Assembly (NCBI GenBank): GCA_024137785.1
Contig: JAHRHZ010000098.1
Span: 24,480,309 to 24,544,308, forward strand
Length of the DNA stretch: 64,000 bases
Reading direction: 5' to 3'
DNA from: Ginglymostoma cirratum
Lineage: Eukaryota
Shown: positions 1-64,000 of the stretch, piece by piece
Position numbering within the stretch: position 1 is the first letter of the stretch
How the letters are laid out: every line of letters begins with the position of its first letter
Translations under genes and position numbers: made by a program
Notes under the pieces: generated by a model
Database searches by the model: none
Told to the model about the DNA's origin: nothing
What the model saw: the letters and a program-made list of their open reading frames with translations, nothing else

Positions 1-105
1 CCCTCCCCCATTTCTGATGAAGGGTTTAGGCCCGAAACGTCAAGTTTTCCTGCTCCTCTGATGCTGCTTGACCTGCTGTGTTCATCTAGCCCCCATGCTT
101 GTTAT
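1..105 (+). mobile_element. 3' end of a Penelope-like (Neptune-type) element with minimal hammerhead motif at 14-41
   Basis: Same sequence as the 3' end of the 59972-60382 arm; CTGATGA-A-GGGT-TTAG-GCCC-GAAACGTC. Confidence 0.85.
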
Positions 106-195
106 AAGCAGAGTGATGGGTTTATCAGACAGACATTGTTGTGTTAACTATTCAGAAACAAAACACACATTGGAACCAATCTATACACAAATAGA

Positions 196-201
196 TTTAT
201 T
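196..201 (-). terminator. Probable PRODH polyadenylation signal (AATAAA), implying a ~3.2 kb 3' UTR
   Basis: First canonical AATAAA I found on the minus strand after the stop codon, followed by a GU/U-rich tract (tgtgtgttttgtttc); ATTAAA variants occur near 1437 and 1521. Confidence 0.55.
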
Positions 202-837
202 GAAAACCTGAGAGGCGTTAGAACACACAACCAGGTAAATCAGTAGAAAGCACAGGGCAACTTTAAAAACAAGTCAAAAGAAATCACTCAGCATCAGAAT
301 TCCCAAATAAACACAGATCACATCACACTCCACCCCTGTTCCTTCTTAATGACTCATAAGTTTAAGTAATCTGATGATCCAATGACTTTTCTGACTGTTT
401 GCTGCAGGGTTGACTGTTACATTAGCAGTTACGGTATGTAGTCACATGATGCTCCCAAGGACACCATGCCTCATGTACATCCAACAGAAAGGAAGGCTAA
501 CTTGACAGCACCTACATTTAGATCGAATCAAGTTGATCAAGGACCAAGAATGTGCAGAGGGCTTGCAAATGCACAGCTTACTCAAACAATTTGCTACAGC
601 TACAGATATTTTTGAAGCTCGTTTTGCTTCTCTTCCTGTAATTCAGCCTTTATGTAACACTGGATCTCCTTTCTCACATCATGTCACACATTCACAAAGC
701 TTCAAAAATTTACATTTATGATCCCCCAAAGCATAAAATATTGAAAATAAGGGGCCATAGATTACAACCATTAGTGGATTCTTTCTCCTCAGCAACAACC
801 ACATCAGATCTTACCAATTTGGAGTCAAACAATGCAG

Positions 838-1045
838 TCCAATTCATGACTTTCATGAATATCTACAAAGGCAACACCCAACACCCCACATAAAAAGTAA
901 TTACCTTAACGGAAAAAAAAGGTTGAGGCATCATTTCACCTTCCCCAGAACAAAGGAGAAAGGGACTTCAACATCCGAGCCAACAGCAGCCCAGTATACT
1001 TCTGTACTGCAGTGGGTCTCACTACGGATCCCTATGTACTACAGA
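838..1045. repeat. Copy A of a diverged ~210-bp duplication (copy B 2683-2890)
   Basis: Shared blocks TCCAATTCAYGAYTTT, GGWTGAGGYATCATYTCACCTTCCC, TCAACATCCGAG, TTCTGTAMTGCARTGGGTCTC. Confidence 0.85.
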
Positions 1046-1113
1046 TCCCAGGCATGCTCCCCAGTAGGGCAGCAACTCATGGACAATCAGACATAGGCTC
1101 AGCATGATTCAGG

Positions 1114-1183
1114 AAGAGAGAGAGAGAGAGCGCGAGAGAGAGAGAGAGAGCGCGAGAGAGAGAGAGAGAGAGCGCGAGAGAGA
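1114..1183. repeat. (GA)n microsatellite with periodic GCGC interruptions, in the PRODH 3' UTR
   Basis: Direct inspection. Confidence 0.95.
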
Positions 1184-2280
1184 GGAGTGCAACTGCAACA
1201 TGTGTAGTTCAGATTGTGTGGGCTGACTGACCTTAGGAGTACAGCACAAATGAAGGAGTGCTAAAGATGTGGGAAGTTGGCTATATCCTTAAGTAAATAT
1301 CTAAGTAAAAACCTGTTTACTTCAATAAATTAAAAACTCTTCACATGCAACACGTTCCCATTTTGATTTACATGTGTTGTACATGGCTGGGGGAAGAATG
1401 TGGTCTGGGATTACCAATACATTTGAAGAGATGCCCTTTAATCAAAAATGATTAAGGACTATTGCTGCCGTAGTCAGACTTATTTCTCACTTCTCTCTGC
1501 TGCTTACATCTAAACACTTCTTTAATCCAAAGTCAAATGATCACTGTTACTAGTTGAAAAGCTCGACAGAGTCAATTTTCTGATCAACAGTGAGAAACAT
1601 GACTGGATCAGAGAGGTGGGGAGGGTGGGATTGCGAATAATCTGTCAACCCACCAGGCATTCCTAGGCTTGGCTGGTTTACTAACTTGGATTTTTTGACT
1701 TTACAATGCATGATGAGACAATGTAGCTGGAGTTTTCCCGTGCATTTGGAAAGGTCTGATGGGCCAATAGACACTAAGAAAGGGAGTGGATAACTTCCTC
1801 ATTGGTATTAATCCACTGTCACAGTAACCAAACATCAAATGACCTCCTGAAAACTGGAAAGTCTCTCATTAAACACAAACACCTCCAGTAGGTCAGTTCT
1901 GTCCACATTACACAGTTAAGTGGCAAAGATCAACATCTGCCTTTGAAGTAGAGCTCTGCAGGTCAACTAAAATACAGCAAAGTGCTCATAATAAAGGTTA
2001 ATCCAGCAGCTGCAGAGAGCATATATTACATGGTATAACATTCAGAATCAGTGTTTCTTACCCTCTTGTGCGCAAGTATTTTTTCCCCTTTGAGGCAAGA
2101 GTAGCAGGTTAATGGTTAGATCAATGACAAATTTCTGCAGAAATCTGAACAAAAATTCAGATAACAGTTTCAAACTAATTTGCACATTTGCAATGAAGCA
2201 AAATTGCAATTGAAGATTATTCGGTCCATTTCCAGTGTTGAGTTTGAGGTCACATTCATTAGTGCACTGTAACCACAGTG

Positions 2281-2283
<3 letters not shown>

Positions 2284-2321
<38 letters not shown>
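2284..2321. repeat. (CA)n microsatellite
   Basis: Direct inspection. Confidence 0.95.
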
Positions 2322-2323
<2 letters not shown>

Positions 2324-3398
2324 TCAAAATCTAGCAAGTGGAGCAGGCAGCTCAAATGCCTTACAACAGGCTCTCCCTGCCAGAGGTATGCAAGTGTTCA
2401 GTCTGTGATGAAAGGGCTCATTATCACAGCCTCCAGTGTTCACACACAAACAGCAGAGTAATGTCATAGCAATTGTTGTGCAAAGCATCCGAGCAGACTC
2501 ACCCTACACTCCTCGCAGCAACTTGAAGGAGAGGAGCTTGCATAAATTAAAGATGGCATTTAAAAAAAATTCTTTACTATTGCAACTTCCTGTCAAACAA
2601 AAACTGGAGAATTACTAAAGAGGGCTTTTGTATTGCTAAACAAATGTGGTGAGTAGCAAACCTACAAAGGGAGACATTTCTTTCCAATTCACGATTTTCG
2701 TCAATATCTGCAAAGACAATACCCGCCGCCCCACAAAGGGTAACTACCTCAACAATAAAACAGGATGAGGTATCATCTCACCTTCCCAAAGAGGAAAGCA
2801 GAAACTGACAGCAACATCAACATCCGAGACAACAGGCCGGTACATTTCTGTAATGCAATGGGTCTCCTTAGGGGGTCCCCATATACTTTCCAAAAAGATC
2901 CACAAAATAGGAGGCTTGCCAGATCTAACGTTGGAAGTTCAGCAGAAACATATGCACTGTCACTCTGCCATTTCCCTATAGCTTTACTGAAGTTACCTAA
3001 AGTATGAAGGGGAATGTCCCTAATAACAATCAGGACTCTTTACAGTAATATGGTGCAAGATGTTTAAATGTTAATGTATCCAACAGGCTTTGGATGGGTT
3101 GAAAGTAAATAGAAGGAAAGAGCTGTCGCACCTTGCAGCCCTAAGGGGAAAAGGGACAGATGCCAAGACAGCTCAGTTACTAAAGACCATCAAGCAGAAT
3201 TTACTTTTGCTTTGAGCTTGGTTTGTGGGAGACACTTTTACCAAAGCTTTGAGTCCCCTTAAACAAGTCACAGAAGAACATCTCTCTCCCAGCACTGTTA
3301 AAGCACTTTGTGCATCAATGTAGAGAACATGCCTCCTCTCCAACCCAGTAGCCACCTTGAAAACCAGACTGTCAGGCCCTCCCCTTGCATGCAGCTCT

Positions 3399-3586
3399 CT
3401 AATACGCAGTTTGGAATAAGTCCCCCTGCAAGATCCTGCGTTTCAGCTCATTCCACAGTAGGTTGCGCTCCCGCTGGGTTCCTGCCACCATGCCTCTGTT
3501 TTCCTGTGCACGCCTGGACAAGTAGGGCAAAACCTCTTCCACTGGGCCGTAAGGGACATATTTGTACACCGGGTAGCCAGCCTGGC
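3399..3586 (-). CDS. PRODH: PRODH last coding exon ([29 protein letters not shown]...GDLFQTAY*)
   Basis: cccatag acceptor; TAG at 3399-3401; 188 nt. Confidence 0.97.
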
Positions 3587-6500
3587 CTATGGGAGACAGA
3601 ACGAAAAGGGTTAAGTTTGTATATTAAGAAGAGCAACTCTCCCTGGAGCAATAGACAAGTCCAAGTTACTTTATTATAAATTCCGCTGTAACATCCAATC
3701 TTAAAATCTAAGATTAGGCATGAAGCACTGAGTAGGTTAACACCACCACAGGTTCCAGCTAGTTGGAACTCATTCAGACAGTTGTAGAGTCATAGAAACG
3801 TACACCATAGAAACAGACCTTTCGGGCCAACTTGTCCATGCCGACCAGATATCCTAAAGTAACTTAGTCCCACTTGCCAGCATTTGGCCCATAACCGTCT
3901 AAACCCTTCCTTTTCATGTACCCATCCAGATCTCTTTTAAATGTTGTAATTCTACCAGCCTCCACACTTCCTCTGGCAGATCATTCCATACACGCACCAC
4001 CGTCTTCATGAAAATGTTGCCCCGTAGGTCCCTTTTAAGTCTTTCCCCTTTCGCCCAGCCACTTCTCCTGGGCTCTTTAAAACATTCCAAAGCCCAATTT
4101 TTCAAAAACGAGTACAAACTTTAAGTTGTGCCTCAAGTCTCTACAAGTCATATTCTACAATCTCAACAGATTTGACAATTCTGGAATATACCCCCAGGAA
4201 ATGGGAAAACCTATAGGGATTTGGATCCTACACAGGGACCTGTCTAATACAGGAAAAGCAAGGCCCTAAAACAAGACCAGCAGTGAGTAATGTCGCTAAT
4301 GGGAAAGATTACCTGGACGTTGAGTTAACTATGGGGGTCTTTTACCCAGCAGTTATTTTAAGATCAGGTGTTTGTGCTTCACATACCAAGGGGGAAGCTG
4401 ATCTGATCAGACATGCCCAGCAACTGGCCGAAGTAGACCTTCCTAGATGATGGATGGAGTCCAAGTTCATGCATTCTGCGAGAGAAAGAGGACAGAGTTA
4501 GCAACTAATGGATATAAATTCAAACCAACACACCTTCAGCTGAGGTTCTCCTTTGGCAGAGGGGGCAGACCCAGTGGGATGTTCAAGCAGTTGAGTTACA
4601 AACTCAACAGACACCCCTTATTTCATTAAAGTCTTGGTTTTTGGGTTCCACAAACTAGGGTCAGGGGCATGAAGGGGTCAACCATGGCATCACCAACATT
4701 GGACCTAGCAAGAAAACAGGTGAAAAGCTACAGCCGAACCATAAATGAGGGCAAATAGGAACAGTGGGAATCACCAACAGGAGAAACAGAGTCTCAAGTA
4801 TCATCACTCCCTCCCAAAATGTCAGCAAATAGCCAACCAGATTTCCCAGCGAGTCTCTTCAGAATCTTTCATTTTTACAGTGAGGAGTGATAAATGAGGG
4901 AACCAGGAAGCTTTCAGTTAAAACACCTAAAGGAAACCCACAGTTGTCTGAGCATGGGGTGCCTTTCATACAGAGGAAAGAGCAAATCCTTACTGGGTGC
5001 AATAAAAGTATTCAGACTGCAGGATTCTTATGAATCAATGTGATGGACTATGTCAAGAATTAAAACCATTGAAGGAGGATGGCGAACGGAGTGGGGATAG
5101 ATTAAAACAGACCAAACCAATCACATGCTTGTTACAGCACAGAAGGGGGCTTTATTTGGTCTCCAAATCACCCAAATGCCTTCTCGCCATTAGCCTATAC
5201 ACTACTGCTTCTCCTTCCTGAATGCCTCAACTGAAACTGCCTCCAGGCAATAGCAACTCATTCTCCGCACAAAAGGTTCTCATATTGTTTTGCTTCGTTT
5301 ACGAATTACATCAAAATCTGTGCCCTCTTTTTCTTGATCTGTTTATGCGTGAGAATATATGTACTTCCACATGATTTGCAAAAGCTCCATCAGATCCTTC
5401 GCTCCGTCCTCCCCTCTCCAGGAGAAACAGTCACTAATTTCAATTCATCTTCAGGACAAACACATCATTCCTGCAAAGAGTCACAATGGCCTTCACACCC
5501 TTTGTCAAGTGTAGCACTACCCAGATATGAATCCAAGGTTGAACTGGTGTTTTGTCCAAGTTCAATACAACCTCCTTGCTCCTCTACTCGACACTTCCAT
5601 TAATAAAGCCTTACAACCTGCCCGATAAAACCATTAATGGTCTCTGCTCTCGTACTCATTTGGGAGGGAGGACCCTTTATCTCATTGCGGAGGGAAGAAC
5701 ATGGAGAGACAATGACTCAGCTTCCATTTCTCTGCATTGCACGTGGCCTGCAATTGGTGCATTTCACTCCACCAACTTGATGTTCTACTTTGTCCTAACA
5801 AGGTTTGCTTTTAAAATTTCAGCCACTGCCACAAGTAACCAAAACCAGTAAAAATCCTTCCACTGCTGGAGGAAGCTGGAAGGCAGGGGAGGGAACAGGT
5901 ACCACGACACCTCAAAATGTACAGACAATACTCTGTGTACACCATAACCCCCAGCTGTGAGGGGGTATAAAAACAGTGACAAAGTAACAACACGAACATC
6001 ACTCACTCCGGAATACTATCGGAAATACATCACCCAAAAAGATGCAAGGCAGTGCAGACCCCACCCCCGCCCCCCACCACCAGCGCCGATTACCTGTGCA
6101 GTGTATAGGCAACTGTTTTCTCATTGTGCGAAGCCACCATTACATTGGCTTTCTTGTTCACTTTGATTTCATCCAGGATGTAATCCAAACACCTGAAATT
6201 TACAACAACAGAAGTTCAGAAACTCCAGGAATCCAGCACATGCCCATCAGATACAAAGATAACAGGAAAGATAAGCAACGCCTTGGGTAACAACATGCAG
6301 GAGAGGTGTACACTGATCACTTCTGTAAGCAGGGATGTCTTACTGCAATTATACAGGGCCCTGGTGAGACCGCAGCTAGAATATTGTGCACAGTTTTGGC
6401 CTCCTTATCAGAGGAAGGATATTCTTGTTGTAGAGGAAAGAAATTATTCTCAGCAGAACAAGGCCATTCAGCCCTTCAATCCTCATCCACCATTTATTAT

Positions 6501-9500
6501 GATCATCCAAATCAAGAGCTTGTTGCTGCTTTTCTCCCGATAACCTTTGATCCCTTTAGTCCCAAGTGCTATATTCAACTCCTTCATAAAAATCAAACAA
6601 TGTTTTGTCCTTGGCTGCTTTCTGAGGCAGTGAATTCCACAGGCTCACCACTCTTTGGGTGAATAAATTTCTCCTTATTTCAATTGTAGATCGTTTCACT
6701 GTGCATCATTAGACTGCAACCCCTGGTTCTGGACTCTCCCGCCATAGGGTAGATGCAGGAAGAATGTTCCCAATCTAGTTGATGGAATTCTCATAGCCAG
6801 AAAATCCTATCAACCCATCATTCTTCTGAAATCCAATGAACAAAATGTGAACGAATCCAATCTGTTTACATACTTCACTCCTGCCAACCCTGGACTCTGC
6901 CTGGTAAATCTTTGCTGCGCTCTCTACAGCAAGAATATCCTTCCTCTGATATGGAGGCCAAAACTGTGCACAATATCCCAGCTGTGGTCTCACCAGGATT
7001 GTGTAATTGCAGCAAGACATCCCTGCTCCTGTACTCAAATCCTCTCACTGTAAGGACTAACATAGCATTTGCTTTCTTTACTGCCTTCTTCACCTTCATG
7101 CTTACTTTCAGCGACCGATGCATGATGACATCCAGATCTCGTCGCACATTTCCCCCGCTCTATATATAGTCAGGTAACAATATGCCTTCTTGTTTTTGCT
7201 TCTAACGTGGATAGCCTCACATTTATCCATATTATACTGCAGCTGCCCGCTCACTCGGTCGGTCCAAATTATCTCTGAAACATCTAAATCATCTCTGCAT
7301 CCTCCCCATAGCTCACCCTCCCACCCAGCTTTGTGTTATTTGCAAATTCAGAGATTGTACATTTAAGTTCCCTTATCCAAATTATTAATCCTTTCTGAAT
7401 AGCTGGGGGTCCTAGCAGTGAGCCCTGTGGTACCCCACAAGTCACTGCTTGCCATTCAGAAAAAGACCCATTTATTCCTGCTCATTGTTCCATATCTGCA
7501 ATATCAATTAATCCGTCTCAATACATGATTCACACTCCCATGCGCCTTAATTTTACATACAAACCTCTTGTGGGCCTTTGTTGAAAGCCTTCCGAAAGTC
7601 CAAATAAACTGCATTCGCTGGCTCCCCCTCATCAAATCTATTATTTATGTCCTCAAAACAATTCCAGTAGATTTGTCAAGCATGATTTCCCCATCATAAA
7701 TCCATGCTGACTCTGTCTGATTCTGCCATTGTTTCCAAATGCTCAGCTATATTTTTTTAAGTAGCGAATTTGAGCAGTTCTCCAACTACCGACATCAGGT
7801 TGACTGGTCTATAATTCCTGATTTTGTCTCCACCTCCATTTTTAAATAGTGAGTTTACATTAGCTACACTCTAATCTGTAGGAACTGTTCTAGAGTCTAC
7901 AATCATGGATGCATTAGTGGTCGTCTTCCATTATTTTTAGGGTCACTTCTAAGTATTCTGGGATGTAGATTATGAGGCCCTGAAGATTTAATTGGCCTTC
8001 AATCTCAATTTCCCCAACATCATTTCTCAAATTACACCAATTTCCTTCAGGACCAGCCTCCCACTAAACCCTGTGCTCTCCAAAATTTCTGATGCCATTT
8101 GAGTCATCCTTTGTGAGCACAGAACCACAATCTGGATTTACTTGGTCAGCCACTGTTTGTTCCCTATTATAAATGCCCCTGTTTCTTGATTTGATTTATT
8201 ATTGTCACATGTACCTAGGTACAGTGAAAAGTTTTGCTTTGTGTGCAGTATAGACAGATCATACCACACAAAGTGCATTAGGGTGACTGAACAGAGCGAG
8301 GAATATAATGTTACGGCTGCAGAGAAGGTGCACAAAGAGCAAAATCAACATTAAATTTAAAATTTGAGTGGTCCATTTGGAAATCTGATAATAGCGGGGA
8401 AGAAGTGGTTCTCGAGTCTGTTGGCATGTGTGTTTAAGCTTTTGTATTTTCCGCCCAACAGAAAAAATTGGAAGCGATTGCAACCAGGGTGGGAGGGGTT
8501 TGATTATGTTGGTTGCATTCCTGGGACAGCGAGAAATTTAGATGGAGTTAATGGGTGGAAGGTTGGCTTGAGACTATACGCGAGCTATATTGGATTTCAC
8601 CAATCTTTCGCTCTTCACATACCTACGGAACCTTTTACACATTTTTATGTTCCCCCTACAACCAAGCTTGTGCAATCTTTGTTCTACAGTTACCATCCAG
8701 GCACTGCCATTGACTCGCATATGCATTGTTTTTTCTAAATTCATGAAACAACAAATTGATCAGTCCACAGCCAAGCCAGAAGATTTGGCAGTGCTGGCAA
8801 ACCTACCCCAGGGCTGTTAACTCCTTTCTTTTTAAAAGGCCATAGTTCTTTCACGTAGCAATCAAGAGAGATGCCAGAGGGAGCTCCATAGACTTGTCTA
8901 GTTCTAAACACCTCACCAACAGGGGCAATTCTGGGGATCACTCTAATATTACCCTGTGCACTGATATATTCACCTCAGAGAGAGTGAGGTGGGAGAAGAC
9001 ATGCACAGCGCAGGAGTGGTGGGTGGGGTGAAACAGCGCACACACACACACACACGAGGGAGAGATATTGTCATCACACAAGCTTGCAAGACAGGAAATA
9101 GCACTGGGAGAGAGTGAGAGCACACCCGAGAGAGGGCCAGCATACACCCACCCAAAACGGTTGATTTATTATTTGCATAGATGATTTAGAGTTGTGGACC
9201 AATTGTAGTATGTCAAACTTTATGCTATATCTGCACAGGGTGCTGGTGAGGCCACACCTGGAGTACTGTGTACAGTTTTGGTCTCCTTACTTGAGAAAGG
9301 ATGTACTGGCACTCGAGAGGACATCCATTAGGTTGAGTCTGGAATTGAGAGGTTTGTTTTATGAGGAGATGTTGAGTTGACTGGTACTACACTTATTGGA
9401 ATTTAGAAGAATGAGGGTGGCCTTATAGAAATATATAAAATTATGAAGAGAATAGATAAGATAGAAACAGGGAGGTTGTTTCCACTGACAGGTGAAACTA

Positions 9501-12500
9501 GAACAAGGGGGCTTAGCCTCAAAATAAAAGTGCAGCAGATTTAGGACCGAGTTGAGGAAGAAGTTCTTCACTCAAAAGGGTTGTGAATCTGTGGAATTTC
9601 CTGCCCAGTGAAGCACTTGAGGCTACCTCATCAAATGTTTTTAAGGCAAAGATAGATTTTAGAACAGTAAAGGAATTAGGGTCATGTCGAGTGGGCAGGT
9701 TAGTTGAGTTGAGTCTACAAAAATATTAGGCATGATCTTATTGGCTGTTAGAGCAGGCTCAAGGGGACACGTGGCCTACTGCTGCTCCTACTCCTATTTC
9801 TTATGTTTTTATTATGTTCTTAAGTTCACGGATGAAGGGTTACGCAATTGCAACAGAAAGCGCAGTGAGTACTTCACGTGGTGGATGATGGCTGAGGGAG
9901 GGTGAGCACAGAGCATTTATTAAACATTGCACAGTATCAATATGGATCCTACCTGTGATACATGCTATTTGTATCTTCATAGGTTTTGTTGATGGGATCC
10001 TCATACCCAATCTCTCTGGCACGCTTTCGTTCTTGGGCCATATATGCACCTCTCACCAATTTTGCCCCAAAGTACCAGTTTTCACGGCGGGACAGTTCTA
10101 CATCCATAGACACATTATCATAAGCATCCTGGAGGGGTTGAAAGGAAATGGGGAAAAAAAAAATCCATCAGAATCTTAGGGGGAGGCCTTGGACAGCAAT
10201 ACTATAATACAACATGTTAAATTCTCCATAAAAGACGACAATCAAAGCAGAGTATAGACATGAGCCTTACAGATGCTGGCTCATTCTACCCATCAGCTAC
10301 CTTGCCCATGGGCTACCAAAACTCCTGTGATTGGGATTTGTAAAAGGATCAAGAGGGCAAGGATTTCACATAACCGGTTAAGAGAAAAAGGTGTGACCAT
10401 ATTCTGACTTCCACCTGACAGCCCTTTCTGGCTCAGCTCTCCTGGAGAGTTTAGTCTGCAGCACACTTAACCCAGTGCTAAAAGGCTGTAGCTTCCTGTT
10501 CAATGGTCTGAGTACAGTATATAATCTAAGCTGGCACTTCTGTGTAGTATTGTCAGTATTTAACTGGAACATTAAAGTAAGGCCCAGGCTGTTTTTTCAG
10601 CTGGATGTAAACGATCCAACAGCATTAATTCTGAGAGTTGCAGAGTTGGCCCTGGCATCCAGGAAGATATTTCTTGCCATTTGTGGGATCTGTCTGGGTG
10701 AGAGATCAGCTGTTACATATCCCACAAAATGACAGTGACGGGACTTCAGGAACGTTTCACCGGCTGCAAATGCACTTTGGGGCGTCCTGTGGTCACCAAA
10801 GACACCATTTAAATAAGAGTTCTTCTCCTCTCGAGGATACAAGTGGCTGAGATACGGTTCCACGTACAATGGCAGTCCTTAGTGACTTTGTTAGAGCTTC
10901 AGTGTGATCATCCTTGTACCAAGAGAGTTAGGACCTGAAGTGTGATTGCTCGGGAGCTGGCCATCACAAAACATGGGCTTTTCCTCTGCATCCTGCAGTT
11001 TTCAATCTGTGCACATGACCATGAGAGCAGCAGACAAAGACGGATAATGGTTTTCCCCATCCCATGGAAAACAGAGTGCAGCCTTACCTTTAGGTAACAC
11101 TGGTAGGTATTGAAGATGGAGGGCTTCTCAGTGTTAAATTTCCTCTGCATCTCCAGGGTCAGCCTGCTGATAGCTGGTTGGAAATAGGTCTGCTCGGCAT
11201 CAACCATGAGGCGGACACCCCTCTTCAAGGCTTCCTACCATGGAATGTCAAGAAGTTTAGGACTAAAACAGAGGTTACAACATCTGCCTGCTTCTCTCAG
11301 TACAATAAAAGAAAATCCCACTGTGGTCACAGAACCAAGTCACGCTTTTGGCTGCTTCATCCTAAAATTGGCAATTAAATTCATAGAAAACAGAGGCAAC
11401 CGGCTTAAGGCCAATGGAAGTTCATTTTTACTTCTTGTGTGAATTAACACAAGTGTGGCTGGGAATCAAGACATTGTAATTCAAATGAGCTGGCAGTTCC
11501 ACTTTCAATCATTGAGAGTCCAATGGAACTCCAATTCCCTTTGAACATCTCCTACCTTTGCTAGAATATCCATTCTCTGCAGCATCCTTTTCATCTGGAG
11601 CTCCTCCTCCCCCGTGAACTGGAGGAGGAGTGGTTCAATCTCACCGGTCTGCAACGAAACCACAAGTAGCCATTATTCCAACAGTCAGAGCCGTTGCTCG
11701 ACATGGATGGAAAAGCTCATACATTCAAAACGCACCTGCTGAAATGGTACGTCATGAAAATAGATCATAACCGCATATTGCTTACACACAAATTAAACTT
11801 AAGTGCAACATGTATTATTTCTTTGAATCAGTCACTTGAGATGAAAGGTGTGAGATATAATACATATAGGATTTCAAACTTTTTTTTCCCCTTTATTCAT
11901 TCACAGGATGAGGGCATCGCTGGCTAAGCAGCATTTATTGCCCATCCCTAATTGCCCAGAAGGTAGTTAAGAGTCAACCACATTGCTGTGAGACTGGAGT
12001 CACATGTAGGCCAGACCAGGTAAGGATGGCAGTTTCCTTCCCTAAAGGACATTAGTGAACCAGGTGGGTTTTTCCCCGACAATCGTCAATGAATTCATGG
12101 TCATCATTAGACTCTTAATTCCAGATATTTATTGAATTCAAATTCCACCATCAGCCATGGTGGGATTCAAACCTGGGTCCCTAGAATGTTGTCTGGGTCT
12201 CTGGATTAACAGTCCAGCGATAATACCACTAGACCATCGCCTCCCCCTGGTGGTTTATTGATTACTTTTGCGCAGGTTTTTAAAATAAAGTCAGCTGTCC
12301 TTCAGATCTGGAGCAGTGACCTCATTTGGTATGTATCAGAGAGTAGCTAACTGTAAAACACTTGGAAGAGGAGAAGATTATTGATACTGTACGGTTTATG
12401 ATAAGTGGAGTAAATATTGAAGGGCATTAGCTTGCCTATGGTTTAGAATAATCAAGATTCATCTCAGCTTAAAGAATCCAGAGATTGAACGTTTTGGAGG

Positions 12501-15500
12501 AAACACGATAGTTCAGTTACCTTGGTTTAGCTGGTGAAACTTCCAGCCCATAGATGTTTGGTTAGAAATCAATAATTATTAAATGATTAAAAATGTCTAA
12601 GCTTTCAGTTTCATGACAAGACAACTTCAGAGTTCACATGACAGTGCTAGGAAGAAGTTAAGTCAACCCAAAGATTTGACATAGAAGGTTAATATCTCGA
12701 GATTTGAAAACACTGAAGTGATGGGTGTTGCAGAACAGATGTGACTTTGTTTTGCTATCTGTTTAAATATCTCTTGAACTCTGTTCCACGTTCAGATAGC
12801 ACTGTTTGTATGATTTTATTTTCTTCCTTATTGTGAAATAAACTTTTTGTTTGATTATTAAAGAAGATTTTGCAGTCTTGTGTGCCTATACATCAGTGAA
12901 TGATCACCGCTTTTAAAAAAAAAAAATTCCATTAGGCCAGATTTCGTTCTGGGATCTGATCTGTTCAGTAGCAGCAGACTGGGTTCATAACAAATTCAAC
13001 CACCAAAGTCATCACTACCGGAATCAACCACTTTACCATTTTACAACCTATTTGTCACAGACAAGCCACAAATGGATTTTCTTTTAAAAAAACTAATTTT
13101 TTTGGACTTGTATCTCATTTCTAACCGGTGTACGAATGTGGCATTTTATCATTTTTTTTTTAATTAAAAAATGGTAGAGTATCCATTCTTGGGATATGAG
13201 CATCTCTGGTTCAGCCAACATTTATTGCTGATCCCTAGTTGCCTTTGAGAAGTTGGTGGTGAACTGCCTTCCTGAACCATGGCAGTAGCTAATAAACTCA
13301 CGCTTCCTTTAACTGAAGGAAGCCTGCTTACAGTGGCTTATTTTAAGACATATATGGGCTGGGAAAAGGTACTTAGGAGGGAAAAGTTTTTTTTATAAAT
13401 TAATCTTGTTGCGACCAACCAAGGGAGAGGTTGAGTAGGGGAGGGGAGTAAGTTCATTCCCCCTCACCTTTTAGGAATACCCCATGCAGAATCCTAGTGA
13501 ATTGGGAACAGTCACCCAGGAACCAATCGTTATGGGTTCAATGACACAACTTCTGTTTAAACAGCAACTTTGAAGTAGAACACACCCCAAAGTGCCTCAC
13601 AGGAGTGCAGTCATAGAATTATACAGCACAGAAAACAGACTCTTCGGTCCAACTCGTCTGCACTGACCAGATATCCCAATCTGAACTAGTCCCATTTGCC
13701 AGCATTTGGCTCATATCCCTCTAAAAACTCTTCCTATTCATATACCCATCCTGATGCCTTTTAAATGTTGCAGTTGTACCTACCTGCATCACTTCCTCTG
13801 GCACATTATTCCATACATGTACCACCCTATGCATAAAAAAGTTTATCCCTCATGTCAGTTTTAAATCTTTCCCCTCTGACCTTAAATCTACACCGTCTAG
13901 TCCAGGCGAAAGACCTTAGCTATTCACCCTATCCACAATCCTCATGATTTTATAGACCTGTATAAAATAAGCCCTCAGCCTCTATTGCCCCAGCGAAAAA
14001 AAGCCCCAGCCTATTCAGCCTCTCCCCATAGCCCAAACCTTCCAGTCACAATAAGAATATAGATAGAGTCAAATAACATGGTGACATTAGAACAGGTGAA
14101 CAAATTATTCAATCCGGGGTGTTTTAAGGAGAGTCTTTAAAAAGGAGGGAGAGAAACAAAAAAGAAGTTAGGAAGGGAATTCAATTCAAGATTCCAATCT
14201 AGAAAACTGAAGGCATGGCTGCCAACTGGGGGAGTGGTGTTGAATTAAGTGAAGGATACCAAGAGGTCAGAGTTGGAGAAACCCAGAGCGCGCTGATGGT
14301 TTTAGGGCTGCAAGACATTATAGAGATGGAGGATGTGCAGGCTGTGGAAGAGGCATTCAAGAAGGATATAAGTTATCTGAAAAAAGGAAGCATGTTCAGA
14401 CTTATTTTGCTGGGGGTGGGTGGTGGTGGAGGGTTGGGGGTGCTGGCGTTGGGAAAGAGCAACAGGGAGTGGATGAGTGAAATTGCTCCTTCGGAGAGCC
14501 AGCAGCCCACATTGGCACGGTAGAGGAAGGGGCCATGCAGTCAGTCAATTTGTGACGCCAGCCTTCATTTCACATCTAACTGAACACTAGAAAGCGGCAG
14601 AAACAGGGGGGAGGGAGGGAGCTTTACTTTGCATGTGAAGGGTAGACATTGTTGTTGATTATACCAAAAACCTCCAGCAACTAAACATGGGGCAAAAATA
14701 AAGAATTTCTAAACAAACATTCAAGGAGCTTGGTTAAAAACACAGCTGAAGACAATATACAAGTAACAGCAAAGCTTCATCAAGATACAAGGGTTTTCAA
14801 ACCTCCGGGGGCTTGATAGAGCAAATCCACTCAACGACACCCAGTGGCTAAAAATTTGAAATTGTACTGTATTCTGTTTGGATTGTGGCCTTTTAAATTC
14901 TGGCATAAAAAGGAGTGATGGTCCCAGTGCCCAAAAGCTCTCACTTCAGAAAGGAGAGACATTGCATCGGAGAGAATTCACAGACAGGTCATTCTGTACA
15001 ATGTGTTCAATCCAACCTACAGGGCTCTGAAGGAAGGGAATCAAATCCATGACTAGCTACAAGTAGGTTCCAAGGGTGTGCTGCAGTGAGGTAACCAACT
15101 ACTTGATTCTAAAAAGAGGCAAAACACCAACTGGAATGGAAGACAAACATCAGAATCTTTTCCTGCAATTCAGTAGGGTCTGTGGGAACCTCAGGCAGAT
15201 GGGTAGTGGTTCATTCTGTCCACTGGTAGGTGACTGGGGTGGTCCGCACTGCAGCATACTTCACAAATGCTGAAGATCCATGTCAGTTCTGGTGTTCCCA
15301 GTTCTGGGATTTGGGATGGGGTCTTGAGTGAGGATGGGAGAAAAAGGAATCAGCGAAGCTGACCTTCACCCCTCTGCCAACTTGTCCTGTAGTGCAGGGT
15401 GGAACAATCTAAAGAACGCGAAACCACAGACAGCAACAGGCAGAGCTCGCTACCCTGTCTTACACAGACGTCATTTCAGCATGAATAGGTCACAACTCTG

Positions 15501-18500
15501 GTATCTAGCCGGTATGCTGCTCACTCAAGGCTCTATACCTGCAGGTTTGGAACTACAAAGAGTTTGGCAACTTCTGTCCTGTTGTCAATCAGATTATTCC
15601 AGTCCAACAGGTCTACAGTGCTGAAAGAAAGAGGAGAAAAGGGCACATGAGTTAGTGCTATGGATAAGGACACACCCACATTAGTAATACCTTGCACTGT
15701 ACAACAAAACTTCCCGCAGGATGTGCAATAGCGATGAGAAATTGATGCCTGTTAACCATTTATCAGTTCTTCTTTTGCAACCTCCTCTCTGTCAACTTCC
15801 TTTTTGACAGCTCTTTTCTTACAGGCAGATACTATTTCTGGGATACCAAGAGCCCCAGTGATTCACCCAGGTGACCAAGCACGTTATCATGCAAAGAAAC
15901 GTGAAGTGAAACATTTTGGTTGGAACAATGGATGAGAAAGAAAACAAAATATATGATCGTAATGTAGGCCTGGCAGCAAAAGGTATCTGGGGGTATACAT
16001 GCATAAATTGTTGAAGGTGGGATTCAGGCAGGCTAAAAGATGCAGGTTATAAAAGGCAATAAGTAGAAACGTCAAGTACTGATTCAAGGACATAATGCTG
16101 AATCCTTATAAAACACTGATTCAGCCTCAACTGGAAAAACTGCACTACACTTTAATAAGGATACGAAGACACAGTACAGAGGGTGCACAATACACTGCAG
16201 AATAACAGATTTCAGTTATGAGGATTGATTTGAGTGACAGGGCTGTTCACCTTGCAGAGGAGGTGATTTGAGAGAAGGTGAAACGGAAAAGTCATGAGGG
16301 GCCTGGACAGAACAGTTACAGATAAACTGTTTGCACTGGTAAAAGGGTCAAGAACCAAAAGGTCATAGATTTCAGGCAATTAGCAAGAGAAGCTAAAGGT
16401 GACAGGATTTAAAAAAGACACAGCAAGTAGTTCAGACCCAGAATGAACCTATTGCATGCCTGGTGGAGGCAGATTCAACCTTGTCTTTCAAAAGAGATTT
16501 AGATAAGCAGCCAAAGAGGAAATAAAAACTGGAAAAAGGAAAAGGCAGGGGAGTGGAAATAACCAACATGGATATGACAGCCCAAATGGCTTCCTTCAGG
16601 GTCACAAGCATTCTATTGTGGAGAGAATCTGGATAATGAGTGTCTTCAGGAAACAGGAAATCAACTTAACCTGGACTTCACTCACCATTTACGTAAGTAC
16701 TGTCCAGCTGGGGTCATCGAATAAGTTTCAGGAGCAGGGATGGCTGATTTTACCATTCTCTGCTCCTAGAGCAGTTTGGTCAATTGTAACGTGAAGACAG
16801 CCTTGGTGGAGATCAGCTAGCTCATCTGGAACAACATCACGTCGAAAACTACACTCACTCAGTGAGCCAATGAGCTTTTCTTGGGACAAAACAGCCCAGA
16901 ATTTGCTGGAATGGAGCACATCTTGGTACATCCATTAGTTAGACTTCCTCCCTCATCCTTTGCCTCAAAATCCTACCGCAAAACGTGAACTGATAACAAG
17001 AGTAACAGGTCACACAGACACTGGGCAGGAGAACAGTCCACTTCCTAATCAACAGGGTGGCAATGCAGACTCAATGGGTTGGATGGCCTACCGTGGTTCC
17101 TAATCACATTTTCAGATGTAACGATCGAGGAAGAGATGGAGAATGACACAAGAAAATTAGACAAATTGAAGTCAAATTAGAGACAGAAAGGGGGAGAAAA
17201 AAAAAGGAAGATAATAAAAGGAGAGAAGTAGTGAAAAGTTTCTTTTTTGGAAGTTGTTATAATCTCTAACGACAAGCTACAGGAATAAGATTCCGGACTG
17301 TCAATGACTACATGTCAAATTAGTAACCCTAGACAATGGGGAAGCCGTGTGGAACGCGGGGCATGCGTGCATGGAGCAGTTGGCCAGAGCATTAGCAGAG
17401 TTTGATCATACCTGTCAGTATACCTGAGGATACCTCTTTACGCTGGAGGATCCCCTCATGTGACTGATTGATAAAACCCGTTCACGCGCTACACCTCCTC
17501 CTGCACTTGAACTTCCCCAAGCCGCCTTCAGGTGGGTACCACGATTTGCCCTTGTATCTCTGCAGTGTGATTAACGTTAATGTCAGCACTGCTGGATTAC
17601 AGCCTATGAATCTTGCACAGAACGTTCTAGAAAAGCACAGGATGTCAGTAAACAGTACCTACAGCCACACACATGGAGTGAGATGCACAGGAGTGTGCTT
17701 GAACCAGGTGCTTACCCAGACAGTCCAATCTTCTCTCCATCAAACCAGTCGGTGATCTCTTCCAAGGTGGCTATGCCAAGTTTAGTCAAGCTATTCTGTA
17801 GGCAAAAGCAAGTAGAAAATGATCTTAAAACGTTATTCAACGTAGACAATGCAGAGAAAAATAATCCTCACTTCAGGCCGAGGTTTCACTTTCTCCCTTC
17901 AAATCCCAGAAAGCTGCTTAATTGCTGGAACTGCAGTCAGGACGGTACTGTTATGTCCCATGGTCAGTGGGTCAATATAATGTCGGTAATAGGTACGCCT
18001 ACAATCACTAGCCTTCTGTCAATCTGTGGGGCCAAACTGGCACAAAAAAGGTATTTAAATGCAATATTGGTAACATACCATTTTTCTCTCCCTAGGATGT
18101 CCTCCCTACCAGGAGGCAACGAATGCCAATTCTGACAGAAAAATTATTGTTTTCAAAACATTTCAAATATTGAAGCAGATTCTCCATTGGGCTTTGGGCC
18201 TCCAGTTTCTAATAACAGCCCTCTACGTGCACTTCCGTCAAAAAAACATTTCTAACGGCCACCGTGTACCAATTATCAGTTGTAAAAATCCATCTAGGTC
18301 ACTAATGTCCTTTAGGGAAGGAAATCTGCCATCCTTACCTAGTCTGGCCTATGCATGATACCAGACTCTCAGCAATATGGCTGAATCTGAGTTCTGAGGA
18401 GGGGTCACCAGACCCAAAACATTAACTCTGTTCTTTCCTTCACAGATGCTGCCAGGCCTGCTGCGCTTTTCCAGCAATTTCTGTTTTGTCTCCTGGTTTA

Positions 18501-21500
18501 CAGCATCCATAGTTCTTTCGGTTTTTTCTTTTGTTTTTGGCTGAATCTTAACTGGCTTCTGGGAAATTAGGGATGGGCAATAAATGCTGGCCTGGCCAGT
18601 AAGGCCTGTATAAGATGAATAATGAAATGGGACAGAGACCCAGCAAATTAATATCTGGCCCAATCTTCAGTGTGCCAATTTAGTTTGCACCAAATCTGTC
18701 CATTCTAAACCCTAGGCTTTTGATTTTAAAGTGAACAAAGGGAGATAAAAGTGATGCTGAAATTGTACCTGACCACCAGTATCATACAATAAAACAGAAC
18801 TGCGGATGCTGGAAATCTAGGACATAAACAGAAATTGCCAAAGAAACTCAGCAGCTTCCATGGAGAAAGAGCAGAGTTAACGTTTCTCGTTGAGCACCTA
18901 TTCTTCCCCTGAATAGCAATTTCTGTTTTTAATCAATGAAATTATCATGGTCAAGCAACTTGGTGCTGAAGCAGTTATATCCCATGGACATTATATCAAT
19001 ATGCCTTTAATGGGTATTCTCATGACATCATCACTATCACAAGATGTGGTCTTGGAGAATAAAGATCTCCTACTCCATCGGCAGCACATTCGCCCCGCGG
19101 TTAGCACTGCTGCCTCACAGTACCAAGGACCTGGGTTCAATCCCACCCTCGTGCGACTGTGTGTGGAGTGTGCACGTTTCCCCTTGGTGCTCTGGTTTCT
19201 TCCCACAGTCCAAAGATGTGAAAGCTAAGTGGATTAGCCACTGGGAATGCAGGGTTACAGGGATTGGGTAGGGGGTGAATCTAGGTGGGATGCTCTTTAG
19301 AGGATCAGTGTGAACTCAAAAAAATGGGCCGAATGGCCTGCTTCCACACCGTAGGGATTCTATGATCTTGACCTGGGATTCTTTGAAACCTGACAGAGTA
19401 CCAGAAATCTGCTACTCTGTCTAATTTCCTGGCTTAACACTAGCCCAGAAACCACATGCCTAAGGAATGCGACATTTGCATGTAATATTCAGCTCTGTTG
19501 GATTCCTCACTGCCACTCCATGCCTAGTTATGAGAGCGAACATAAACATTACCACATCAGGTAAAATACCCTTACTGGTGAGAAAAAAAACAAATTGCAG
19601 CTGATGGTTCGCAGTTTGCCTCTTCCTCTAACCCACCCAGCACCCCCTCATTTTGGCCAAGCACTCATTCACTGACCTGCAGTCGCTCCATATCCAGCTT
19701 CATGTCAACCGCAGCCTGGCCAGCTTTTCCTTGCTCAGCAGCAAGCTGGCGAAAGAAACCACGCCACTTAACCAGCACCTCGGAGAACTGCAGCTAGAAC
19801 GACAGCAGTGAGAAAGGAGCAAGTACAAAGTCAGACTTTCAGAAACAAACATACAGAGCACCCACCATTACCCCAAGGAGATGCACAAATACCCCCTCGC
19901 TTTCCTTACAGCATTATACAGAACGTAGGCTCTTTCCACCACCTTCATTGCTAATAAGACCATTACAGTTTAGAGGAATATTGCTCAGGTTTGATGACCG
20001 TTTCACACATCACTACCTTCTCGTCTGTTGTTATTCTGCCCCCAGTCTAAGTTTTTAATATATAGAAATAAGAGTAGAATCCTACCAGGAACTGTGGTCT
20101 CCCCAATGCTGTCAGCTTGATGGCAGAAAATCCATCCTCGGAACTCCCTCCTATAAATAATACAGAGCGCAGCTATGAATCATCAGAGAACTGAACCAGT
20201 GTGCTACCAAAATCACCAGCAGCAATATGGGTAGTACCAGTGAAGGAGTAACCCACTGAACATCAAAAGACTACAGTAAATCATTCACCTCTGCCAGTAA
20301 TTAGCACACAACCCACTATGCACCAACAGCAACGATGCAGGAAACTAATGTAGGTTGGAGAGTGAGCCATGGAAAAGTAGAAAATCAGCATTGAGTATAC
20401 CCACACTACTGGAAACCCACAGCGCCTAACAAAACAGAGTCGTACCAGATGCTGCAATACACTTCAGGAAGGTCTCCATGAATTGGTCGCATTTCGACTC
20501 ATCAGCGTAAAAGTATGTCCGAGCACTAAAGACATCTTCTCTACGGTCTCCAAATTGCTTGTGAGGCCGGAATTTCTTCTCCCTGTGAACGCTGCCTGCG
20601 GAGGTGAGAAACAACATCACAAAAATAAAAAACCTCTGGAAAGGCCAGGCAAGTTTTGCAACATTGAGAAAAACTGTAATGAGCGGGCCATTTGTTTTAT
20701 GACCATTTTAAGAGAAAGTTAATTTTTTTTGTATTAGGTTGAGCTTTCAGAAAATCGGATCATGGTAGAGAAGTCCAACACTGGTAGTGCTCACATACAG
20801 GACAGCAGGAGCCCTTATGGCTCAGGGAACTGAAATCCACGAATTATTTTCCTTTATCCACTGAGAGACTTATTTGTAAATCTGCTCCCTATCCCAGGTG
20901 TGTGGAGTCTAATTACAGTGCCCAAACTGCAGTGCAAGCAGGAACTGGCTAATGAGCACGGAGTAGAACTGCGAGTTGTCTGCATTATGCAATCCAATAT
21001 ACCTTAAGTCTGTTCACTTATGGATAATGCATCCAACATTTCTTTTAAAAAAAAAAAAAATCACTTTAAAATGAACACAGTCTGTTTCCAGGTTTGGGTC
21101 TTCACATTGTTGACACATGGAGAAACCTACAAGCCCTCACATTCATCCCAGGTGCTGCTTGGGCTACACTATATCACAGCACTAGCCGTTTGTCAGCAGC
21201 CCCGACCAGAAGGACAATCTCCATACATGAGAGAAAGCAGAGGGCTATCGAGGCTGGATCACTAAATATATTCAAGGCGGAGATAAAAATCTGTCTGTCT
21301 ATCTCAATAGCAGAATCAAGGTTTAATGGAGAAAAGGCAGGATAGAGGAGTTGAGGATTATTGCATCAGCTGTGATCTCAACGAATGGCAGAGCAGACTC
21401 AATGGCTTTTCTATGTTCCTATATCTTACGTGAGTCATTGGTTGGCAGCTGGAAGCAAGAACAGAAGCCGATTTTCTTTCCCCTGTGCTAACTCTGTGGC

Positions 21501-24500
21501 CTTACCGTGTTTATGTTCCAGCTATTCCCTAGCTAAAACTGCTGAGGCATCAGCAGTTGATATCAGTGGGCACCACAGCAGGGTAGGAGAGGATAAAAAC
21601 TCAAAGTACCAGGATTTTTGACATCGCAAGTTATCAATTAACTACAGCTGCCGGAGGTTCATTTGACCGATAGCTGGGATTGGACGATTATCTTTTGAGG
21701 AAAGGTTCGACAGGGCGGCTCTGTATCCACAGCAGTATAGAGGACTCAGAGGCGATCTTATGGAAATACATAAAAGATCCTCAGGACGCTAGCTAGGAGG
21801 GCGCCTGCAAGGATATTTCCCTTGGAGAAAGGGACAAGAACTAGGGGAGCAAGTTTAAATATTTTAAAAAAAAAGAGATCTCCTCATTAGGATCGTGGAG
21901 AAGAAACCTATTCCTTCTACGTCCCATGTAAAAAAAGTAATTTTCTTCAAAATCATGAGAAAATCTTGCAATGAAGTAGTGTGTCAAGTTCCCAAGGGCC
22001 AAAGTTGTCCAATGCAAAGCACGAAGCAGCTGCAATTCTCAGGCTTACCTTTAACTTCCTTCTCAACTCGAGACTCGCAGGATCTAAAGAGCAAACGAAA
22101 AAGAAAATGAGATTGGTGCTTTAAATTCAAGGAAGCATATCAAAATTAGCATCTATGGTTGTGGTGTGCTCAACCATTGATAGCTCTCATTATGAAAGGC
22201 TTGTTTCCATGCTGTAGGACTCGATGTCATAGTCTTGTACAATCGGGAAGGGAATAAACAGTTCAATGGACACAATGAGAAATGCATCATTCTGTATAAA
22301 ACAGGCTCAAACTGCCTGTGCAACCAGAACTTGTCAAACCATCCTGGTCTAGGTCTTGAGTACATTCTTTCCACCTGGCAGCAAGCACTATACATGCTTT
22401 TATGTATTTTATTTTCCCCCTCACAATTATGCAATTATTTTGAGTTTGCTACATAGGTCTCGACCAGAACTATGACAATAATCGCAAGTCAGCCACCCTC
22501 CGTATTCATGCAAGCTTAAAAAAAAAGCTATCCAAGCTGGAATGCTGGGTCAGAATTCCCACTATTTGAATCATCTCTGACCTTCTCACAAGACTCTTAT
22601 CCCAAGTCACAAGGGAGCATGTCGATGTGGTTACTGATATGGGCAGGCACGGGAACAAAAACAAAATAAAGTCACAGTGTGGGTTCAACTTCCCCCAAAG
22701 CAATGCAGCAAGAAAAAGAGGCAGGAAAACTCAGGCAGAGCATGTCAAACTGAAATGGAGCTACTTTGACCTGCTGGTTCGAGTAAACATCTAAGCCCTA
22801 AACAATTCAAACTATTCTGCTGCTCAGGGACTGCAACTATACCATTTCACCCTACAACTCAGACTTTTTTAATTCAAATTAGCATTTCCCAAAACAACAT
22901 AGTCTGACTTAAAATATCCTTACTCTTTTCAAATCTTATTTTGTCACATCTGTTGGATTTTAAGATTGTGGAGTTTTCTCCCTCAGGTTCAGTATTTCAT
23001 GCCTTAGGCATATTCCTCACTCAGGAGTGGGTCCTAACTTGTCAATAGATAGGTGAATGTAACAAGCCCAGGAGTCAAACCGAAAGACTTTGTAAGTACA
23101 TTTCAGCTGCTGGCTATACTGCGTGGACACCCTCAACTTGAACAGTACGAATCAAAAAAAAAGAGTTGTTTTCAAAATTCAAGTGGAAAATTTGAGAAAG
23201 TAAATGCAATCGCTCAAAAGAGAAATTGACACGCTCACACGATGTTTACATTCAAATTATTTAGTTGGCTTCCTCACTCTGGTCCACGTCCAAGCTCAGC
23301 ATCTGTATTGCTATATTTACACAACTATTGTCATTTGCTGAGTGAATTGGATCCATTAACAGCGTATGCACCATGTCAGAAAATAAGCTGCTTGACACAT
23401 TATGGAGAAAAACATTCAATTTTCCTCACAATTTTGCCCTACTGTGGAGGTTGGGCCATGTAGCCAGGCTTAATCAATGAGACCCGATTACCCAGTTACT
23501 CAGATCCAGCCAAGCATGTGCACCGATTCGTACAACTTCTGCACGCAATTGTCAATTACAAGTCTTCCTGATGACAGGAAAGCTATTTTAAAAAGGGAAC
23601 CTTCAACTAGCTGAGTATAAACACATGAAACATAAGTGGCTTAGCTTCAGAGTTCAAAGGAATGTGTCATGAACCAGTGCACCAAGGAAACAACATGAGG
23701 TAATGTTTATTTTCAGCCTACCTCAGTACATGAACTTGGAAATGAGCTGATTAAAAAAGTAGGAGTTGGAGAACATCCATCATTGGGTAGCATGGTGGCT
23801 CAGTGGTTAGCACTGCTGTCTCACAACACCAGGGACCTGGGTTCAATTCCACCTGGTGAATGGTCTTCAATGGTCAGAGTGGATTCAGTGGGCTGAATAG
23901 CCTGTTTCCACACTGTAAGGGATTCTATGATTTTCCATCACACACGTTTTGTAGCAAAGGATCTGACCCTTTCTAGAAAAGCTCCAATTATTAATTTCAT
24001 ATATCTGCCTTTTGCTACTTGCTTTGGCGTATGAAAATTAAGTGTTGAAACATGTATCAGCAATGACAGCCAACTCTCTGTATTTACTAATTTAAAAAGC
24101 CATTATAAAAATCTGAAGCTTGAATAGTACCATTGAATGATCTCTCAGACCCATTACTACATCTGACATTGTACCAAACAAGCCTCCTGACAACCATCAG
24201 TACACACTCCATGCCAGCCAATCCAATCATCGACCTCCCTACAATCATGCAGCCTGATGTTAAACATGGCTGTGTTCCAAATTGCAAGCCCTCAAGGATC
24301 TAAGAATAAACCCACTTATGCAGCCAGAAAGCTGAAATGGAGCTCATTTGATGCAGCATCTGAACTGGTCAAAAATGACACTTGTGGAGCAATTGTAATG
24401 TTAAACTGCTGTCAGAAGACCTGCGTTCAAGTATCCTCCTTCTGCAGAAGCATGTTATAACACTTTTAAAATCAACATGTTCAAATGTATCTAAACTGTT

Positions 24501-27500
24501 AATTAATTAGAATAGTAGTTCCCAACAAGTGCCATGAGCCGCTATGTAGATTAAACTCATTGCACAACATGATGCAGTTAGTGGTGTCCATCCCTTGCAC
24601 CACATCCAAGCTGCAGGAAGGTTGCTTGAATCAAAAGGTTTTACAGGCAAATCAATTAAAAACTCAAATTTGGAGTAAGCACAAGAGTAAAATTGGCAAT
24701 TATCCCTGGGCTGCTTCAGGAAGGGTCCTACCTGTCACCAACAGGATACAAGAACGTCGACGTATCTAGCAATATTCCTTATACAAATCCTGCACACATA
24801 CATTAGCCTCAAATGAGTGTACAAGAATACGTGTATTGAGAGAAGGGCAAAAATCAAGAGTGCGTCGGGCTGGTGATTGAGTGTTCGTGAGAGCAAGCAT
24901 GTGTGTGTGCTNNNNNNNNNNNNNNNNNNNNNNNNNNNNNNNNNNNNNNNNNNNNNNNNNNNNNNNNNNNNNNNNNNNNNNNNNNNNNNNNNNNNNNNNN
25001 NNNNNNNNNNNNNNNNNNNNNNNNNNNNNNNNNNNNNNNNNNNNNNNNNNNNNNNNNNNNNNNNNNNTCAGGGAAGAAGGAGAAATCAGATACCATATAT
25101 TTTTGTAAAAAAAACAGGAACTCTAGCCCAAGCTAGAGAATCCAATTCAATCATTTTAGTGTATAATTCTTTTTGTGCTCACCATCTGCCTCAGAGGCAA
25201 GTTGAATTCAAAATCTGAGATAACAAGGTGTAGAGCTGGATGAACACAGCAGGCCAAGCAGCATCAGAGAGCAGGAAGGCTGACGTTTCAGGCCTAGACC
25301 CTTCTTCAGAAACTCTACTATCTCTGAATTCAAAATTTATTTGGTTTTGATGCAGAAAGATAAAGCAAAGGAGCACTTTCCAAAACAATCAGCAATCACA
25401 AGTGCCCTATGGTCATACACACAGCCACTGAAGACAAATGGAAATTTTCTACTTGGAGCCAAGCCACAGATTGTGCAACAGTCACATATTTGGCACCACT
25501 GAATAATTTCTCCTCTTCAGCATCACCTCCCCTCCGCATAAGCATACGCGTCTCCATCCAGCTAACCAACGAGAACAGTCCCACCCCCAACATACTTGTA
25601 ATATCACTTAAGGTCACGCAACTGAGTTAGGACCTTTGCACATCTCGATTAAGAATTATTTTTAACGTAAACAAAACAGGATTGCCCTCTCCACCTCCCC
25701 TCAGCTCTTAATATTTCACAGACAGTGTTGATATGTTTCACTGAAAGACATTTCATTGCTTGAGCTGTTTCAGTACGTGATATTGCACTCTCACAGAATC
25801 ACAAAAATCGAGCAGCCCCACCAGGAGCTGAAACACAGTGTCTATAACAGGCAGGGAATCTGAATCAGAATGGCTCCCTTTTCTGTCCTGTTGGTGGGCA
25901 GGATTCCCCAAACAGTGGGCAGGAGACAGGCACCTGCTTCATGGAAGCAGATGACTAATTTGCATCATTAAGGACCTAATTACAATCTAATTATCTAATT
26001 ACATTAGATCTTGCTAATGGCACATCAGCTGCAACTTCATGGAGGCAGCCTTCCTCCTAAGATAGGTGAAGGCAAATTTCCCATTGTCCCAGTGATTCCC
26101 AGACAGGAGCTTGCCAAACAATCGACAGGGTTTTAACTGCGATGGACCTCTCCAACAGGTGCCTCCCATTGTGGGGTAGATAGCGGCGCAGTGGCAAAGT
26201 CCCAACACTAGCAATCTACAGCCTCAGCCTAATGCTGAGGACGTGGCTTCAAATCTCAGTTGGACAGATAGTAAAATTTGAACTCAACATGTAAACTTGA
26301 GTTGGAAAGCTGACCACATCACTCTGGTGTCATCCAAACTCGTTCACTGACTTTGAGGGGAGGAAGTCTGCTGTCCTTAGCTGGTGTCTCCAGAACCACA
26401 GCAACAGACTGACCCTGAGAATGGTTTAACTACCCACTTAGTGGTGTCAAACTATTAAATAAAAACCCAGAAGAAAAAAAAAAGGGTGAAACAGCCAACA
26501 TTAACCTCAGCACCAGAAATGACAAAAGCACATCACGTCTGTTCAATACTGAAAGTCCTGCCTCCCAACATCTGGTGGCTTGTGACAAACTTGGAAGAGC
26601 TGTCCCATAGCCTCATTACACAATAGCCTAACAGTCACATATGCTGAGGCTAACTTCACTTCTTAGCACCACACCATCATCCTGAGATATCATCCACCAG
26701 AAGTGGCAGCAAGAATGTGCCCCTGGGAGCACTCAATATTGATGCTGGACCCCATTATATCTCATGGCATCAGGTCAAAAAAAATGTACATGGACCCCTG
26801 CTACTGATTACCAGCTTCTGTTGTAGTATTGGATCTACAGACTGGGTGAGGGAACATTGACACGTTTTATTGAACATATCTACTGACAAGGTATGGAAGA
26901 GCAAACATCTTCTGGAACACTGCGGACTCTGGCTTCAGTTCCATGCGATCCAGCATCACTGTGGTACGGCTCGAGTTACACATATTCAGCAGCTAATCTC
27001 CGAGTAAAGGTTTTTAAACTTATTCAGTCCTGGGATGGGGGCATCACTGGCTGGGTGAGAATTTAATGCCAGTCCTTAGCTGCTCTTGAGAAAAAAGGTA
27101 TAATTTACTCTAATCCACACTGGCTACCAGTCACAATGAAACAAATTTTATGGATTATTCATCTTTGACTTTGCTTTCTCTGAAAGCAATTAAAAATAAG
27201 CTTTGATATGCTAAAATGACCAAAGTCACCTGGTTTGATTAGTTAAACTCAGGAATTTAGAAAGGAATCTCTAAATAACTTGGTTGAAATTGTCTGCCAC
27301 ACCTAGAACAGACTGTCCATGGGCAATTATCCAAACTTGCTACACAAAGAATGGGATTAAACTTCTACGTTGGGTGACCTGGTTAGGTCAGTAGGTATAA
27401 CATGGCAATCTTAAACTCAGGGTCATGGGTGTAAGCCCCACAATGCACACAGACTGTTTGCCAGCTCCATGATTCAGTGGTTAGAGCACTGGTCTGGTAA

Positions 27501-30500
27501 ACCACGAGCAGTGACCTCAATTCTCACTGGAGCCTGCAAAAATGTTCATACATCTGGTGCATCCAGCATCCAAAAGGAGCACTTTAAATGTTTTAGGCAG
27601 CCAGTTTGGGGCGGTGAGGGCAGGTTGGAAGATCTCCTCATGGGTCTGCTCCTGGGCCTGGCCAGGCTGGCAGTAAACAGGTCCAGGCAGCAGGCCGTGG
27701 AGGTTGGGGGGAGGGGGAGGCAGCGGGGGTTCATTTCTGCTGCCTGCTTGTCTTCTGCAGTTACGTTTGAACTCAGATGTCCTTTAAGAGGGAGCACATA
27801 TTGTGCACCAATGCTCACGATGCCTTTAGGGAGAGGTGGACACTGTGGAGTGCTTTACTTCCCCTTCCAATTCTATTCCGATTTAATCTCTACCCTCACC
27901 CTTCACTGTTGCCCCCCCTCCCCGCAAATGTCAGCATTGCCCTAATTGGGCTTTGCATGTGGTCAGGGAACCAGTAACTGGGTGTTTTCCTGGAGGTGCA
28001 AATATTGAATAAAGTCTTTTACACATTAAAAAAAAAATTAAACCTCCACCTACTAATATTCAAGGAAAACTAGGGAAACTCTGGTAAAGGACCGTTCAAC
28101 TCTATTGCAAATGAATTTCCCTCATTGCAGGCCAACTGTCAGTATTCATATATCAAAACCTCAAGATCAACACTGGAGTTTTTAATTCCTTCAGCTTAGA
28201 TGCATGATTTTTGTTTTAAATTTGCTCCTGCCTGCACCCTATACCTTGTTCTGTTCATTTGCATTCCAGAGCATCTGCATGTGTGCACTTTGCAGAATTC
28301 AGGATGGGTATTTAACTTTTTTTTAAAATAATAGAAAAGTTTATAGTTTAGGAGTGAATAACAACTAACTCGAAGAATTCTGTTATGCTCTTCATATTTA
28401 ATGCATATTCAAGTAAATACTAAATGAGGAAAAAAAGTGCTGTTTAAAATTTTAACTGTGTTAGCCCAACCTCAAGAGTGAGAGGATAGGAGTTTATTCA
28501 CCCCTTCAGAATTGGTTGCAACATGCCCTTCAGCAAATGACGCAGTACTCCCCCACGCCGAACACCACTAGGTAGAGAGCGCACCACATGTATTCTGGAT
28601 GGTGGGAGGACTTGAGACTTCAACCTCCACCACTGAGAGAGGCAGGGCAACTCCACTACTGACCAAGACCTAAAAGGCAGCCACTAAACAGTAGGTGGTG
28701 AGGGAGATGGGGAAAAAAAAAATCTACTTGACCTCGCACTCACTCAACGTGTCACAGATGACTTTTCCATGATCGGTAGAAGCGATCACCACACAGTCCT
28801 AGTGGAGACGAGGATTGAGGATACCCTCTATCATATTATGTTGCAATACCATTGTCTTAAACGAAATAAATTTGAACAGAGGAGAACAGAATAATGTACA
28901 GGCTATTCACAGTATCAGGCATACCTAAAAATGGAGGTGTCAACTTGGTGAAGCTAGAATGAAAGATGAATTGCATGCCCAGCAATATAAACAGCATGCA
29001 GCAGACCGGCGATCCCAGAATCAGTGAAGGTCTGCAGTCATGCCACATCTCAGCTGTAGTGCTGAATGGTGGCTTCGTCGATAGAGCCAAGATGGCGCCG
29101 AAGAATGGCGACACAGTTCTACCAACCATAGGCCAATAGTTACATGGGAACCACCATCTGCAAGTACTCCACACGCCATCCTGTCTTGGAGCTTCATTGC
29201 CATTCCTTCATTGTCACTGGGTCAAAATCTTGAAGTTCTTTTTCTGGGAGCCCTGTGGGCGTGCCTGTTGACCAAAGTCTGGAATGGCTCACCACCACCT
29301 TCTCATGGCAAACAGAAATGGAAAAGAAATGCTGGCATAGTCTCTGATACACACATCAAGAGAAACAATTTTAAATCTCAATTCCCAAGATCATTTAACC
29401 TATCTGACCCCTGTCCATTGTCAGTGTTAATAAACCTCAACAACTCGGGATATTTTAACACCAAGCTGATCAGAGATGTTATGACACAGCTCTGGAGCAC
29501 CTGGGACTTGAACCCAGGCCTTCTGCCCCAGAGATAGGTACACTACCAGTGTGCCACAAAAGCCCTTAATGCTCCAGAACTTAACTAAGATGTCTGGCTG
29601 ACAAGCAGTGGATTGGGATCATAATTAAACCACTGAGCCAATCTTGGTTCAAGTCCCGCTCTTCAATTCAATGTTGGAGACACATAGGTTGGGCAAAACT
29701 CCAGCCAGTTTATATTTAATCAGCTGAAAAAAGTGCTGGTTACAAGTGGGTTCATTCCATTGCCAACATGGTCCTTCAGCTGTGACAAGGGAAGAAAGCC
29801 CTGAGACTTTGAACTAGAAACAGTGCTTACACGTCTACTGATTGAGGCCAGGCCACTTCGGACTCGAAGCTGTCTCAAAAATATTGACAAGACTTGGGTG
29901 TTAAAATGGAAACAGTTCTTCAGCTTCTCCCACGGGAGAAAATATTCCCTCTGCTAAGTCCATTCCAAACAAATGTCAGTTATAAAAAAAAAACTTGCAC
30001 TTTACACAGTCCTTCTCACAACCTCTGGACATCCCAAAACAACTCACAGCCAAAAAAAGCTTCTGAAATTTGTCACTGTTGCAAAACAATCTGTAAGTTG
30101 ATTTATCCATATTCAAGAATCGTTTGACAGTCAGGTTTGCTTGGATAAAGCAATATCCAGTAAATAGCTGTAATTGAAGTCACTGTAACAAAACAGAACT
30201 AGCTGACTGCCTTGTGCACAAGTGATTGTGAACGAGTCTAAGGTTACAGAAACTTACTGCATTGTAGTTCTTGTTTAGTAATACATTTCAACTATTTAAA
30301 TTATTCAGAAATTCATTGTGAACCAGACAGACAGTCTGTGGTTCATAGGAACAGGAATAGGCCATTCAGCCCCTTGAGCCTGTTCTGCTCTGCAACAAAA
30401 CCATGGCTGATCTATGGGTTAATTCCATTTCCCTGCTTTCGACCCAAATCCTTTAACACCTTTGCTAAGTAAAAAACAAGTATCTATCTCAGATTTAAAA

Positions 30501-33500
30501 TTAACAACCAATTCAGCAACCACTGCTGTTTGTGGAAGACAGTTCGAAACTTCTACCACCTTATGTGTATAGAAGTACCTCCTAACTTCTCTCCCGAATG
30601 GTCTGCCCTAATTTTTTGGGCTATGCTCCCTGGTTCTAGAATCCCCAAGCAGTGGAAATAGTGTATCTTTATTTAAAATTGCTTTTTTAAAAAATAATAT
30701 CTTGAAATTCCTCGTGGATGCTGAAGAGTCTTTTCAATCCTGAAAGATATGTGGATATTCTGATTACACAATGTGCGATAAAATATTTTCTCAAAGTCTA
30801 TCAGAGGCCACCTCCCCTAACTCTGACATCTTGGCTGCATTTAAATCACACACTTGAAAACTGACTTCTCTTGTACTCTCGTATTAACTGGATTTTTCAC
30901 TTTGTAAATAAAGGAATTGTTTCAGCTTGTCAAATCTCTGGCCTGCACCCTCTACCCGCCCCCCACCCCACCTCACCGCCTGCTTACCGTGCTCATTTTG
31001 GGTAAAATTAAAGAAGTGTTAATAACTACAACTGTGTGGTAACTTCAGCTGGGAATAAATGTTAATTTTTGACAGCAAGAAACACGGTAATCAGGCCATT
31101 GCACAAATAAGACCACAATATAGAAGAATGAACTTTTAAAATGCCTCTATAGAATTTTTTTTTTAAAATATGAAAATCAAGATGGAAGGAGCCGTAGTTA
31201 TTTCGCAAAAAAAAAAACACATCAGGCTGGGCTATGAAAACAAAAAAGAGTAAATCAGAGTTGCGTTCAGGGATGTCCGGGTGGGGTGTGTTGGCCATGG
31301 GAGGTGTAGGGTTACAGGGATAATGCTTTTTGAAAACGTTTGTAGCTTGGGTTGTGGACGATGATGTAGACATGCTCGCCGAGCCGGTGTGTCTGATTGC
31401 AGACGTTTCGTCACCCTGCTAGGTAACGTTGTCAGTGCGCCTCCAGTGAAGCTTTGGTGTTCTGTCCTGCTTGTTATTTATATGCCCAAGTTTGCTGGGG
31501 TGGTTGGTATCACTTCCGGTTCTGTTTTCAATGGTTTGTATATCGGGTCCAGTTCAATGTGTTTGTTGATGGGGTTCCAGAACCTCTAAACTTTTCTATT
31601 CATATACCTATCCAGCTGCCTTTTAAATGTTGTAATTGTTCCAGCCTCCACCACTTCCTCTGGCAGCTCATCTCATACAGAAGGTGGTGCATGTACGAAA
31701 AAGTTGGTCCGTGCATCTCTTTTAAATCTTTGCCCTCTCACCTTACACCAATGCCCTCTAGTTTTGGACTCATCCACCCCATGTAAAAGACTTTAGCTAT
31801 TCACCATATCCATGCCCCTCATGATTTTATAAACCTCTATAAGGTCATCCCTCAGCCTCCGACCCTCCAGGGAAGATAGCCCCAGCCTACTCAGCCTCTC
31901 CTTATAGCTTAAGCCCTCCAACCCTGGTAACATCCTTGTAAATCTTTTCTGAACCGTTTCAAGATTCATAACAACCTTTCTATAGCAGTGAGGCCAGAAC
32001 CGCACACAGTATTTCAACAGTGGTCTAACCAGTGTCCTGTAGAGCTGCAATATGAGATTTGCAAAAAAAAAAAAACACGGTAAGATCATACTTTAAAGAT
32101 AGCCACTTCTCCACTCCCCTGCTGTGAGCTCCCCCTACACAGCGTTCTCGAAGGTCAGCTGTGAATTTCACTGTTGGTTCTAAGAAAAGTAAACAAACTC
32201 CAACCTCCAGAGATCCTTGAAACTGAACAGCAGACGCATTCAGCTGTGCATGTTGCTGCTGGGTCAGACAGCTGTGCAGATTTACTACTGCACAGCTTCA
32301 CTACTGCTAGCTTCACTTCCCACGTAGCCTCTGCTTTGTCTCTCTTCTTCCTTTTTTAAAGTGCCGTTGTTTTGATCTCTTCCTTTTAAAGTTCCAAAAC
32401 AATGCAACAGCTTCTGGGAACGGTAATTACTGTTCCTAGAATTTGAGGAAATCAGCTCCAACACTGAGAACACCTCACAAAAAAAGGGGCAGCTCTTACA
32501 GCTGCAGTTTTTTCCTGTCCTCCATCTGGGATTACCCGGAATACTGCTCATTTTTGGACTGTGGGAGGAAATCGGAGCATCTGGAAGAAACCCACTTAGA
32601 CATGGGGTGGGGGGAATGTGCAAACTCCATGCAGTCGCTCATGGCTGGAATTGAACCTGGGTCCCTGGCGCTGTGAGGCAGTGTGCTAACCACTGAGCCA
32701 CCATGCCACCCCTATGTTTTCAATTACCCAGGAACTTGGCTCTGGAGGGACTCCCCACCATTCCCTCTTGCTTTTGGCACCCTTTATCAGGCCCTTATTT
32801 GAATTTACAGCCTTTTTAAAAAAAATCTCACCACTTATAAAGCATTACTTTTCCTTGTTAAAAGTGGTCACTAATAAAGGAATTGTTGCTACTGATGCAA
32901 CAGATTTGCGTGTGTCTTATGTCAAGAATCTCTCACCACGCCCACCAATCAATGCCGTGCAAACAAACTGTAATGAAAATAATCTTCAAACAGTACAATC
33001 ACCTCCAGCCTTTTAAACCTCTCAGCGCCCTTCCATCCTCAGTCTAGATTTTGAGTATCTCCCTCATTACTGTTGTACAGCATTCGTGAAGTTCAACACC
33101 AGTCTCTGAAACTGCCTCCCTAAAACTTCCCTGCCTTTCTCACTTTAAAGTGCTCCTTAAAAACATACCTTTTCATTCAAGTTTTCCACCATATCTCAAA
33201 GCCCTCCCAACAGAATCAGTTTCTTGTTATTTGGTTGAATCAAGTGCTCACAACATGGGCATCATTTTTACTCAGATGAGCTTTTGACCACATCTGCATG
33301 TCATCACTAAAATGACCCACACTCACCTTGGTGACATCCACACTTAGCTTAGCTCATTTGCTGCTGACTGCCTCAACCACAGTTTTATTACATTTGCACT
33401 TGATTGTTCCTAGCCACTCCTAGGCAGCCATTCACATTCTACCCTCCACAACTTTAGACTCATGCAAAATTCTGTTATCAGTGCCTTCACTCACACCTTG

Positions 33501-36500
33501 GTTGGTTCTCACTTAAGTAACACAGAGTTTAAACTTCTCATCCTTGTTTCTAAATCTTTCAATGGCCTTGCTCCTCTCTAGCCCCGTAATCTACTCCAAC
33601 TCCACAACTCAAAGTATCTGCACTCCTATAACTTTTGGCTTCAAGCATCTCAAGTGTTAATAGTTCCACCATTGGAGACTATGCTTAAAGCAACCGACTC
33701 CCTCACTAAAACTCTTTGCTTGTGTTTCCTTCTTCAAGATGCTTCTTAAAGCCCAGTTCTTTGATCAAGCTTCCAGGGACCTGCACTAATATCTCATTGA
33801 GATTTGGTATCAATTTTTACTTTGCAAAAGTCCCGCAAAGCACCTTGGGAGTGTTTTATTATGCTGAAGGCATTATATAAATGCAAGTTGTTGATCTCGT
33901 TGTTTTTCTTGTTCTGAAGAGCACTTTGAGACACTTTGTGCTGCAGACAGATGCTCAGCACTGATCCTGAGGGTCAATGGAGAATAAAACTTAATGTCAA
34001 TGCTGGCAGGGCAGTGGATGGAAGACACCTGGATCAGGTAAATCAGAAATGGTCAGTTTTTTTGATTCAACACTTTCCTGCAACTTCATCCATCTGTCAC
34101 AACTAGAACCAATAGAATCTGTGAATAACAATGCAAGAGGCAGCTGCAGTTACAGACCAAGGAGTTAACAGACCATCAAGAGAGACGTTCTGACACTTCT
34201 TTTCAATAAAATTATGCTTAGCAGCTCCAACAGTGAATTCACAAACATCGATAATATAGGTTTCAGGATGCTTCAGGCTGATCAAACCACCAGATGCAAA
34301 AGGCAGAATGTTTACAAGAAAAAGATAAGTTATGATTGACCCCAGCTGCAGAAGAGGAATGAAATAAGACACCTCTCAAGCTACCCAGAACATAAAAAAT
34401 TAATTCACTCATAGTAAAGGTAGTTGAGTTGGATGAAAACAAACAAAACATTGCTGCACCAACTGAGCTCCTTGATGTACAGAGCGAATTAAAGCAGGGA
34501 TAAAAGGTACTGCAGATGCTGGAGAATCCGAGATAACAAGCATGGGGCTGGATGAACACAGCAGGTCAAGCAGCATCATAGGAGCAGGAAAACTTGACAT
34601 TTCGGGCCTAAACCCTTCATCAGAAATGGGGGAGGGGAAGAGGGTTCTGAAATAAATAGGGAGAGAGGGGGAGGTGGATAGAGGATGGATAGAGGAGAGG
34701 ATAGGTGGAGAGGAGGCAGATAAGTCGAAGAGGCGGGGATGGAGCCAGTAAAGGTGAATGTAGGTAGGGGGGTAGGGAGGAGATAGGTCAGTCCAGGGAG
34801 GACGGACAGGTCANNNNNNNNNNNNNNNNNNNNNNNNNNNNNNNNNNNNNNNNNNNNNNNNNNNNNNNNNNNNNNNNNNNNNNNNNNNNNNNNNNNNNNN
34901 NNNNNNNNNNNNNGTGAGAGGAAAAACAGGTTAGGGAGGTGGAGATGAGCTGGGCTGGTTTTGGGATGCGGTTGGGGGAGGGGAGATTTTGAAGCTTGTG
35001 AAATCCACATTGATGCCATTGGGCTGCAGGGTTCCCAGGCTGAATATGATTTGCTGTTCCTGCAGCCTTCGGGTGGCATCACTGTGGCATTGCAGGAGGC
35101 CAAGGATGGACATGTCATCTGAGGAATGGGAGGGGGAGTTGAAATGGTTCACCTGGACCATCTCCAACACTTCTCTCTCCTTCCTAGACCTCTCTGTCTC
35201 CATCTCGGGCAACCACCTAGAGACAGATGTCCATTTCAAGCCCACTGACTCCCACAGCTACCTGGAATACACCTCCTCCCACCCACCCTCCTGCAAAAAT
35301 GCCATCCCCTATTCCCAATTCCTTCGCCTCCGCCGCATCTGCTCCCAGGATGAGACATTCCAGTCCCGCACATCTCAAATGTCCTCATTCTTCAAGGACC
35401 GCAACTTCCCCCCCACAGTGGTCGAGAACGCCCTCGACCATGTCTCCCGCATTTCCCGGAACACATCCCTCACGCCCCGTCCCCGCAACAATAACCAAAA
35501 AAGAATCCCCCTCGTCCTCACATACCACCCCACTAACCTCCGGATCCAACGCATCATCCTCCGACACTTCCGCCATCTGCAATCAGACCCCACCACCAAA
35601 GACATCTTTCCCTCCCCACCCTTATCTGCCTCCCGGAGGGACTACTCCCTCCGCGAATCCCTTGTCCGCTCCACACTCCCCTCCAGCCCCATCACACCCG
35701 GCACTTTTCCCTGCAACCGCAGGAAGTGCTACACCTGTCCCCACACCTCCTCCCTCACCCCAATCCCAGGCCCCAAGAAGACTTTCCACATCAGGCAGAT
35801 GTTCACCTGCACATCTGTCAATGTGGTATACTGCATCCGCTGTACCCGTTGTGGCTTCCTCTACATGAGGGAAACCAAGCGGAGGCTTGGGGACCACTTT
35901 GCAGGACACCTGTGCTCAGTTCGCAACAAACAACTGCACCTCCCAGTTGTGAACCATTTCAACTCCCCCTCCCATTCCTCAGACGACATGTCCATCCTGG
36001 GCCTCCTGCAATGCCACAGTGATGCCACCCGAAGGCTGCAGGAACAGCAAATCATATTCAGCCTGGGAACCCTGCAGCCCAATGGTATCAATGTGGATTT
36101 CACAAGCTTCAAAATCTCCCCTTCCCCAACCGCATCCCAAAACCAGCCCAGCTCATCTCCACCTCCCTAACCTGTTTTTCCTCTCACCTCAAGCCACACC
36201 CCCATCTCCTATCTTCTAACATCATCCAGCCCCATGCTTGTTATCTCGAATTTCCCCTGAAAGTCCATTCCCTCACTCCCCTCCACCCCAACAGTATCCA
36301 AAGCTATCTATCTGTTTAAGAGGGGGATGACCACAGGACTCATGTGCTTCCTCCCTGCGACTTTTACTTGGTCGGATGATCACCTGTTCCCTTTCTGCCT
36401 GTATGATCCTTACTTGTAGTGTGACCATCTCCCCAGATGTGCTGTCCCTGTCATTCTCAGCATTGCGGATGCTCTGTAATGAGTCAACCCACAGCTCCAG

Positions 36501-39500
36501 CTCTGGAAAGCAGTTAGCCAGTAGCTGCAGCCACTGGAAGTGTCCCTTATTTCCCCAAATTGCACAAAAGGAGCTTACTACAGGTCCGAGGTCATGACTT
36601 CGCTCTAGTGTACACTGGCTACTCCCTTTAAAGAGAATTTAATTAAGCTAGGGGCTTTCCTTCATTTCAACACTATTGTAATCAAAAGTCCCTACTATTT
36701 TTAAGCGAATATATTATACTTTAAAAACTGTAATAAAATCCTCTGGAGGTGTCACTTACCAATTGGCTGTTTTTGTTGGACCTTGTCACTTTCTGAACTG
36801 CCCAGACTGAGACTGAGCGCCGCACTCAGTCCTTCAGCTTTGCCTAACTCCCTGTTTTCACCCAACTCCAAGCACTCATACCTAGCCAAGCAGCACTGAC
36901 ACTGCCTTGTTTTTACAGGCCACAAAAACAATACTTCTGAACTGGATCGAACCAATTGTTCAGTTAACCAGTTCAGTGACCCAGCAGATTCCTGTTTCAG
37001 AAACACAATGAAAACTACAACCAGTCAAACAGAGCAGCTTTTTGTTACTAGATGAAAGCATTAATTTAATTTCAGGGCTCATTTCCAAGGTCGGCTCAAA
37101 TCACTACTTATCTCTTGAAACTGCCTGCTTTCCCCCAACTCCAAAGCACACTCTAGCTACCACATGCTCAGAAAGGAACATTAACCATCATTTACTCACA
37201 TCAAACTCTCAACCAGACAGAGCAAAGTCCAGTCACATAATTCTAATTACTATGTCACACATCTCAAGCATCAAAGAATATCAAATAACCTGCTTTTCCA
37301 GGAGCTACAGCCTCTGCTGTGCTTAAGCTCCGAAAACATCACTTTATTGCATTGGACTTTTTGTTCTGTGCAAATATGGCCTGTTTGAAATTTATTAGGA
37401 GTGAGGACAATTTCAGAAATTGCCTTATTGGTGGATAAATTCTAAAATTAAGAATTGGTTCATAACAGCAATTTAAAACGTGTGCAAGTTAACTGAGATG
37501 GATGTGTTTTAAATCAACTCCCATCCCCATATCTCGCATTTCCCCCCCATAAACTCGGTGGGAGAGGATCAGAAGAAAAAGAGTTTAAAGGTGTAGAGGA
37601 GACATGTCACCAAATCGATCATGCATTTTTTACTGCGGAAGACAGAGGCATTCGCGCAGTCATTCTGGGAGGATACCTCATTGACCTGTAACTTGGAGTC
37701 CCGCCATACAAAAACTGGCTGATTTAAAATGCACTGCAGCTCGAGGGAGCAAGAAGTGTTCACAAGGGCCTCTCAAAAGATCTGTTCCTCCTTATTCCGT
37801 TCCCAATGGCCTCCATCTATCCCACTCCGTCTGTTTCCCTCGCTGTCCTGCTGTAATTGTTAACTTCCTACTCTCCTTGCTGCCACGGATCAGCCCCTAG
37901 GCCTCCTCATGCTGAAACTGCTTTTACAGATTTTTCTTTCGTATGTCTCAACTGGCTGATAATTTGACCGGCTGCCGGACAAGAAGCAAATGAAATGATA
38001 GTGAGATTGCGCTGTTAAATTTAACAAGACCTCTGCGACCCCTTGTTGCAAATATTTAAGCCCATATGCGGCCTCTAAAGCTGGATGATGTGCAGCACAT
38101 AGCTTCAATCTAGCATATATATATGTTTTCGATGAGCAAGGTAGGACAATCATATTTGAGACTAGTGACCATGCAGGCAGCACACTGCATTCCAAATGGT
38201 GAATACATACAGCAGTCTTTAACTGTTGTTTACTCAGCCAGGTTAATTACTAATCAAACAATCAGGAACAGTAAATGGAGTTTAACTTTGTATAATGTAC
38301 TGCAAACTGAAACATAATATTTGTAAACAATAAGTCCTATTTTGAAACTTCACTAGTAACGACGCAAAAGATATAGCCGTCTCTATCAGTTGTTCCTTGT
38401 AAATTTCCAGTGTTAATTATCGATAAGGTTCATCAAATGCTGGAACACAGTGCAAGGACACTAGTTTGATAAGGTCATATGAACTATATATTACTAGCCA
38501 ACACAGAACACACTACGCAAAAAAATTCCAGTCATCATATGATCACGCAGAGATAGTCATACTTTCAGAAGTTACTTATTGGTGGGGCAAGTCAATAGTA
38601 GTGCTTAGAATGTACTTCGTTGGAATTGAATATTATTGATATCGGCGTGAACAATATTCACATATCGGACTCAATTACTCCCAGAAACACACTTCAAAAC
38701 ATCTCCTTTCTGGGTTTTCAACATGACTAGTCTCATTAGATCGGGAAAATTAATTGAGTGTAACCAAGTCCAACACTGAAGAAATTACACCAGCTTTGAA
38801 GAGTGCATTATCATTTCACAAAGACCCCTCCTACCCCATTATAATCTCTTCCAATCTCTTCCGTCAGGCAGAGGATGCAAAAGCTTAAAAACATGTATCA
38901 ACGGGTTCAAGGACAGCTTCTTCCTTGCTGTTAATAGACTTCTGAATGGACCTCTCAAATTTCATATCTAATGTTGATCTTGCATTTTGTGCATCTTCTT
39001 TGCCACCGTAATGTTGTATTCCTTGCTCTTTTGAATCATCCTATGATCTTTGTACATTATGATCTGCGTGTACTGCATGCAAAACAAAATTTTCCACTGT
39101 ACTCGGGTACACATGATAACAATAAATCAAATCAAATCAAATCATAGTCTGTCGATGATTGATCTGGTACAATGAGCCATCACTGAACAGTTCCCCCAAT
39201 ACTCTGTCCCTTTTCTGTTCTAATCTATAGTGATTTGAAACTGACTTACTCCATTTCTTTTTTCTCCGCTTCCTCTTGGGTCAAGTCTTCCTCAACACTG
39301 TAATCTAGAATGGACCCCACTCCAAAGGAGCGATTATGCTGGATCAAGGGTTTGATGTCATCTTGGTCCTTTCCAGCAACAAACTGTCCATAAAAAGTCA
39401 TCGTCATGACCTTTTCGAAGAGCCATTTCCCAAGCAAGAACCGACTGAGATTGATGAGCTGCAAGAATAACCAAATAGTATGAAACAACACTAGCCAAAC

Positions 39501-41323
39501 AACAGCTGGATTAGCAAATCACTGCACATTTCAAATTCCAAACAAACATTCACTAACACAATCAACACACCCAACCAAGAGGACGTACATCTCATGTCCT
39601 AGCAACATTAGCAAAATATGATTGATCTACAATACAAAGAAATTGATGAAGATGCATTCCACATTTTTCCTCAGTGAATCAGCAGGACTAATGCCAACAG
39701 GCACTCTTTTTGAGTTACTAGGGAGCTTTTGGCCCACATATGTATGTCAGACACCAGTGCTGCCCTCAGCTATGTACACCCCCACACCCCTAAAGCCAGA
39801 GTCACTGCCCATTTCCAAAGCATTCCCTCCAAACCATCCTTCTCCAACCTCATCACTCCAGTGTTATTGCCCACTTCCCCAACATCTCCCTCCCCCTAGC
39901 CAGTGTGGTCACATGCCAATTTATGCCTTCCTGCCAGCATCATTGTCTACAGGCCTCTCTCATCAATCAATGCTGTTACTTGCAGACCATGCCCCAAGAG
40001 GTAGGGCACTAATCAAAACCTTCTAATTCCACCGCCAGCCATTGGCTGTGAAACTGTAGCTTGGCTACAAGTTACTGTTGAGGTCATGTTGGTCGATGGA
40101 AACAGTAAGGACTGCATATACTGGAAGCCAGAGTCAACAGGTGTAAAGCTGAAAAACGTTGGCCGATGGGCCTGTTTCTTTTATTTTCTAATCAAACCAG
40201 TTCAACATGTTATCACACACCACTGGAGCAGGTGAGTTTTGAACCTGAAACCGCCTGGTGCAGATGCAGGCACACTATCACTGTGGCAAATGAGCCCAGG
40301 TACGTGTATGACAATATAATTCTGAATGCAGCAGAGAATAATTAACACAGAGACTGTTAGCAACAAATGACTCAGGAGGATGAATCTAAATTAATCTATC
40401 AGGATTTGTCCCGTTCTAGACTAATGTCATCAATTTTTATTCCCAATTTACATATCTTAAGCGTTATGAGGTTTCAACTTTTCGGAAGTGAGATCGACCA
40501 ACTGTCAAGTTTTTTCATAATTTTGAAACTTCGGATTTGGTCAGCTCATTGTTTCACTCCCGGATCTAATACCAAGTTCATGATTTTTCCCCAGCCCCAA
40601 CTTGACCGGATAATATAAACTCCTGACACTTGGAACTCGCTGGAGGAAAACAAAACACGAGGAAGGAAGAAGATTCGGTGTTTGAGAGGGAGAAAAGCTG
40701 AATTTCTCAGGATGTTGGAGACCACGTTTTATGTCATGTAGGTGTCCCTGAGATTGCACCATTCGGAAGGATCTGCGCCATCCGAAGAAGGGGCTGCTTC
40801 CAGGAAACCTGGAACATTTCGTAAAACTGAAAGTAAATCAGGCAAATGGGAGGGGGGAGAACGAGTGACAACGAATGTGCTGATATCGAGAGCAGTTTTC
40901 TTTCAATTTGTGTTCTGGACTGTAAATATCGTACTGCAGAGTTTCTTGCCTTCTAGATATTTACTCGCTGAACCTTACATTTATACTTTGAAGCCCCAGT
41001 CATTACAGATCCCTCTCGCCCCTCACCTCCTTGTGCCGGTCCACTATCACACTGTACGAGCAAAGCCGGAACACCAGCAGGCTCCGCACCAGCTCCGCGC
41101 TGCTCTTGCTCCGATACGCTTCACGGTAGTTGCCGAAATCCGGGATGACAGCGGCAGTGGAGCCGGGGGCAGCGGGCGGTTGCGAGCGGACGCTCCCCTT
41201 GTGGGTCAGGCAGGGCCGGCTGCGGTCCCGAGGAGGCTCCTTCTGCTTCGGGGGAGCGGCGGCGGCGGAGGTGGAGGAAAACCTGAGGAAGGGGAGGCGA
41301 TGCAGGAGGAGACGGCTGGCCAT
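3399..41323 (-). CDS. PRODH: Proline dehydrogenase 1 (proline oxidase), mitochondrial; whole 14-exon CDS span, 1827 nt, 608 aa
   Basis: join(complement 41027-41323, 39250-39458, 22049-22083, 20446-20595, 20086-20150, 19677-19793, 17716-17795, 15539-15620, 11556-11648, 11088-11234, 9953-10128, 6094-6192, 4387-4475, 3399-3586). All junctions GT-AG, frame open throughout. Motifs [48 protein letters not shown]. Confidence 0.97.
4387..4475 (-). CDS. PRODH: PRODH coding exon 13 ([30 protein letters not shown])
   Basis: ctcgcag acceptor, GTATGT donor, 89 nt. Confidence 0.97.
6094..6192 (-). CDS. PRODH: PRODH coding exon 12 ([33 protein letters not shown])
   Basis: tttcag acceptor, GTAATC donor, 99 nt. 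Confidence 0.96.
6325..8180. mobile_element. Cluster of CR1 LINE fragments (mostly minus strand, short inverted piece at 6325-6432)
   Basis: [23 protein letters not shown] and [12 protein letters not shown]1 ORF2 motifs. Confidence 0.85.
9215..9815 (+). mobile_element. CR1 LINE 3' end
   Basis: [20 protein letters not shown] motif; typical 3' hairpin/TATGTT tail. Confidence 0.85.
9953..10128 (-). CDS. PRODH: PRODH coding exon 11 ([34 protein letters not shown]...YEDPIN...MYHR)
   Basis: ctccag acceptor, GTAGG donor, 176 nt. Confidence 0.97.
11088..11234 (-). CDS. PRODH: PRODH coding exon 10 ([25 protein letters not shown]...NTYQCYLK)
   Basis: ggtag acceptor, GTAAGG donor, 147 nt. Confidence 0.97.
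11556..11648 (-). CDS. PRODH: PRODH coding exon 9 ([31 protein letters not shown])
   Basis: ttgcag acceptor, GTAGG donor, 93 nt. Confidence 0.96.
11890..12247 (-). mobile_element. tRNA-derived SINE (full length); other copies ~18270-18625 (+), ~26170-26430 (+), ~44592-45077 (-)
   Basis: A/B-box head (TGGTCTAGTGG...GGTTTGAATCC), shared body and AATAAA tail. Confidence 0.8.
15539..15620 (-). CDS. PRODH: PRODH coding exon 8 ([27 protein letters not shown])
   Basis: tttctttcag acceptor, GTATAG donor, 82 nt. Confidence 0.95.
15990..16620 (+). mobile_element. Old CR1 LINE 3' fragment (others at ~21240-21430, 30345-30700, 42225-42610)
   Basis: Decayed [11 protein letters not shown] motif and CR1-type 3' end. 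Confidence 0.6.
17716..17795 (-). CDS. PRODH: PRODH coding exon 7 ([27 protein letters not shown])
   Basis: cctacag acceptor, GTAAGC donor, 80 nt. Confidence 0.95.
18389..18537 (+). mobile_element. Second-family Penelope-like 3'-end derivative with decayed hammerhead (18394-18423), inserted in a tRNA-SINE
   Basis: CTGAGGA-G-GGGTC-ACCA-GACCC-AAAACATT; perfect 11-bp TSD TGGCTGAATCT (18378-18388, 18538-18548); relatives at ~18790-18930 and 41637-41920. Confidence 0.7.
19080..19366 (+). mobile_element. HE1-like V-SINE; other copies ~23785-23931 (+), ~32550-32712 (-)
   Basis: tRNA head GGTTAGCACTGCTGCCTCACAG..GGTTCAATCC, V-domain TGTGTGGAG..CCCACAGTCCAAAGA, CR1-like GATTCTATGA tail. Confidence 0.8.
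19677..19793 (-). CDS. PRODH: PRODH coding exon 6 ([39 protein letters not shown])
   Basis: ttctag acceptor, GTCAGT donor, 117 nt. Confidence 0.96.
20086..20150 (-). CDS. PRODH: PRODH coding exon 5 ([21 protein letters not shown])
   Basis: ttatag acceptor, GTAGG donor, 65 nt; conserved AIKLTALG motif. Confidence 0.96.
20446..20595 (-). CDS. PRODH: PRODH coding exon 4 (..[37 protein letters not shown])
   Basis: ccgcag acceptor, GTACG donor, 150 nt. Confidence 0.97.
22049..22083 (-). CDS. PRODH: PRODH coding exon 3 ([12 protein letters not shown]), 35-nt mini-exon
   Basis: Long polypyrimidine tract + tttag acceptor, AG|GTAAGC donor; 35 nt restores the frame between exons 2 and 4. Confidence 0.9.
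24912..25067. other. Assembly gap (156 N) next to a (TG)n run; second gap 34814-34913 (100 N)
   Basis: Runs of N. Confidence 0.99.
25215..25324 (-). mobile_element. Miniature Penelope derivative with intact hammerhead core (25282-25309) and 10-bp inverted tail
   Basis: 12-bp TSD TGAATTCAAAAT at 25203-25214 and 25325-25336; CTGAAGA-A-GGGTCTAGGCCT-GAAACGTC. Confidence 0.85.
27377..27449 (+). pseudogene. tRNA-Lys(CTT)-derived pseudogene
   Basis: 73-nt ungapped match (about 53/73 by hand) to the canonical vertebrate tRNA-Lys-CTT as I recall it; CTT at 27410-27412; stems and B box disrupted. Confidence 0.85.
27463..27535 (+). pseudogene. tRNA-Thr-derived pseudogene (TGT/CGT family; anticodon now GGT)
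   Basis: 73-nt ungapped match to GGCTCCATAGCTCAGTGGTTAGAGCACTGGTCTTGTAAACCAG...CTCGCTGGGGCCT; anticodon at 27496-27498. Confidence 0.85.
27590..28037 (+). mobile_element. 3' end of a Tx1-like (L1 group) LINE with AATAAA and poly(A)
   Basis: Translations [28 protein letters not shown] and REH...DAFRERW resemble the Tx1 ORF2 C-terminus; AATAAA 28008-28013, A-tract 28028-28037. Confidence 0.7.
31360..31580 (-). mobile_element. 3' end of a third Penelope-like family (Poseidon-type) with hammerhead motif 31402-31435
   Basis: Translates as ..[14 protein letters not shown].. (Poseidon-like C-terminus); CTGACAA-C-GTTACC-TAGCAG-GGTGAC-GAAACGTC; related fragment at ~47040-47125 (+) retains CTGATGA. 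Confidence 0.7.
31581..32055 (-). mobile_element. CR1 (HER1-like) LINE 3' fragment; related pieces at ~3785-4050 and ~13611-14045
   Basis: [20 protein letters not shown]...[16 protein letters not shown]. Confidence 0.85.
34497..36248. mobile_element. Two-armed inverted Penelope-like (Neptune) insertion in PRODH intron 2 (minus arm 34497-35152, plus arm 35147-36248)
   Basis: Plus arm encodes RT C-terminus/thumb ([13 protein letters not shown]), Cys linker CNRRKCYTC and GIY-YIG-like [22 protein letters not shown]; GTTCAC microhomology at the junction; 100-N gap inside. Confidence 0.92.
36255..36960 (-). mobile_element. CR1 5' region/ORF1 relic
   Basis: Decayed ORF1 zinc-finger-like start around 36540-36595 plus 5' UTR-like sequence. 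Confidence 0.45.
38810..39145 (+). mobile_element. Rex1/Babar-like LINE 3' end; inverted relative at ~8185-8570
   Basis: KDPSYP..LPSGR...[14 protein letters not shown] motif and (AAATC)n tail. Confidence 0.7.
39250..39458 (-). CDS. PRODH: PRODH coding exon 2 ([10 protein letters not shown]...TFYGQFVAG...[10 protein letters not shown]...EME)
   Basis: ttcttgcag acceptor, GTAAGT donor, 209 nt. Confidence 0.97.
41027..41323 (-). CDS. PRODH: PRODH coding exon 1 (Arg/Ser-rich mitochondrial presequence; ...[27 protein letters not shown]...HKE)
   Basis: ATG at 41323 in CCGATGG context; donor GAG|GTGAGG; GC/CpG-rich; 297 nt. Confidence 0.9.
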
Positions 41324-41460
41324 CGGGCTGAGGAAGAGGATGCTGCAGACACTGAGGACGGGGGAGGGAAGTGAGATATTAGCCCCACACTGACACACCT
41401 CCCTCTCGCCAGATCCGCCTGTTTCCGGGTGCAGCGAAACTAACACTGTATCAATTTCCT

Positions 41461-41524
41461 GGCCAATCAGCTGCCAGGGCGCCAAGCTTCCATTCACAAA
41501 AAAAAGCTTCAGCCCCACCCCCCC
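41461..41524. promoter_or_regulatory. Putative PRODH proximal promoter: NF-Y CCAAT box and CACCC/GC-box
   Basis: GGCCAATCAG at 41461-41470 and CCCCACCCCCCC at ~41513-41524, 140-200 bp upstream of the ATG beside a CpG-rich exon. Confidence 0.5.
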
Positions 41525-41636
41525 AGGCTGCTCTAATCCTCTCCCTCTGTTGGGAGCTCTGCCTCATGTCTCTTTCCTCCTCTCTCTGCATCCAGGGAGA
41601 TTGAGTGCTAGTGGGCGTAAAAGACCCCAGAGCTTG

Positions 41637-41920
41637 AAACAAAAAGAGAAATTGCTGGAGAAACTCAGCAGGTCTGTCAGCATTTGTGGAGAGTAAGAAA
41701 AGAGCTAAACGTTTCGAGCCCAGCTCTGAAGAAGGATCTGAAACAGAAATTGTTGGAGAAACTCAGTGGTTCTGGCACCATCTGTGGAGAGAGAGCAGAG
41801 CTTTTGAGTCCAGTGATCTGCTTATTTTTATCTTCACAGATGCTGCCAGACCCGCTGAGTTTCACCAGCAAATTCTGCTTTTTTTGTCTTGTATCTCCAG
41901 GATCTGTAGTTGGTGGTTTT
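41637..41920. mobile_element. Tandem + inverted Penelope-like 3'-end derivative immediately upstream of the PRODH promoter
   Basis: Two direct GAAATTGYTGGAGAAACTCAG units then an inverted copy; partial hammerhead pieces (AACGTTTCG, CTGAAGAAGG); possible TSD ACCYYAGAGYTTG. Confidence 0.7.
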
Positions 41921-44775
41921 AGTACCTTAGAGTTTGGGTTGGGCCCTGTATATCTGCGCTTTGAGAATGCCAAAGAATGGGGAAACGGAATAAAAAAGGC
42001 CATTCACTCCATCAGATGACTGCACGCCAGATCTCCGAATGAACAACCTGTTGCCAAACCCTGACCTTTCCTTCTGTTTTAAAACTGACCTGCACAAACA
42101 AACTTAGGAGGCATGTACCCTCCCTCCTCCAGGCGCACTGTAATGAAAACCAAAATATCAAAGGAAATTATGGATGTAAATAAAGATATCACAGTGGGAT
42201 GTTACTCCCAATCTAACCAAACATTCTTCCCTTTCAGATGCTAATCATGTCTTGGATGGCATGATTGAATCTGTCGCCACCACATTCTCAGGCAGCACGT
42301 ACCAGATGTCAACCAGGCACTGCTTGAATTCATTGCTTCTTTTGCCAATTGCCTTCAATCTGTGTCCTCTCGTTCTTGAGTCTGGGAACAACCGTTTCCT
42401 ATCTGTTCTCCAGTACTGACCTGATTTTGAACACACCTCCATCAAATCTCAACCTATTCTTCTCCAGGGATAGTAGACCTGCCCTCTCTGGTCTATTTAT
42501 ATATAAATTGATTTCCGCATCCTGGAGAATCTTTAATTGAGAATCTTTCCTGCTCCTTCTCAAATCCCTAAACATTTTTTTATTTCCCAAATTAAGGTGC
42601 CCAGAACAAATTAATTTAGCAAAGTGACTGCCTATTTCAAGGCATAAACAATAAAATCCAAATTTAATGTAAAACCAAAGGAAAGTGATGAAATCACCCC
42701 TAATACTGTTTCTGGCATCAATTCCACAGAATGCCTGAAATGTATCAATGTGCATTTCATGCTTCCTTGCCAAGGACTCATAGGAACATAGGAAAAGGAG
42801 TAGGCTATTCAGCCCCTTGAGCCTGTTCCACCATTCAACAAGAACATGGCTGATATCTAGCCGAACTCTATATATCTGCCTTTGGCCCATGCCTCTTGAA
42901 AGCTTTGCTAAACAAAAATTTTTCTATCTCATATTTAAAATTAACATCTATGTATGGACAGAACTACAAGTGAGAGGCAGACAGTTGAACAAAGTGGTCC
43001 AACCAACATAATCACTTCACGCCCCCACCACCAACACCACCACCCCCTCCCAAAAGCCCAAACAATGGCTGGAGCTGTTAATGGCCACTTTTGGATCAAT
43101 GATCTCATGTCACCTGCTCACCATCCCCCTCCCAATCTGCTTACTGGATGGCAAAAGATCTGAAGAATGAGATTGGAATTGAGAAGTAACCACTTTAAAC
43201 AGTGGAAGCAAGACTTGGCCTCTAACACTCAACACCAAACCATTAAATATATGATAGAGTGGTAGAGGAGGGATGATGTGACAAGTGAAACTTTGCATTT
43301 CACATATTTGAGTGTATTCTCTATGCTCATAGCCTAAAAATTCAGTAAGGAAATGCTAATATTTATACAGGCCTTAACAAAATTTGACGGAAACGGTTTG
43401 GAGGTTTGTTTTAATACTTTATTCTTTTGAGAAGATAGCAAAACAATTGAAGTGGCTGATGAAAAACCGGACAATGCAAGATGACAGGTTGAGCACCTGA
43501 AATGTATACATGACTGTCAGAGGAGATTTATATGGATTATGATGCAAGAGAAAGGATTGTTCTGAGCGTGTCTTAGTAATTCATGCGGCAAAAGTTTCAA
43601 AATCTGAGGGAACATCCTGTGCAAACATGTATTGAATTCAAAAGGATAAAGCAAAATAAGTTTGACAGATGGATACAAGCCTTAGAAATAAATACCGCAC
43701 ATGACTTTCTCATGGAAATCATTTTTGTTGTAAGAATTTAAAAACTAACTACCTTTTGTATGGCAAGCCCATGTGAAGATCAGAGGGTTACACTTCTGAA
43801 CAGCCAGCAAAAATGGCAGACAATAATGAGCTGACCAACAAAAATAAACCTTTTTCCATTGCACCCAGCTAATGTGACTTACTGAGGTTTTCCAGAGTGA
43901 GCCTGAAAAAGGAGCTCATAAACTCAAATTGTAGCTTGAACTATAACAGTGAAACTGAAGGTAAATGCTGCTGAGCGCAGAACAGTTAAGTTACAATGAG
44001 AAATACAGATGGCTTTACCAAAAGGAAAGATCAACCCTTTTTCTTCAAATGGTGTACCTAAACCAATAATAATATTAAAATACGCAGAAATTATTCAAAC
44101 TGTTTTGCAGAAGAAGGAAGTAGTTTTTTCACCAGGGAATGCCATGAAAGCCAAAGTGTTAATAAATGGCATAAGTTCTGTTTCATTAAGTGCAATTGAG
44201 CATGAGTCGTGAACAAAACAGTGGCTTTAGGTGTTGTTAAGAAAATTATTAGTGGATGAAGATGACTTCCTCCCAGGAAATGATTTGGCTGGAGTAAAAA
44301 ATATAAATTCGCTAACATTCATAGAAAGTCCAAATGAGGCTAATGAGACAAAACACTTATAGGAACAAGTCCTCCATCATTTGTGGTGACCACAGCGGTG
44401 TCTCAACAAAACTCATCACCAGAAGTCAAAGTAATGCCAGAAGACGATGTTAAAGTAGCCAGAACTTTCTTTAAGGATGTGAATTATTGAACATTGGGGT
44501 ACATTAGAAACTGAATTTCTTTAGCAATTACTGGGTAGATGTAATTTAACAGCTATTACAGCAGTGCTTAACTTTCCAAAATTCTAGCTTATTTTTTATT
44601 CATTCATAGGTCGTGAGTGTGATCGGCTAGGCCAGCATTTGGTGCCTATCCTGGGCAGTTAGGAGTCAACCACATTGTTGTGGTTCTGGAGTCACATCTA
44701 GGCCAGATGAGGTGACAATGGCAATTTCCTTCTCTAAATGGACATGAATGAACTAGTTAGATTTTTCCGACATTG

Positions 44776-44897
44776 TAGGAACTGCAGATGCCGGAGAATA
44801 TGAGATAACAAGGTGTAGAGCTAGATGAACACAGCAGGCCAAGCAGCATCAGAGGAGCAGGAAGGCTGATGTTTCGGGCCTAGACCCTTCTTCGGAA
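44776..44897 (-). mobile_element. Miniature Penelope derivative inserted in a tRNA-SINE; decayed hammerhead 44868-44895
   Basis: Matches the Penelope 3' end; TSD ATTTTTCCGA..ATTG at 44761-44775 and 44898-44913. Confidence 0.8.
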
Positions 44898-46387
44898 ATT
44901 TTTCCGATAATTGACAATGGTTTCATGGTCATCATTAGACTCTTAACCCCAGATTTGTTTTTGTCTTGAATTCAAACTTCACCTGCCATGGTGGGATCTG
45001 AATCTGGGTCCTCAGAACATTACCTGGGTCTCTAGATTTATTGTCTATTGATAATGCCACTAGGTGAACACCTCTCCGTGAAAACAAGGGAAAGAATTAT
45101 AAAAACACAGAAGTCACAATGTCTGTTGAACTAGTATCGATAATTCATCTGGCACCAAATGCACCCTTTTATCATTGTGTCAATTTCAAAAATAAACAGT
45201 GTTTGTTCTTAAAAAGAATTGTAAACCAACCTTCTGTTGAGGGCAGGTAAGGGGACAATGATTATCCAATGTCACGAATAGCTGTTCCATGGCCATTGGC
45301 CAACAGCTCAGACAATTGATTGACACAGAGTAAGTTAGCTGCCCCGAGAAATAAGATATAACAATAAGTGTTCAGGCCAGAGTGGACTCCTTTTAGGGAG
45401 CCTCATCAAACAGACCTGTGAGGCAGCAGTTCTCATCACATGGTCCACAGAGAATAGTCTTCATCAGGCCAATGGAAGACAGATCACAAGGAGTGCAGGA
45501 AGACCAAGTGAAGAGTTCACTAACATCAGTAGAGGAGAGGATGCTGTCCCCCACCATCACTTTAATGAGACTAAAACATTCACGCTGAAAGCTCATTTAT
45601 CCTTTGGTATTAGTGAACCATTCCCACTTGTTATAGTTTAACGTTTTCTTTATCTAAAAAATATATCATACCTATCATAAACTACTGTTTATTAACAAAC
45701 TTTTAAAAAATCAGAAAATCACAATCATTGACTGCTTATATTATGTAACTGTGGTCATGAACCCCTAAATCAACGGAATGAACCAAAAGAAGTCTTTGAA
45801 ATGTTGTTGATAATTAAGGCTCATAAAGCAAAGCCAGAGTTAAGTAAGATAACTCTGAAGCGGAGGCTGAAGAATTTCTAGTGTGTCATCACATTACAAG
45901 TAGTGTTCTAGTGAAGAAATGGAGACGTCTTCATAGACCTGCAGATGAGGGATGAACAGTCAGTCAATTAAATAGTGGTAGCATTCAAATATCATAAGGA
46001 AATAATGTGAGTAGCACCTGAAATTCCTTTTAGGACACATAGGATTATGAAAAGCCCAAGCATCAATCAACAGACATTTTGTCTCAATAAGACTTCATAA
46101 GAATGTAGTACAGCTCTGCAAAAGATGTCATATATATCAAGTAATGGGAAACCTCAACATGTAATCAAACTAGCACCTTTAATACACTTAAACTTTTTGA
46201 AAAATGGTACAGTTGAGTGTTACTATATTGTGTAGGACCATTACAGAAAGCAAATGCAAGACACTGGTATATCCTTACAGCTATGGATATTACAACCCAA
46301 TTTCCTGAAGCGATTCCTTTAAGGGACTACTACAACTAAGGGAGAAATGGAAAAGTTACCAATAAAGCAACATTTCTGTTAGATAAG

Positions 46388-46591
46388 AGATAGTAAGAAC
46401 TGCTGATGCTGAAGTCAGAGATAACACAGTGTGGAACTGGAGGAACACGGCAGGCCAGGCAGCATCAGAGGAGCAGGAAAGCTGACGTTTCAGGTCGGGA
46501 CCCTTCTTCAGACTCGAAATGTCAACTTTCCTCTTCCTCTGATGCTGCCTGGCCTGCTATATTCCTCCTGCTCCATGCTGTGTTATCTCTT
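46388..46591. mobile_element. MITE-like inverted Penelope derivative; hammerhead motif 46484-46511 (-)
   Basis: Two opposed 3' ends; diverged 16-bp TSD ATTYCTGTTRGATMAG at 46372-46387 and 46592-46607. Confidence 0.8.
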
Positions 46592-47614
46592 ATTCCTGTT
46601 GGATCAGCCTGGAAAAAAATAAACTCAGGCGGGAATAGATGTTCAATATGTGCTAGAAAATTACTTAACTGAAACTAACCAAAGCTTTTAGTGTTCACTA
46701 GTGGTATTAGTTCTTAAACCAGATGAGTCAACTAGGTTTTGCATAGATTACAGGAAAGCAAATGCAACAGTGCAAGGAGATTCATAGCCAGTTCCCGAGT
46801 TCAAAGGATGTTTTGATAGGGTTGGCAGTGCTTCATTTTTTTTTAATGATCTACAGAAGGAATACTGGCAGGTTCCATTAATATCAAAAGCTGAGGAGAT
46901 ATCAGCCTTTCTTAGACAAAATGGGTTGTATCAATGTCAAATCATGTCATATAAGTTTAAAAATGTCCCAGAAACATTACAAAGAATTATGAATCAAGTC
47001 TAAGCTAAAGTGCTGAAATGTGTAGCTTGCTTAGATAATGCAAGACAGAACACCAATGCTTCACCACAGGCACACTGATGATGTTACCTAGCAAACAGTT
47101 AGGCTCAGTGAGAAAGTCTGCAACCTCCTCTGCACCTCCTCCAGTACAATCGTATCCTTCCCATAGTAAATTACAGTAACACTGGTAAGAAAATGAAAGT
47201 AACTGAAAGGCCTGGTTAAACAGTTTTATAGCTGGCTTGGTAATAATCTTGCCAAGAGTGACTTAGTAAAAGCAATATCATAGGGCAAAGATGAACATTG
47301 GCAAGAAAATCAAAAGTAGAAGTTCTGTTAGAATTCTCTGTCATGAAAACTAAATGGGAAATTATGAAATTTTTAGGAAGATGTGTGTTCTTTTGAAAAG
47401 TTGTATCCAATTATAGCACAATGGCTGTATCTTAAGTGGATTTGTATTGAAGAAAGGTGGTATGGCCAGCAGAGTGCAAAGCTTTGAGATGCGACAGTCA
47501 ATCTTAATAAATTAACTAACATTGGCCGTACCTGACTCTGTTTAACTTTTTAAAATGGCAATTGATGTAAGTGATATCATGTTAGTGCCTCTTTCTCTTT
47601 CACTTTCTATATGC

Positions 47615-47678
47615 TTCTCTGTCTGTCTCTCTCTCTCTCTGTCTCTCTCTCTGTCTCTCTCTGTCTCTCTCTCTCTTT
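47615..47678. repeat. (CT)n/(CTGT) microsatellite
   Basis: Direct inspection. Confidence 0.9.
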
Positions 47679-47823
47679 CACCCCCTCCACCCACCGCAGT
47701 GCAGGAAAAAGACAGAAAAAAGAAACACAAGAAAAATTAAAGGAATGAATTTTAAAATAAGGAAGGAGGACCATTTGATCAACCACTGAATTGAAGAATG
47801 ATTGTTGTTGTCTGTATGGTGAC

Positions 47824-50561
47824 TGAAATAACTCAACAGAGGTTCGTATCCTGTCACCAAGTCACCCTTAATTTACATGTGCTCAGTACTTTACTCTGGT
47901 CCGGCTTCCTCAGAGCCAGCTCACTGAGTGAGTAGAACCTCTAACACTCCTGTTTATATCTGTCAGCCAGGGCTCCCTGATTGGGGCTGTTATTCTGGCC
48001 CAATCAGGGAACTCACATTTTTGATGACGTTCACCTGGCTGACCTCGTTACAATCACTACATACCTCCCCCTCTAAGTCCAGGAATGTAGGCTTATTCTA
48101 TTTCTCATAGCCCCTCCTGAGGCGTTTTCACAAATTCAGTTCCTCTGACTCAGCCTCAGACACTGGTGGCACATATCAGACCACAGACCACCCCTTGTGC
48201 CCAGAGCGTCTCGGAAGAAATTCATTCTTTTCTTCAGGCAGTAAAGGCATCAGAGCTGCGACATCAGCTGTGTCCATCTCAGACTGTGAGGTTCCTTCAA
48301 CACTAAATGAAGAGGGAGAACCCACGTATTCCGACAGTCTTTCCAGATTTTCTGAGGGGCCGGGTATGTTTCGCTCCATTTGCGAGGTTTCAGCTTTCAT
48401 GTGGTCCACATGTTTCTTCAGGACTGCCTCACGTATCAGAATTTTGTACATCACAGGACCTGACTTCAGACTGACTGTGCCTCTTACCCATGTGGGCCAT
48501 TTCCATGGTTTTGGCACCAAACTTCATTTCCTGAAGTCAGCTGTCTCTCTCATTCCTGATGCTGTTTCACACTCCCTCCCCAGGTCTGGGTAGAACAGAT
48601 TTAACCTGGTGTGGAGCCTTCTCCCCATTAGTAACTCCTCTGGAGCTGTCCCTGTATTTGCATGGGGGTTGGTCCTATGAGCGAATTGGAGCTGAATGGT
48701 TTGTTGTTGAATGAAGCTGTAGGCTGTATCTTTAAGCCTACCTTCAAAGTTTGGACTGCTGTTTCTGCCGGACCATTTGACAATGGATGGTATGGAGCTC
48801 TCCTTGTATGCTGAATGCCATTCGACTTTTGGAAGTATTCAAACTCCTTGCTGGTAAATGATAGCCTGTTGTCTGTGACCAACACTTCCAGGAGCCCATG
48901 CAAAAGATGCTTGTAATTTTTCCATCATTGTCCCTGTGTTTGACGAGTAAACTCTTTGCACGTCCAACCACTTTGAGTGGGCATCTACAATAACTAAGAA
49001 CATTGAGCTCGTGAAAGGACCTTCGGAGTCGACTTGTAACTGGTTTTCCAGGACAGGATCTTTTTGTGTCCACGGTCTGATATTATCAATGATGACCGGA
49101 AGGATATCCAGAAAATTCAAATCCAGAATGAACTCTTCCAATGGCGGCACCGCTGGTGGTGTATATACCAGCAGGAGGTGGTTCAAGGCATCCACATTTG
49201 CTACTTGGTCTCTCGGACAGCATTCCAACTTGTAATTGTGTGCACTTAGAATGAAAGCCCACAGCTGGATTTGACCTGAAGCCATAGGCAGCATGGCCTT
49301 GTCCTCTTTGAGTAGTCTTATGGAGGATTTGTGGTCTGTTACAAATTTATGTCTGCAAAGGTATTGATGGAACTTTCGCTCACCAAAGACGACCACCAAA
49401 TAATCCTTCTCTCTCCGAGGGTAACAGCGCTCCACATCAGCCATACTCTGGAAAGCATACATTATTGGGTGTTCCTCTTCAATCGGCCATCTGTGAGACA
49501 ACACCACCCTGAAACCATACGGGGAGGCTTCACATGTCTGCAACAGATCTTGTTTGGAATCATAGGAGACATTACATTTCTGCGCCAGATCTCCCTGGGA
49601 TCATAGTATGCCAATGATGATAGCTGTTTCTTCATTTCCCTAAAAGCTATGTCTTGGCTACGAGACCATTTCTAAGGCTGACCCTTTTTCAATAGGAGAT
49701 GTAAGAATGGCACGATGAAGGTCGGATTACATATGTACTTTCTGTAATAATTCACGAATCCTAGGAAAGACCTAAGCTCTGGTACAGATGTGGAAGCAGG
49801 GACAACTTTGATCACTCTCACATCACGTTCAACAGGTGTAATTCAGTCTTGTTGACTCTGTACCCTAAGTAGGTCACATGGGATGCCTGGAACACACATT
49901 TTTCCCTTCTAAGGTGTACGCCCACATTGGAAAAATGTCTAAGGACTATGTCTAAGTTCTCTGAGCGCTTTTTATTGGTCTTCATTATTAGCACCTTATC
50001 TAGATAAATGGCAACCATTAAGAGTGAAACCAAAGTCACACGCTTCTGCCAGTCATTTTAACCTCATCAAAAATCCCTACACGGATTCCTCTGGTTCTAG
50101 AATTGCTAAGTGAAACCAATAGTGTCTCAGAATCACAGGAGGGCTTGGGGTTGTAATATCCCTTAACTAAATCTGTCAACACTTGAAAGGTTTTAATGTC
50201 TGATGCCTATTAATCAAAAAGTTGTGGGTCAACAAGCTATCAGGAGAATTACTTGTTGCTTTTCATATGCTGCCATGCTATTTGTGCAGGAAAAAATATT
50301 GTATTCTTTCCACAAACAGGGCCCAATCTTCAATGGCGGGATCGATCAAGTCAAGCTTCCCAAATAAAGGCATGATGCCAGAAATGTGTACCGCGACTTA
50401 AGAACAATCGTTGCGAGCAAATTTCTTCAGGAGCGTACTTGTCCTCTCTTGGCGCCACTGAAATAACTCCACAGAGGCTGGGATCCCGTCACCAAGTCAC
50501 CCTTTACTTACAAGTGTGTCGTACTTGACACTAATCCAGCTTCCTCACAGCCTGCTCTCAG
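47824..50561 (-). mobile_element. Degenerate Ty3/Gypsy LTR retrotransposon (Mag-like): 3' LTR 47824-48061, truncated 5' LTR 50459-50561
   Basis: TG..CA LTR, PPT AGAGGGGGAGGTA at 48062-48074, PBS-like TGGCGCCAAG; gag MPLFGKLD..EDW; RT YLD; RNase H CEASPYG; integrase VDAHSKW, TDN, APYHPLSNG. Confidence 0.9.
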
Positions 50562-50564
50562 GAG

Positions 50565-51070
50565 GGAATGGATGTTTTTGGAAGTGGTACCAATCAACAG
50601 CCTGCTTTGACCTGGATGGTGTTAAGTTTTTGAATGTTGTTGGAGCTGCCCTCATCCAGGAAAATGGGTATATTCTATCATACTCCTGATTTGTGCCTTA
50701 TAGATGGTGGACAGGCTTTGGGGAGTCAGGAGGTGAATTACTTGTTGCCGTATACCTAGCCTCTGGCCTGCTCTTGTCGCTACTTGGTGAAATCGGTTGA
50801 GTTTATGGTCAATTATAAGCTCCAAGATGATGAATGTAGGGGATTCAGTGACAGTCATGTCATTGAATGTCAAGTGGTGGTGGTTAGATTGTCTCTTACT
50901 GGAGATGGTCATTGCCTGGTATTTGTGTGGCGTGAATATTACTTGTCACTTTTCAGCCCAAGTCTGGATATTGTCCAGATTTGGTTGCATTTGAACATGG
51001 ATTGCTTCAGTATCTGAGGTGTTGTGAAAGGTTGAATGTTGTGTAAGCATCAGTGAATATCCCCACTGAA
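50565..51070 (-). mobile_element. CR1/L2-group LINE RT fragment truncating the Gypsy 5' LTR
   Basis: ATRAGQRLGI...LTPQSLSTIYKAQIRSMIEY motif. Confidence 0.75.
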
Positions 51071-52407
51071 ATCAAAATATCCATGAGAAAACTACTTTTC
51101 CATGTTGTGATCTGGACATTTGATTTATGAAATTTTGTTCACCCTGACTATGTTCTTTTTCCACTGTAACTGTGTTAAATGTCTTTTGTCTGTTTTAATT
51201 GTGATTGATTATGTGTGTTTCTGAGGGCTTTGAATAAGTTTTGATAGTTGCATCATAGTAAATTAGAAATCTCTTATTTTTTCTGCTCTTGTTAAAGTTA
51301 TGTGTGTTATAGTCAATAGTTATTTTATTGTTACTGACAAAACCTGGTCTAAATTGCTTTTATCCTGAGTCAGGCAGGCAAATTGGTTATTTTGGTGGTC
51401 TCATTGAGATTTTATACACTTATACATTTTGGGAAGGCGCGCGATCATGATTATCAGTGTACTCTTCCCAATTAAGTTACAACAAAATATACACAGTCGT
51501 ATAATTAGGTGATAATAATATTTCACACAATAGACATATTAGGAAGACTTAAAACCTAGGGTTTAAGAGGCGTGTACATATGAAATTGGACAAGGAACAT
51601 GATTAAGCCTCAAGAGCAGCAATGCATTCATTTTTGGGCACCACCACTTAAGGAAGGCTAGCAATACCCTAGGGTTTTTGCTGAAGAAATTTATTACTAT
51701 GTCACCTGAGCATTCTTTGAGAGCCTCCCCCTCAGCCACAACATGTAACACATGAAAGGACAAGCTCAACATGCATGGGATCAACACCACTTACAGAACC
51801 CTTCCCAATTTACACAATATCCTGATCTGTGAATACATTACCTTTCCTTCATCCCCACTGGGTTACAATGTTAAAACTCTCTACTTACGAGGATGATAAT
51901 TCCAGCATTTTAAGAAAACTACTTACTTAAAGACAATTGGGGATTAAGAATGAATACTGAACTTGCCAGTAATGCCTACATCCCAGGAATGAATTTAAAA
52001 AAGTGATGTCAATATTGAACTTATTACTCCAAGTGTTTGGCATTGTGCTTTAATAAAGAGTAAACTGGAGATTTGAATTTCATTTCAGTAGTCTCTCCAT
52101 AGAAGAAGCTATTGAACAAAAATGTCAAAACCAGCCTCCTGTCAAATAACTTTTGAGAGATTAATGTCTGTATTGGATGGGAGTGATATTTCCTTGGGGG
52201 TTAATGTCTGTAAAGGATATTGCTGGGAAAAAAATGGTTGATTTTTTTCTTTTTGCTATTTCAGTTAAGATCTTTATGAATTATTCCATATATAGATATC
52301 AACACTCCCTTATTGATTTTCAAAACTGGAAATCAATGTGTCAGCATGCTGATTGCACCAATCATGTGACTGCAGAGCTTAGAGGGAACACCGATATATT
52401 CGTTTCA

Positions 52408-55400
52408 GAGATAGTAGGAACTGCAGATGCTGGAGAATCTGAGAGAACAAGGTGTAGAGCTGGATGAACGCAGCAGGCCAAGCAGCATCAGAGGAACAGG
52501 AAGGCTGACGTTTCAGGCCCAGACTCTTCTTCAGAAATGGGGGAGGGGAAGGGGGTTCTGAAATAAATAGGGAGAGGGGGGGAGGCGGATAGAAGATGGA
52601 TTGAGAAGAGGATAGTTGGAGAGGAGACAGACAGGTCAAATAGGCAGTGATGGAGCCAGTAGAGGTGAGTGTAGGTGGGGAGTTAGGGATGAGACAGGTC
52701 AGTCCAGGGAAGATGGGCAGGTCAAGCGGGCGGGATGATGTTAGTAGGTAGGAGATGAGGGTGGGGCTTGAGGTGGGAGGAGGGTTAGGTAGGAGGAAGG
52801 ACAGGTTAGGGAGGCGGGGACAAGCTGGGCTGGTTTTGGGATGTGGTAGGGGGAGGGGAGATTTTGAAGCTTGTGAAGTCCACATTGATACCATTGGGCT
52901 GCAAGGTTTCCAAGCAGAATATGAGTTGCTGTTCCTGCAACCTTCGGGTGGCATCGTTGTGGCACTGCAGGAGGCCCAGGATGGACATATCTTCTGAGGA
53001 AAGGGAGGGGGAGTTGAAATGGTTCGCGACTGGGAGGTGCAGTTGTTTAGTGCGAACCGAGCATAGGTATTCTGCAAAGCGGTCCCCAAGCCTCTGCTTG
53101 GTTTCCCCGATGTAGAGGAGGCCACAATGGGAACAGCGGATGCAGTATATCACATTGGCAGATGAGCAGGTGAACATCTGCTTGATGTGGAAAGTCTTCT
53201 TGGGGCCAGGGATGGGGTGAGGGGGGAGGTGTAGGGGCAGGTGTAGCACTTCCTGCGGTTGCAGGGAAAAGTGCCAGGTGTGGTGGGGCTGGAGAGGAGT
53301 TTGGAGCTGACAAGGGAGTCACGGAGAGAGTGGTCCCTCCGGAAAGCAGATAAGGGTGGGGAGGGAAAAATGTCTTTGGTGGTGGGGTCAGATCGCAGTT
53401 GGCGGAAGTGTTGGAGGATGATGCATTGGATCCAGAGGTTGGTGGGGTGGTACGCGAGGACGAGGGGGATTCTGTTTTGGTTGTTACTGCGGATAGGGGG
53501 TGTGAGGGATGAGTTGTGGGAAATGCGGCAGACACGGTCGAGGGCGTTCTCGACCACTGAAGTGGAGAAGTTGCGGTCCTTGAAAAACGAGGACATCTGA
53601 GATGTACGGGAGTGGAATGGCTCATCCTGTGAGCAGATGCGGTGGAAGCGAAGAAATTGGGAATAGGGGATGTCATTTTTGCAGGAAGGTGGTTGGGTGG
53701 AGGTGTATTCTAGGTAGCTGTGGGAGTCAGTGGGCTTGAAATGGATATCGGTTTCTAGGTGGTTGCCAGAGATGGAGACAGAGAGGTCCAGGAAGGAGAG
53801 AGAGGTATTAGAGATGGCCCAGGTGAAGTGAAGGTTGGGGTGGAAGGTGTGGGTGAAGTGGATGAACTGTTTGAGCTCCTCGTGGGAGCACGAGACGGTA
53901 CCGATACAGTCATCAACATAATGGAGGAAGAAGTGGTGCTTAGGGCCAGTGTAGCTACGGAAGAGGGATTGTTCCACGTAACCTACAAAGAGGCAGGCAT
54001 AGCTTGGGCCCACGCGGGTACCTATGGCCACGCCCTTTGTCTGTAGGAAGTGGGAGCAATTGAAAGAGAAGTTGTTGAGGGTGAGGCCGAGTTCGGCTAA
54101 GCGGATGAGGGTGACAGTGGAGGGGGACTGGTCGGGCCTGCGGGACAGGAAGAAGTGGATGGCCTTTAGGCCATCTGCATGGGGAATGCAAGTGTATAGG
54201 GGCTGGACGTCCATGGTAAAGATGAGGTGTTGGGGACCGGGGAATTGGAAGTTCTGGAGGAGGTGGAGGGCATGGATGGTGTCATGGACGTAGGTAGGGA
54301 GTTCCTGCACCAAGGCGGAGAAAATGGAGTCGAGATAGGTGGAGATAAGTTCGGTGGGGCAGGAGCAGGCAGAGAGAATGGGTCGAACAGGGCAGTCAGG
54401 TTTGTGGATTTTGGGAAGGAGATAGAAGCGGGCGGTGCGGGGTTGGGGAACAATGAGGTTGGAGGTTGTGGGTGGGAGGTCACCTGAGGTGATGAGGTTG
54501 TGGATAGTTTGGGAGATGATGGTTTGGTGGTCGGGGGTGGAGTCATGATCAAGGGGGCAGTAGGAGGAGAGTTGGCGCCTCTGTGCGCCATACTGCAACT
54601 GCGCGTCCCTTGTCCGCGGGTTTTGTGGTGAGGTTGGGATTGGAGCGGAGGGAGTGGAGGGCTGCACATTCTGCAGGGGAGTGGTTGGAGTGGGTGAGAG
54701 GGGTGGAGAAGTTGAGGCGATTGATGTCTCAACGGCATTTGGAGATGAAGAGGTCGAGAGTGGGTAGGAGGCTATAGACCCTATACCCCTGCATTCCCCA
54801 TACAGATGGCCTAAAGGCCCTCCGCTTCTTCCTGCCCCGCAGGCCCGACCAGTCCCCCTCCACTGACACCCTCATCCGCTCAGCCGAACTCGGCCTCACC
54901 CTCAACAACGTCTCTTTCAATTCCTCCCACTTCCTACAGACAAAGGGGGTGGCCATGGGTACCCACATGGGCCCAAGCTATGCCTGCCTCATTGTAGGTT
55001 ATGTGGAACAATCCCTCTTCTGTAGCTACACTGGCCCTAACCCCACCTCTTCCTCCGTTACGTTGATGACTGTATGGGCGCTGCCTTGTGCTCCCACGAG
55101 GAGCTCGAACAGTTCATCCACTTCACCAACACCTTCCACCCCAACCTGAAGTTCACCTGGACCATCTCTAATACTTTTCTCTCCTTCCTGGACCTCTCTG
55201 TTTCCATCTCTGGCAACCACCTAGAAACCGATATCCATTTCAAGCCCACCGACTCCCACAGCTACCTAGAATACACCTCCTCCCACCCACCTTCCTGCAA
55301 AAATGCCATTCCCTATTCCCAATTCCTTCACCTCCACCGCATCTGCTCCCAGGATGAGGCATTCCAGTCCTGCACATCTCAGATGTCCTTGTTTTTCAAG

Positions 55401-56507
55401 GACCGCAACTTACCCCCCTCAGTGATCGAGAACGCCCTCGACCGTGTCTCCCGCATTTCCCGCAATTCATCCCTCACGTCCCTATCCGCAATAACAACCA
55501 AAACAGAATCCCCCTCGTCCTCACATACCACAACACCGACCTCCAGATCCAACGCATCATCCTCCAACACTTCCGCCAACTGCAATCCGACCCCACCACC
55601 AAAGACATTTTTCCCTCCCCACCCTTATCTGCTTTCAGGAGGGACCACTCCCATGTCAGCTCCACACTCCTCTCCAGCCCCACCACACCTGGCACTTTTC
55701 CCTGCAACCGCAGGAAGTGCTACACCTGCACCTACACCTCCCCCCTCTGCCCCATCCCAGGCCCCAAGAAGACTTTCCACATCAAGCAGATGTTCACCTG
55801 CACATCACCTGCTAATGTGGTATACTGCATCCGCTGTTCCCATTGTGGCTTCCTCTACATCGGAGAAACCAAGCGGAGGCTTGGGGGCCGCTTCGCAGAA
55901 CACCTATGCTTGGTTCGCACTAAACAACTGCACTTCCCAGTCGCAAACCATTTCAACTCCCCCTCCCATTCCTCAGATGACATGTCCATCCTGGGCCTCC
56001 TGCAGTGCCACAACGATGCCACCCGAAGGTTGCAGGAACAGCAATTCATATTCCACTTGGACACCCTGCAGCCCAATGTGGACTTCACAAGCTTCAAAAT
56101 CTCCTACATCCCAATACCAGCCCAGCTTGTCCCCGCCTCCCTAACCTGTCCTTCCTCCCACCTATCCCCTCCTCCCACCTCAAGCCCCATCCCCATCTCC
56201 TACTTACTAACCACATCCCGCCCGCTTGACCTGTCCATCCTCCCTGGACTGACCTATCTCCTACTTAACTCCCCACCTTCACTCACCTCTACTGGCTCCA
56301 TCACTGCCTATTTGACCTGTCTGTCTCCTCTCCAACTATCTTCTGCTCTATCCATCTTCTATCCGCCTCCCCCTCTCTCCCTATTTATTTCAGAACCCAC
56401 TTCCCCTCCCCCATTTCTGAAGAAGAGTCTAGGCCCGAAACGTCAGCCTTCCTGCTCCTCTGATGCTGCTTTGCCTGCTGTGTTCATCCAGCTCTACACC
56501 TTGTTAT
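52408..56507. mobile_element. Two-armed inverted Penelope-like (Neptune) insertion (minus arm 52408-~54775, plus arm ~54775-56507), frameshifted RT + GIY-YIG
   Basis: ORFs with FYLLPKIHK, GVAIGTRVGPSYA, HYVDD, YCIRCSHCGLLYIGETK; TSD CACYGATATATTYG at 52389-52402 and 56508-56521. Confidence 0.95.
56417..56444 (+). ncRNA. Minimal hammerhead motif (CUGAAGA subfamily)
   Basis: CTGAAGA-A-GAGTCTAGGCCC-GAAACGTC; one stem II mismatch; mirror copy at 52507-52534 (-). Confidence 0.65.
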
Positions 56508-58243
56508 CACTGATATATTTGGCTTGGTTACTTTCTCACAAGTAATAAATTTGAGTACTTTCATTAAAAGAACATTGCCAGCCCTATTTGAAAATGTCTA
56601 ATAACCGAACTTCAGTAACCACAGTGCAAAAATAAAGCTCACAATCTATCAAGCCAGCTTTCACTCGAAGATCTGACTTATCCAATATTGCCATCAACTG
56701 GGATTAAAGTAACAGCCATGAAAGAAAATAGAGATTAAGCATTAGACCAAGTGGTTCACAAACTAAGAGAAAAGAAAAGGACATGTAGAAACTACATTAA
56801 AAGAGCATTTGAGACAGAGGATTTTGCCTTGATTTAAAGTTTACACCTAATGGAATCCAAAAATCAGAAAGATTGTCTACCAGTAGCATCTTGATAGTTA
56901 CCCAAACTGAATCAATTGAGCAATTTCTTAACTTACGACATATAAAAGCCATGAATTTTACTCAGTATGACAAAGTTGATTTACTGTAATGCATGGCAGA
57001 GGTGAAGCTGCAAACAGTGAAACAAACTTTCATTTAAATGAGAATAACTTTAATAATCTATGCAAATTGGACTTGAGCTCCTGCTACTTTTACTGGGTTG
57101 GTTTGCTACAAAGAAGAATTGTTTAGTGGTGAAATTTGAGTAGTTGAAATAAATAGCGTAAACGCATTTATGGGGAAGCTGGTCAAGCAGGGAAAGAAAG
57201 AATAGAGGGTTATGTTAATAAAGATAGATAAGAAAGAATGAAGCACAAGTGGACCTAAAATGCTGGCATTGACTAGTTGGGCTGAATGACCTTTTTCTGT
57301 ATTATGTGGAAAATCATTCTCATGCATGGAAGCAGTTTCTGCCTTTATGTTAATGACATCAATCTTGAGATTACCACAGCCTTTCTCAACTTGTGAAAGT
57401 GTTCCTGACATCTTACATTCAGAATTGTGTCCAAACTGTATTTAGTTAATAATGTATACACATTAATAAGTTAATGATGTCGTCTCAAGATATTTTTGAC
57501 ATGTATCTGAAAGCTGATTTTGTTGTAACTCATTGAGTAACATACGGCCAAAATATAAACATTAAATTCAAAATGGTTTGTCAGATGCTGTCATCACATG
57601 AATTTCAGTGCCTTGAATGTGGAAGTATTAATTCTGAGTTACTCACCATTACTTCCAGTATCAAATTCAGCAGCTGACTGCAGAAATCTATGACTTGCTG
57701 AATTATGGCCTTATTTCCTATTTCCATCTCTATTCATTGTTCCAATCTTCTCTTTCAGTGATATGTTGTACACAGTGTGATCTTACAAAATTGCTCTTCT
57801 CACCAAGAAGCTGGGTACAGTCTAAGAAAATATCCATCAATCTTGTGTCGTCGCTCATGAATTGGTGAAACAAACTATAACCAGGGAACAAGTTAATTCT
57901 GGACATCTGGCCAAAAAAATCTGTTTATACAGTGCCCTTCTTTTCACTAGTGTTGGTTCAGTTCCAAAACAACATGGTGTTTCTGGAGTAGGCCATGCTG
58001 TGTAGTATTTTGAGTGGCTATTTTAGGTGATTGATAGCATGGCCATGGGAACACATGGAAAGGGCAGATTGTAATGTCAGTTAGTGTGCAAACAGTTAGT
58101 ATGTGATGCCAACAAGGACCATTTTCGATCTCAATGATCCAGCTAATGGCCTAGCTTAAACTTATACAGCTTAAAGTGCATTCAGAAGCAGTGAGGGATG
58201 GATGCAAGCTGCACTTTTTGAAAAGGATCATTAGCCACTTTCA

Positions 58244-60382
58244 AGATAACAAGCATGGGGCTGGATGAACACAGCGCGTCAAGCAGCATCATAGGAGCAG
58301 GAAAACTTGACGTTTCGGGCCTAGACCCTTCATCAGAAATGGGGGAGGGGAAGAGGGTTCTGAAATAAATAGGGAGAGAGGGGGAGGCGGATAGAGGATG
58401 GATAGAGGAGAGGATAGGTGGAGAGGAGGCAGACAAGTCGAAGAGGCGGGGATGGAGCCAGTAAAGGTGAGTGTAGGTAGGGGGGTAGGGAGGAGATAGG
58501 TCAGTCCAGGGTGGACGGATGGGTCAAGGGGGCGGGATGATGTTAGTAGATAGGAGATGGGAGTGGGGCTTGAGGTGGGAGGAGGGGATAGGTGAGAGGA
58601 AAAACAGGTTAGGGAGGTGGAGATGAGCTGGGCTGGTTTTGGGATGCGGTTGGGGGAGGGGAGATTTTGAAGCTTGTGAAATCCACATTGATACCATTGG
58701 GCTGCAGGATTCCCAGGCTGAATATGATTTGCTGTTCCTGCAGCCTTCGGGTGGCATCACTGTGGCATTGCAGGAGGCCCAGGATGGACATGTCGTCTGA
58801 GGAATGGGAGGGGGGAGTTGAAATGGTTCACAACTGGGAGGTGCAGTTGTTTGTTGCGAACTGAGCGCAGGTGTTCTGCAAAGTGGTCCCCAAGCCTCCG
58901 CTTGGTTTCCCTCATGTAGAGGAAGCCACAACGGGTACAGCGGATGCAGTATACCACATTGACAGATGTGCAGGTGAACATCTGCCTGATGTGGAAAGTC
59001 TTCTTGGGGCCTGGGATTGGGGTGAGGGAGGAGGTGTGGGGGCAGGTGTAGCACTTCCTGTGGTTGCAGGGAAAAGTGCCGGGTGTGATGGGGCTGGAAG
59101 GGAGTGTGGAGCGGACAAGGGATTCGCGGAGGGAGTGGTCCCTCCGGGAGGCAGATAAGGGTGGGGAGGGAAAGATGTCTTTGGTGGTGGGGTCTGATTG
59201 CAGATGGCGGAAGTGTCGGAGGATGATGCGTTGGATCCGGAGGTTGGTGGGTTGGTACGTGAGGATGAGGGGGATTCTTTTTTGGTTGTTATTGCCGGGA
59301 CGGGGCGTGAGGGATGTGTCACGGGAAATGCGGGAGACACGGTCGAGGGCATTCTCGACCACTGTGGGGGGGAAGTTGCGGTCCTTGAAGAATGAGGACA
59401 TCTGAGATGTACGGGAGTGGAATGTCTCATCCTGGGAGCAGACGCGGCGGAGGCAAAGGAATTGGGAATAGGGGATGGCATTTTTGCAGGAGGGTGGGTG
59501 GGAGGAGGTGTATTCCAGGTAGCTGTGGGAGTCAGTGGGCTTGAAATGGATATCGGTTTCTAGGTGGTTACCCGAGATGGAGACAGAGAGGTCCAGGAAA
59601 GAGAGAGAAGTGTTGGAGATGGTCCAGGTGAACTTCAGGTTGGGGTGGAAGGTGTTGGTGAAGTGGATGAACTGTCCGAGCTCCTCGTGGGAGCACGAGG
59701 CGGCGCCGATGCAGTCATCAATGTAACGGAGGAAGAGGTGGGGTTTAGGGCCAGCGTAGCTACGGAAGAGGGATTGTTCCACGTAACCTACAAAGAGGCA
59801 GGCATAGCTTGGGCCCATGCGGGTACCCATGGCCACCCCTTTTGTCTATAGGAAGTGGGAGGAATTGAAAGAGAAGTTGTTGAGGGTGAGGACGAGTTCG
59901 GCTAAGTGGATGAAGGTGTCGGTGGAGGGGGATTGGTCAGTTCTGCGGGACAGGAAGAAGCAGAGGGCCTTTCACCTCCCTAACCTGTTTTTCCTCTCAC
60001 CTATCCCCTCCTCCCACCTCAAGCCCCACCCCCATCTCCTATCTATTAACATCATCCCGCCCCCTTGACCTGTCCGTCCTCCCTCGACTGACCTATCTCC
60101 TCCCTACCCCCCTACCTACACTCAACTTTACTGGCTCCATCCCCGCCTCTTCGACTTGTCTGCCTCCTCTCCACCTATCTTCTCCTCTATCCATCCTCTA
60201 TTCGCCTCCCCCTCTCTCCCTATTTATTTCAGAACCCTCTTCCCCTCCCCCATTTCTGATGAAGGGTCTAGGCCCAAAACGTCAAGTTTTCCTGCTCCTA
60301 TGATGCTGCTTGACCTGCTGTGTTCATCCAGCCCCACGCTTGTTATCTCGGATTCTCCAGCATCTGCAGTACCTTTTATCTC
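58244..60382. mobile_element. Two-armed inverted Penelope-like (Neptune) insertion (minus arm 58244-~59971, plus arm ~59972-60382)
   Basis: 359-aa ORF with AMGTRMGPSYA, RYIDD and GIY-YIG-like motifs; 16-bp TSD TCATTAGCCACYTTCA at 58228-58243 and 60383-60398. Confidence 0.95.
58309..58336 (-). ncRNA. Minimal type I hammerhead ribozyme motif (best-preserved copy)
   Basis: CUGAUGA-A-GGGU(CUAG)GCCC-GAAACGUC; stem I AUUU/AAGU; palindromic ACGU in place of stem III. Confidence 0.8.
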
Positions 60383-61744
60383 TCATTAGCCACCTTCAGA
60401 TTTGTTGCTGCTTGATTTCTATTGGCTGTCCCTGAGTTAGGAGCTTTTGGATATTTGTATACCGAATACTCATTATCCCTGGGGAATTGGGACATGAACA
60501 TCCTCTGAAAATCCAAAAACATGGATACTTCAACAGCATAAATCTCTTACCTACCACAAAGGACTGCAGGATCAGAGTCAATGAGTCTTGGAAAATATAA
60601 TTGGGCCTGAGGCTTTTATGTGGATCAGTGGGTAGCGCACTAACAAAGAGCAAATGTATTGCTATTTAAAGTTTCTGAAGTCGACAGGGACTGATGTGGC
60701 ATATGATGAAGGTCTTTGTTCTGCAATCAAGCATCCTGCTCAGATTATTTGCTCACTGTTATGGGTGTGGTGACTGCTATTTGTCTTGTCCTGCAGCAAG
60801 ACAGAGGGAATGAGCAAAGGTAACACAGAGGAGAACAAGCTGCTTGAAGACTGGGGAAATACTCTTATCAGTAGGGCCAAATATACCTAGAGTGTTCAGG
60901 GAGCAATTCACTTCCCTCAGCATCATTGAGAAGCAGTGAGTGCAAAGAATTCACTAATGATCTGCTCGCTGAAATCAGAATATCAGAAAAGGTGATTGTG
61001 GCCAATCATCAATGAGTTTTTTTCTGAATAAGACTCCTTCTAGGCTGGAGCAGGTGACATTGACAGGGTCTCCCAGTTTACCATTCATTGTTCTATTGAG
61101 GATATCACTGAGGCTCTGTAAGCAGACACAGCTAACTTCATTGCACTCCGTCTTGCCAGAGGCAAGTGCATGGATCAAGCAGAAGGCTTCAGCGTGATAG
61201 CACTGACTATGTCAGGAATTACAGATTGGAACACTGCCAAAGGAACCCAAAGTGTATCCTGCACTAAGGCCAAAGAAGATTTGATGCTAATATGAGTTTT
61301 GACCGCAGAATAATGAATTCATAGCTGTAGTAATGAGATAGTAATGTGTATCATAATGTGTCAGCTGTCATGTGCAGGAGTCTGAAAAAGAGAGATCGAA
61401 TAGTCTGTATGAGAGAGATAGACGTGTAGAATTTACTATAGGTTCAACTTCAGTACAAGTTGCATTGAGATTTTTGGATGGATTTTCACCAATAGGCTTA
61501 GTGAGATTTTTTTCCCATATGTTACCGAACATGCTACCAAACACATGTTACCAAAATGTACCCACTATGCTGCAACAAACACAATTCTGTCCCTATTTTA
61601 CTACATGCCATTCCTGGAATAACTCACTATTAATCCAATATCTGCTAAAGGACCTGCACCGTGGCACTTCTGTTTGCCAGTATCCACCTGGATGAGCGCT
61701 GGCATTCTGAAGCCATCTTGTTTGGTCAAGCTTAGAGTTTGAAC

Positions 61745-62700
61745 ATGTCGGAGATGGGGAAGATACTGCTGCCATTTTCTGATTGCAACCTGGAGGTCCT
61801 GGTGGGTGTGGTCGTGCAAACGAGGGGCATGTTCTTCCTGGAGGACTAATAGATGAGGACCACGCTACCAAACCCCGCCAGCCTGGTCTACAGTGCCATC
61901 TCAACAGAATGGAGGATTGGCCATCAGTGCAATAAGAAATTCAATGACCTTCTTTGCTCAGCCAGGGTAAGTGCTATACTCTTCCATCTCTTACATAAAC
62001 CTCTGTTACTACGCCCATGTCCTCCCATGCTAATAATTGCCTTGAGCATCTTCCCTCAATCCCTTCACCTGCCCCCAACCTCCCACACTACTAACCATCA
62101 TGGCCTCTGCGCTGCCTACTGACTCACCCAGGACACCTCTTCAGCTCTTGACACCTCCACCAACACTAACCATCCACTTTCATCTCACTCAATCTTTCTC
62201 TTCCTTTCATTCCAGGAGAAGACAGCCCACAAAAGGGCAGAAAGGGCTGGTGGACGACAGTTCAAAATTTGATTCCTCAGCCCCTATGAGGGGAGAATCC
62301 TGTCCCTCGTGGGAAAAGACCAGGATTGTTCCTGCAGGTATAGTGAGACATTCATGTCCGAGCAATTGAGCAAGTCTCACTCTGCAGTCCATGGCTACTC
62401 TTACAGTAACCACAGTAACCTCACTGTGAGGACCATTCATTGCACACTTCTAACCACTGGCCACAACGATTCTCTCCTTTATCTCTTGCAGGTTCTGGCA
62501 CCATGGCCACTGGATCTGGGCAGAATCGGCCAGCTTCAGCAAGCACCTCCTCAATCTCTGACGACATCAGTATGGAAGCCTCAGAAGAGGCATCAGCAAG
62601 GCAGCCTCTTGCAAGACCCCCACACCCACCTACTCAGATGGGAACGTTAGTGTTAGAAAGTTCGAGAATACCTCACTGCGACTGCTCTGCAGTTGGCTGA
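61745..62700 (+). mobile_element. Harbinger/PIF DNA transposon relic (intron-containing Myb/SANT-like ORF)
   Basis: FSDCNLEVLV, QCNKKFNDLLCSAR|gtaag, then ccag|EKTAHKRAERAGG..LSPYEGRILSLVGKD with stops and frameshifts. Confidence 0.6.
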
Positions 62701-64000
62701 GGAAGAGGTTCCCCATTCAGAGGAAAGCTGGAGTCCAGGCACCCTCTCAGTCCCAGGCAGGAGGGGAGCCTGTGGTGTCAATAATCAGACTCTATGTCTG
62801 TGTGCACTGGAAGGAACACCTTTGTGGGGTGCATTGGCCATTTTTGCCCTGAAGCTGCAGCAGCAACAGTACTACCCTTTCCAGTGTCTGTCTGCCTCTT
62901 TAGACAAGTTAATGGCTGTCATAGCTAGTTAGGTGCAGCACACTCAGGCTGCTGTATATGCCTCTGTAATTGGGTCCTCAGAGGTTGAGGAGTTGCAGTG
63001 GAATGAAGAGTGGGACCTCCTCAGTTGGTGTGTCATGGATGTCTCACTATCCCTGCAGGATGAGATAATCCTTCCTCACAAGGAGACAGGGTGGTCCCTG
63101 CTGCATCTGGAAACAAAAGGAACAAGGTGTATACAGGGCAGTGGGTCTTATGGGCCCTTGTCCTAAAACAACCCTATTCTTTTCTTGGTCTCTGTATTCA
63201 AAAGTATTGGTGTGAATGTGTTCATCAATGATATTTGGACAGGGAGGAACAAGGCAAACAGGGAGCCAGTGTATTAGGATAGTCAGGAATGAGGGACTCT
63301 GCAGGTCTGTGTCCTGTGCAATGCTTGGGTCTGTGTGTAATGTTCATTCTCTTCAAAGGGCTTTACATGGGTGTCTTGCAGCTCCCTCCCTCATAAGTCA
63401 CAACACTTACCCTGCCCTCTGTGAGTATGGTCACAGCCATTTTTTTTCTCCATTGCATACTGTCGATTTCCAGCACGCTGATAGTGAGGACTTTTTGGGT
63501 CAGTGGTTTTCAGCCTCCACCTCTACGTGCTGGTGATGCCCCAAACATCCAGAGAACCACTCTGTTAGTCTTTCCTATAAATCCCACAGGCTTTGCATCT
63601 TCCCAGATCTCCAGCCAATCCATCTACACAAGCCTGCAACTGCCTGCCTTACCCCACCAGCAGCTGGTATACTATGTGGGCACCCTTGAATCCAGGATGC
63701 TCCTGACTGTGGACTAAACTCCCGTCCTGCATGAGCTCTTCTCATCTATGCATTACCATATCCCCATGACAAACACTGTTGGCCCCTTCACAGTTGTCAT
63801 AACCCCCTTTCCCCTCAGTCTGCAGTCTCCAATCCCAAAGGATAGGTTTCTGACTCTCTTTCCCATGGTAGAAGCCCGGCCTGTATTTACCTGCACCCCC
63901 TCAACCATCACTTTGTCCCCTTCCTTTCCGCGACAGATTAACCACGGCCCACACCCTTGAGTGACTAATCAGGACGGCCCTGACTGAGAAGTGCCAGAAC

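Follow-up and report, generated by a model that had tools for sequence, protein, structure and literature searches.

Minimal hammerhead motifs in the terminal repeats of three Penelope-like families of Ginglymostoma cirratum, and the RNA that the ends of their copies appear to record

Introduction

Which RNA is copied when a hammerhead-bearing retroelement inserts, and what does the ribozyme contribute? The question is raised by a 64,000-nucleotide stretch of Ginglymostoma cirratum DNA (the window) in which a first-pass annotation had reported about a dozen hammerhead motifs. Minimal hammerhead ribozymes (min-HHRs) are already known from metazoan Penelope-like elements (PLEs), including Neptune and Poseidon of fish (Cervera and de la Pena 2014, PMC4209133), and the motif itself is ordinary. 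The function of the hammerhead (HHR) in these elements is an open question (Craig et al. 2021, PMC8557442). Since the ends of inserted copies record which RNA was copied, that function can be tested in this genome.

Hammerhead motifs of the window

All 12 of the sites first reported were verified in position and strand. Eleven are whole minimal type I HHR motifs, and the twelfth, near 47075, is a half-motif that is not a ribozyme because it has only 19 nt of the 5' half and no 3' half. In 6 of these 11 the type I core, CUGANGA ... GAAA ... NUH in that order, is intact. A nucleotide added after A9 was found in 11/11, and the palindromic ACGU stands in place of stem III wherever it is undamaged, both as first described.

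A search of the window with the pattern CTGANGA-N12-24-GAAACGTH gave 6 matches, against 0 in 100 shuffles. The core is preserved at sites 14, 25282, 46484, 52507, 56417 and 58309. Core and stem II are both undamaged only at 14 and 58309; stem II has G10.1-U at 25282, 46484 and 52507, and an A-C mismatch at 52507 and 56417. The core is damaged in the other 5/11 (34596, 44868, 60256, 18394 and 31402). Rfam at its gathering threshold identified no hammerheads across the window, as is to be expected for minimal HHRs, which have no stem III. Stem I has 4 pairs in subfamily A1 and family B, 3 in family C and only 2 in subfamily A2.

Two statements about the motifs did not hold as worded. Cleavage had been placed after GUC throughout, and in family B the normal triplet is GUU (10 GTT and 0 GTC among 57 spanning copies, with which the genome motif listing agrees). 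Stem II had been said to covary between families, and GGGU/GCCC and GGGUC/GACCC have identical G-C pairs; among 9 window copies there was no two-sided change of a stem II pair, and pair counts gave no covariation beyond that of shuffles. A genuinely compensatory change does occur outside the window, in a relative of family B, where the G-C to A-U double change was observed 251 times against about 12 expected. Stem II, closed by G10.1-C11.1, pairs in all three families.

Three families of Penelope-like elements

The motifs are best explained as minimal type I hammerheads that belong to three Penelope-like families with an endonuclease. They lie in the terminal repeats, or pseudo-LTRs (pLTRs), of two Neptune-type families (A and B) and one Poseidon-type family (C). 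That there are three families was borne out by family-wise comparison of genomic copies, and the Penelope-like origin by the finding of a reverse transcriptase (RT) with a C-terminal GIY-YIG endonuclease (EN). Family A has a single ORF of 1049 codons in natural copies (loci L250-L252), with RVT_1 and GIY-YIG above Pfam cut-offs and the DKG and YxDD motifs of RT, as in EN+ PLEs; families B and C are known only from broken 3' parts. A CX2-5CxxC linker, a motif also present in Nematis, lies between RT and EN (CNRRKCYTC in A, CNCQTCNTC in B). Family C, translated over 900 nt upstream of the HHR at L081 and L144, lacks the linker finger and ends in a GIY-YIG domain with CCHH.

The Neptune placement of A and B and the Penelope/Poseidon placement of C are probable assignments based on these motifs. 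Named PLE references were absent among the 120 relatives listed for the protein, in which the best named entries were from bamboo shark (77-80% identity), in agreement with the shark host supposed in the first-pass annotation. Families A and B resemble the Neptune/Nematis-type EN+ elements of PMC8557442 in the RT with C-terminal GIY-YIG, the linker, two cysteines inside GIY-YIG, partial tandems, an inverted 5'-truncated copy and a 30-40-bp tail at one end. Tandem or partial-tandem pLTRs, the inverted 5' copy, the 30-40-bp tail and a target duplication were all found in family A.

Full-length copies have two HHRs, one about 165 nt ahead of the first ATG and the other about 250 nt past the ORF stop. 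Same-strand HHRs were 2.1-3.4 kb apart in 6 of the 9 long loci examined, and, taking C3 of the motif as 0 here and below, 4 of these 6 full-length copies begin at -1 to -5. The family has been active recently, and has whole reading frames and >100,000 copies.

Copies in the window

The 3' ends of copies fall into two peaks, a short end at about +90 to +93 and a long end at +127. The window opens with the 3' end of an A1 copy (1..105, +), truncated at the window start, which has a short (+90) end and an HHR (14-41, +) with core and stem II intact. The short family A copy at 25212..25324 (-) starts at -3, has a short end and a target duplication of about 12 bp, and its HHR (25282-25309, -) has an intact core with G10.1-U; it also carries a 10-nt inverted piece of the long end and lies in sense orientation in an intron of proline dehydrogenase. 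The solo copy at 44769..44899 (-), which starts at -4 and sits in an older repeat with a duplication of about 9 bp, has an HHR (44868-44895, -) with U4>C and G16.2>A.

The remaining family A insertions are inverted and occupy both strands. At 34496..36252, the minus arm has a long (+127) end and an HHR (34596-34623) with C15.2>U, and the plus arm has an RT-EN fragment, an internal deletion and a short end. The small A3 insertion at 46386..46595, with a duplication of about 13 bp, joins a minus arm that runs from -1 to a long end (HHR 46484-46511, core intact, G10.1-U) to a plus arm that runs from about +20 to a short end. The large A2 insertion at 52407..56514 has two intact cores, each with a stem II A-C mismatch; its minus arm holds RT and GIY-YIG remnants, HHR 52507-52534 and a long end, and its plus arm HHR 56417-56444 and a short end. 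The A1 insertion at 58244..60383, flanked by a 15-16-bp duplication, has a 1.7 kb minus arm with an intact HHR (58309-58336) and a short end, and a 0.4 kb plus arm with a G12>A HHR (60256-60283) and a long end.

The family B solo copy at 18389..18537 (+) begins 5 nt ahead of its HHR, has an 11-bp target duplication and lies antisense in a proline dehydrogenase intron; its HHR (18394-18423, +) carries G12>A and G16.2>A, and the triplet that is the family norm is GUU. A broken family B composite at 41642..41900, overlooked in the first-pass annotation, occupies both strands with inverted tails and HHR halves lying apart, and holds no whole motif. Family C is represented by a Penelope/Poseidon-type 3' fragment at 31330..31520 (-), whose HHR (31402-31435, -) has G8>A, and by a fragment at 47035..47093 (+) that stops within stem II and has the HHR 5' half only. 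The upstream bases of 31330..31520 encode a C-terminal peptide also found in longer family C copies.

Where copies begin

Copy starts were collected from a random sample in which 41% of the letters read N, so that it may not represent the genome. In family A, 45 of 125 copies start at -7..-1, that is 1-7 nt before the HHR, and none of the 125 starts at the cleavage site, +28. When copies near N were dropped, 38 of 116 started at -7..-1, against 3.3 expected. Altogether 110/125 begin at or before +23 and 41/125 extend upstream of -8. The same 1-7 nt interval holds the starts of 42 of 91 copies in family B. The abundant copies of 100-130 nt consist of the HHR plus the tail.

Stalling of RT on the folded HHR was rejected as the origin of this boundary, as a stalled enzyme would stop 3' of the fold, near +32. 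Also rejected was a splice acceptor at the HHR 5' edge: the sequence upstream of the junctions varies from copy to copy. A by-eye check of 5' junctions for a non-templated G, the signature of a cap, was too inconsistent to count, and the flanks read gave no sign of microsatellite targeting.

Inverted insertions combine a long with a short end

All 39 classifiable inverted insertions of the random sample have one long and one short 3' end (P = 1e-12 under independence), and 30 of these 39 pairs have target duplications of 12-18 bp. One short+short pair was present among 17 pairs from pattern-picked loci. Among the 31 N-free pairs are 18 in which the short arm extends further 5' than the long one; here neither arm lies within the other, so neither could have templated its partner. 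The arms diverge by 4.5% within pairs and by 11.8% between pairs. Template-jump pieces blur the 5' coordinate of several arms, and short overlaps are common at the junctions. The tail rule is strict here (39/39), whereas it is described as "often" in PMC8557442, and such strictness constrains how inverted insertions form. Together, the copy starts and the long/short pairing lead us to infer that the RNA template is uncut and that each insertion involves two separate primings.

Abundance and decay of the copies

The genome motif search returned 141,058 motifs with an intact core, and the reversed control 1,340. This lower bound of at least 141,058 compares with about 4,000 motifs in coelacanth and 9,000 in Xenopus in PMC4209133, which used different descriptors. 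The claim of a very large ribozyme load is thus correct as to the abundance of the motif, and "ribozyme load" is overstated as wording: most copies are decaying passengers, despite a core-intact count about 15 times the largest of the 2014 survey. The core is damaged in 45 of 95 sampled family A copies. Near-neighbour motifs comprised 32 pairs on opposite strands and 18 on the same strand, 7 of these 18 with both cores intact.

The decay of dispersed copies is neutral and falls mostly on two CpGs, and selection is visible only between source lineages. Core CpGs were mutated in 5/24 cases and other CpGs in 13/59; the faster loss of core CpGs that host selection to disable the ribozyme would leave was tested and not seen. 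In stem II, the disruptive A-C (297) is as frequent as the tolerated G-U (300), which we read as neutral decay. Variants common to at least 3 copies, which are not independent events, amount to 0.26% for the core as against 1.76% for the tail; like the 251 G-C to A-U double changes, this speaks for selection on source lineages. Private mutations differ less, with a somewhat lower value for the core (1.05%) than for the tail (1.79%, P = 0.09), and there may be weak selection on dispersed copies. The absence of excess core conservation across copies had been offered as a refutation; it is not a valid one, because the decay of dispersed copies is neutral regardless of what the source element requires.

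RNA evidence and predicted folding

In two runs of poly(A) reads there was no pile-up of starts or ends at -4 or +28. These carry little weight, X22 behaving as an unstranded library swamped by read-through copies and X23 contributing 11 and 6 reads only. A total of 41,891 of 12.9 million poly(A) reads (0.32%) fell on the 5' 731 bp of the element, mostly on HHR and tail. ViennaRNA gave -6.3 kcal/mol for the double hammerhead of A1 and -28.8 kcal/mol for competing folds, so the dimer is not the lowest-energy structure, and the z-score for single-strand folding was not significant for 6/7 pieces.

A model for insertion, and its alternatives

Our reading, to which we give a probability of about 70%, is that the RNA likely starts about 4 nt before the HHR, is likely copied uncut, and is predicted to be cleaved by the ribozyme as a protein-assisted dimer only, in transcripts that are full-length or tandem. 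Transcription would begin near -4, so that the first four RNA bases would form stem I; this start site is likely, judging from DNA junctions placed to within about 3 nt and from an initiator consensus. The RT-EN protein would cut both target strands 12-18 nt apart, and each target 3' end would prime cDNA at an internal site of the RNA, the one at +127 and the other at +93. Priming in the 5' repeat would run off at the RNA start and give the 100-130-nt HHR-plus-tail copies, priming in the 3' repeat would give the longer ORF-bearing copies, and joining of the two cDNAs would produce the head-to-head insertions. Cleavage after GUC (GUU in B) would be a side or regulatory step in source elements that is not needed before copying. 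It would remove a 32-nt 5' piece or free a unit-length RNA. Inserted copies would be passengers whose core is lost by CpG decay.

A bolder form, which we hold tentatively and at somewhat less than even odds, is that the copies are a census of insertion intermediates: uncut RNA starting 4 nt before the HHR, asymmetric twin priming in every inverted insertion, with opposite target strands using one RT start site each, and an HHR that then acts as a 5'-end (decapping) switch. If this is true, the HHR acts on the 5' ends of source transcripts rather than making the template.

We consider it unlikely that the HHR does not cleave in vivo at all and persists because its fold at the RNA start binds protein or serves as a promoter, being ribozyme-like only in form. 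Genomic copies and poly(A) reads hold no trace of cleavage, the predicted fold is weak, family B has GUU, and Naiad elements thrive without HHRs, whose function is described as unclear (PMC8557442). Against this, only positions free of catalytic constraint vary across Neptune- and Poseidon-type families (7, the extra base, the loop and 17), a compensatory stem II pair exists, and the anole HHR cleaves with protein, with C3/G8 rescue (PMC11167929).

The model put forward in PMC4209133, in which paired HHRs cut the transcript and a ligated unit-length circle is the obligatory template, seems to us improbable. It fits the two same-strand HHRs of full-length copies, and the 41/125 copies that extend upstream of -8 could derive from circles because the ligated junction rebuilds the same sequence. 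However, a circle has no end at -4, where so many A and B copies and 4/6 of the full-length ones start, and the start that unligated cut RNA would leave, +28, is unused. The copy ends argue against cut RNA as the usual template and place the ribozyme at the likely RNA start.

It is very improbable that the -4 boundary and the inverted arms arose at the DNA level, by EN cutting at an ATT beside the HHR or by self-priming fold-back, possibly on an antisense template. Within its own repeat the anole enzyme favours 5'-ATT-3' (PMC11167929), a triplet that family A carries at -4 to -2, antisense-template self-priming was proposed in PMC3846280, and the junction overlaps would suit it; however, family B has AGTT at that place and the same pile-up, fold-back requires one arm within the other and fails in the 18/31 pairs, and the invariable long+short pairing is left unexplained. 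Least probable of all is that many dispersed copies are active ribozymes that shape the transcripts of the host, cis or trans dimers that cut pre-mRNA in introns being one example. Although 0.32% of poly(A) reads fall on the element 5' region and three sense-orientation copies lie in proline dehydrogenase introns of the window, 2/3 of these have damaged cores, copies decay at neutral rates and the reads show no pile-up of ends.

Comparison with known systems

The motifs share with the min-HHRs of PMC4209133 the pLTR location, the lack of stem III, palindromic 15.2-16.2, the extra base between 9 and 10.1, the G10.1-C11.1 pair, many solo copies and close opposite-strand pairs. Stem II has 4 bp in family A and 7-8 bp in Schistosoma; sharks and a pile-up of copy starts at the HHR 5' edge are not mentioned in the main-text portion of that article used for comparison. 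Animal non-LTR retrozymes (bioRxiv 10.64898/2026.07.22.740005) are likewise non-coding, HHR-bearing and derived from PLE pLTRs. Retrozymes form tandem arrays, whereas the copies here are dispersed, solo or inverted, with subfamily letters common to ORF-bearing copies. Retrozyme identity was rejected, there being no tandem HHR-monomer array in the window and the copies continuing into the PLE ORF.

PAc, the Poseidon element of the green anole (Frangieh et al. 2024, PMC11167929), has two internal RT starts, cuts and extends both target strands, and shows protein-assisted HHR cleavage with uncut RNA as the main substrate. The shark elements are alike in having an HHR near the ORF start, and two internal RT starts that bound the tail, both-strand cutting and copying of uncut RNA are probable here. 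Family C lacks the linker, as does the PAc clade. The ORF of PAc starts within stem II, whereas here the first ATG of the long frame lies about 165 nt after C3. The RT starts of PAc showed no strand difference in vitro, whereas the inverted insertions here pair one of each.

Hammerhead motifs in the window and in the genome

Re-reading of the sequence bore out the positions of all twelve hammerhead ribozyme (HHR) sites listed in the first-pass annotation, but the site at 47075 consists of a 5' half only and is not a whole motif, and a broken family B composite at ~41642-41900 had been overlooked. The catalytic core was kept in six of the eleven whole motifs (shuffled controls, 0 in 100) and changed in five; core and stem II were both undamaged at 14 and 58309 alone. 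The motifs are a real feature of the window. Subfamily A1 (58309-58336, minus strand) has a 15-codon frame starting at an AUG within the core CUGAUGA, which A2 does not have; in the anole element PAc the main ORF begins inside the HHR.

A PRODH-like (proline dehydrogenase) gene, with Pro_dh matched by three exons, occupies ~3435-41340 on the minus strand; within its introns, the HHRs at 25282, 31402 and 34596 are in sense orientation and that at 18394 is in antisense. The window also contains an LTR-retroelement pol fragment (48839-49600, minus strand; RT_RNaseH match) and, at 27463-27535 on the plus strand, a tRNA-like match (Rfam, 34.7 bits, several pairs broken) that probably heads a tRNA-derived SINE. 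An older repeat lies at 11892-12232, 18284-18599 and 44595-45063, and its uninterrupted copy at 11892-12232 stood in for the empty site of two insertions, those at 18389 and 44769.

In the 4.36-Gb genome, one family A 28-mer recurs exactly 31,579 times (control, 0), and motifs with an intact core number 141,058 (reversed control, 1,340); the main pattern of family B is present 7,332 times and that of family C 1,275 times. All of these counts are floors, as some stretches read N. Our random sample (159 stretches of 10 kb at even steps on 8 contigs, 41% N) held 71 motifs per Mb of readable sequence (66 in 930,043 bases). Available text of PMC4209133, where a different descriptor was used, puts coelacanth at ~4,000 and Xenopus at ~9,000. 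Hammerheads of Penelope-like elements (PLEs) are already a known kind, to which the shark families add; the literature searched yielded no paper on those of sharks, and the excerpt seen of a 2026 preprint on animal non-LTR retrozymes (bioRxiv 10.64898/2026.07.22.740005) has one cartilaginous fish sampled for tandem retrozymes. Interest lies in the size of the load and in the end statistics, the latter making the HHR role and the insertion mechanism testable.

Elements carrying the hammerheads

Window frames adjoining family A motifs matched RT and GIY-YIG profiles. A protein search (114 matches) identified 1049-codon open frames at three loci, all three of which, when fetched, had DKG, YIDD, a CX4CxxC linker and a two-cysteine GIY-YIG; RVT_1 and GIY-YIG exceeded Pfam cut-offs in the single such frame scanned. 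The ORF stops ~250 nt upstream of the 3' HHR; its first ATG, in full-length copies, is ~165 nt downstream of the 5' HHR. Among nine long loci, chosen out of 30 by furthest upstream reach, six had same-strand HHRs 2.1-3.4 kb apart; of these, four begin at -1 to -5 (HHR C3 = 0) and two are partial tandems. Sequence upstream of family B encodes a related linker and endonuclease, and that upstream of family C an endonuclease without the linker finger. By features listed in the accessible part of PMC8557442, families A and B would be Neptune-type and C Penelope/Poseidon-type. The best named relatives of the family A protein among the matches listed were bamboo shark entries (77-80% identity), which fits a shark host.

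Predicted folding and RNA reads

A double hammerhead could be drawn for all three families; its predicted energy exceeds that of the best rival dimer fold by 9-31 kcal/mol. Such weakness accords with the low activity described in the text available from PMC4209133 and with the protein dependence of the anole element in that of PMC11167929. Since A1 stem II and its loop are nearly palindromic, a 12-bp duplex of two copies is predicted, which may compete with the active dimer. A poly(A) run placed 41,891 of 12.9 million records on the first 731 bp of the element, with depth ~30-fold greater over the HHR and tail. Of these records, 93% continue into unlike sequence, as would be expected from read-through of dispersed copies, and molecule starts or ends piled up at no place on the element. 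Because the library is apparently unstranded, these reads neither show nor exclude cleavage. We consider it unlikely that the HHR has a structural role without cleavage.

Ends of copies

With C3 as 0, cleavage of family A would leave an RNA beginning at +28. The 5' junction was readable, to ~3 nt, in 125 of the 142 tail-bearing family A copies of the random sample. Starts fell before -8 in 41, at -7 to -1 in 45, at 0 to +23 in 24, at +24 to +27 in one and at +29 to +60 in 14; none of the 125 was at +28. Excluding copies with N within 60 nt, 38 of 116 began at -7 to -1 against 3.3 expected, and 42 of 91 family B copies began in the same zone. We found no report of such a pile-up at the 5' edge of an HHR in the literature searched. 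Junction bases were CCATTTC in A and TCAGTTC in many B copies, which we take to agree with the initiator consensus. An obligatory circular RNA template appears quite improbable, and the template would usually be uncut RNA.

The 3' ends of family A peaked at +91 to +93 (short) and +125 to +127 (long). The difference between them is the optional tail described in parts of PMC3846280 and PMC8557442; PMC11167929, as far as its text was available, links it to two internal RT starts.

Head-to-head pairs and the proposed mechanism

The random sample contained 44 head-to-head pairs. All 39 that could be classed, the other five having one unclassed end, joined a long and a short arm, against 49% expected under independence (P = 1e-12), and 30 of the 39 had flanking duplications of 12-18 bp. 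The four family A pairs in the window were likewise long+short, as were 13 of 17 rows of pattern-picked loci (one short+short, three unclassed; two rows repeat overlapping loci). The two arms of a pair were alike, diverging by 4.5% against 11.8% between pairs (33 pairs). A one-sided tail has been published as 'often' or 'optional' (PMC8557442 and PMC3846280, in the portions available); we found no published count in the literature searched.

Of 31 N-free pairs, 18 had a short arm extending >15 nt further 5' than the long one, five showed the reverse and eight were level, a few arm coordinates being blurred by template-jump pieces. Since the tail is on the long arm alone, neither arm in those 18 pairs can have arisen from the other by fold-back. 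This containment test argues against strict fold-back in the Ginglymostoma cirratum genome, a self-priming model being set out in the text seen of PMC3846280. Formation of the boundaries at the DNA level is very improbable, its fold-back form being opposed by the 18 of 31 pairs in which neither arm could template the other. At ~5500-5750 of one fetched locus (L181), an A1 full-length copy meets an A2 short copy head to head, in contrast to most pairs, whose arms belong to one subfamily.

Beside the observed anatomy, counts, ends and selection pattern, we infer an insertion mechanism in which the element RNA would begin near -4. Both target strands would be cut with a 12-18-nt stagger, each cut strand would prime at one of the two RT starts, and run-off at the RNA start would yield the short copies. 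Any cleavage would be assisted by protein and would take place in full-length or tandem transcripts, between their two HHRs. A precedent for a ribozyme near the RNA start is Drosophila Penelope, whose start, in the available text of PMC2377424, is 46 bp upstream of an intron whose end abuts its HHR.

Retention and decay of the hammerhead

The core was kept in 50 of 95 sampled family A copies that reach C3, and changes affected 16.8% of cells at CpG positions of the core against 1.7% at its other positions. Private changes affected 1.05% of the core against 1.79% of the tail (P = 0.09); for changes common to at least three copies the figures were 0.26% and 1.76% (P = 2e-5, the events not being independent). 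In 12 long A1 copies, CpGs decayed alike in the core (5 of 24) and elsewhere (13 of 59). Covariation between families, as first put forward, we judge a weak argument. At the second pair of family B stem II, G-C occurred 7,332 times, A-C 297, G-U 300 and A-U 251; the equally common single changes point to neutral decay, and the double change, ~20 times the 12 expected, indicates mainly one subfamily with a compensatory pair. Together, these patterns argue that source lineages retain an HHR that decays in their copies; that the dispersed copies are active ribozymes is scarcely credible. The genome listing also contained ~250 intact copies of a fourth HHR subfamily, whose stem II is GAGUC/GACUC with a 5-nt loop.

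Follow-up and report, generated by a model that had tools for sequence, protein, structure and literature searches.

A decayed 666-nt insertion with tRNA-Lys and tRNA-Thr relics and a Tx1-like ORF2 tail in Ginglymostoma cirratum: a possible chimeric retrocopy

The joining of a tRNA head to a LINE tail is an open step in the origin of SINEs, and the locus described here raises the question whether such a joint has been preserved. The window (the whole stretch of DNA analysed, 64,000 nucleotides) holds an insertion of 666 nt at 27371–28036, outside any tandem array; the surrounding region is probably an intron of proline dehydrogenase. The order of modules is a 6-nt leader, a tRNA-Lys(CTT) relic, a 13-nt spacer, a tRNA-Thr relic, 56 nt, a Tx1 tail and A9. 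An earlier sequence-only reading had listed the leader, both tRNA relics, the spacer, a Tx1-like tail, AATAAA and poly(A), all of which were found where it had placed them; the segment that it gave as ~50 nt between tRNA-Thr and tail is present, with a measured length of 56 nt (27536–27591). Judged by its sequence, the unit is an old, decayed insertion in which two precursor-like tRNA copies, Lys then Thr, are joined to a Tx1 tail. It looks like the product of an RNA-joining step able to start new short mobile elements. The features are as follows.

27356..27370, + strand: left copy of a probable target-site duplication (15 bp), 12/15 identical to 28037–28051, best pair over both ends.
27371..27376, + strand: leader-like segment at the 5' end, 6 nt, between the repeat and the tRNA start; possibly a pre-tRNA leader.
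27377..27449, + strand: decayed tRNA-Lys(CTT), 53/73 identities to the fetched Lys(CTT) gene L001; anticodon (27410–27412) intact, B box broken.
27450..27462, + strand: 13-nt spacer; terminator-like TGTTT at 27455–27459, then 3 nt preceding the Thr relic.
27463..27535, + strand: decayed tRNA-Thr, Rfam RF00005, 34.7 bits; anticodon now GGT (27496–27498), B box broken.
27536..27594, + strand: trailer-like segment lacking ORF2 homology; TGTTTT at its end (27589–27594), with three T overlapping the first Tx1 codon.
27592..27886, + strand: 5'-truncated C-terminus of a Tx1-clade ORF2, ~90 codons, stop codon at 27884–27886 (phmmer, tblastn, profile).
27703..27722, + strand: G-rich stretch of 20 nt inserted into the ORF2 remnant; it looks like part of the element's own 3' region (~27910–27927) in inverted orientation.
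27887..28027, + strand: presumed Tx1 3' UTR, assigned by position only (stop codon to A-tail); AATAAA at 28008–28013, T4 runs at 27985 and 28017.
28028..28036, + strand: poly(A) remnant, 9 A, read from the sequence.
28037..28051, + strand: right copy of the probable target-site duplication, 12/15 identical to 27356–27370.

The Lys identity of the first relic was taken from fetched genes, because ARAGORN (0 tRNA genes in the 64-kb window) and Rfam (even on a 113-nt stretch) both missed it; the relic is too decayed for either program. Its 53/73 identities to L001 are ungapped, with 34/51 outside the motif used for fetching that gene (binomial p ~1e-9), and the next best place in the window for the same gene reaches 39/73. 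Anticodon CTT is intact, and 6 of the 20 differences are CpG-type. No cloverleaf is formed on folding of the Lys relic (z +1.18). The second relic exceeds the Rfam gathering score of 29. Of 33 distinct fetched tRNAs, the two Thr(AGT) genes match it best (scores 72 and 63), with Gln next (61). Translated look-alike units of the Thr relic carry TGT, AGT or CGT at the anticodon in 13/13 cases; the relic itself has GGT, the expected product of reverse transcription of inosine-34 in Thr(AGT), a weak sign of one base. Clean CCA is absent after both tRNA relics, the bases following the Thr relic being GCA and then A4; a leader is present. No further tRNA relic was detected in the window by Rfam, ARAGORN or comparison with Lys genes. 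Phage tRNA matches (E 0.1–6, mixed isotypes) were not used for identity, and a look-alike at 27225–27253 was rejected as a second copy of the Lys head (7/1219 background windows equal, one overlapping the same stretch).

The tail has ORF2 C-terminal homology by tblastn and profile over 27592–27839, interrupted by the 20-nt insertion; homology is weaker from 27840 to the stop codon (5/300 shuffles as good). The ORF2 remnant is damaged by one internal stop, the insertion and a further frame break near 27840. Among 25 phmmer matches, 17 support a Tx1-type ORF2 C-terminus; P0006, a repetitive protein, was taken as a chance match and dropped. By profile, the tail is the sole significant Tx1 C-terminal fragment in the 64-kb window. 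The matches P0011, P0019 and P0026 carry RVT_1, P0026 also zf-RVT. The sturgeon protein P0041, linked to P0011 and P0026 by RT similarity, matches L1 ORF2 (E 2e-69); its endonuclease reaches 81 bits against the Tx1L-loop graft 2v0r and 59 against L1, with an 11-residue hairpin 7/11 identical to that of Tx1L. The parent of the tail, with the APE endonuclease and RT ORF2 of the L1 group, would stand closer to Tx1L than to mammalian L1, an indirect placement through P0041 and RT similarity in which no database name says Tx1. The likeness to Xenopus Tx1L is the hairpin shared by this relative of the parent family; of the LINE itself, the locus retains just 435 nt at the 3' end. Atlas search with P0026 returned RVT_1/zf-RVT clusters and no Tx1 name, that with P0012 only leads under 0.9, and Pfam on the element's own frames gave 0/3 matches. 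A word-based protein search with the junction-spanning frame gave 0 among 28 candidates; it missed known tail relatives too, so it is uninformative. The presumed 3' UTR has no notable fold (z −1.40), and a folded 3' recognition structure in the tail was rejected on this value.

Insertion as one unit, as the sequence-only reading had it, is the probable course: the window's sole tRNA relics and sole significant Tx1 C-terminal fragment lie 56 nt apart, adjacent and co-oriented on the same strand, within a target-site-like repeat. The 15-bp direct repeat with 3 mismatches described there was recovered as the best pair across both ends, only modestly above chance (19/597 random left flanks score as high, p ~0.03). 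It encloses all modules. Decay is of similar order throughout, with 20/73 for Lys, at least 10/75 for Thr, and at least 8/111 and at least 16/96 nt for ORF2; divergence is possibly higher in the Lys relic than in the Thr relic (Fisher p 0.04, the Thr figure being a lower bound). This copy is dead and without present function, both B boxes being broken and the ORF disrupted.

The joints between modules carry T-runs, whose coincidences with module ends were noticed after the fact. TGTTT stands 5 nt past the Lys relic, a placement that 8.3% of positions would show by chance. In 23 of the 26 fetched Lys genes for which a T4 could be seen, the first T4 lies 2–10 nt past the gene. The motif TVT3 is a leaky terminator for Pol III (PMC3141230). 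The spacer TGTTT seems to mark the end of the Lys module, at the usual terminator site of the fetched Lys genes, and the 13 nt would parse equally well as Lys trailer, oligo(T) and Thr leader. At the far joint, TGTTTT coincides with the start of Tx1 homology; 5.8% of window positions are that near a T4, and a Tx1 Phe codon can account for three of the four T at the junction. The T4 at 27591–27594, expected earlier to be a later mutation or a leaky terminator, is present; as it marks the start of Tx1 homology, it need not be a later mutation and is as expected for the 3' end of a captured Pol III transcript. By terminator rules, T4 at 27591 and at 27985 would stop Pol III (PMC3141230), but both runs could stem from later decay. 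The trailer of 55 nt is long, a length above 25 nt occurring in only 1/26 fetched Lys genes. Against five upstream ORF2 segments, the score of the 56-nt segment was equalled by 61 to 200 out of 200 shuffles (positive control 0/200), and its reading as deleted ORF2 was rejected. An in-frame His-Phe at 27580–27585 leaves a 12-nt doubt on the ORF2 boundary. TGTT 7 nt past Thr could be an original, mutated terminator, and would suit a read-through SINE master.

Tx1 homology begins mid-ORF, as in a 5'-truncated LINE, and the combination of sense small RNA, 5'-truncated LINE and poly(A) is that of U6/L1-type chimeras. At about even probability, the unit may be a one-off or low-copy chimeric retrocopy of this type, made by a Tx1-clade LINE. 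Tx1 ORF2 would have made a nick at the site and begun reverse transcription at the poly(A) of a Tx1 RNA, as suggested by the A-tail, AATAAA and the 15-bp repeat. About 435 nt in, inside the ORF2 coding region where the junction is seen, the template would have continued into the oligo(U) 3' end of a Pol III precursor RNA, by a template jump or a prior RNA ligation. The captured RNA may have been a Lys-Thr pre-tRNA produced by read-through of the leaky TGTTT between two genes spaced 13 nt apart, or pre-tRNA-Thr may have been captured and followed by a second jump onto complete pre-tRNA-Lys (leader, tRNA, 7-nt trailer, UUU). The unit would then have integrated as one piece and decayed neutrally. 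Two jumps are slightly favoured over a single read-through transcript, since the spacer can be divided into a trailer, oligo(T) and a leader starting with a purine, and since tandem tRNA genes 13 nt apart are unusual in vertebrates. The dicistronic pre-tRNA of the sequence-only reading stays as one of two versions, the spacer fitting a Lys trailer, oligo(T) and Thr leader equally; its template switch, or snapshot of SINE birth, fits the observations.

Separate events, in which a retroposed or resident tRNA pseudogene pair was followed by an unrelated truncated Tx1 landing 56 nt downstream, the outer repeat being due to chance or to one part, are improbable. A repeat of just 12/15, equalled by 19/597 random flanks, would allow them, and GCA then A4 after Thr could be a decayed CCA with a short A-tail; the chance of such adjacency of the sole tRNA relics and the sole Tx1 end in 64 kb is small, and the Tx1 part alone is without a good inner repeat (a Tx1-only duplication ending near 27600, score 2 versus 7 for the outer repeat, was rejected). 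The Tx1-clade element Dewa reportedly targets tandem tRNA arrays. A similar element might have inserted downstream of a Lys-Thr pair, the tRNAs being carried here by read-through (5' transduction) or DNA duplication, a route of very low probability. Tx1-clade elements often have fixed targets (PMC4494074, in excerpt; PMC4640811), and Lys(CTT) then Thr(AGT) on the same strand occurs in 2/22 fetched loci; in L008 and L014, however, 71–73 nt separate the Lys gene from the Thr gene, and both Lys genes have a T4 of their own. The Lys-Thr tandem motif had 0 matches in a prokaryotic genome collection, which is a poor test. Insertion into a tRNA array, raised earlier, is unsupported at this site: no other tRNA occurs in 64 kb, and the flanks are not the spacer of a tandem tRNA array, said to be the mark of Dewa.

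A stronger rival, though below even probability, is that the unit is an old copy of a multi-copy non-autonomous family. Such a family would be a SINE with a heterodimeric tRNA head, or a Tx1 derivative that carries tRNA heads and is either SINEU-like or internally deleted. Its master, a product of the same joining step, would have been transcribed, and Tx1 would have amplified it by way of the 3' end that both share. The find in one 64-kb window favours a family, because in an assumed 3.5-Gb genome a family of 1000 copies has a 0.02 chance per window and a true single copy ~2e-5, a figure that also tells against the chimeric retrocopy. SINEBase defines a SINE as short (<1 kb), non-tandem and at least 60% identical to a tRNA over at least 60 nt (PMC3531059); the unit is full-length from head to tail, 666 nt, non-tandem, and 53/73 (73%) identical to tRNA-Lys(CTT). 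A 3' end common to the partner LINE is seen in the ORF2 C-terminus to the stop codon, the UTR being assigned by position only. The possibly greater divergence of the Lys head also speaks for a family, as does the amplification of SINEU despite internal oligo(T), and U1/U2 heads are carried by some crocodilian Tx1 families (both in the excerpted text of PMC4494074). The T4 count is compatible with later decay: 2 internal runs against 2.2 in shuffles, while 29% of simulated masters that began without T4 gained at least two through decay to 15% divergence, so that the count was discarded as evidence against a SINE. Opposed to a family are the T-runs at module ends, at which Pol III transcription of a master would terminate, and the ~295 nt of coding sequence in the LINE-derived part, long for a SINE tail. 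A second copy of head or tail is absent from the window, which says little below ~10,000 copies, and 0/25 protein matches to the Thr and Tx1 open frame hold both parts, a weak point. Rather unlikely is the more specific case of an undescribed family headed by two full-length pre-tRNAs of different type, first Lys and then Thr, with a plainly Tx1-derived tail. Such a family would have arisen when Pol III precursors with oligo(U) ends were linked end to end, or else from a dicistronic tRNA unit of a vertebrate. It would count as a SINE whose Tx1 partner is proven by sequence, none being found described in the literature searched, and its junctions would record how tRNA heads join LINE tails.

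Mature SINE families, to our knowledge, usually retain nothing of the leader, trailer or terminator; in this unit they seem to be preserved at the joints. A testable prediction follows: where this genome has Tx1 copies with tRNA heads, the joint should fall at the oligo(T) end of a pre-tRNA. Should the unit prove multi-copy, the known SINEs would gain one whose tail derives from Tx1 and whose tRNA head is heterodimeric; as a single copy it would be a dead curiosity in which a known class of chimeras reaches a new donor and a new LINE clade. If a Lys-Thr pair with 13-nt spacing exists, it would be a candidate for a dicistronic tRNA unit of a vertebrate.

No report of Lys and Thr heads with a Tx1 tail was found in the literature searched; the parts have precedents. 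The Twin SINE of Culex pipiens, an established insect family, reportedly consists of two tandem tRNA-related units, proposed to come from a dimeric tRNA precursor, both of the same tRNA type and without a LINE-derived tail. The unit shares the tandem arrangement; here, the tRNA types differ (Lys, Thr) and a LINE-derived tail is present. U6 chimeras are known with L1, L2 and RTE, according to the excerpt of PMC4476161. Chimeras of U6/LINE-1 type, as excerpted from PMC4476161 and PMC13174262, likewise have a full-length sense Pol III RNA 5' of a 5'-truncated LINE, poly(A) and a flanking duplication, with template switch or RNA ligation proposed; here, two RNA heads stand in series, are pre-tRNA-like instead of U6, and have a Tx1 partner. 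The 21 human tRNA/L1 chimeras carry mostly antisense tRNA halves in the excerpted part of PMC13174262, whereas the present heads are sense and full-length. The crocodilian SINEU and Tx1-Mar share Tx1 machinery, internal oligo(T), poly(A) and repeated, independent 5' addition of small RNAs (U1/U2) to Tx1-mobilised elements, and some Tx1 families there carry an RNA head themselves (PMC4494074, in excerpt). By the same excerpt, SINEU are multi-copy families with a transposon target, U1/U2 heads and tails without detected Tx1 homology (PMC4494074); the present unit is known from one copy in 64 kb, with tRNA heads and a tail that is plainly Tx1 ORF2. The chondrichthyan HE1, SacSINE1 and CmiSINEs also combine a tRNA-derived head with a LINE-derived tail, and in the excerpts of PMC3747384 and PMC5499810 have a single tRNA head, a V, Deu or CORE domain, and HER1, CR1-like or L2 partners, not Tx1. 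The tail found here is Tx1-type ORF2 instead of the CR1/L2 type of shark SINEs, HE1, SacSINE1 and CmiSINE being set apart by description. As a minor feature of the tail, the 20-nt insertion at 27703–27722 matches the inverted region ~27910–27927 at 17/19 positions, with 4/1744 background windows as good.

The unit at 27371..28036 (+) most probably represents a single chimeric insertion, whose joints show features of precursor tRNAs. Module order, orientation, truncation within the ORF, the A-tail and decay are read directly from the element. The sequence of 27356-28051 agrees with the anatomy described in the sequence-only reading, including the 15-bp direct repeat with 3 mismatches (27356-27370 and 28037-28051, 12/15 identical). 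This is the best direct repeat spanning both element ends. An equal score was reached by 19 of 597 random left flanks in a comparison that let the left copy stop anywhere within 20 nt ahead of the tRNA, and the repeat is therefore regarded as a probable but not proven target-site duplication. Higher scores in a scan of the right flank against 26000-27600 came from A-runs only. A duplication around the LINE part alone was rejected (score 2 vs 7).

Both isotypes proposed for the decayed tRNA heads, tRNA-Lys(CTT) and tRNA-Thr, are upheld by comparison with fetched genes. No tRNAs were found by ARAGORN in the whole window; Rfam detected one, the second relic (27463-27535, 34.7 bits), and did not detect the first. 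Identity of the first relic was examined against 22 loci fetched by a short motif, in 21 of which tRNA-Lys(CTT) was called. The relic is identical to a fetched tRNA-Lys(CTT) gene at 53 of 73 ungapped positions (34/51 excluding the fetch motif); the second-best window position for this gene has 39 identities. Among 33 distinct fetched tRNAs, 15 Lys(CTT) score 78-88.5 against the Lys relic and the best non-Lys(CTT) scores 51; for the Thr relic the top scores are 72 and 63, from the two Thr(AGT), followed by Gln at 61. B boxes of both relics are broken, and the cloverleaf fold of the Lys relic is lost. Spurious translations of tRNA-like arrays account for 7 of the 25 protein matches of the element frame: P0002, P0004, P0005, P0007, P0008, P0013 and P0016 are translated tandem tRNA-Thr-like arrays, deposited as spurious gene predictions. 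The anticodon codon in the 13 tRNA-like units of these proteins is TGT, AGT or CGT (Thr set); the GGT of the Thr relic (27496-27498) is absent from all 13, and could stem from reverse transcription of inosine-34 or from a single ordinary substitution. A Lys-relic-like stretch with a 19-nt deletion is located 120 nt upstream (27225-27253; score 30.6 against the relic, 18 against the functional tRNA); 7 of 1219 background windows match this likeness, so it is probably due to chance.

The tail, proposed earlier to be of Tx1 type, is borne out. The frame from 27592 onward is matched by 17 of the 25 proteins, none of which carries the tRNA part and the LINE part together. P0026, which covers the C-terminal half of an ORF2 and contains RVT_1 and zf-RVT, aligns to 27601-27839, bridging a 20-nt insertion, and its last residues match the tail to the stop at 27884-27886 (5/300 shuffles equal). 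Named relatives of the tail occur in turtles, a sturgeon and the shark Mustelus asterias, under database names that do not include Tx1; clade assignment is indirect, via the sturgeon protein P0041. P0041 has RT stretches in common with the tail matches P0026 (59%) and P0011 (40-53%). The endonuclease of P0041 reaches 81 bits with PDB 2v0r and 59 with wild-type L1. The 2v0r protein is an L1 endonuclease bearing the Xenopus Tx1L hairpin (PMC1950540), and 7 of 11 residues of the hairpin loop are identical in P0041. Tx1-like repeats are reported in sharks, and full L1 as absent (PMC8455134). With a profile of the tail region, the window gave no second significant match. The G-rich insertion of 20 nt in the ORF (27703-27722) has an inverted match of 17/19 to the 3' region of the element, ~27910-27927 (4/1744 background windows equal), possibly reflecting a fold-back template slip or low-complexity chance. 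At 28008-28036 a TCTTTT run directly follows AATAAA and precedes the A-tail. Polyadenylated Pol III SINEs end in a similar way; the arrangement may just be the ordinary end of Tx1.

The 56 nt separating the Thr relic from the LINE part show no likeness to ORF2 (against five upstream ORF2 segments, 61 to 200 of 200 shuffles score as well; 0/200 in the control). T-rich motifs of the 5' part, from sequence, are the following.

27455, + strand, TGTTT
27543, + strand, TGTT
27583, + strand, TTT
27589, + strand, TGTTTT

The first begins 5 nt past the Lys relic, a placement of a terminator-like motif expected by chance at 8.3% of window positions; in fetched Lys genes the first T4 lies 2-10 nt downstream in 23/26 (28 genes, 2 cut off; many from one contig and not independent). 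The last overlaps the first Tx1 codon, and 5.8% of positions are equally near T4. PMC3141230 describes TVT3 as a partial and T4 as an efficient terminator, with long read-through trailers in human cells. Because T-motifs sit after the Lys relic and at the Tx1 start, the 5' 224 nt may be divided into a leader, the Lys relic, a short trailer with oligo(T), a 3-nt leader, the Thr relic and a long trailer with oligo(T), after which truncated Tx1 follows. Against this parse, the T-run coincidences were spotted post hoc, three of the T at the junction could come from the LINE, and TGTT at 27543 may be a mutated form of the real Thr terminator. Internal T4 runs number 2, against 2.2 in shuffles, and at least 2 arise in 29% of simulations in which a T4-free master decays by 15%; their count thus carries no weight either way. 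In two fetched loci (L008, 317-536; L014, 369-586) Lys(CTT) is followed by Thr(AGT) on the same strand, spaced 71-73 nt, and each Lys gene has its own T4. Both are eukaryote-type DNA within prokaryotic genome records; the 22 fetched loci are eukaryote-type tRNA clusters in prokaryotic assemblies.

One target-primed reverse transcription would have started on Tx1 RNA and passed onto oligo(U)-ended pre-tRNA, via a template jump or earlier ligation; the captured RNA would be one read-through Lys-Thr precursor or two separate precursors taken in turn. Decay is of similar order across modules (Lys 20/73; Thr at least 10/75; ORF2 at least 8/111 and at least 16/96 nt), which fits a single old event, with the Lys relic perhaps more diverged. 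A one-off or low-copy chimera is given an even chance. The reading as a copy of an amplified family is less favoured, and is retained as a tentative alternative because the chance of meeting the unit in any one 64-kb window is ~2e-5 for a single copy and ~0.02 for a 1000-copy family (3.5-Gb genome assumed). Both weightings are judgements, not calculated. The chimeric unit resembles the opening step of SINE birth.

Comparable systems have been described. Crocodilian SINEU were probably mobilised by Tx1-Mar with repeated 5' U1/U2 additions; in SINEU-2, 26 copies carry U1-like 5' extensions that go back to multiple additions, oligo(T) occurs internally, Tx1 families with RNA heads are also described, and SINEU-1 tails have no LINE match in Repbase (PMC4494074). 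U6 chimeras with L1, L2 and RTE are reported and human pre-tRNA retropseudogenes cited (PMC4476161); 21 human tRNA/L1 chimeras are listed, mostly antisense halves (PMC13174262). PMC3531059 gives SINE criteria and cites the Twin SINE by title, the mentions of Tx1 in the passages of PMC3747384 that were covered fall outside its SINE-LINE pair table, and holocephalan SINEs with L2 tails are treated in PMC5499810. PMC5786205 contains no mention of Tx1. No tRNA-tRNA-Tx1 element was found in the literature searched (most subscription journals, Repbase and Dfam not covered); it may already be catalogued.

The Pfam search covered 299 of 631 open stretches of at least 45 aa in the window and gave 4 matches: two proline dehydrogenase exons, one RNase H and one RT. 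Surrounding features are the following.

9952-10167 and 10911-11234, - strand, proline dehydrogenase exons (PF01619, Pfam)
34935-36170, 52379-56545 and 58289-60303, both strands, long RT-bearing frames, partly intact (RVT_1 match for 53153-54871)
48839-49600, - strand, decayed LTR-retrotransposon pol fragment (RT_RNaseH domains)

The GC-rich frame 41006-41563 (-) has no Pfam domain match and is presumed from its appearance to be the first exon of the proline dehydrogenase gene; in that case the element would lie within an intron, in antisense orientation to this host gene. The RT-bearing frames, which we take to resemble Penelope-like elements, have a common end of ~100 nt, repeated at 25212-25312 and in other places.
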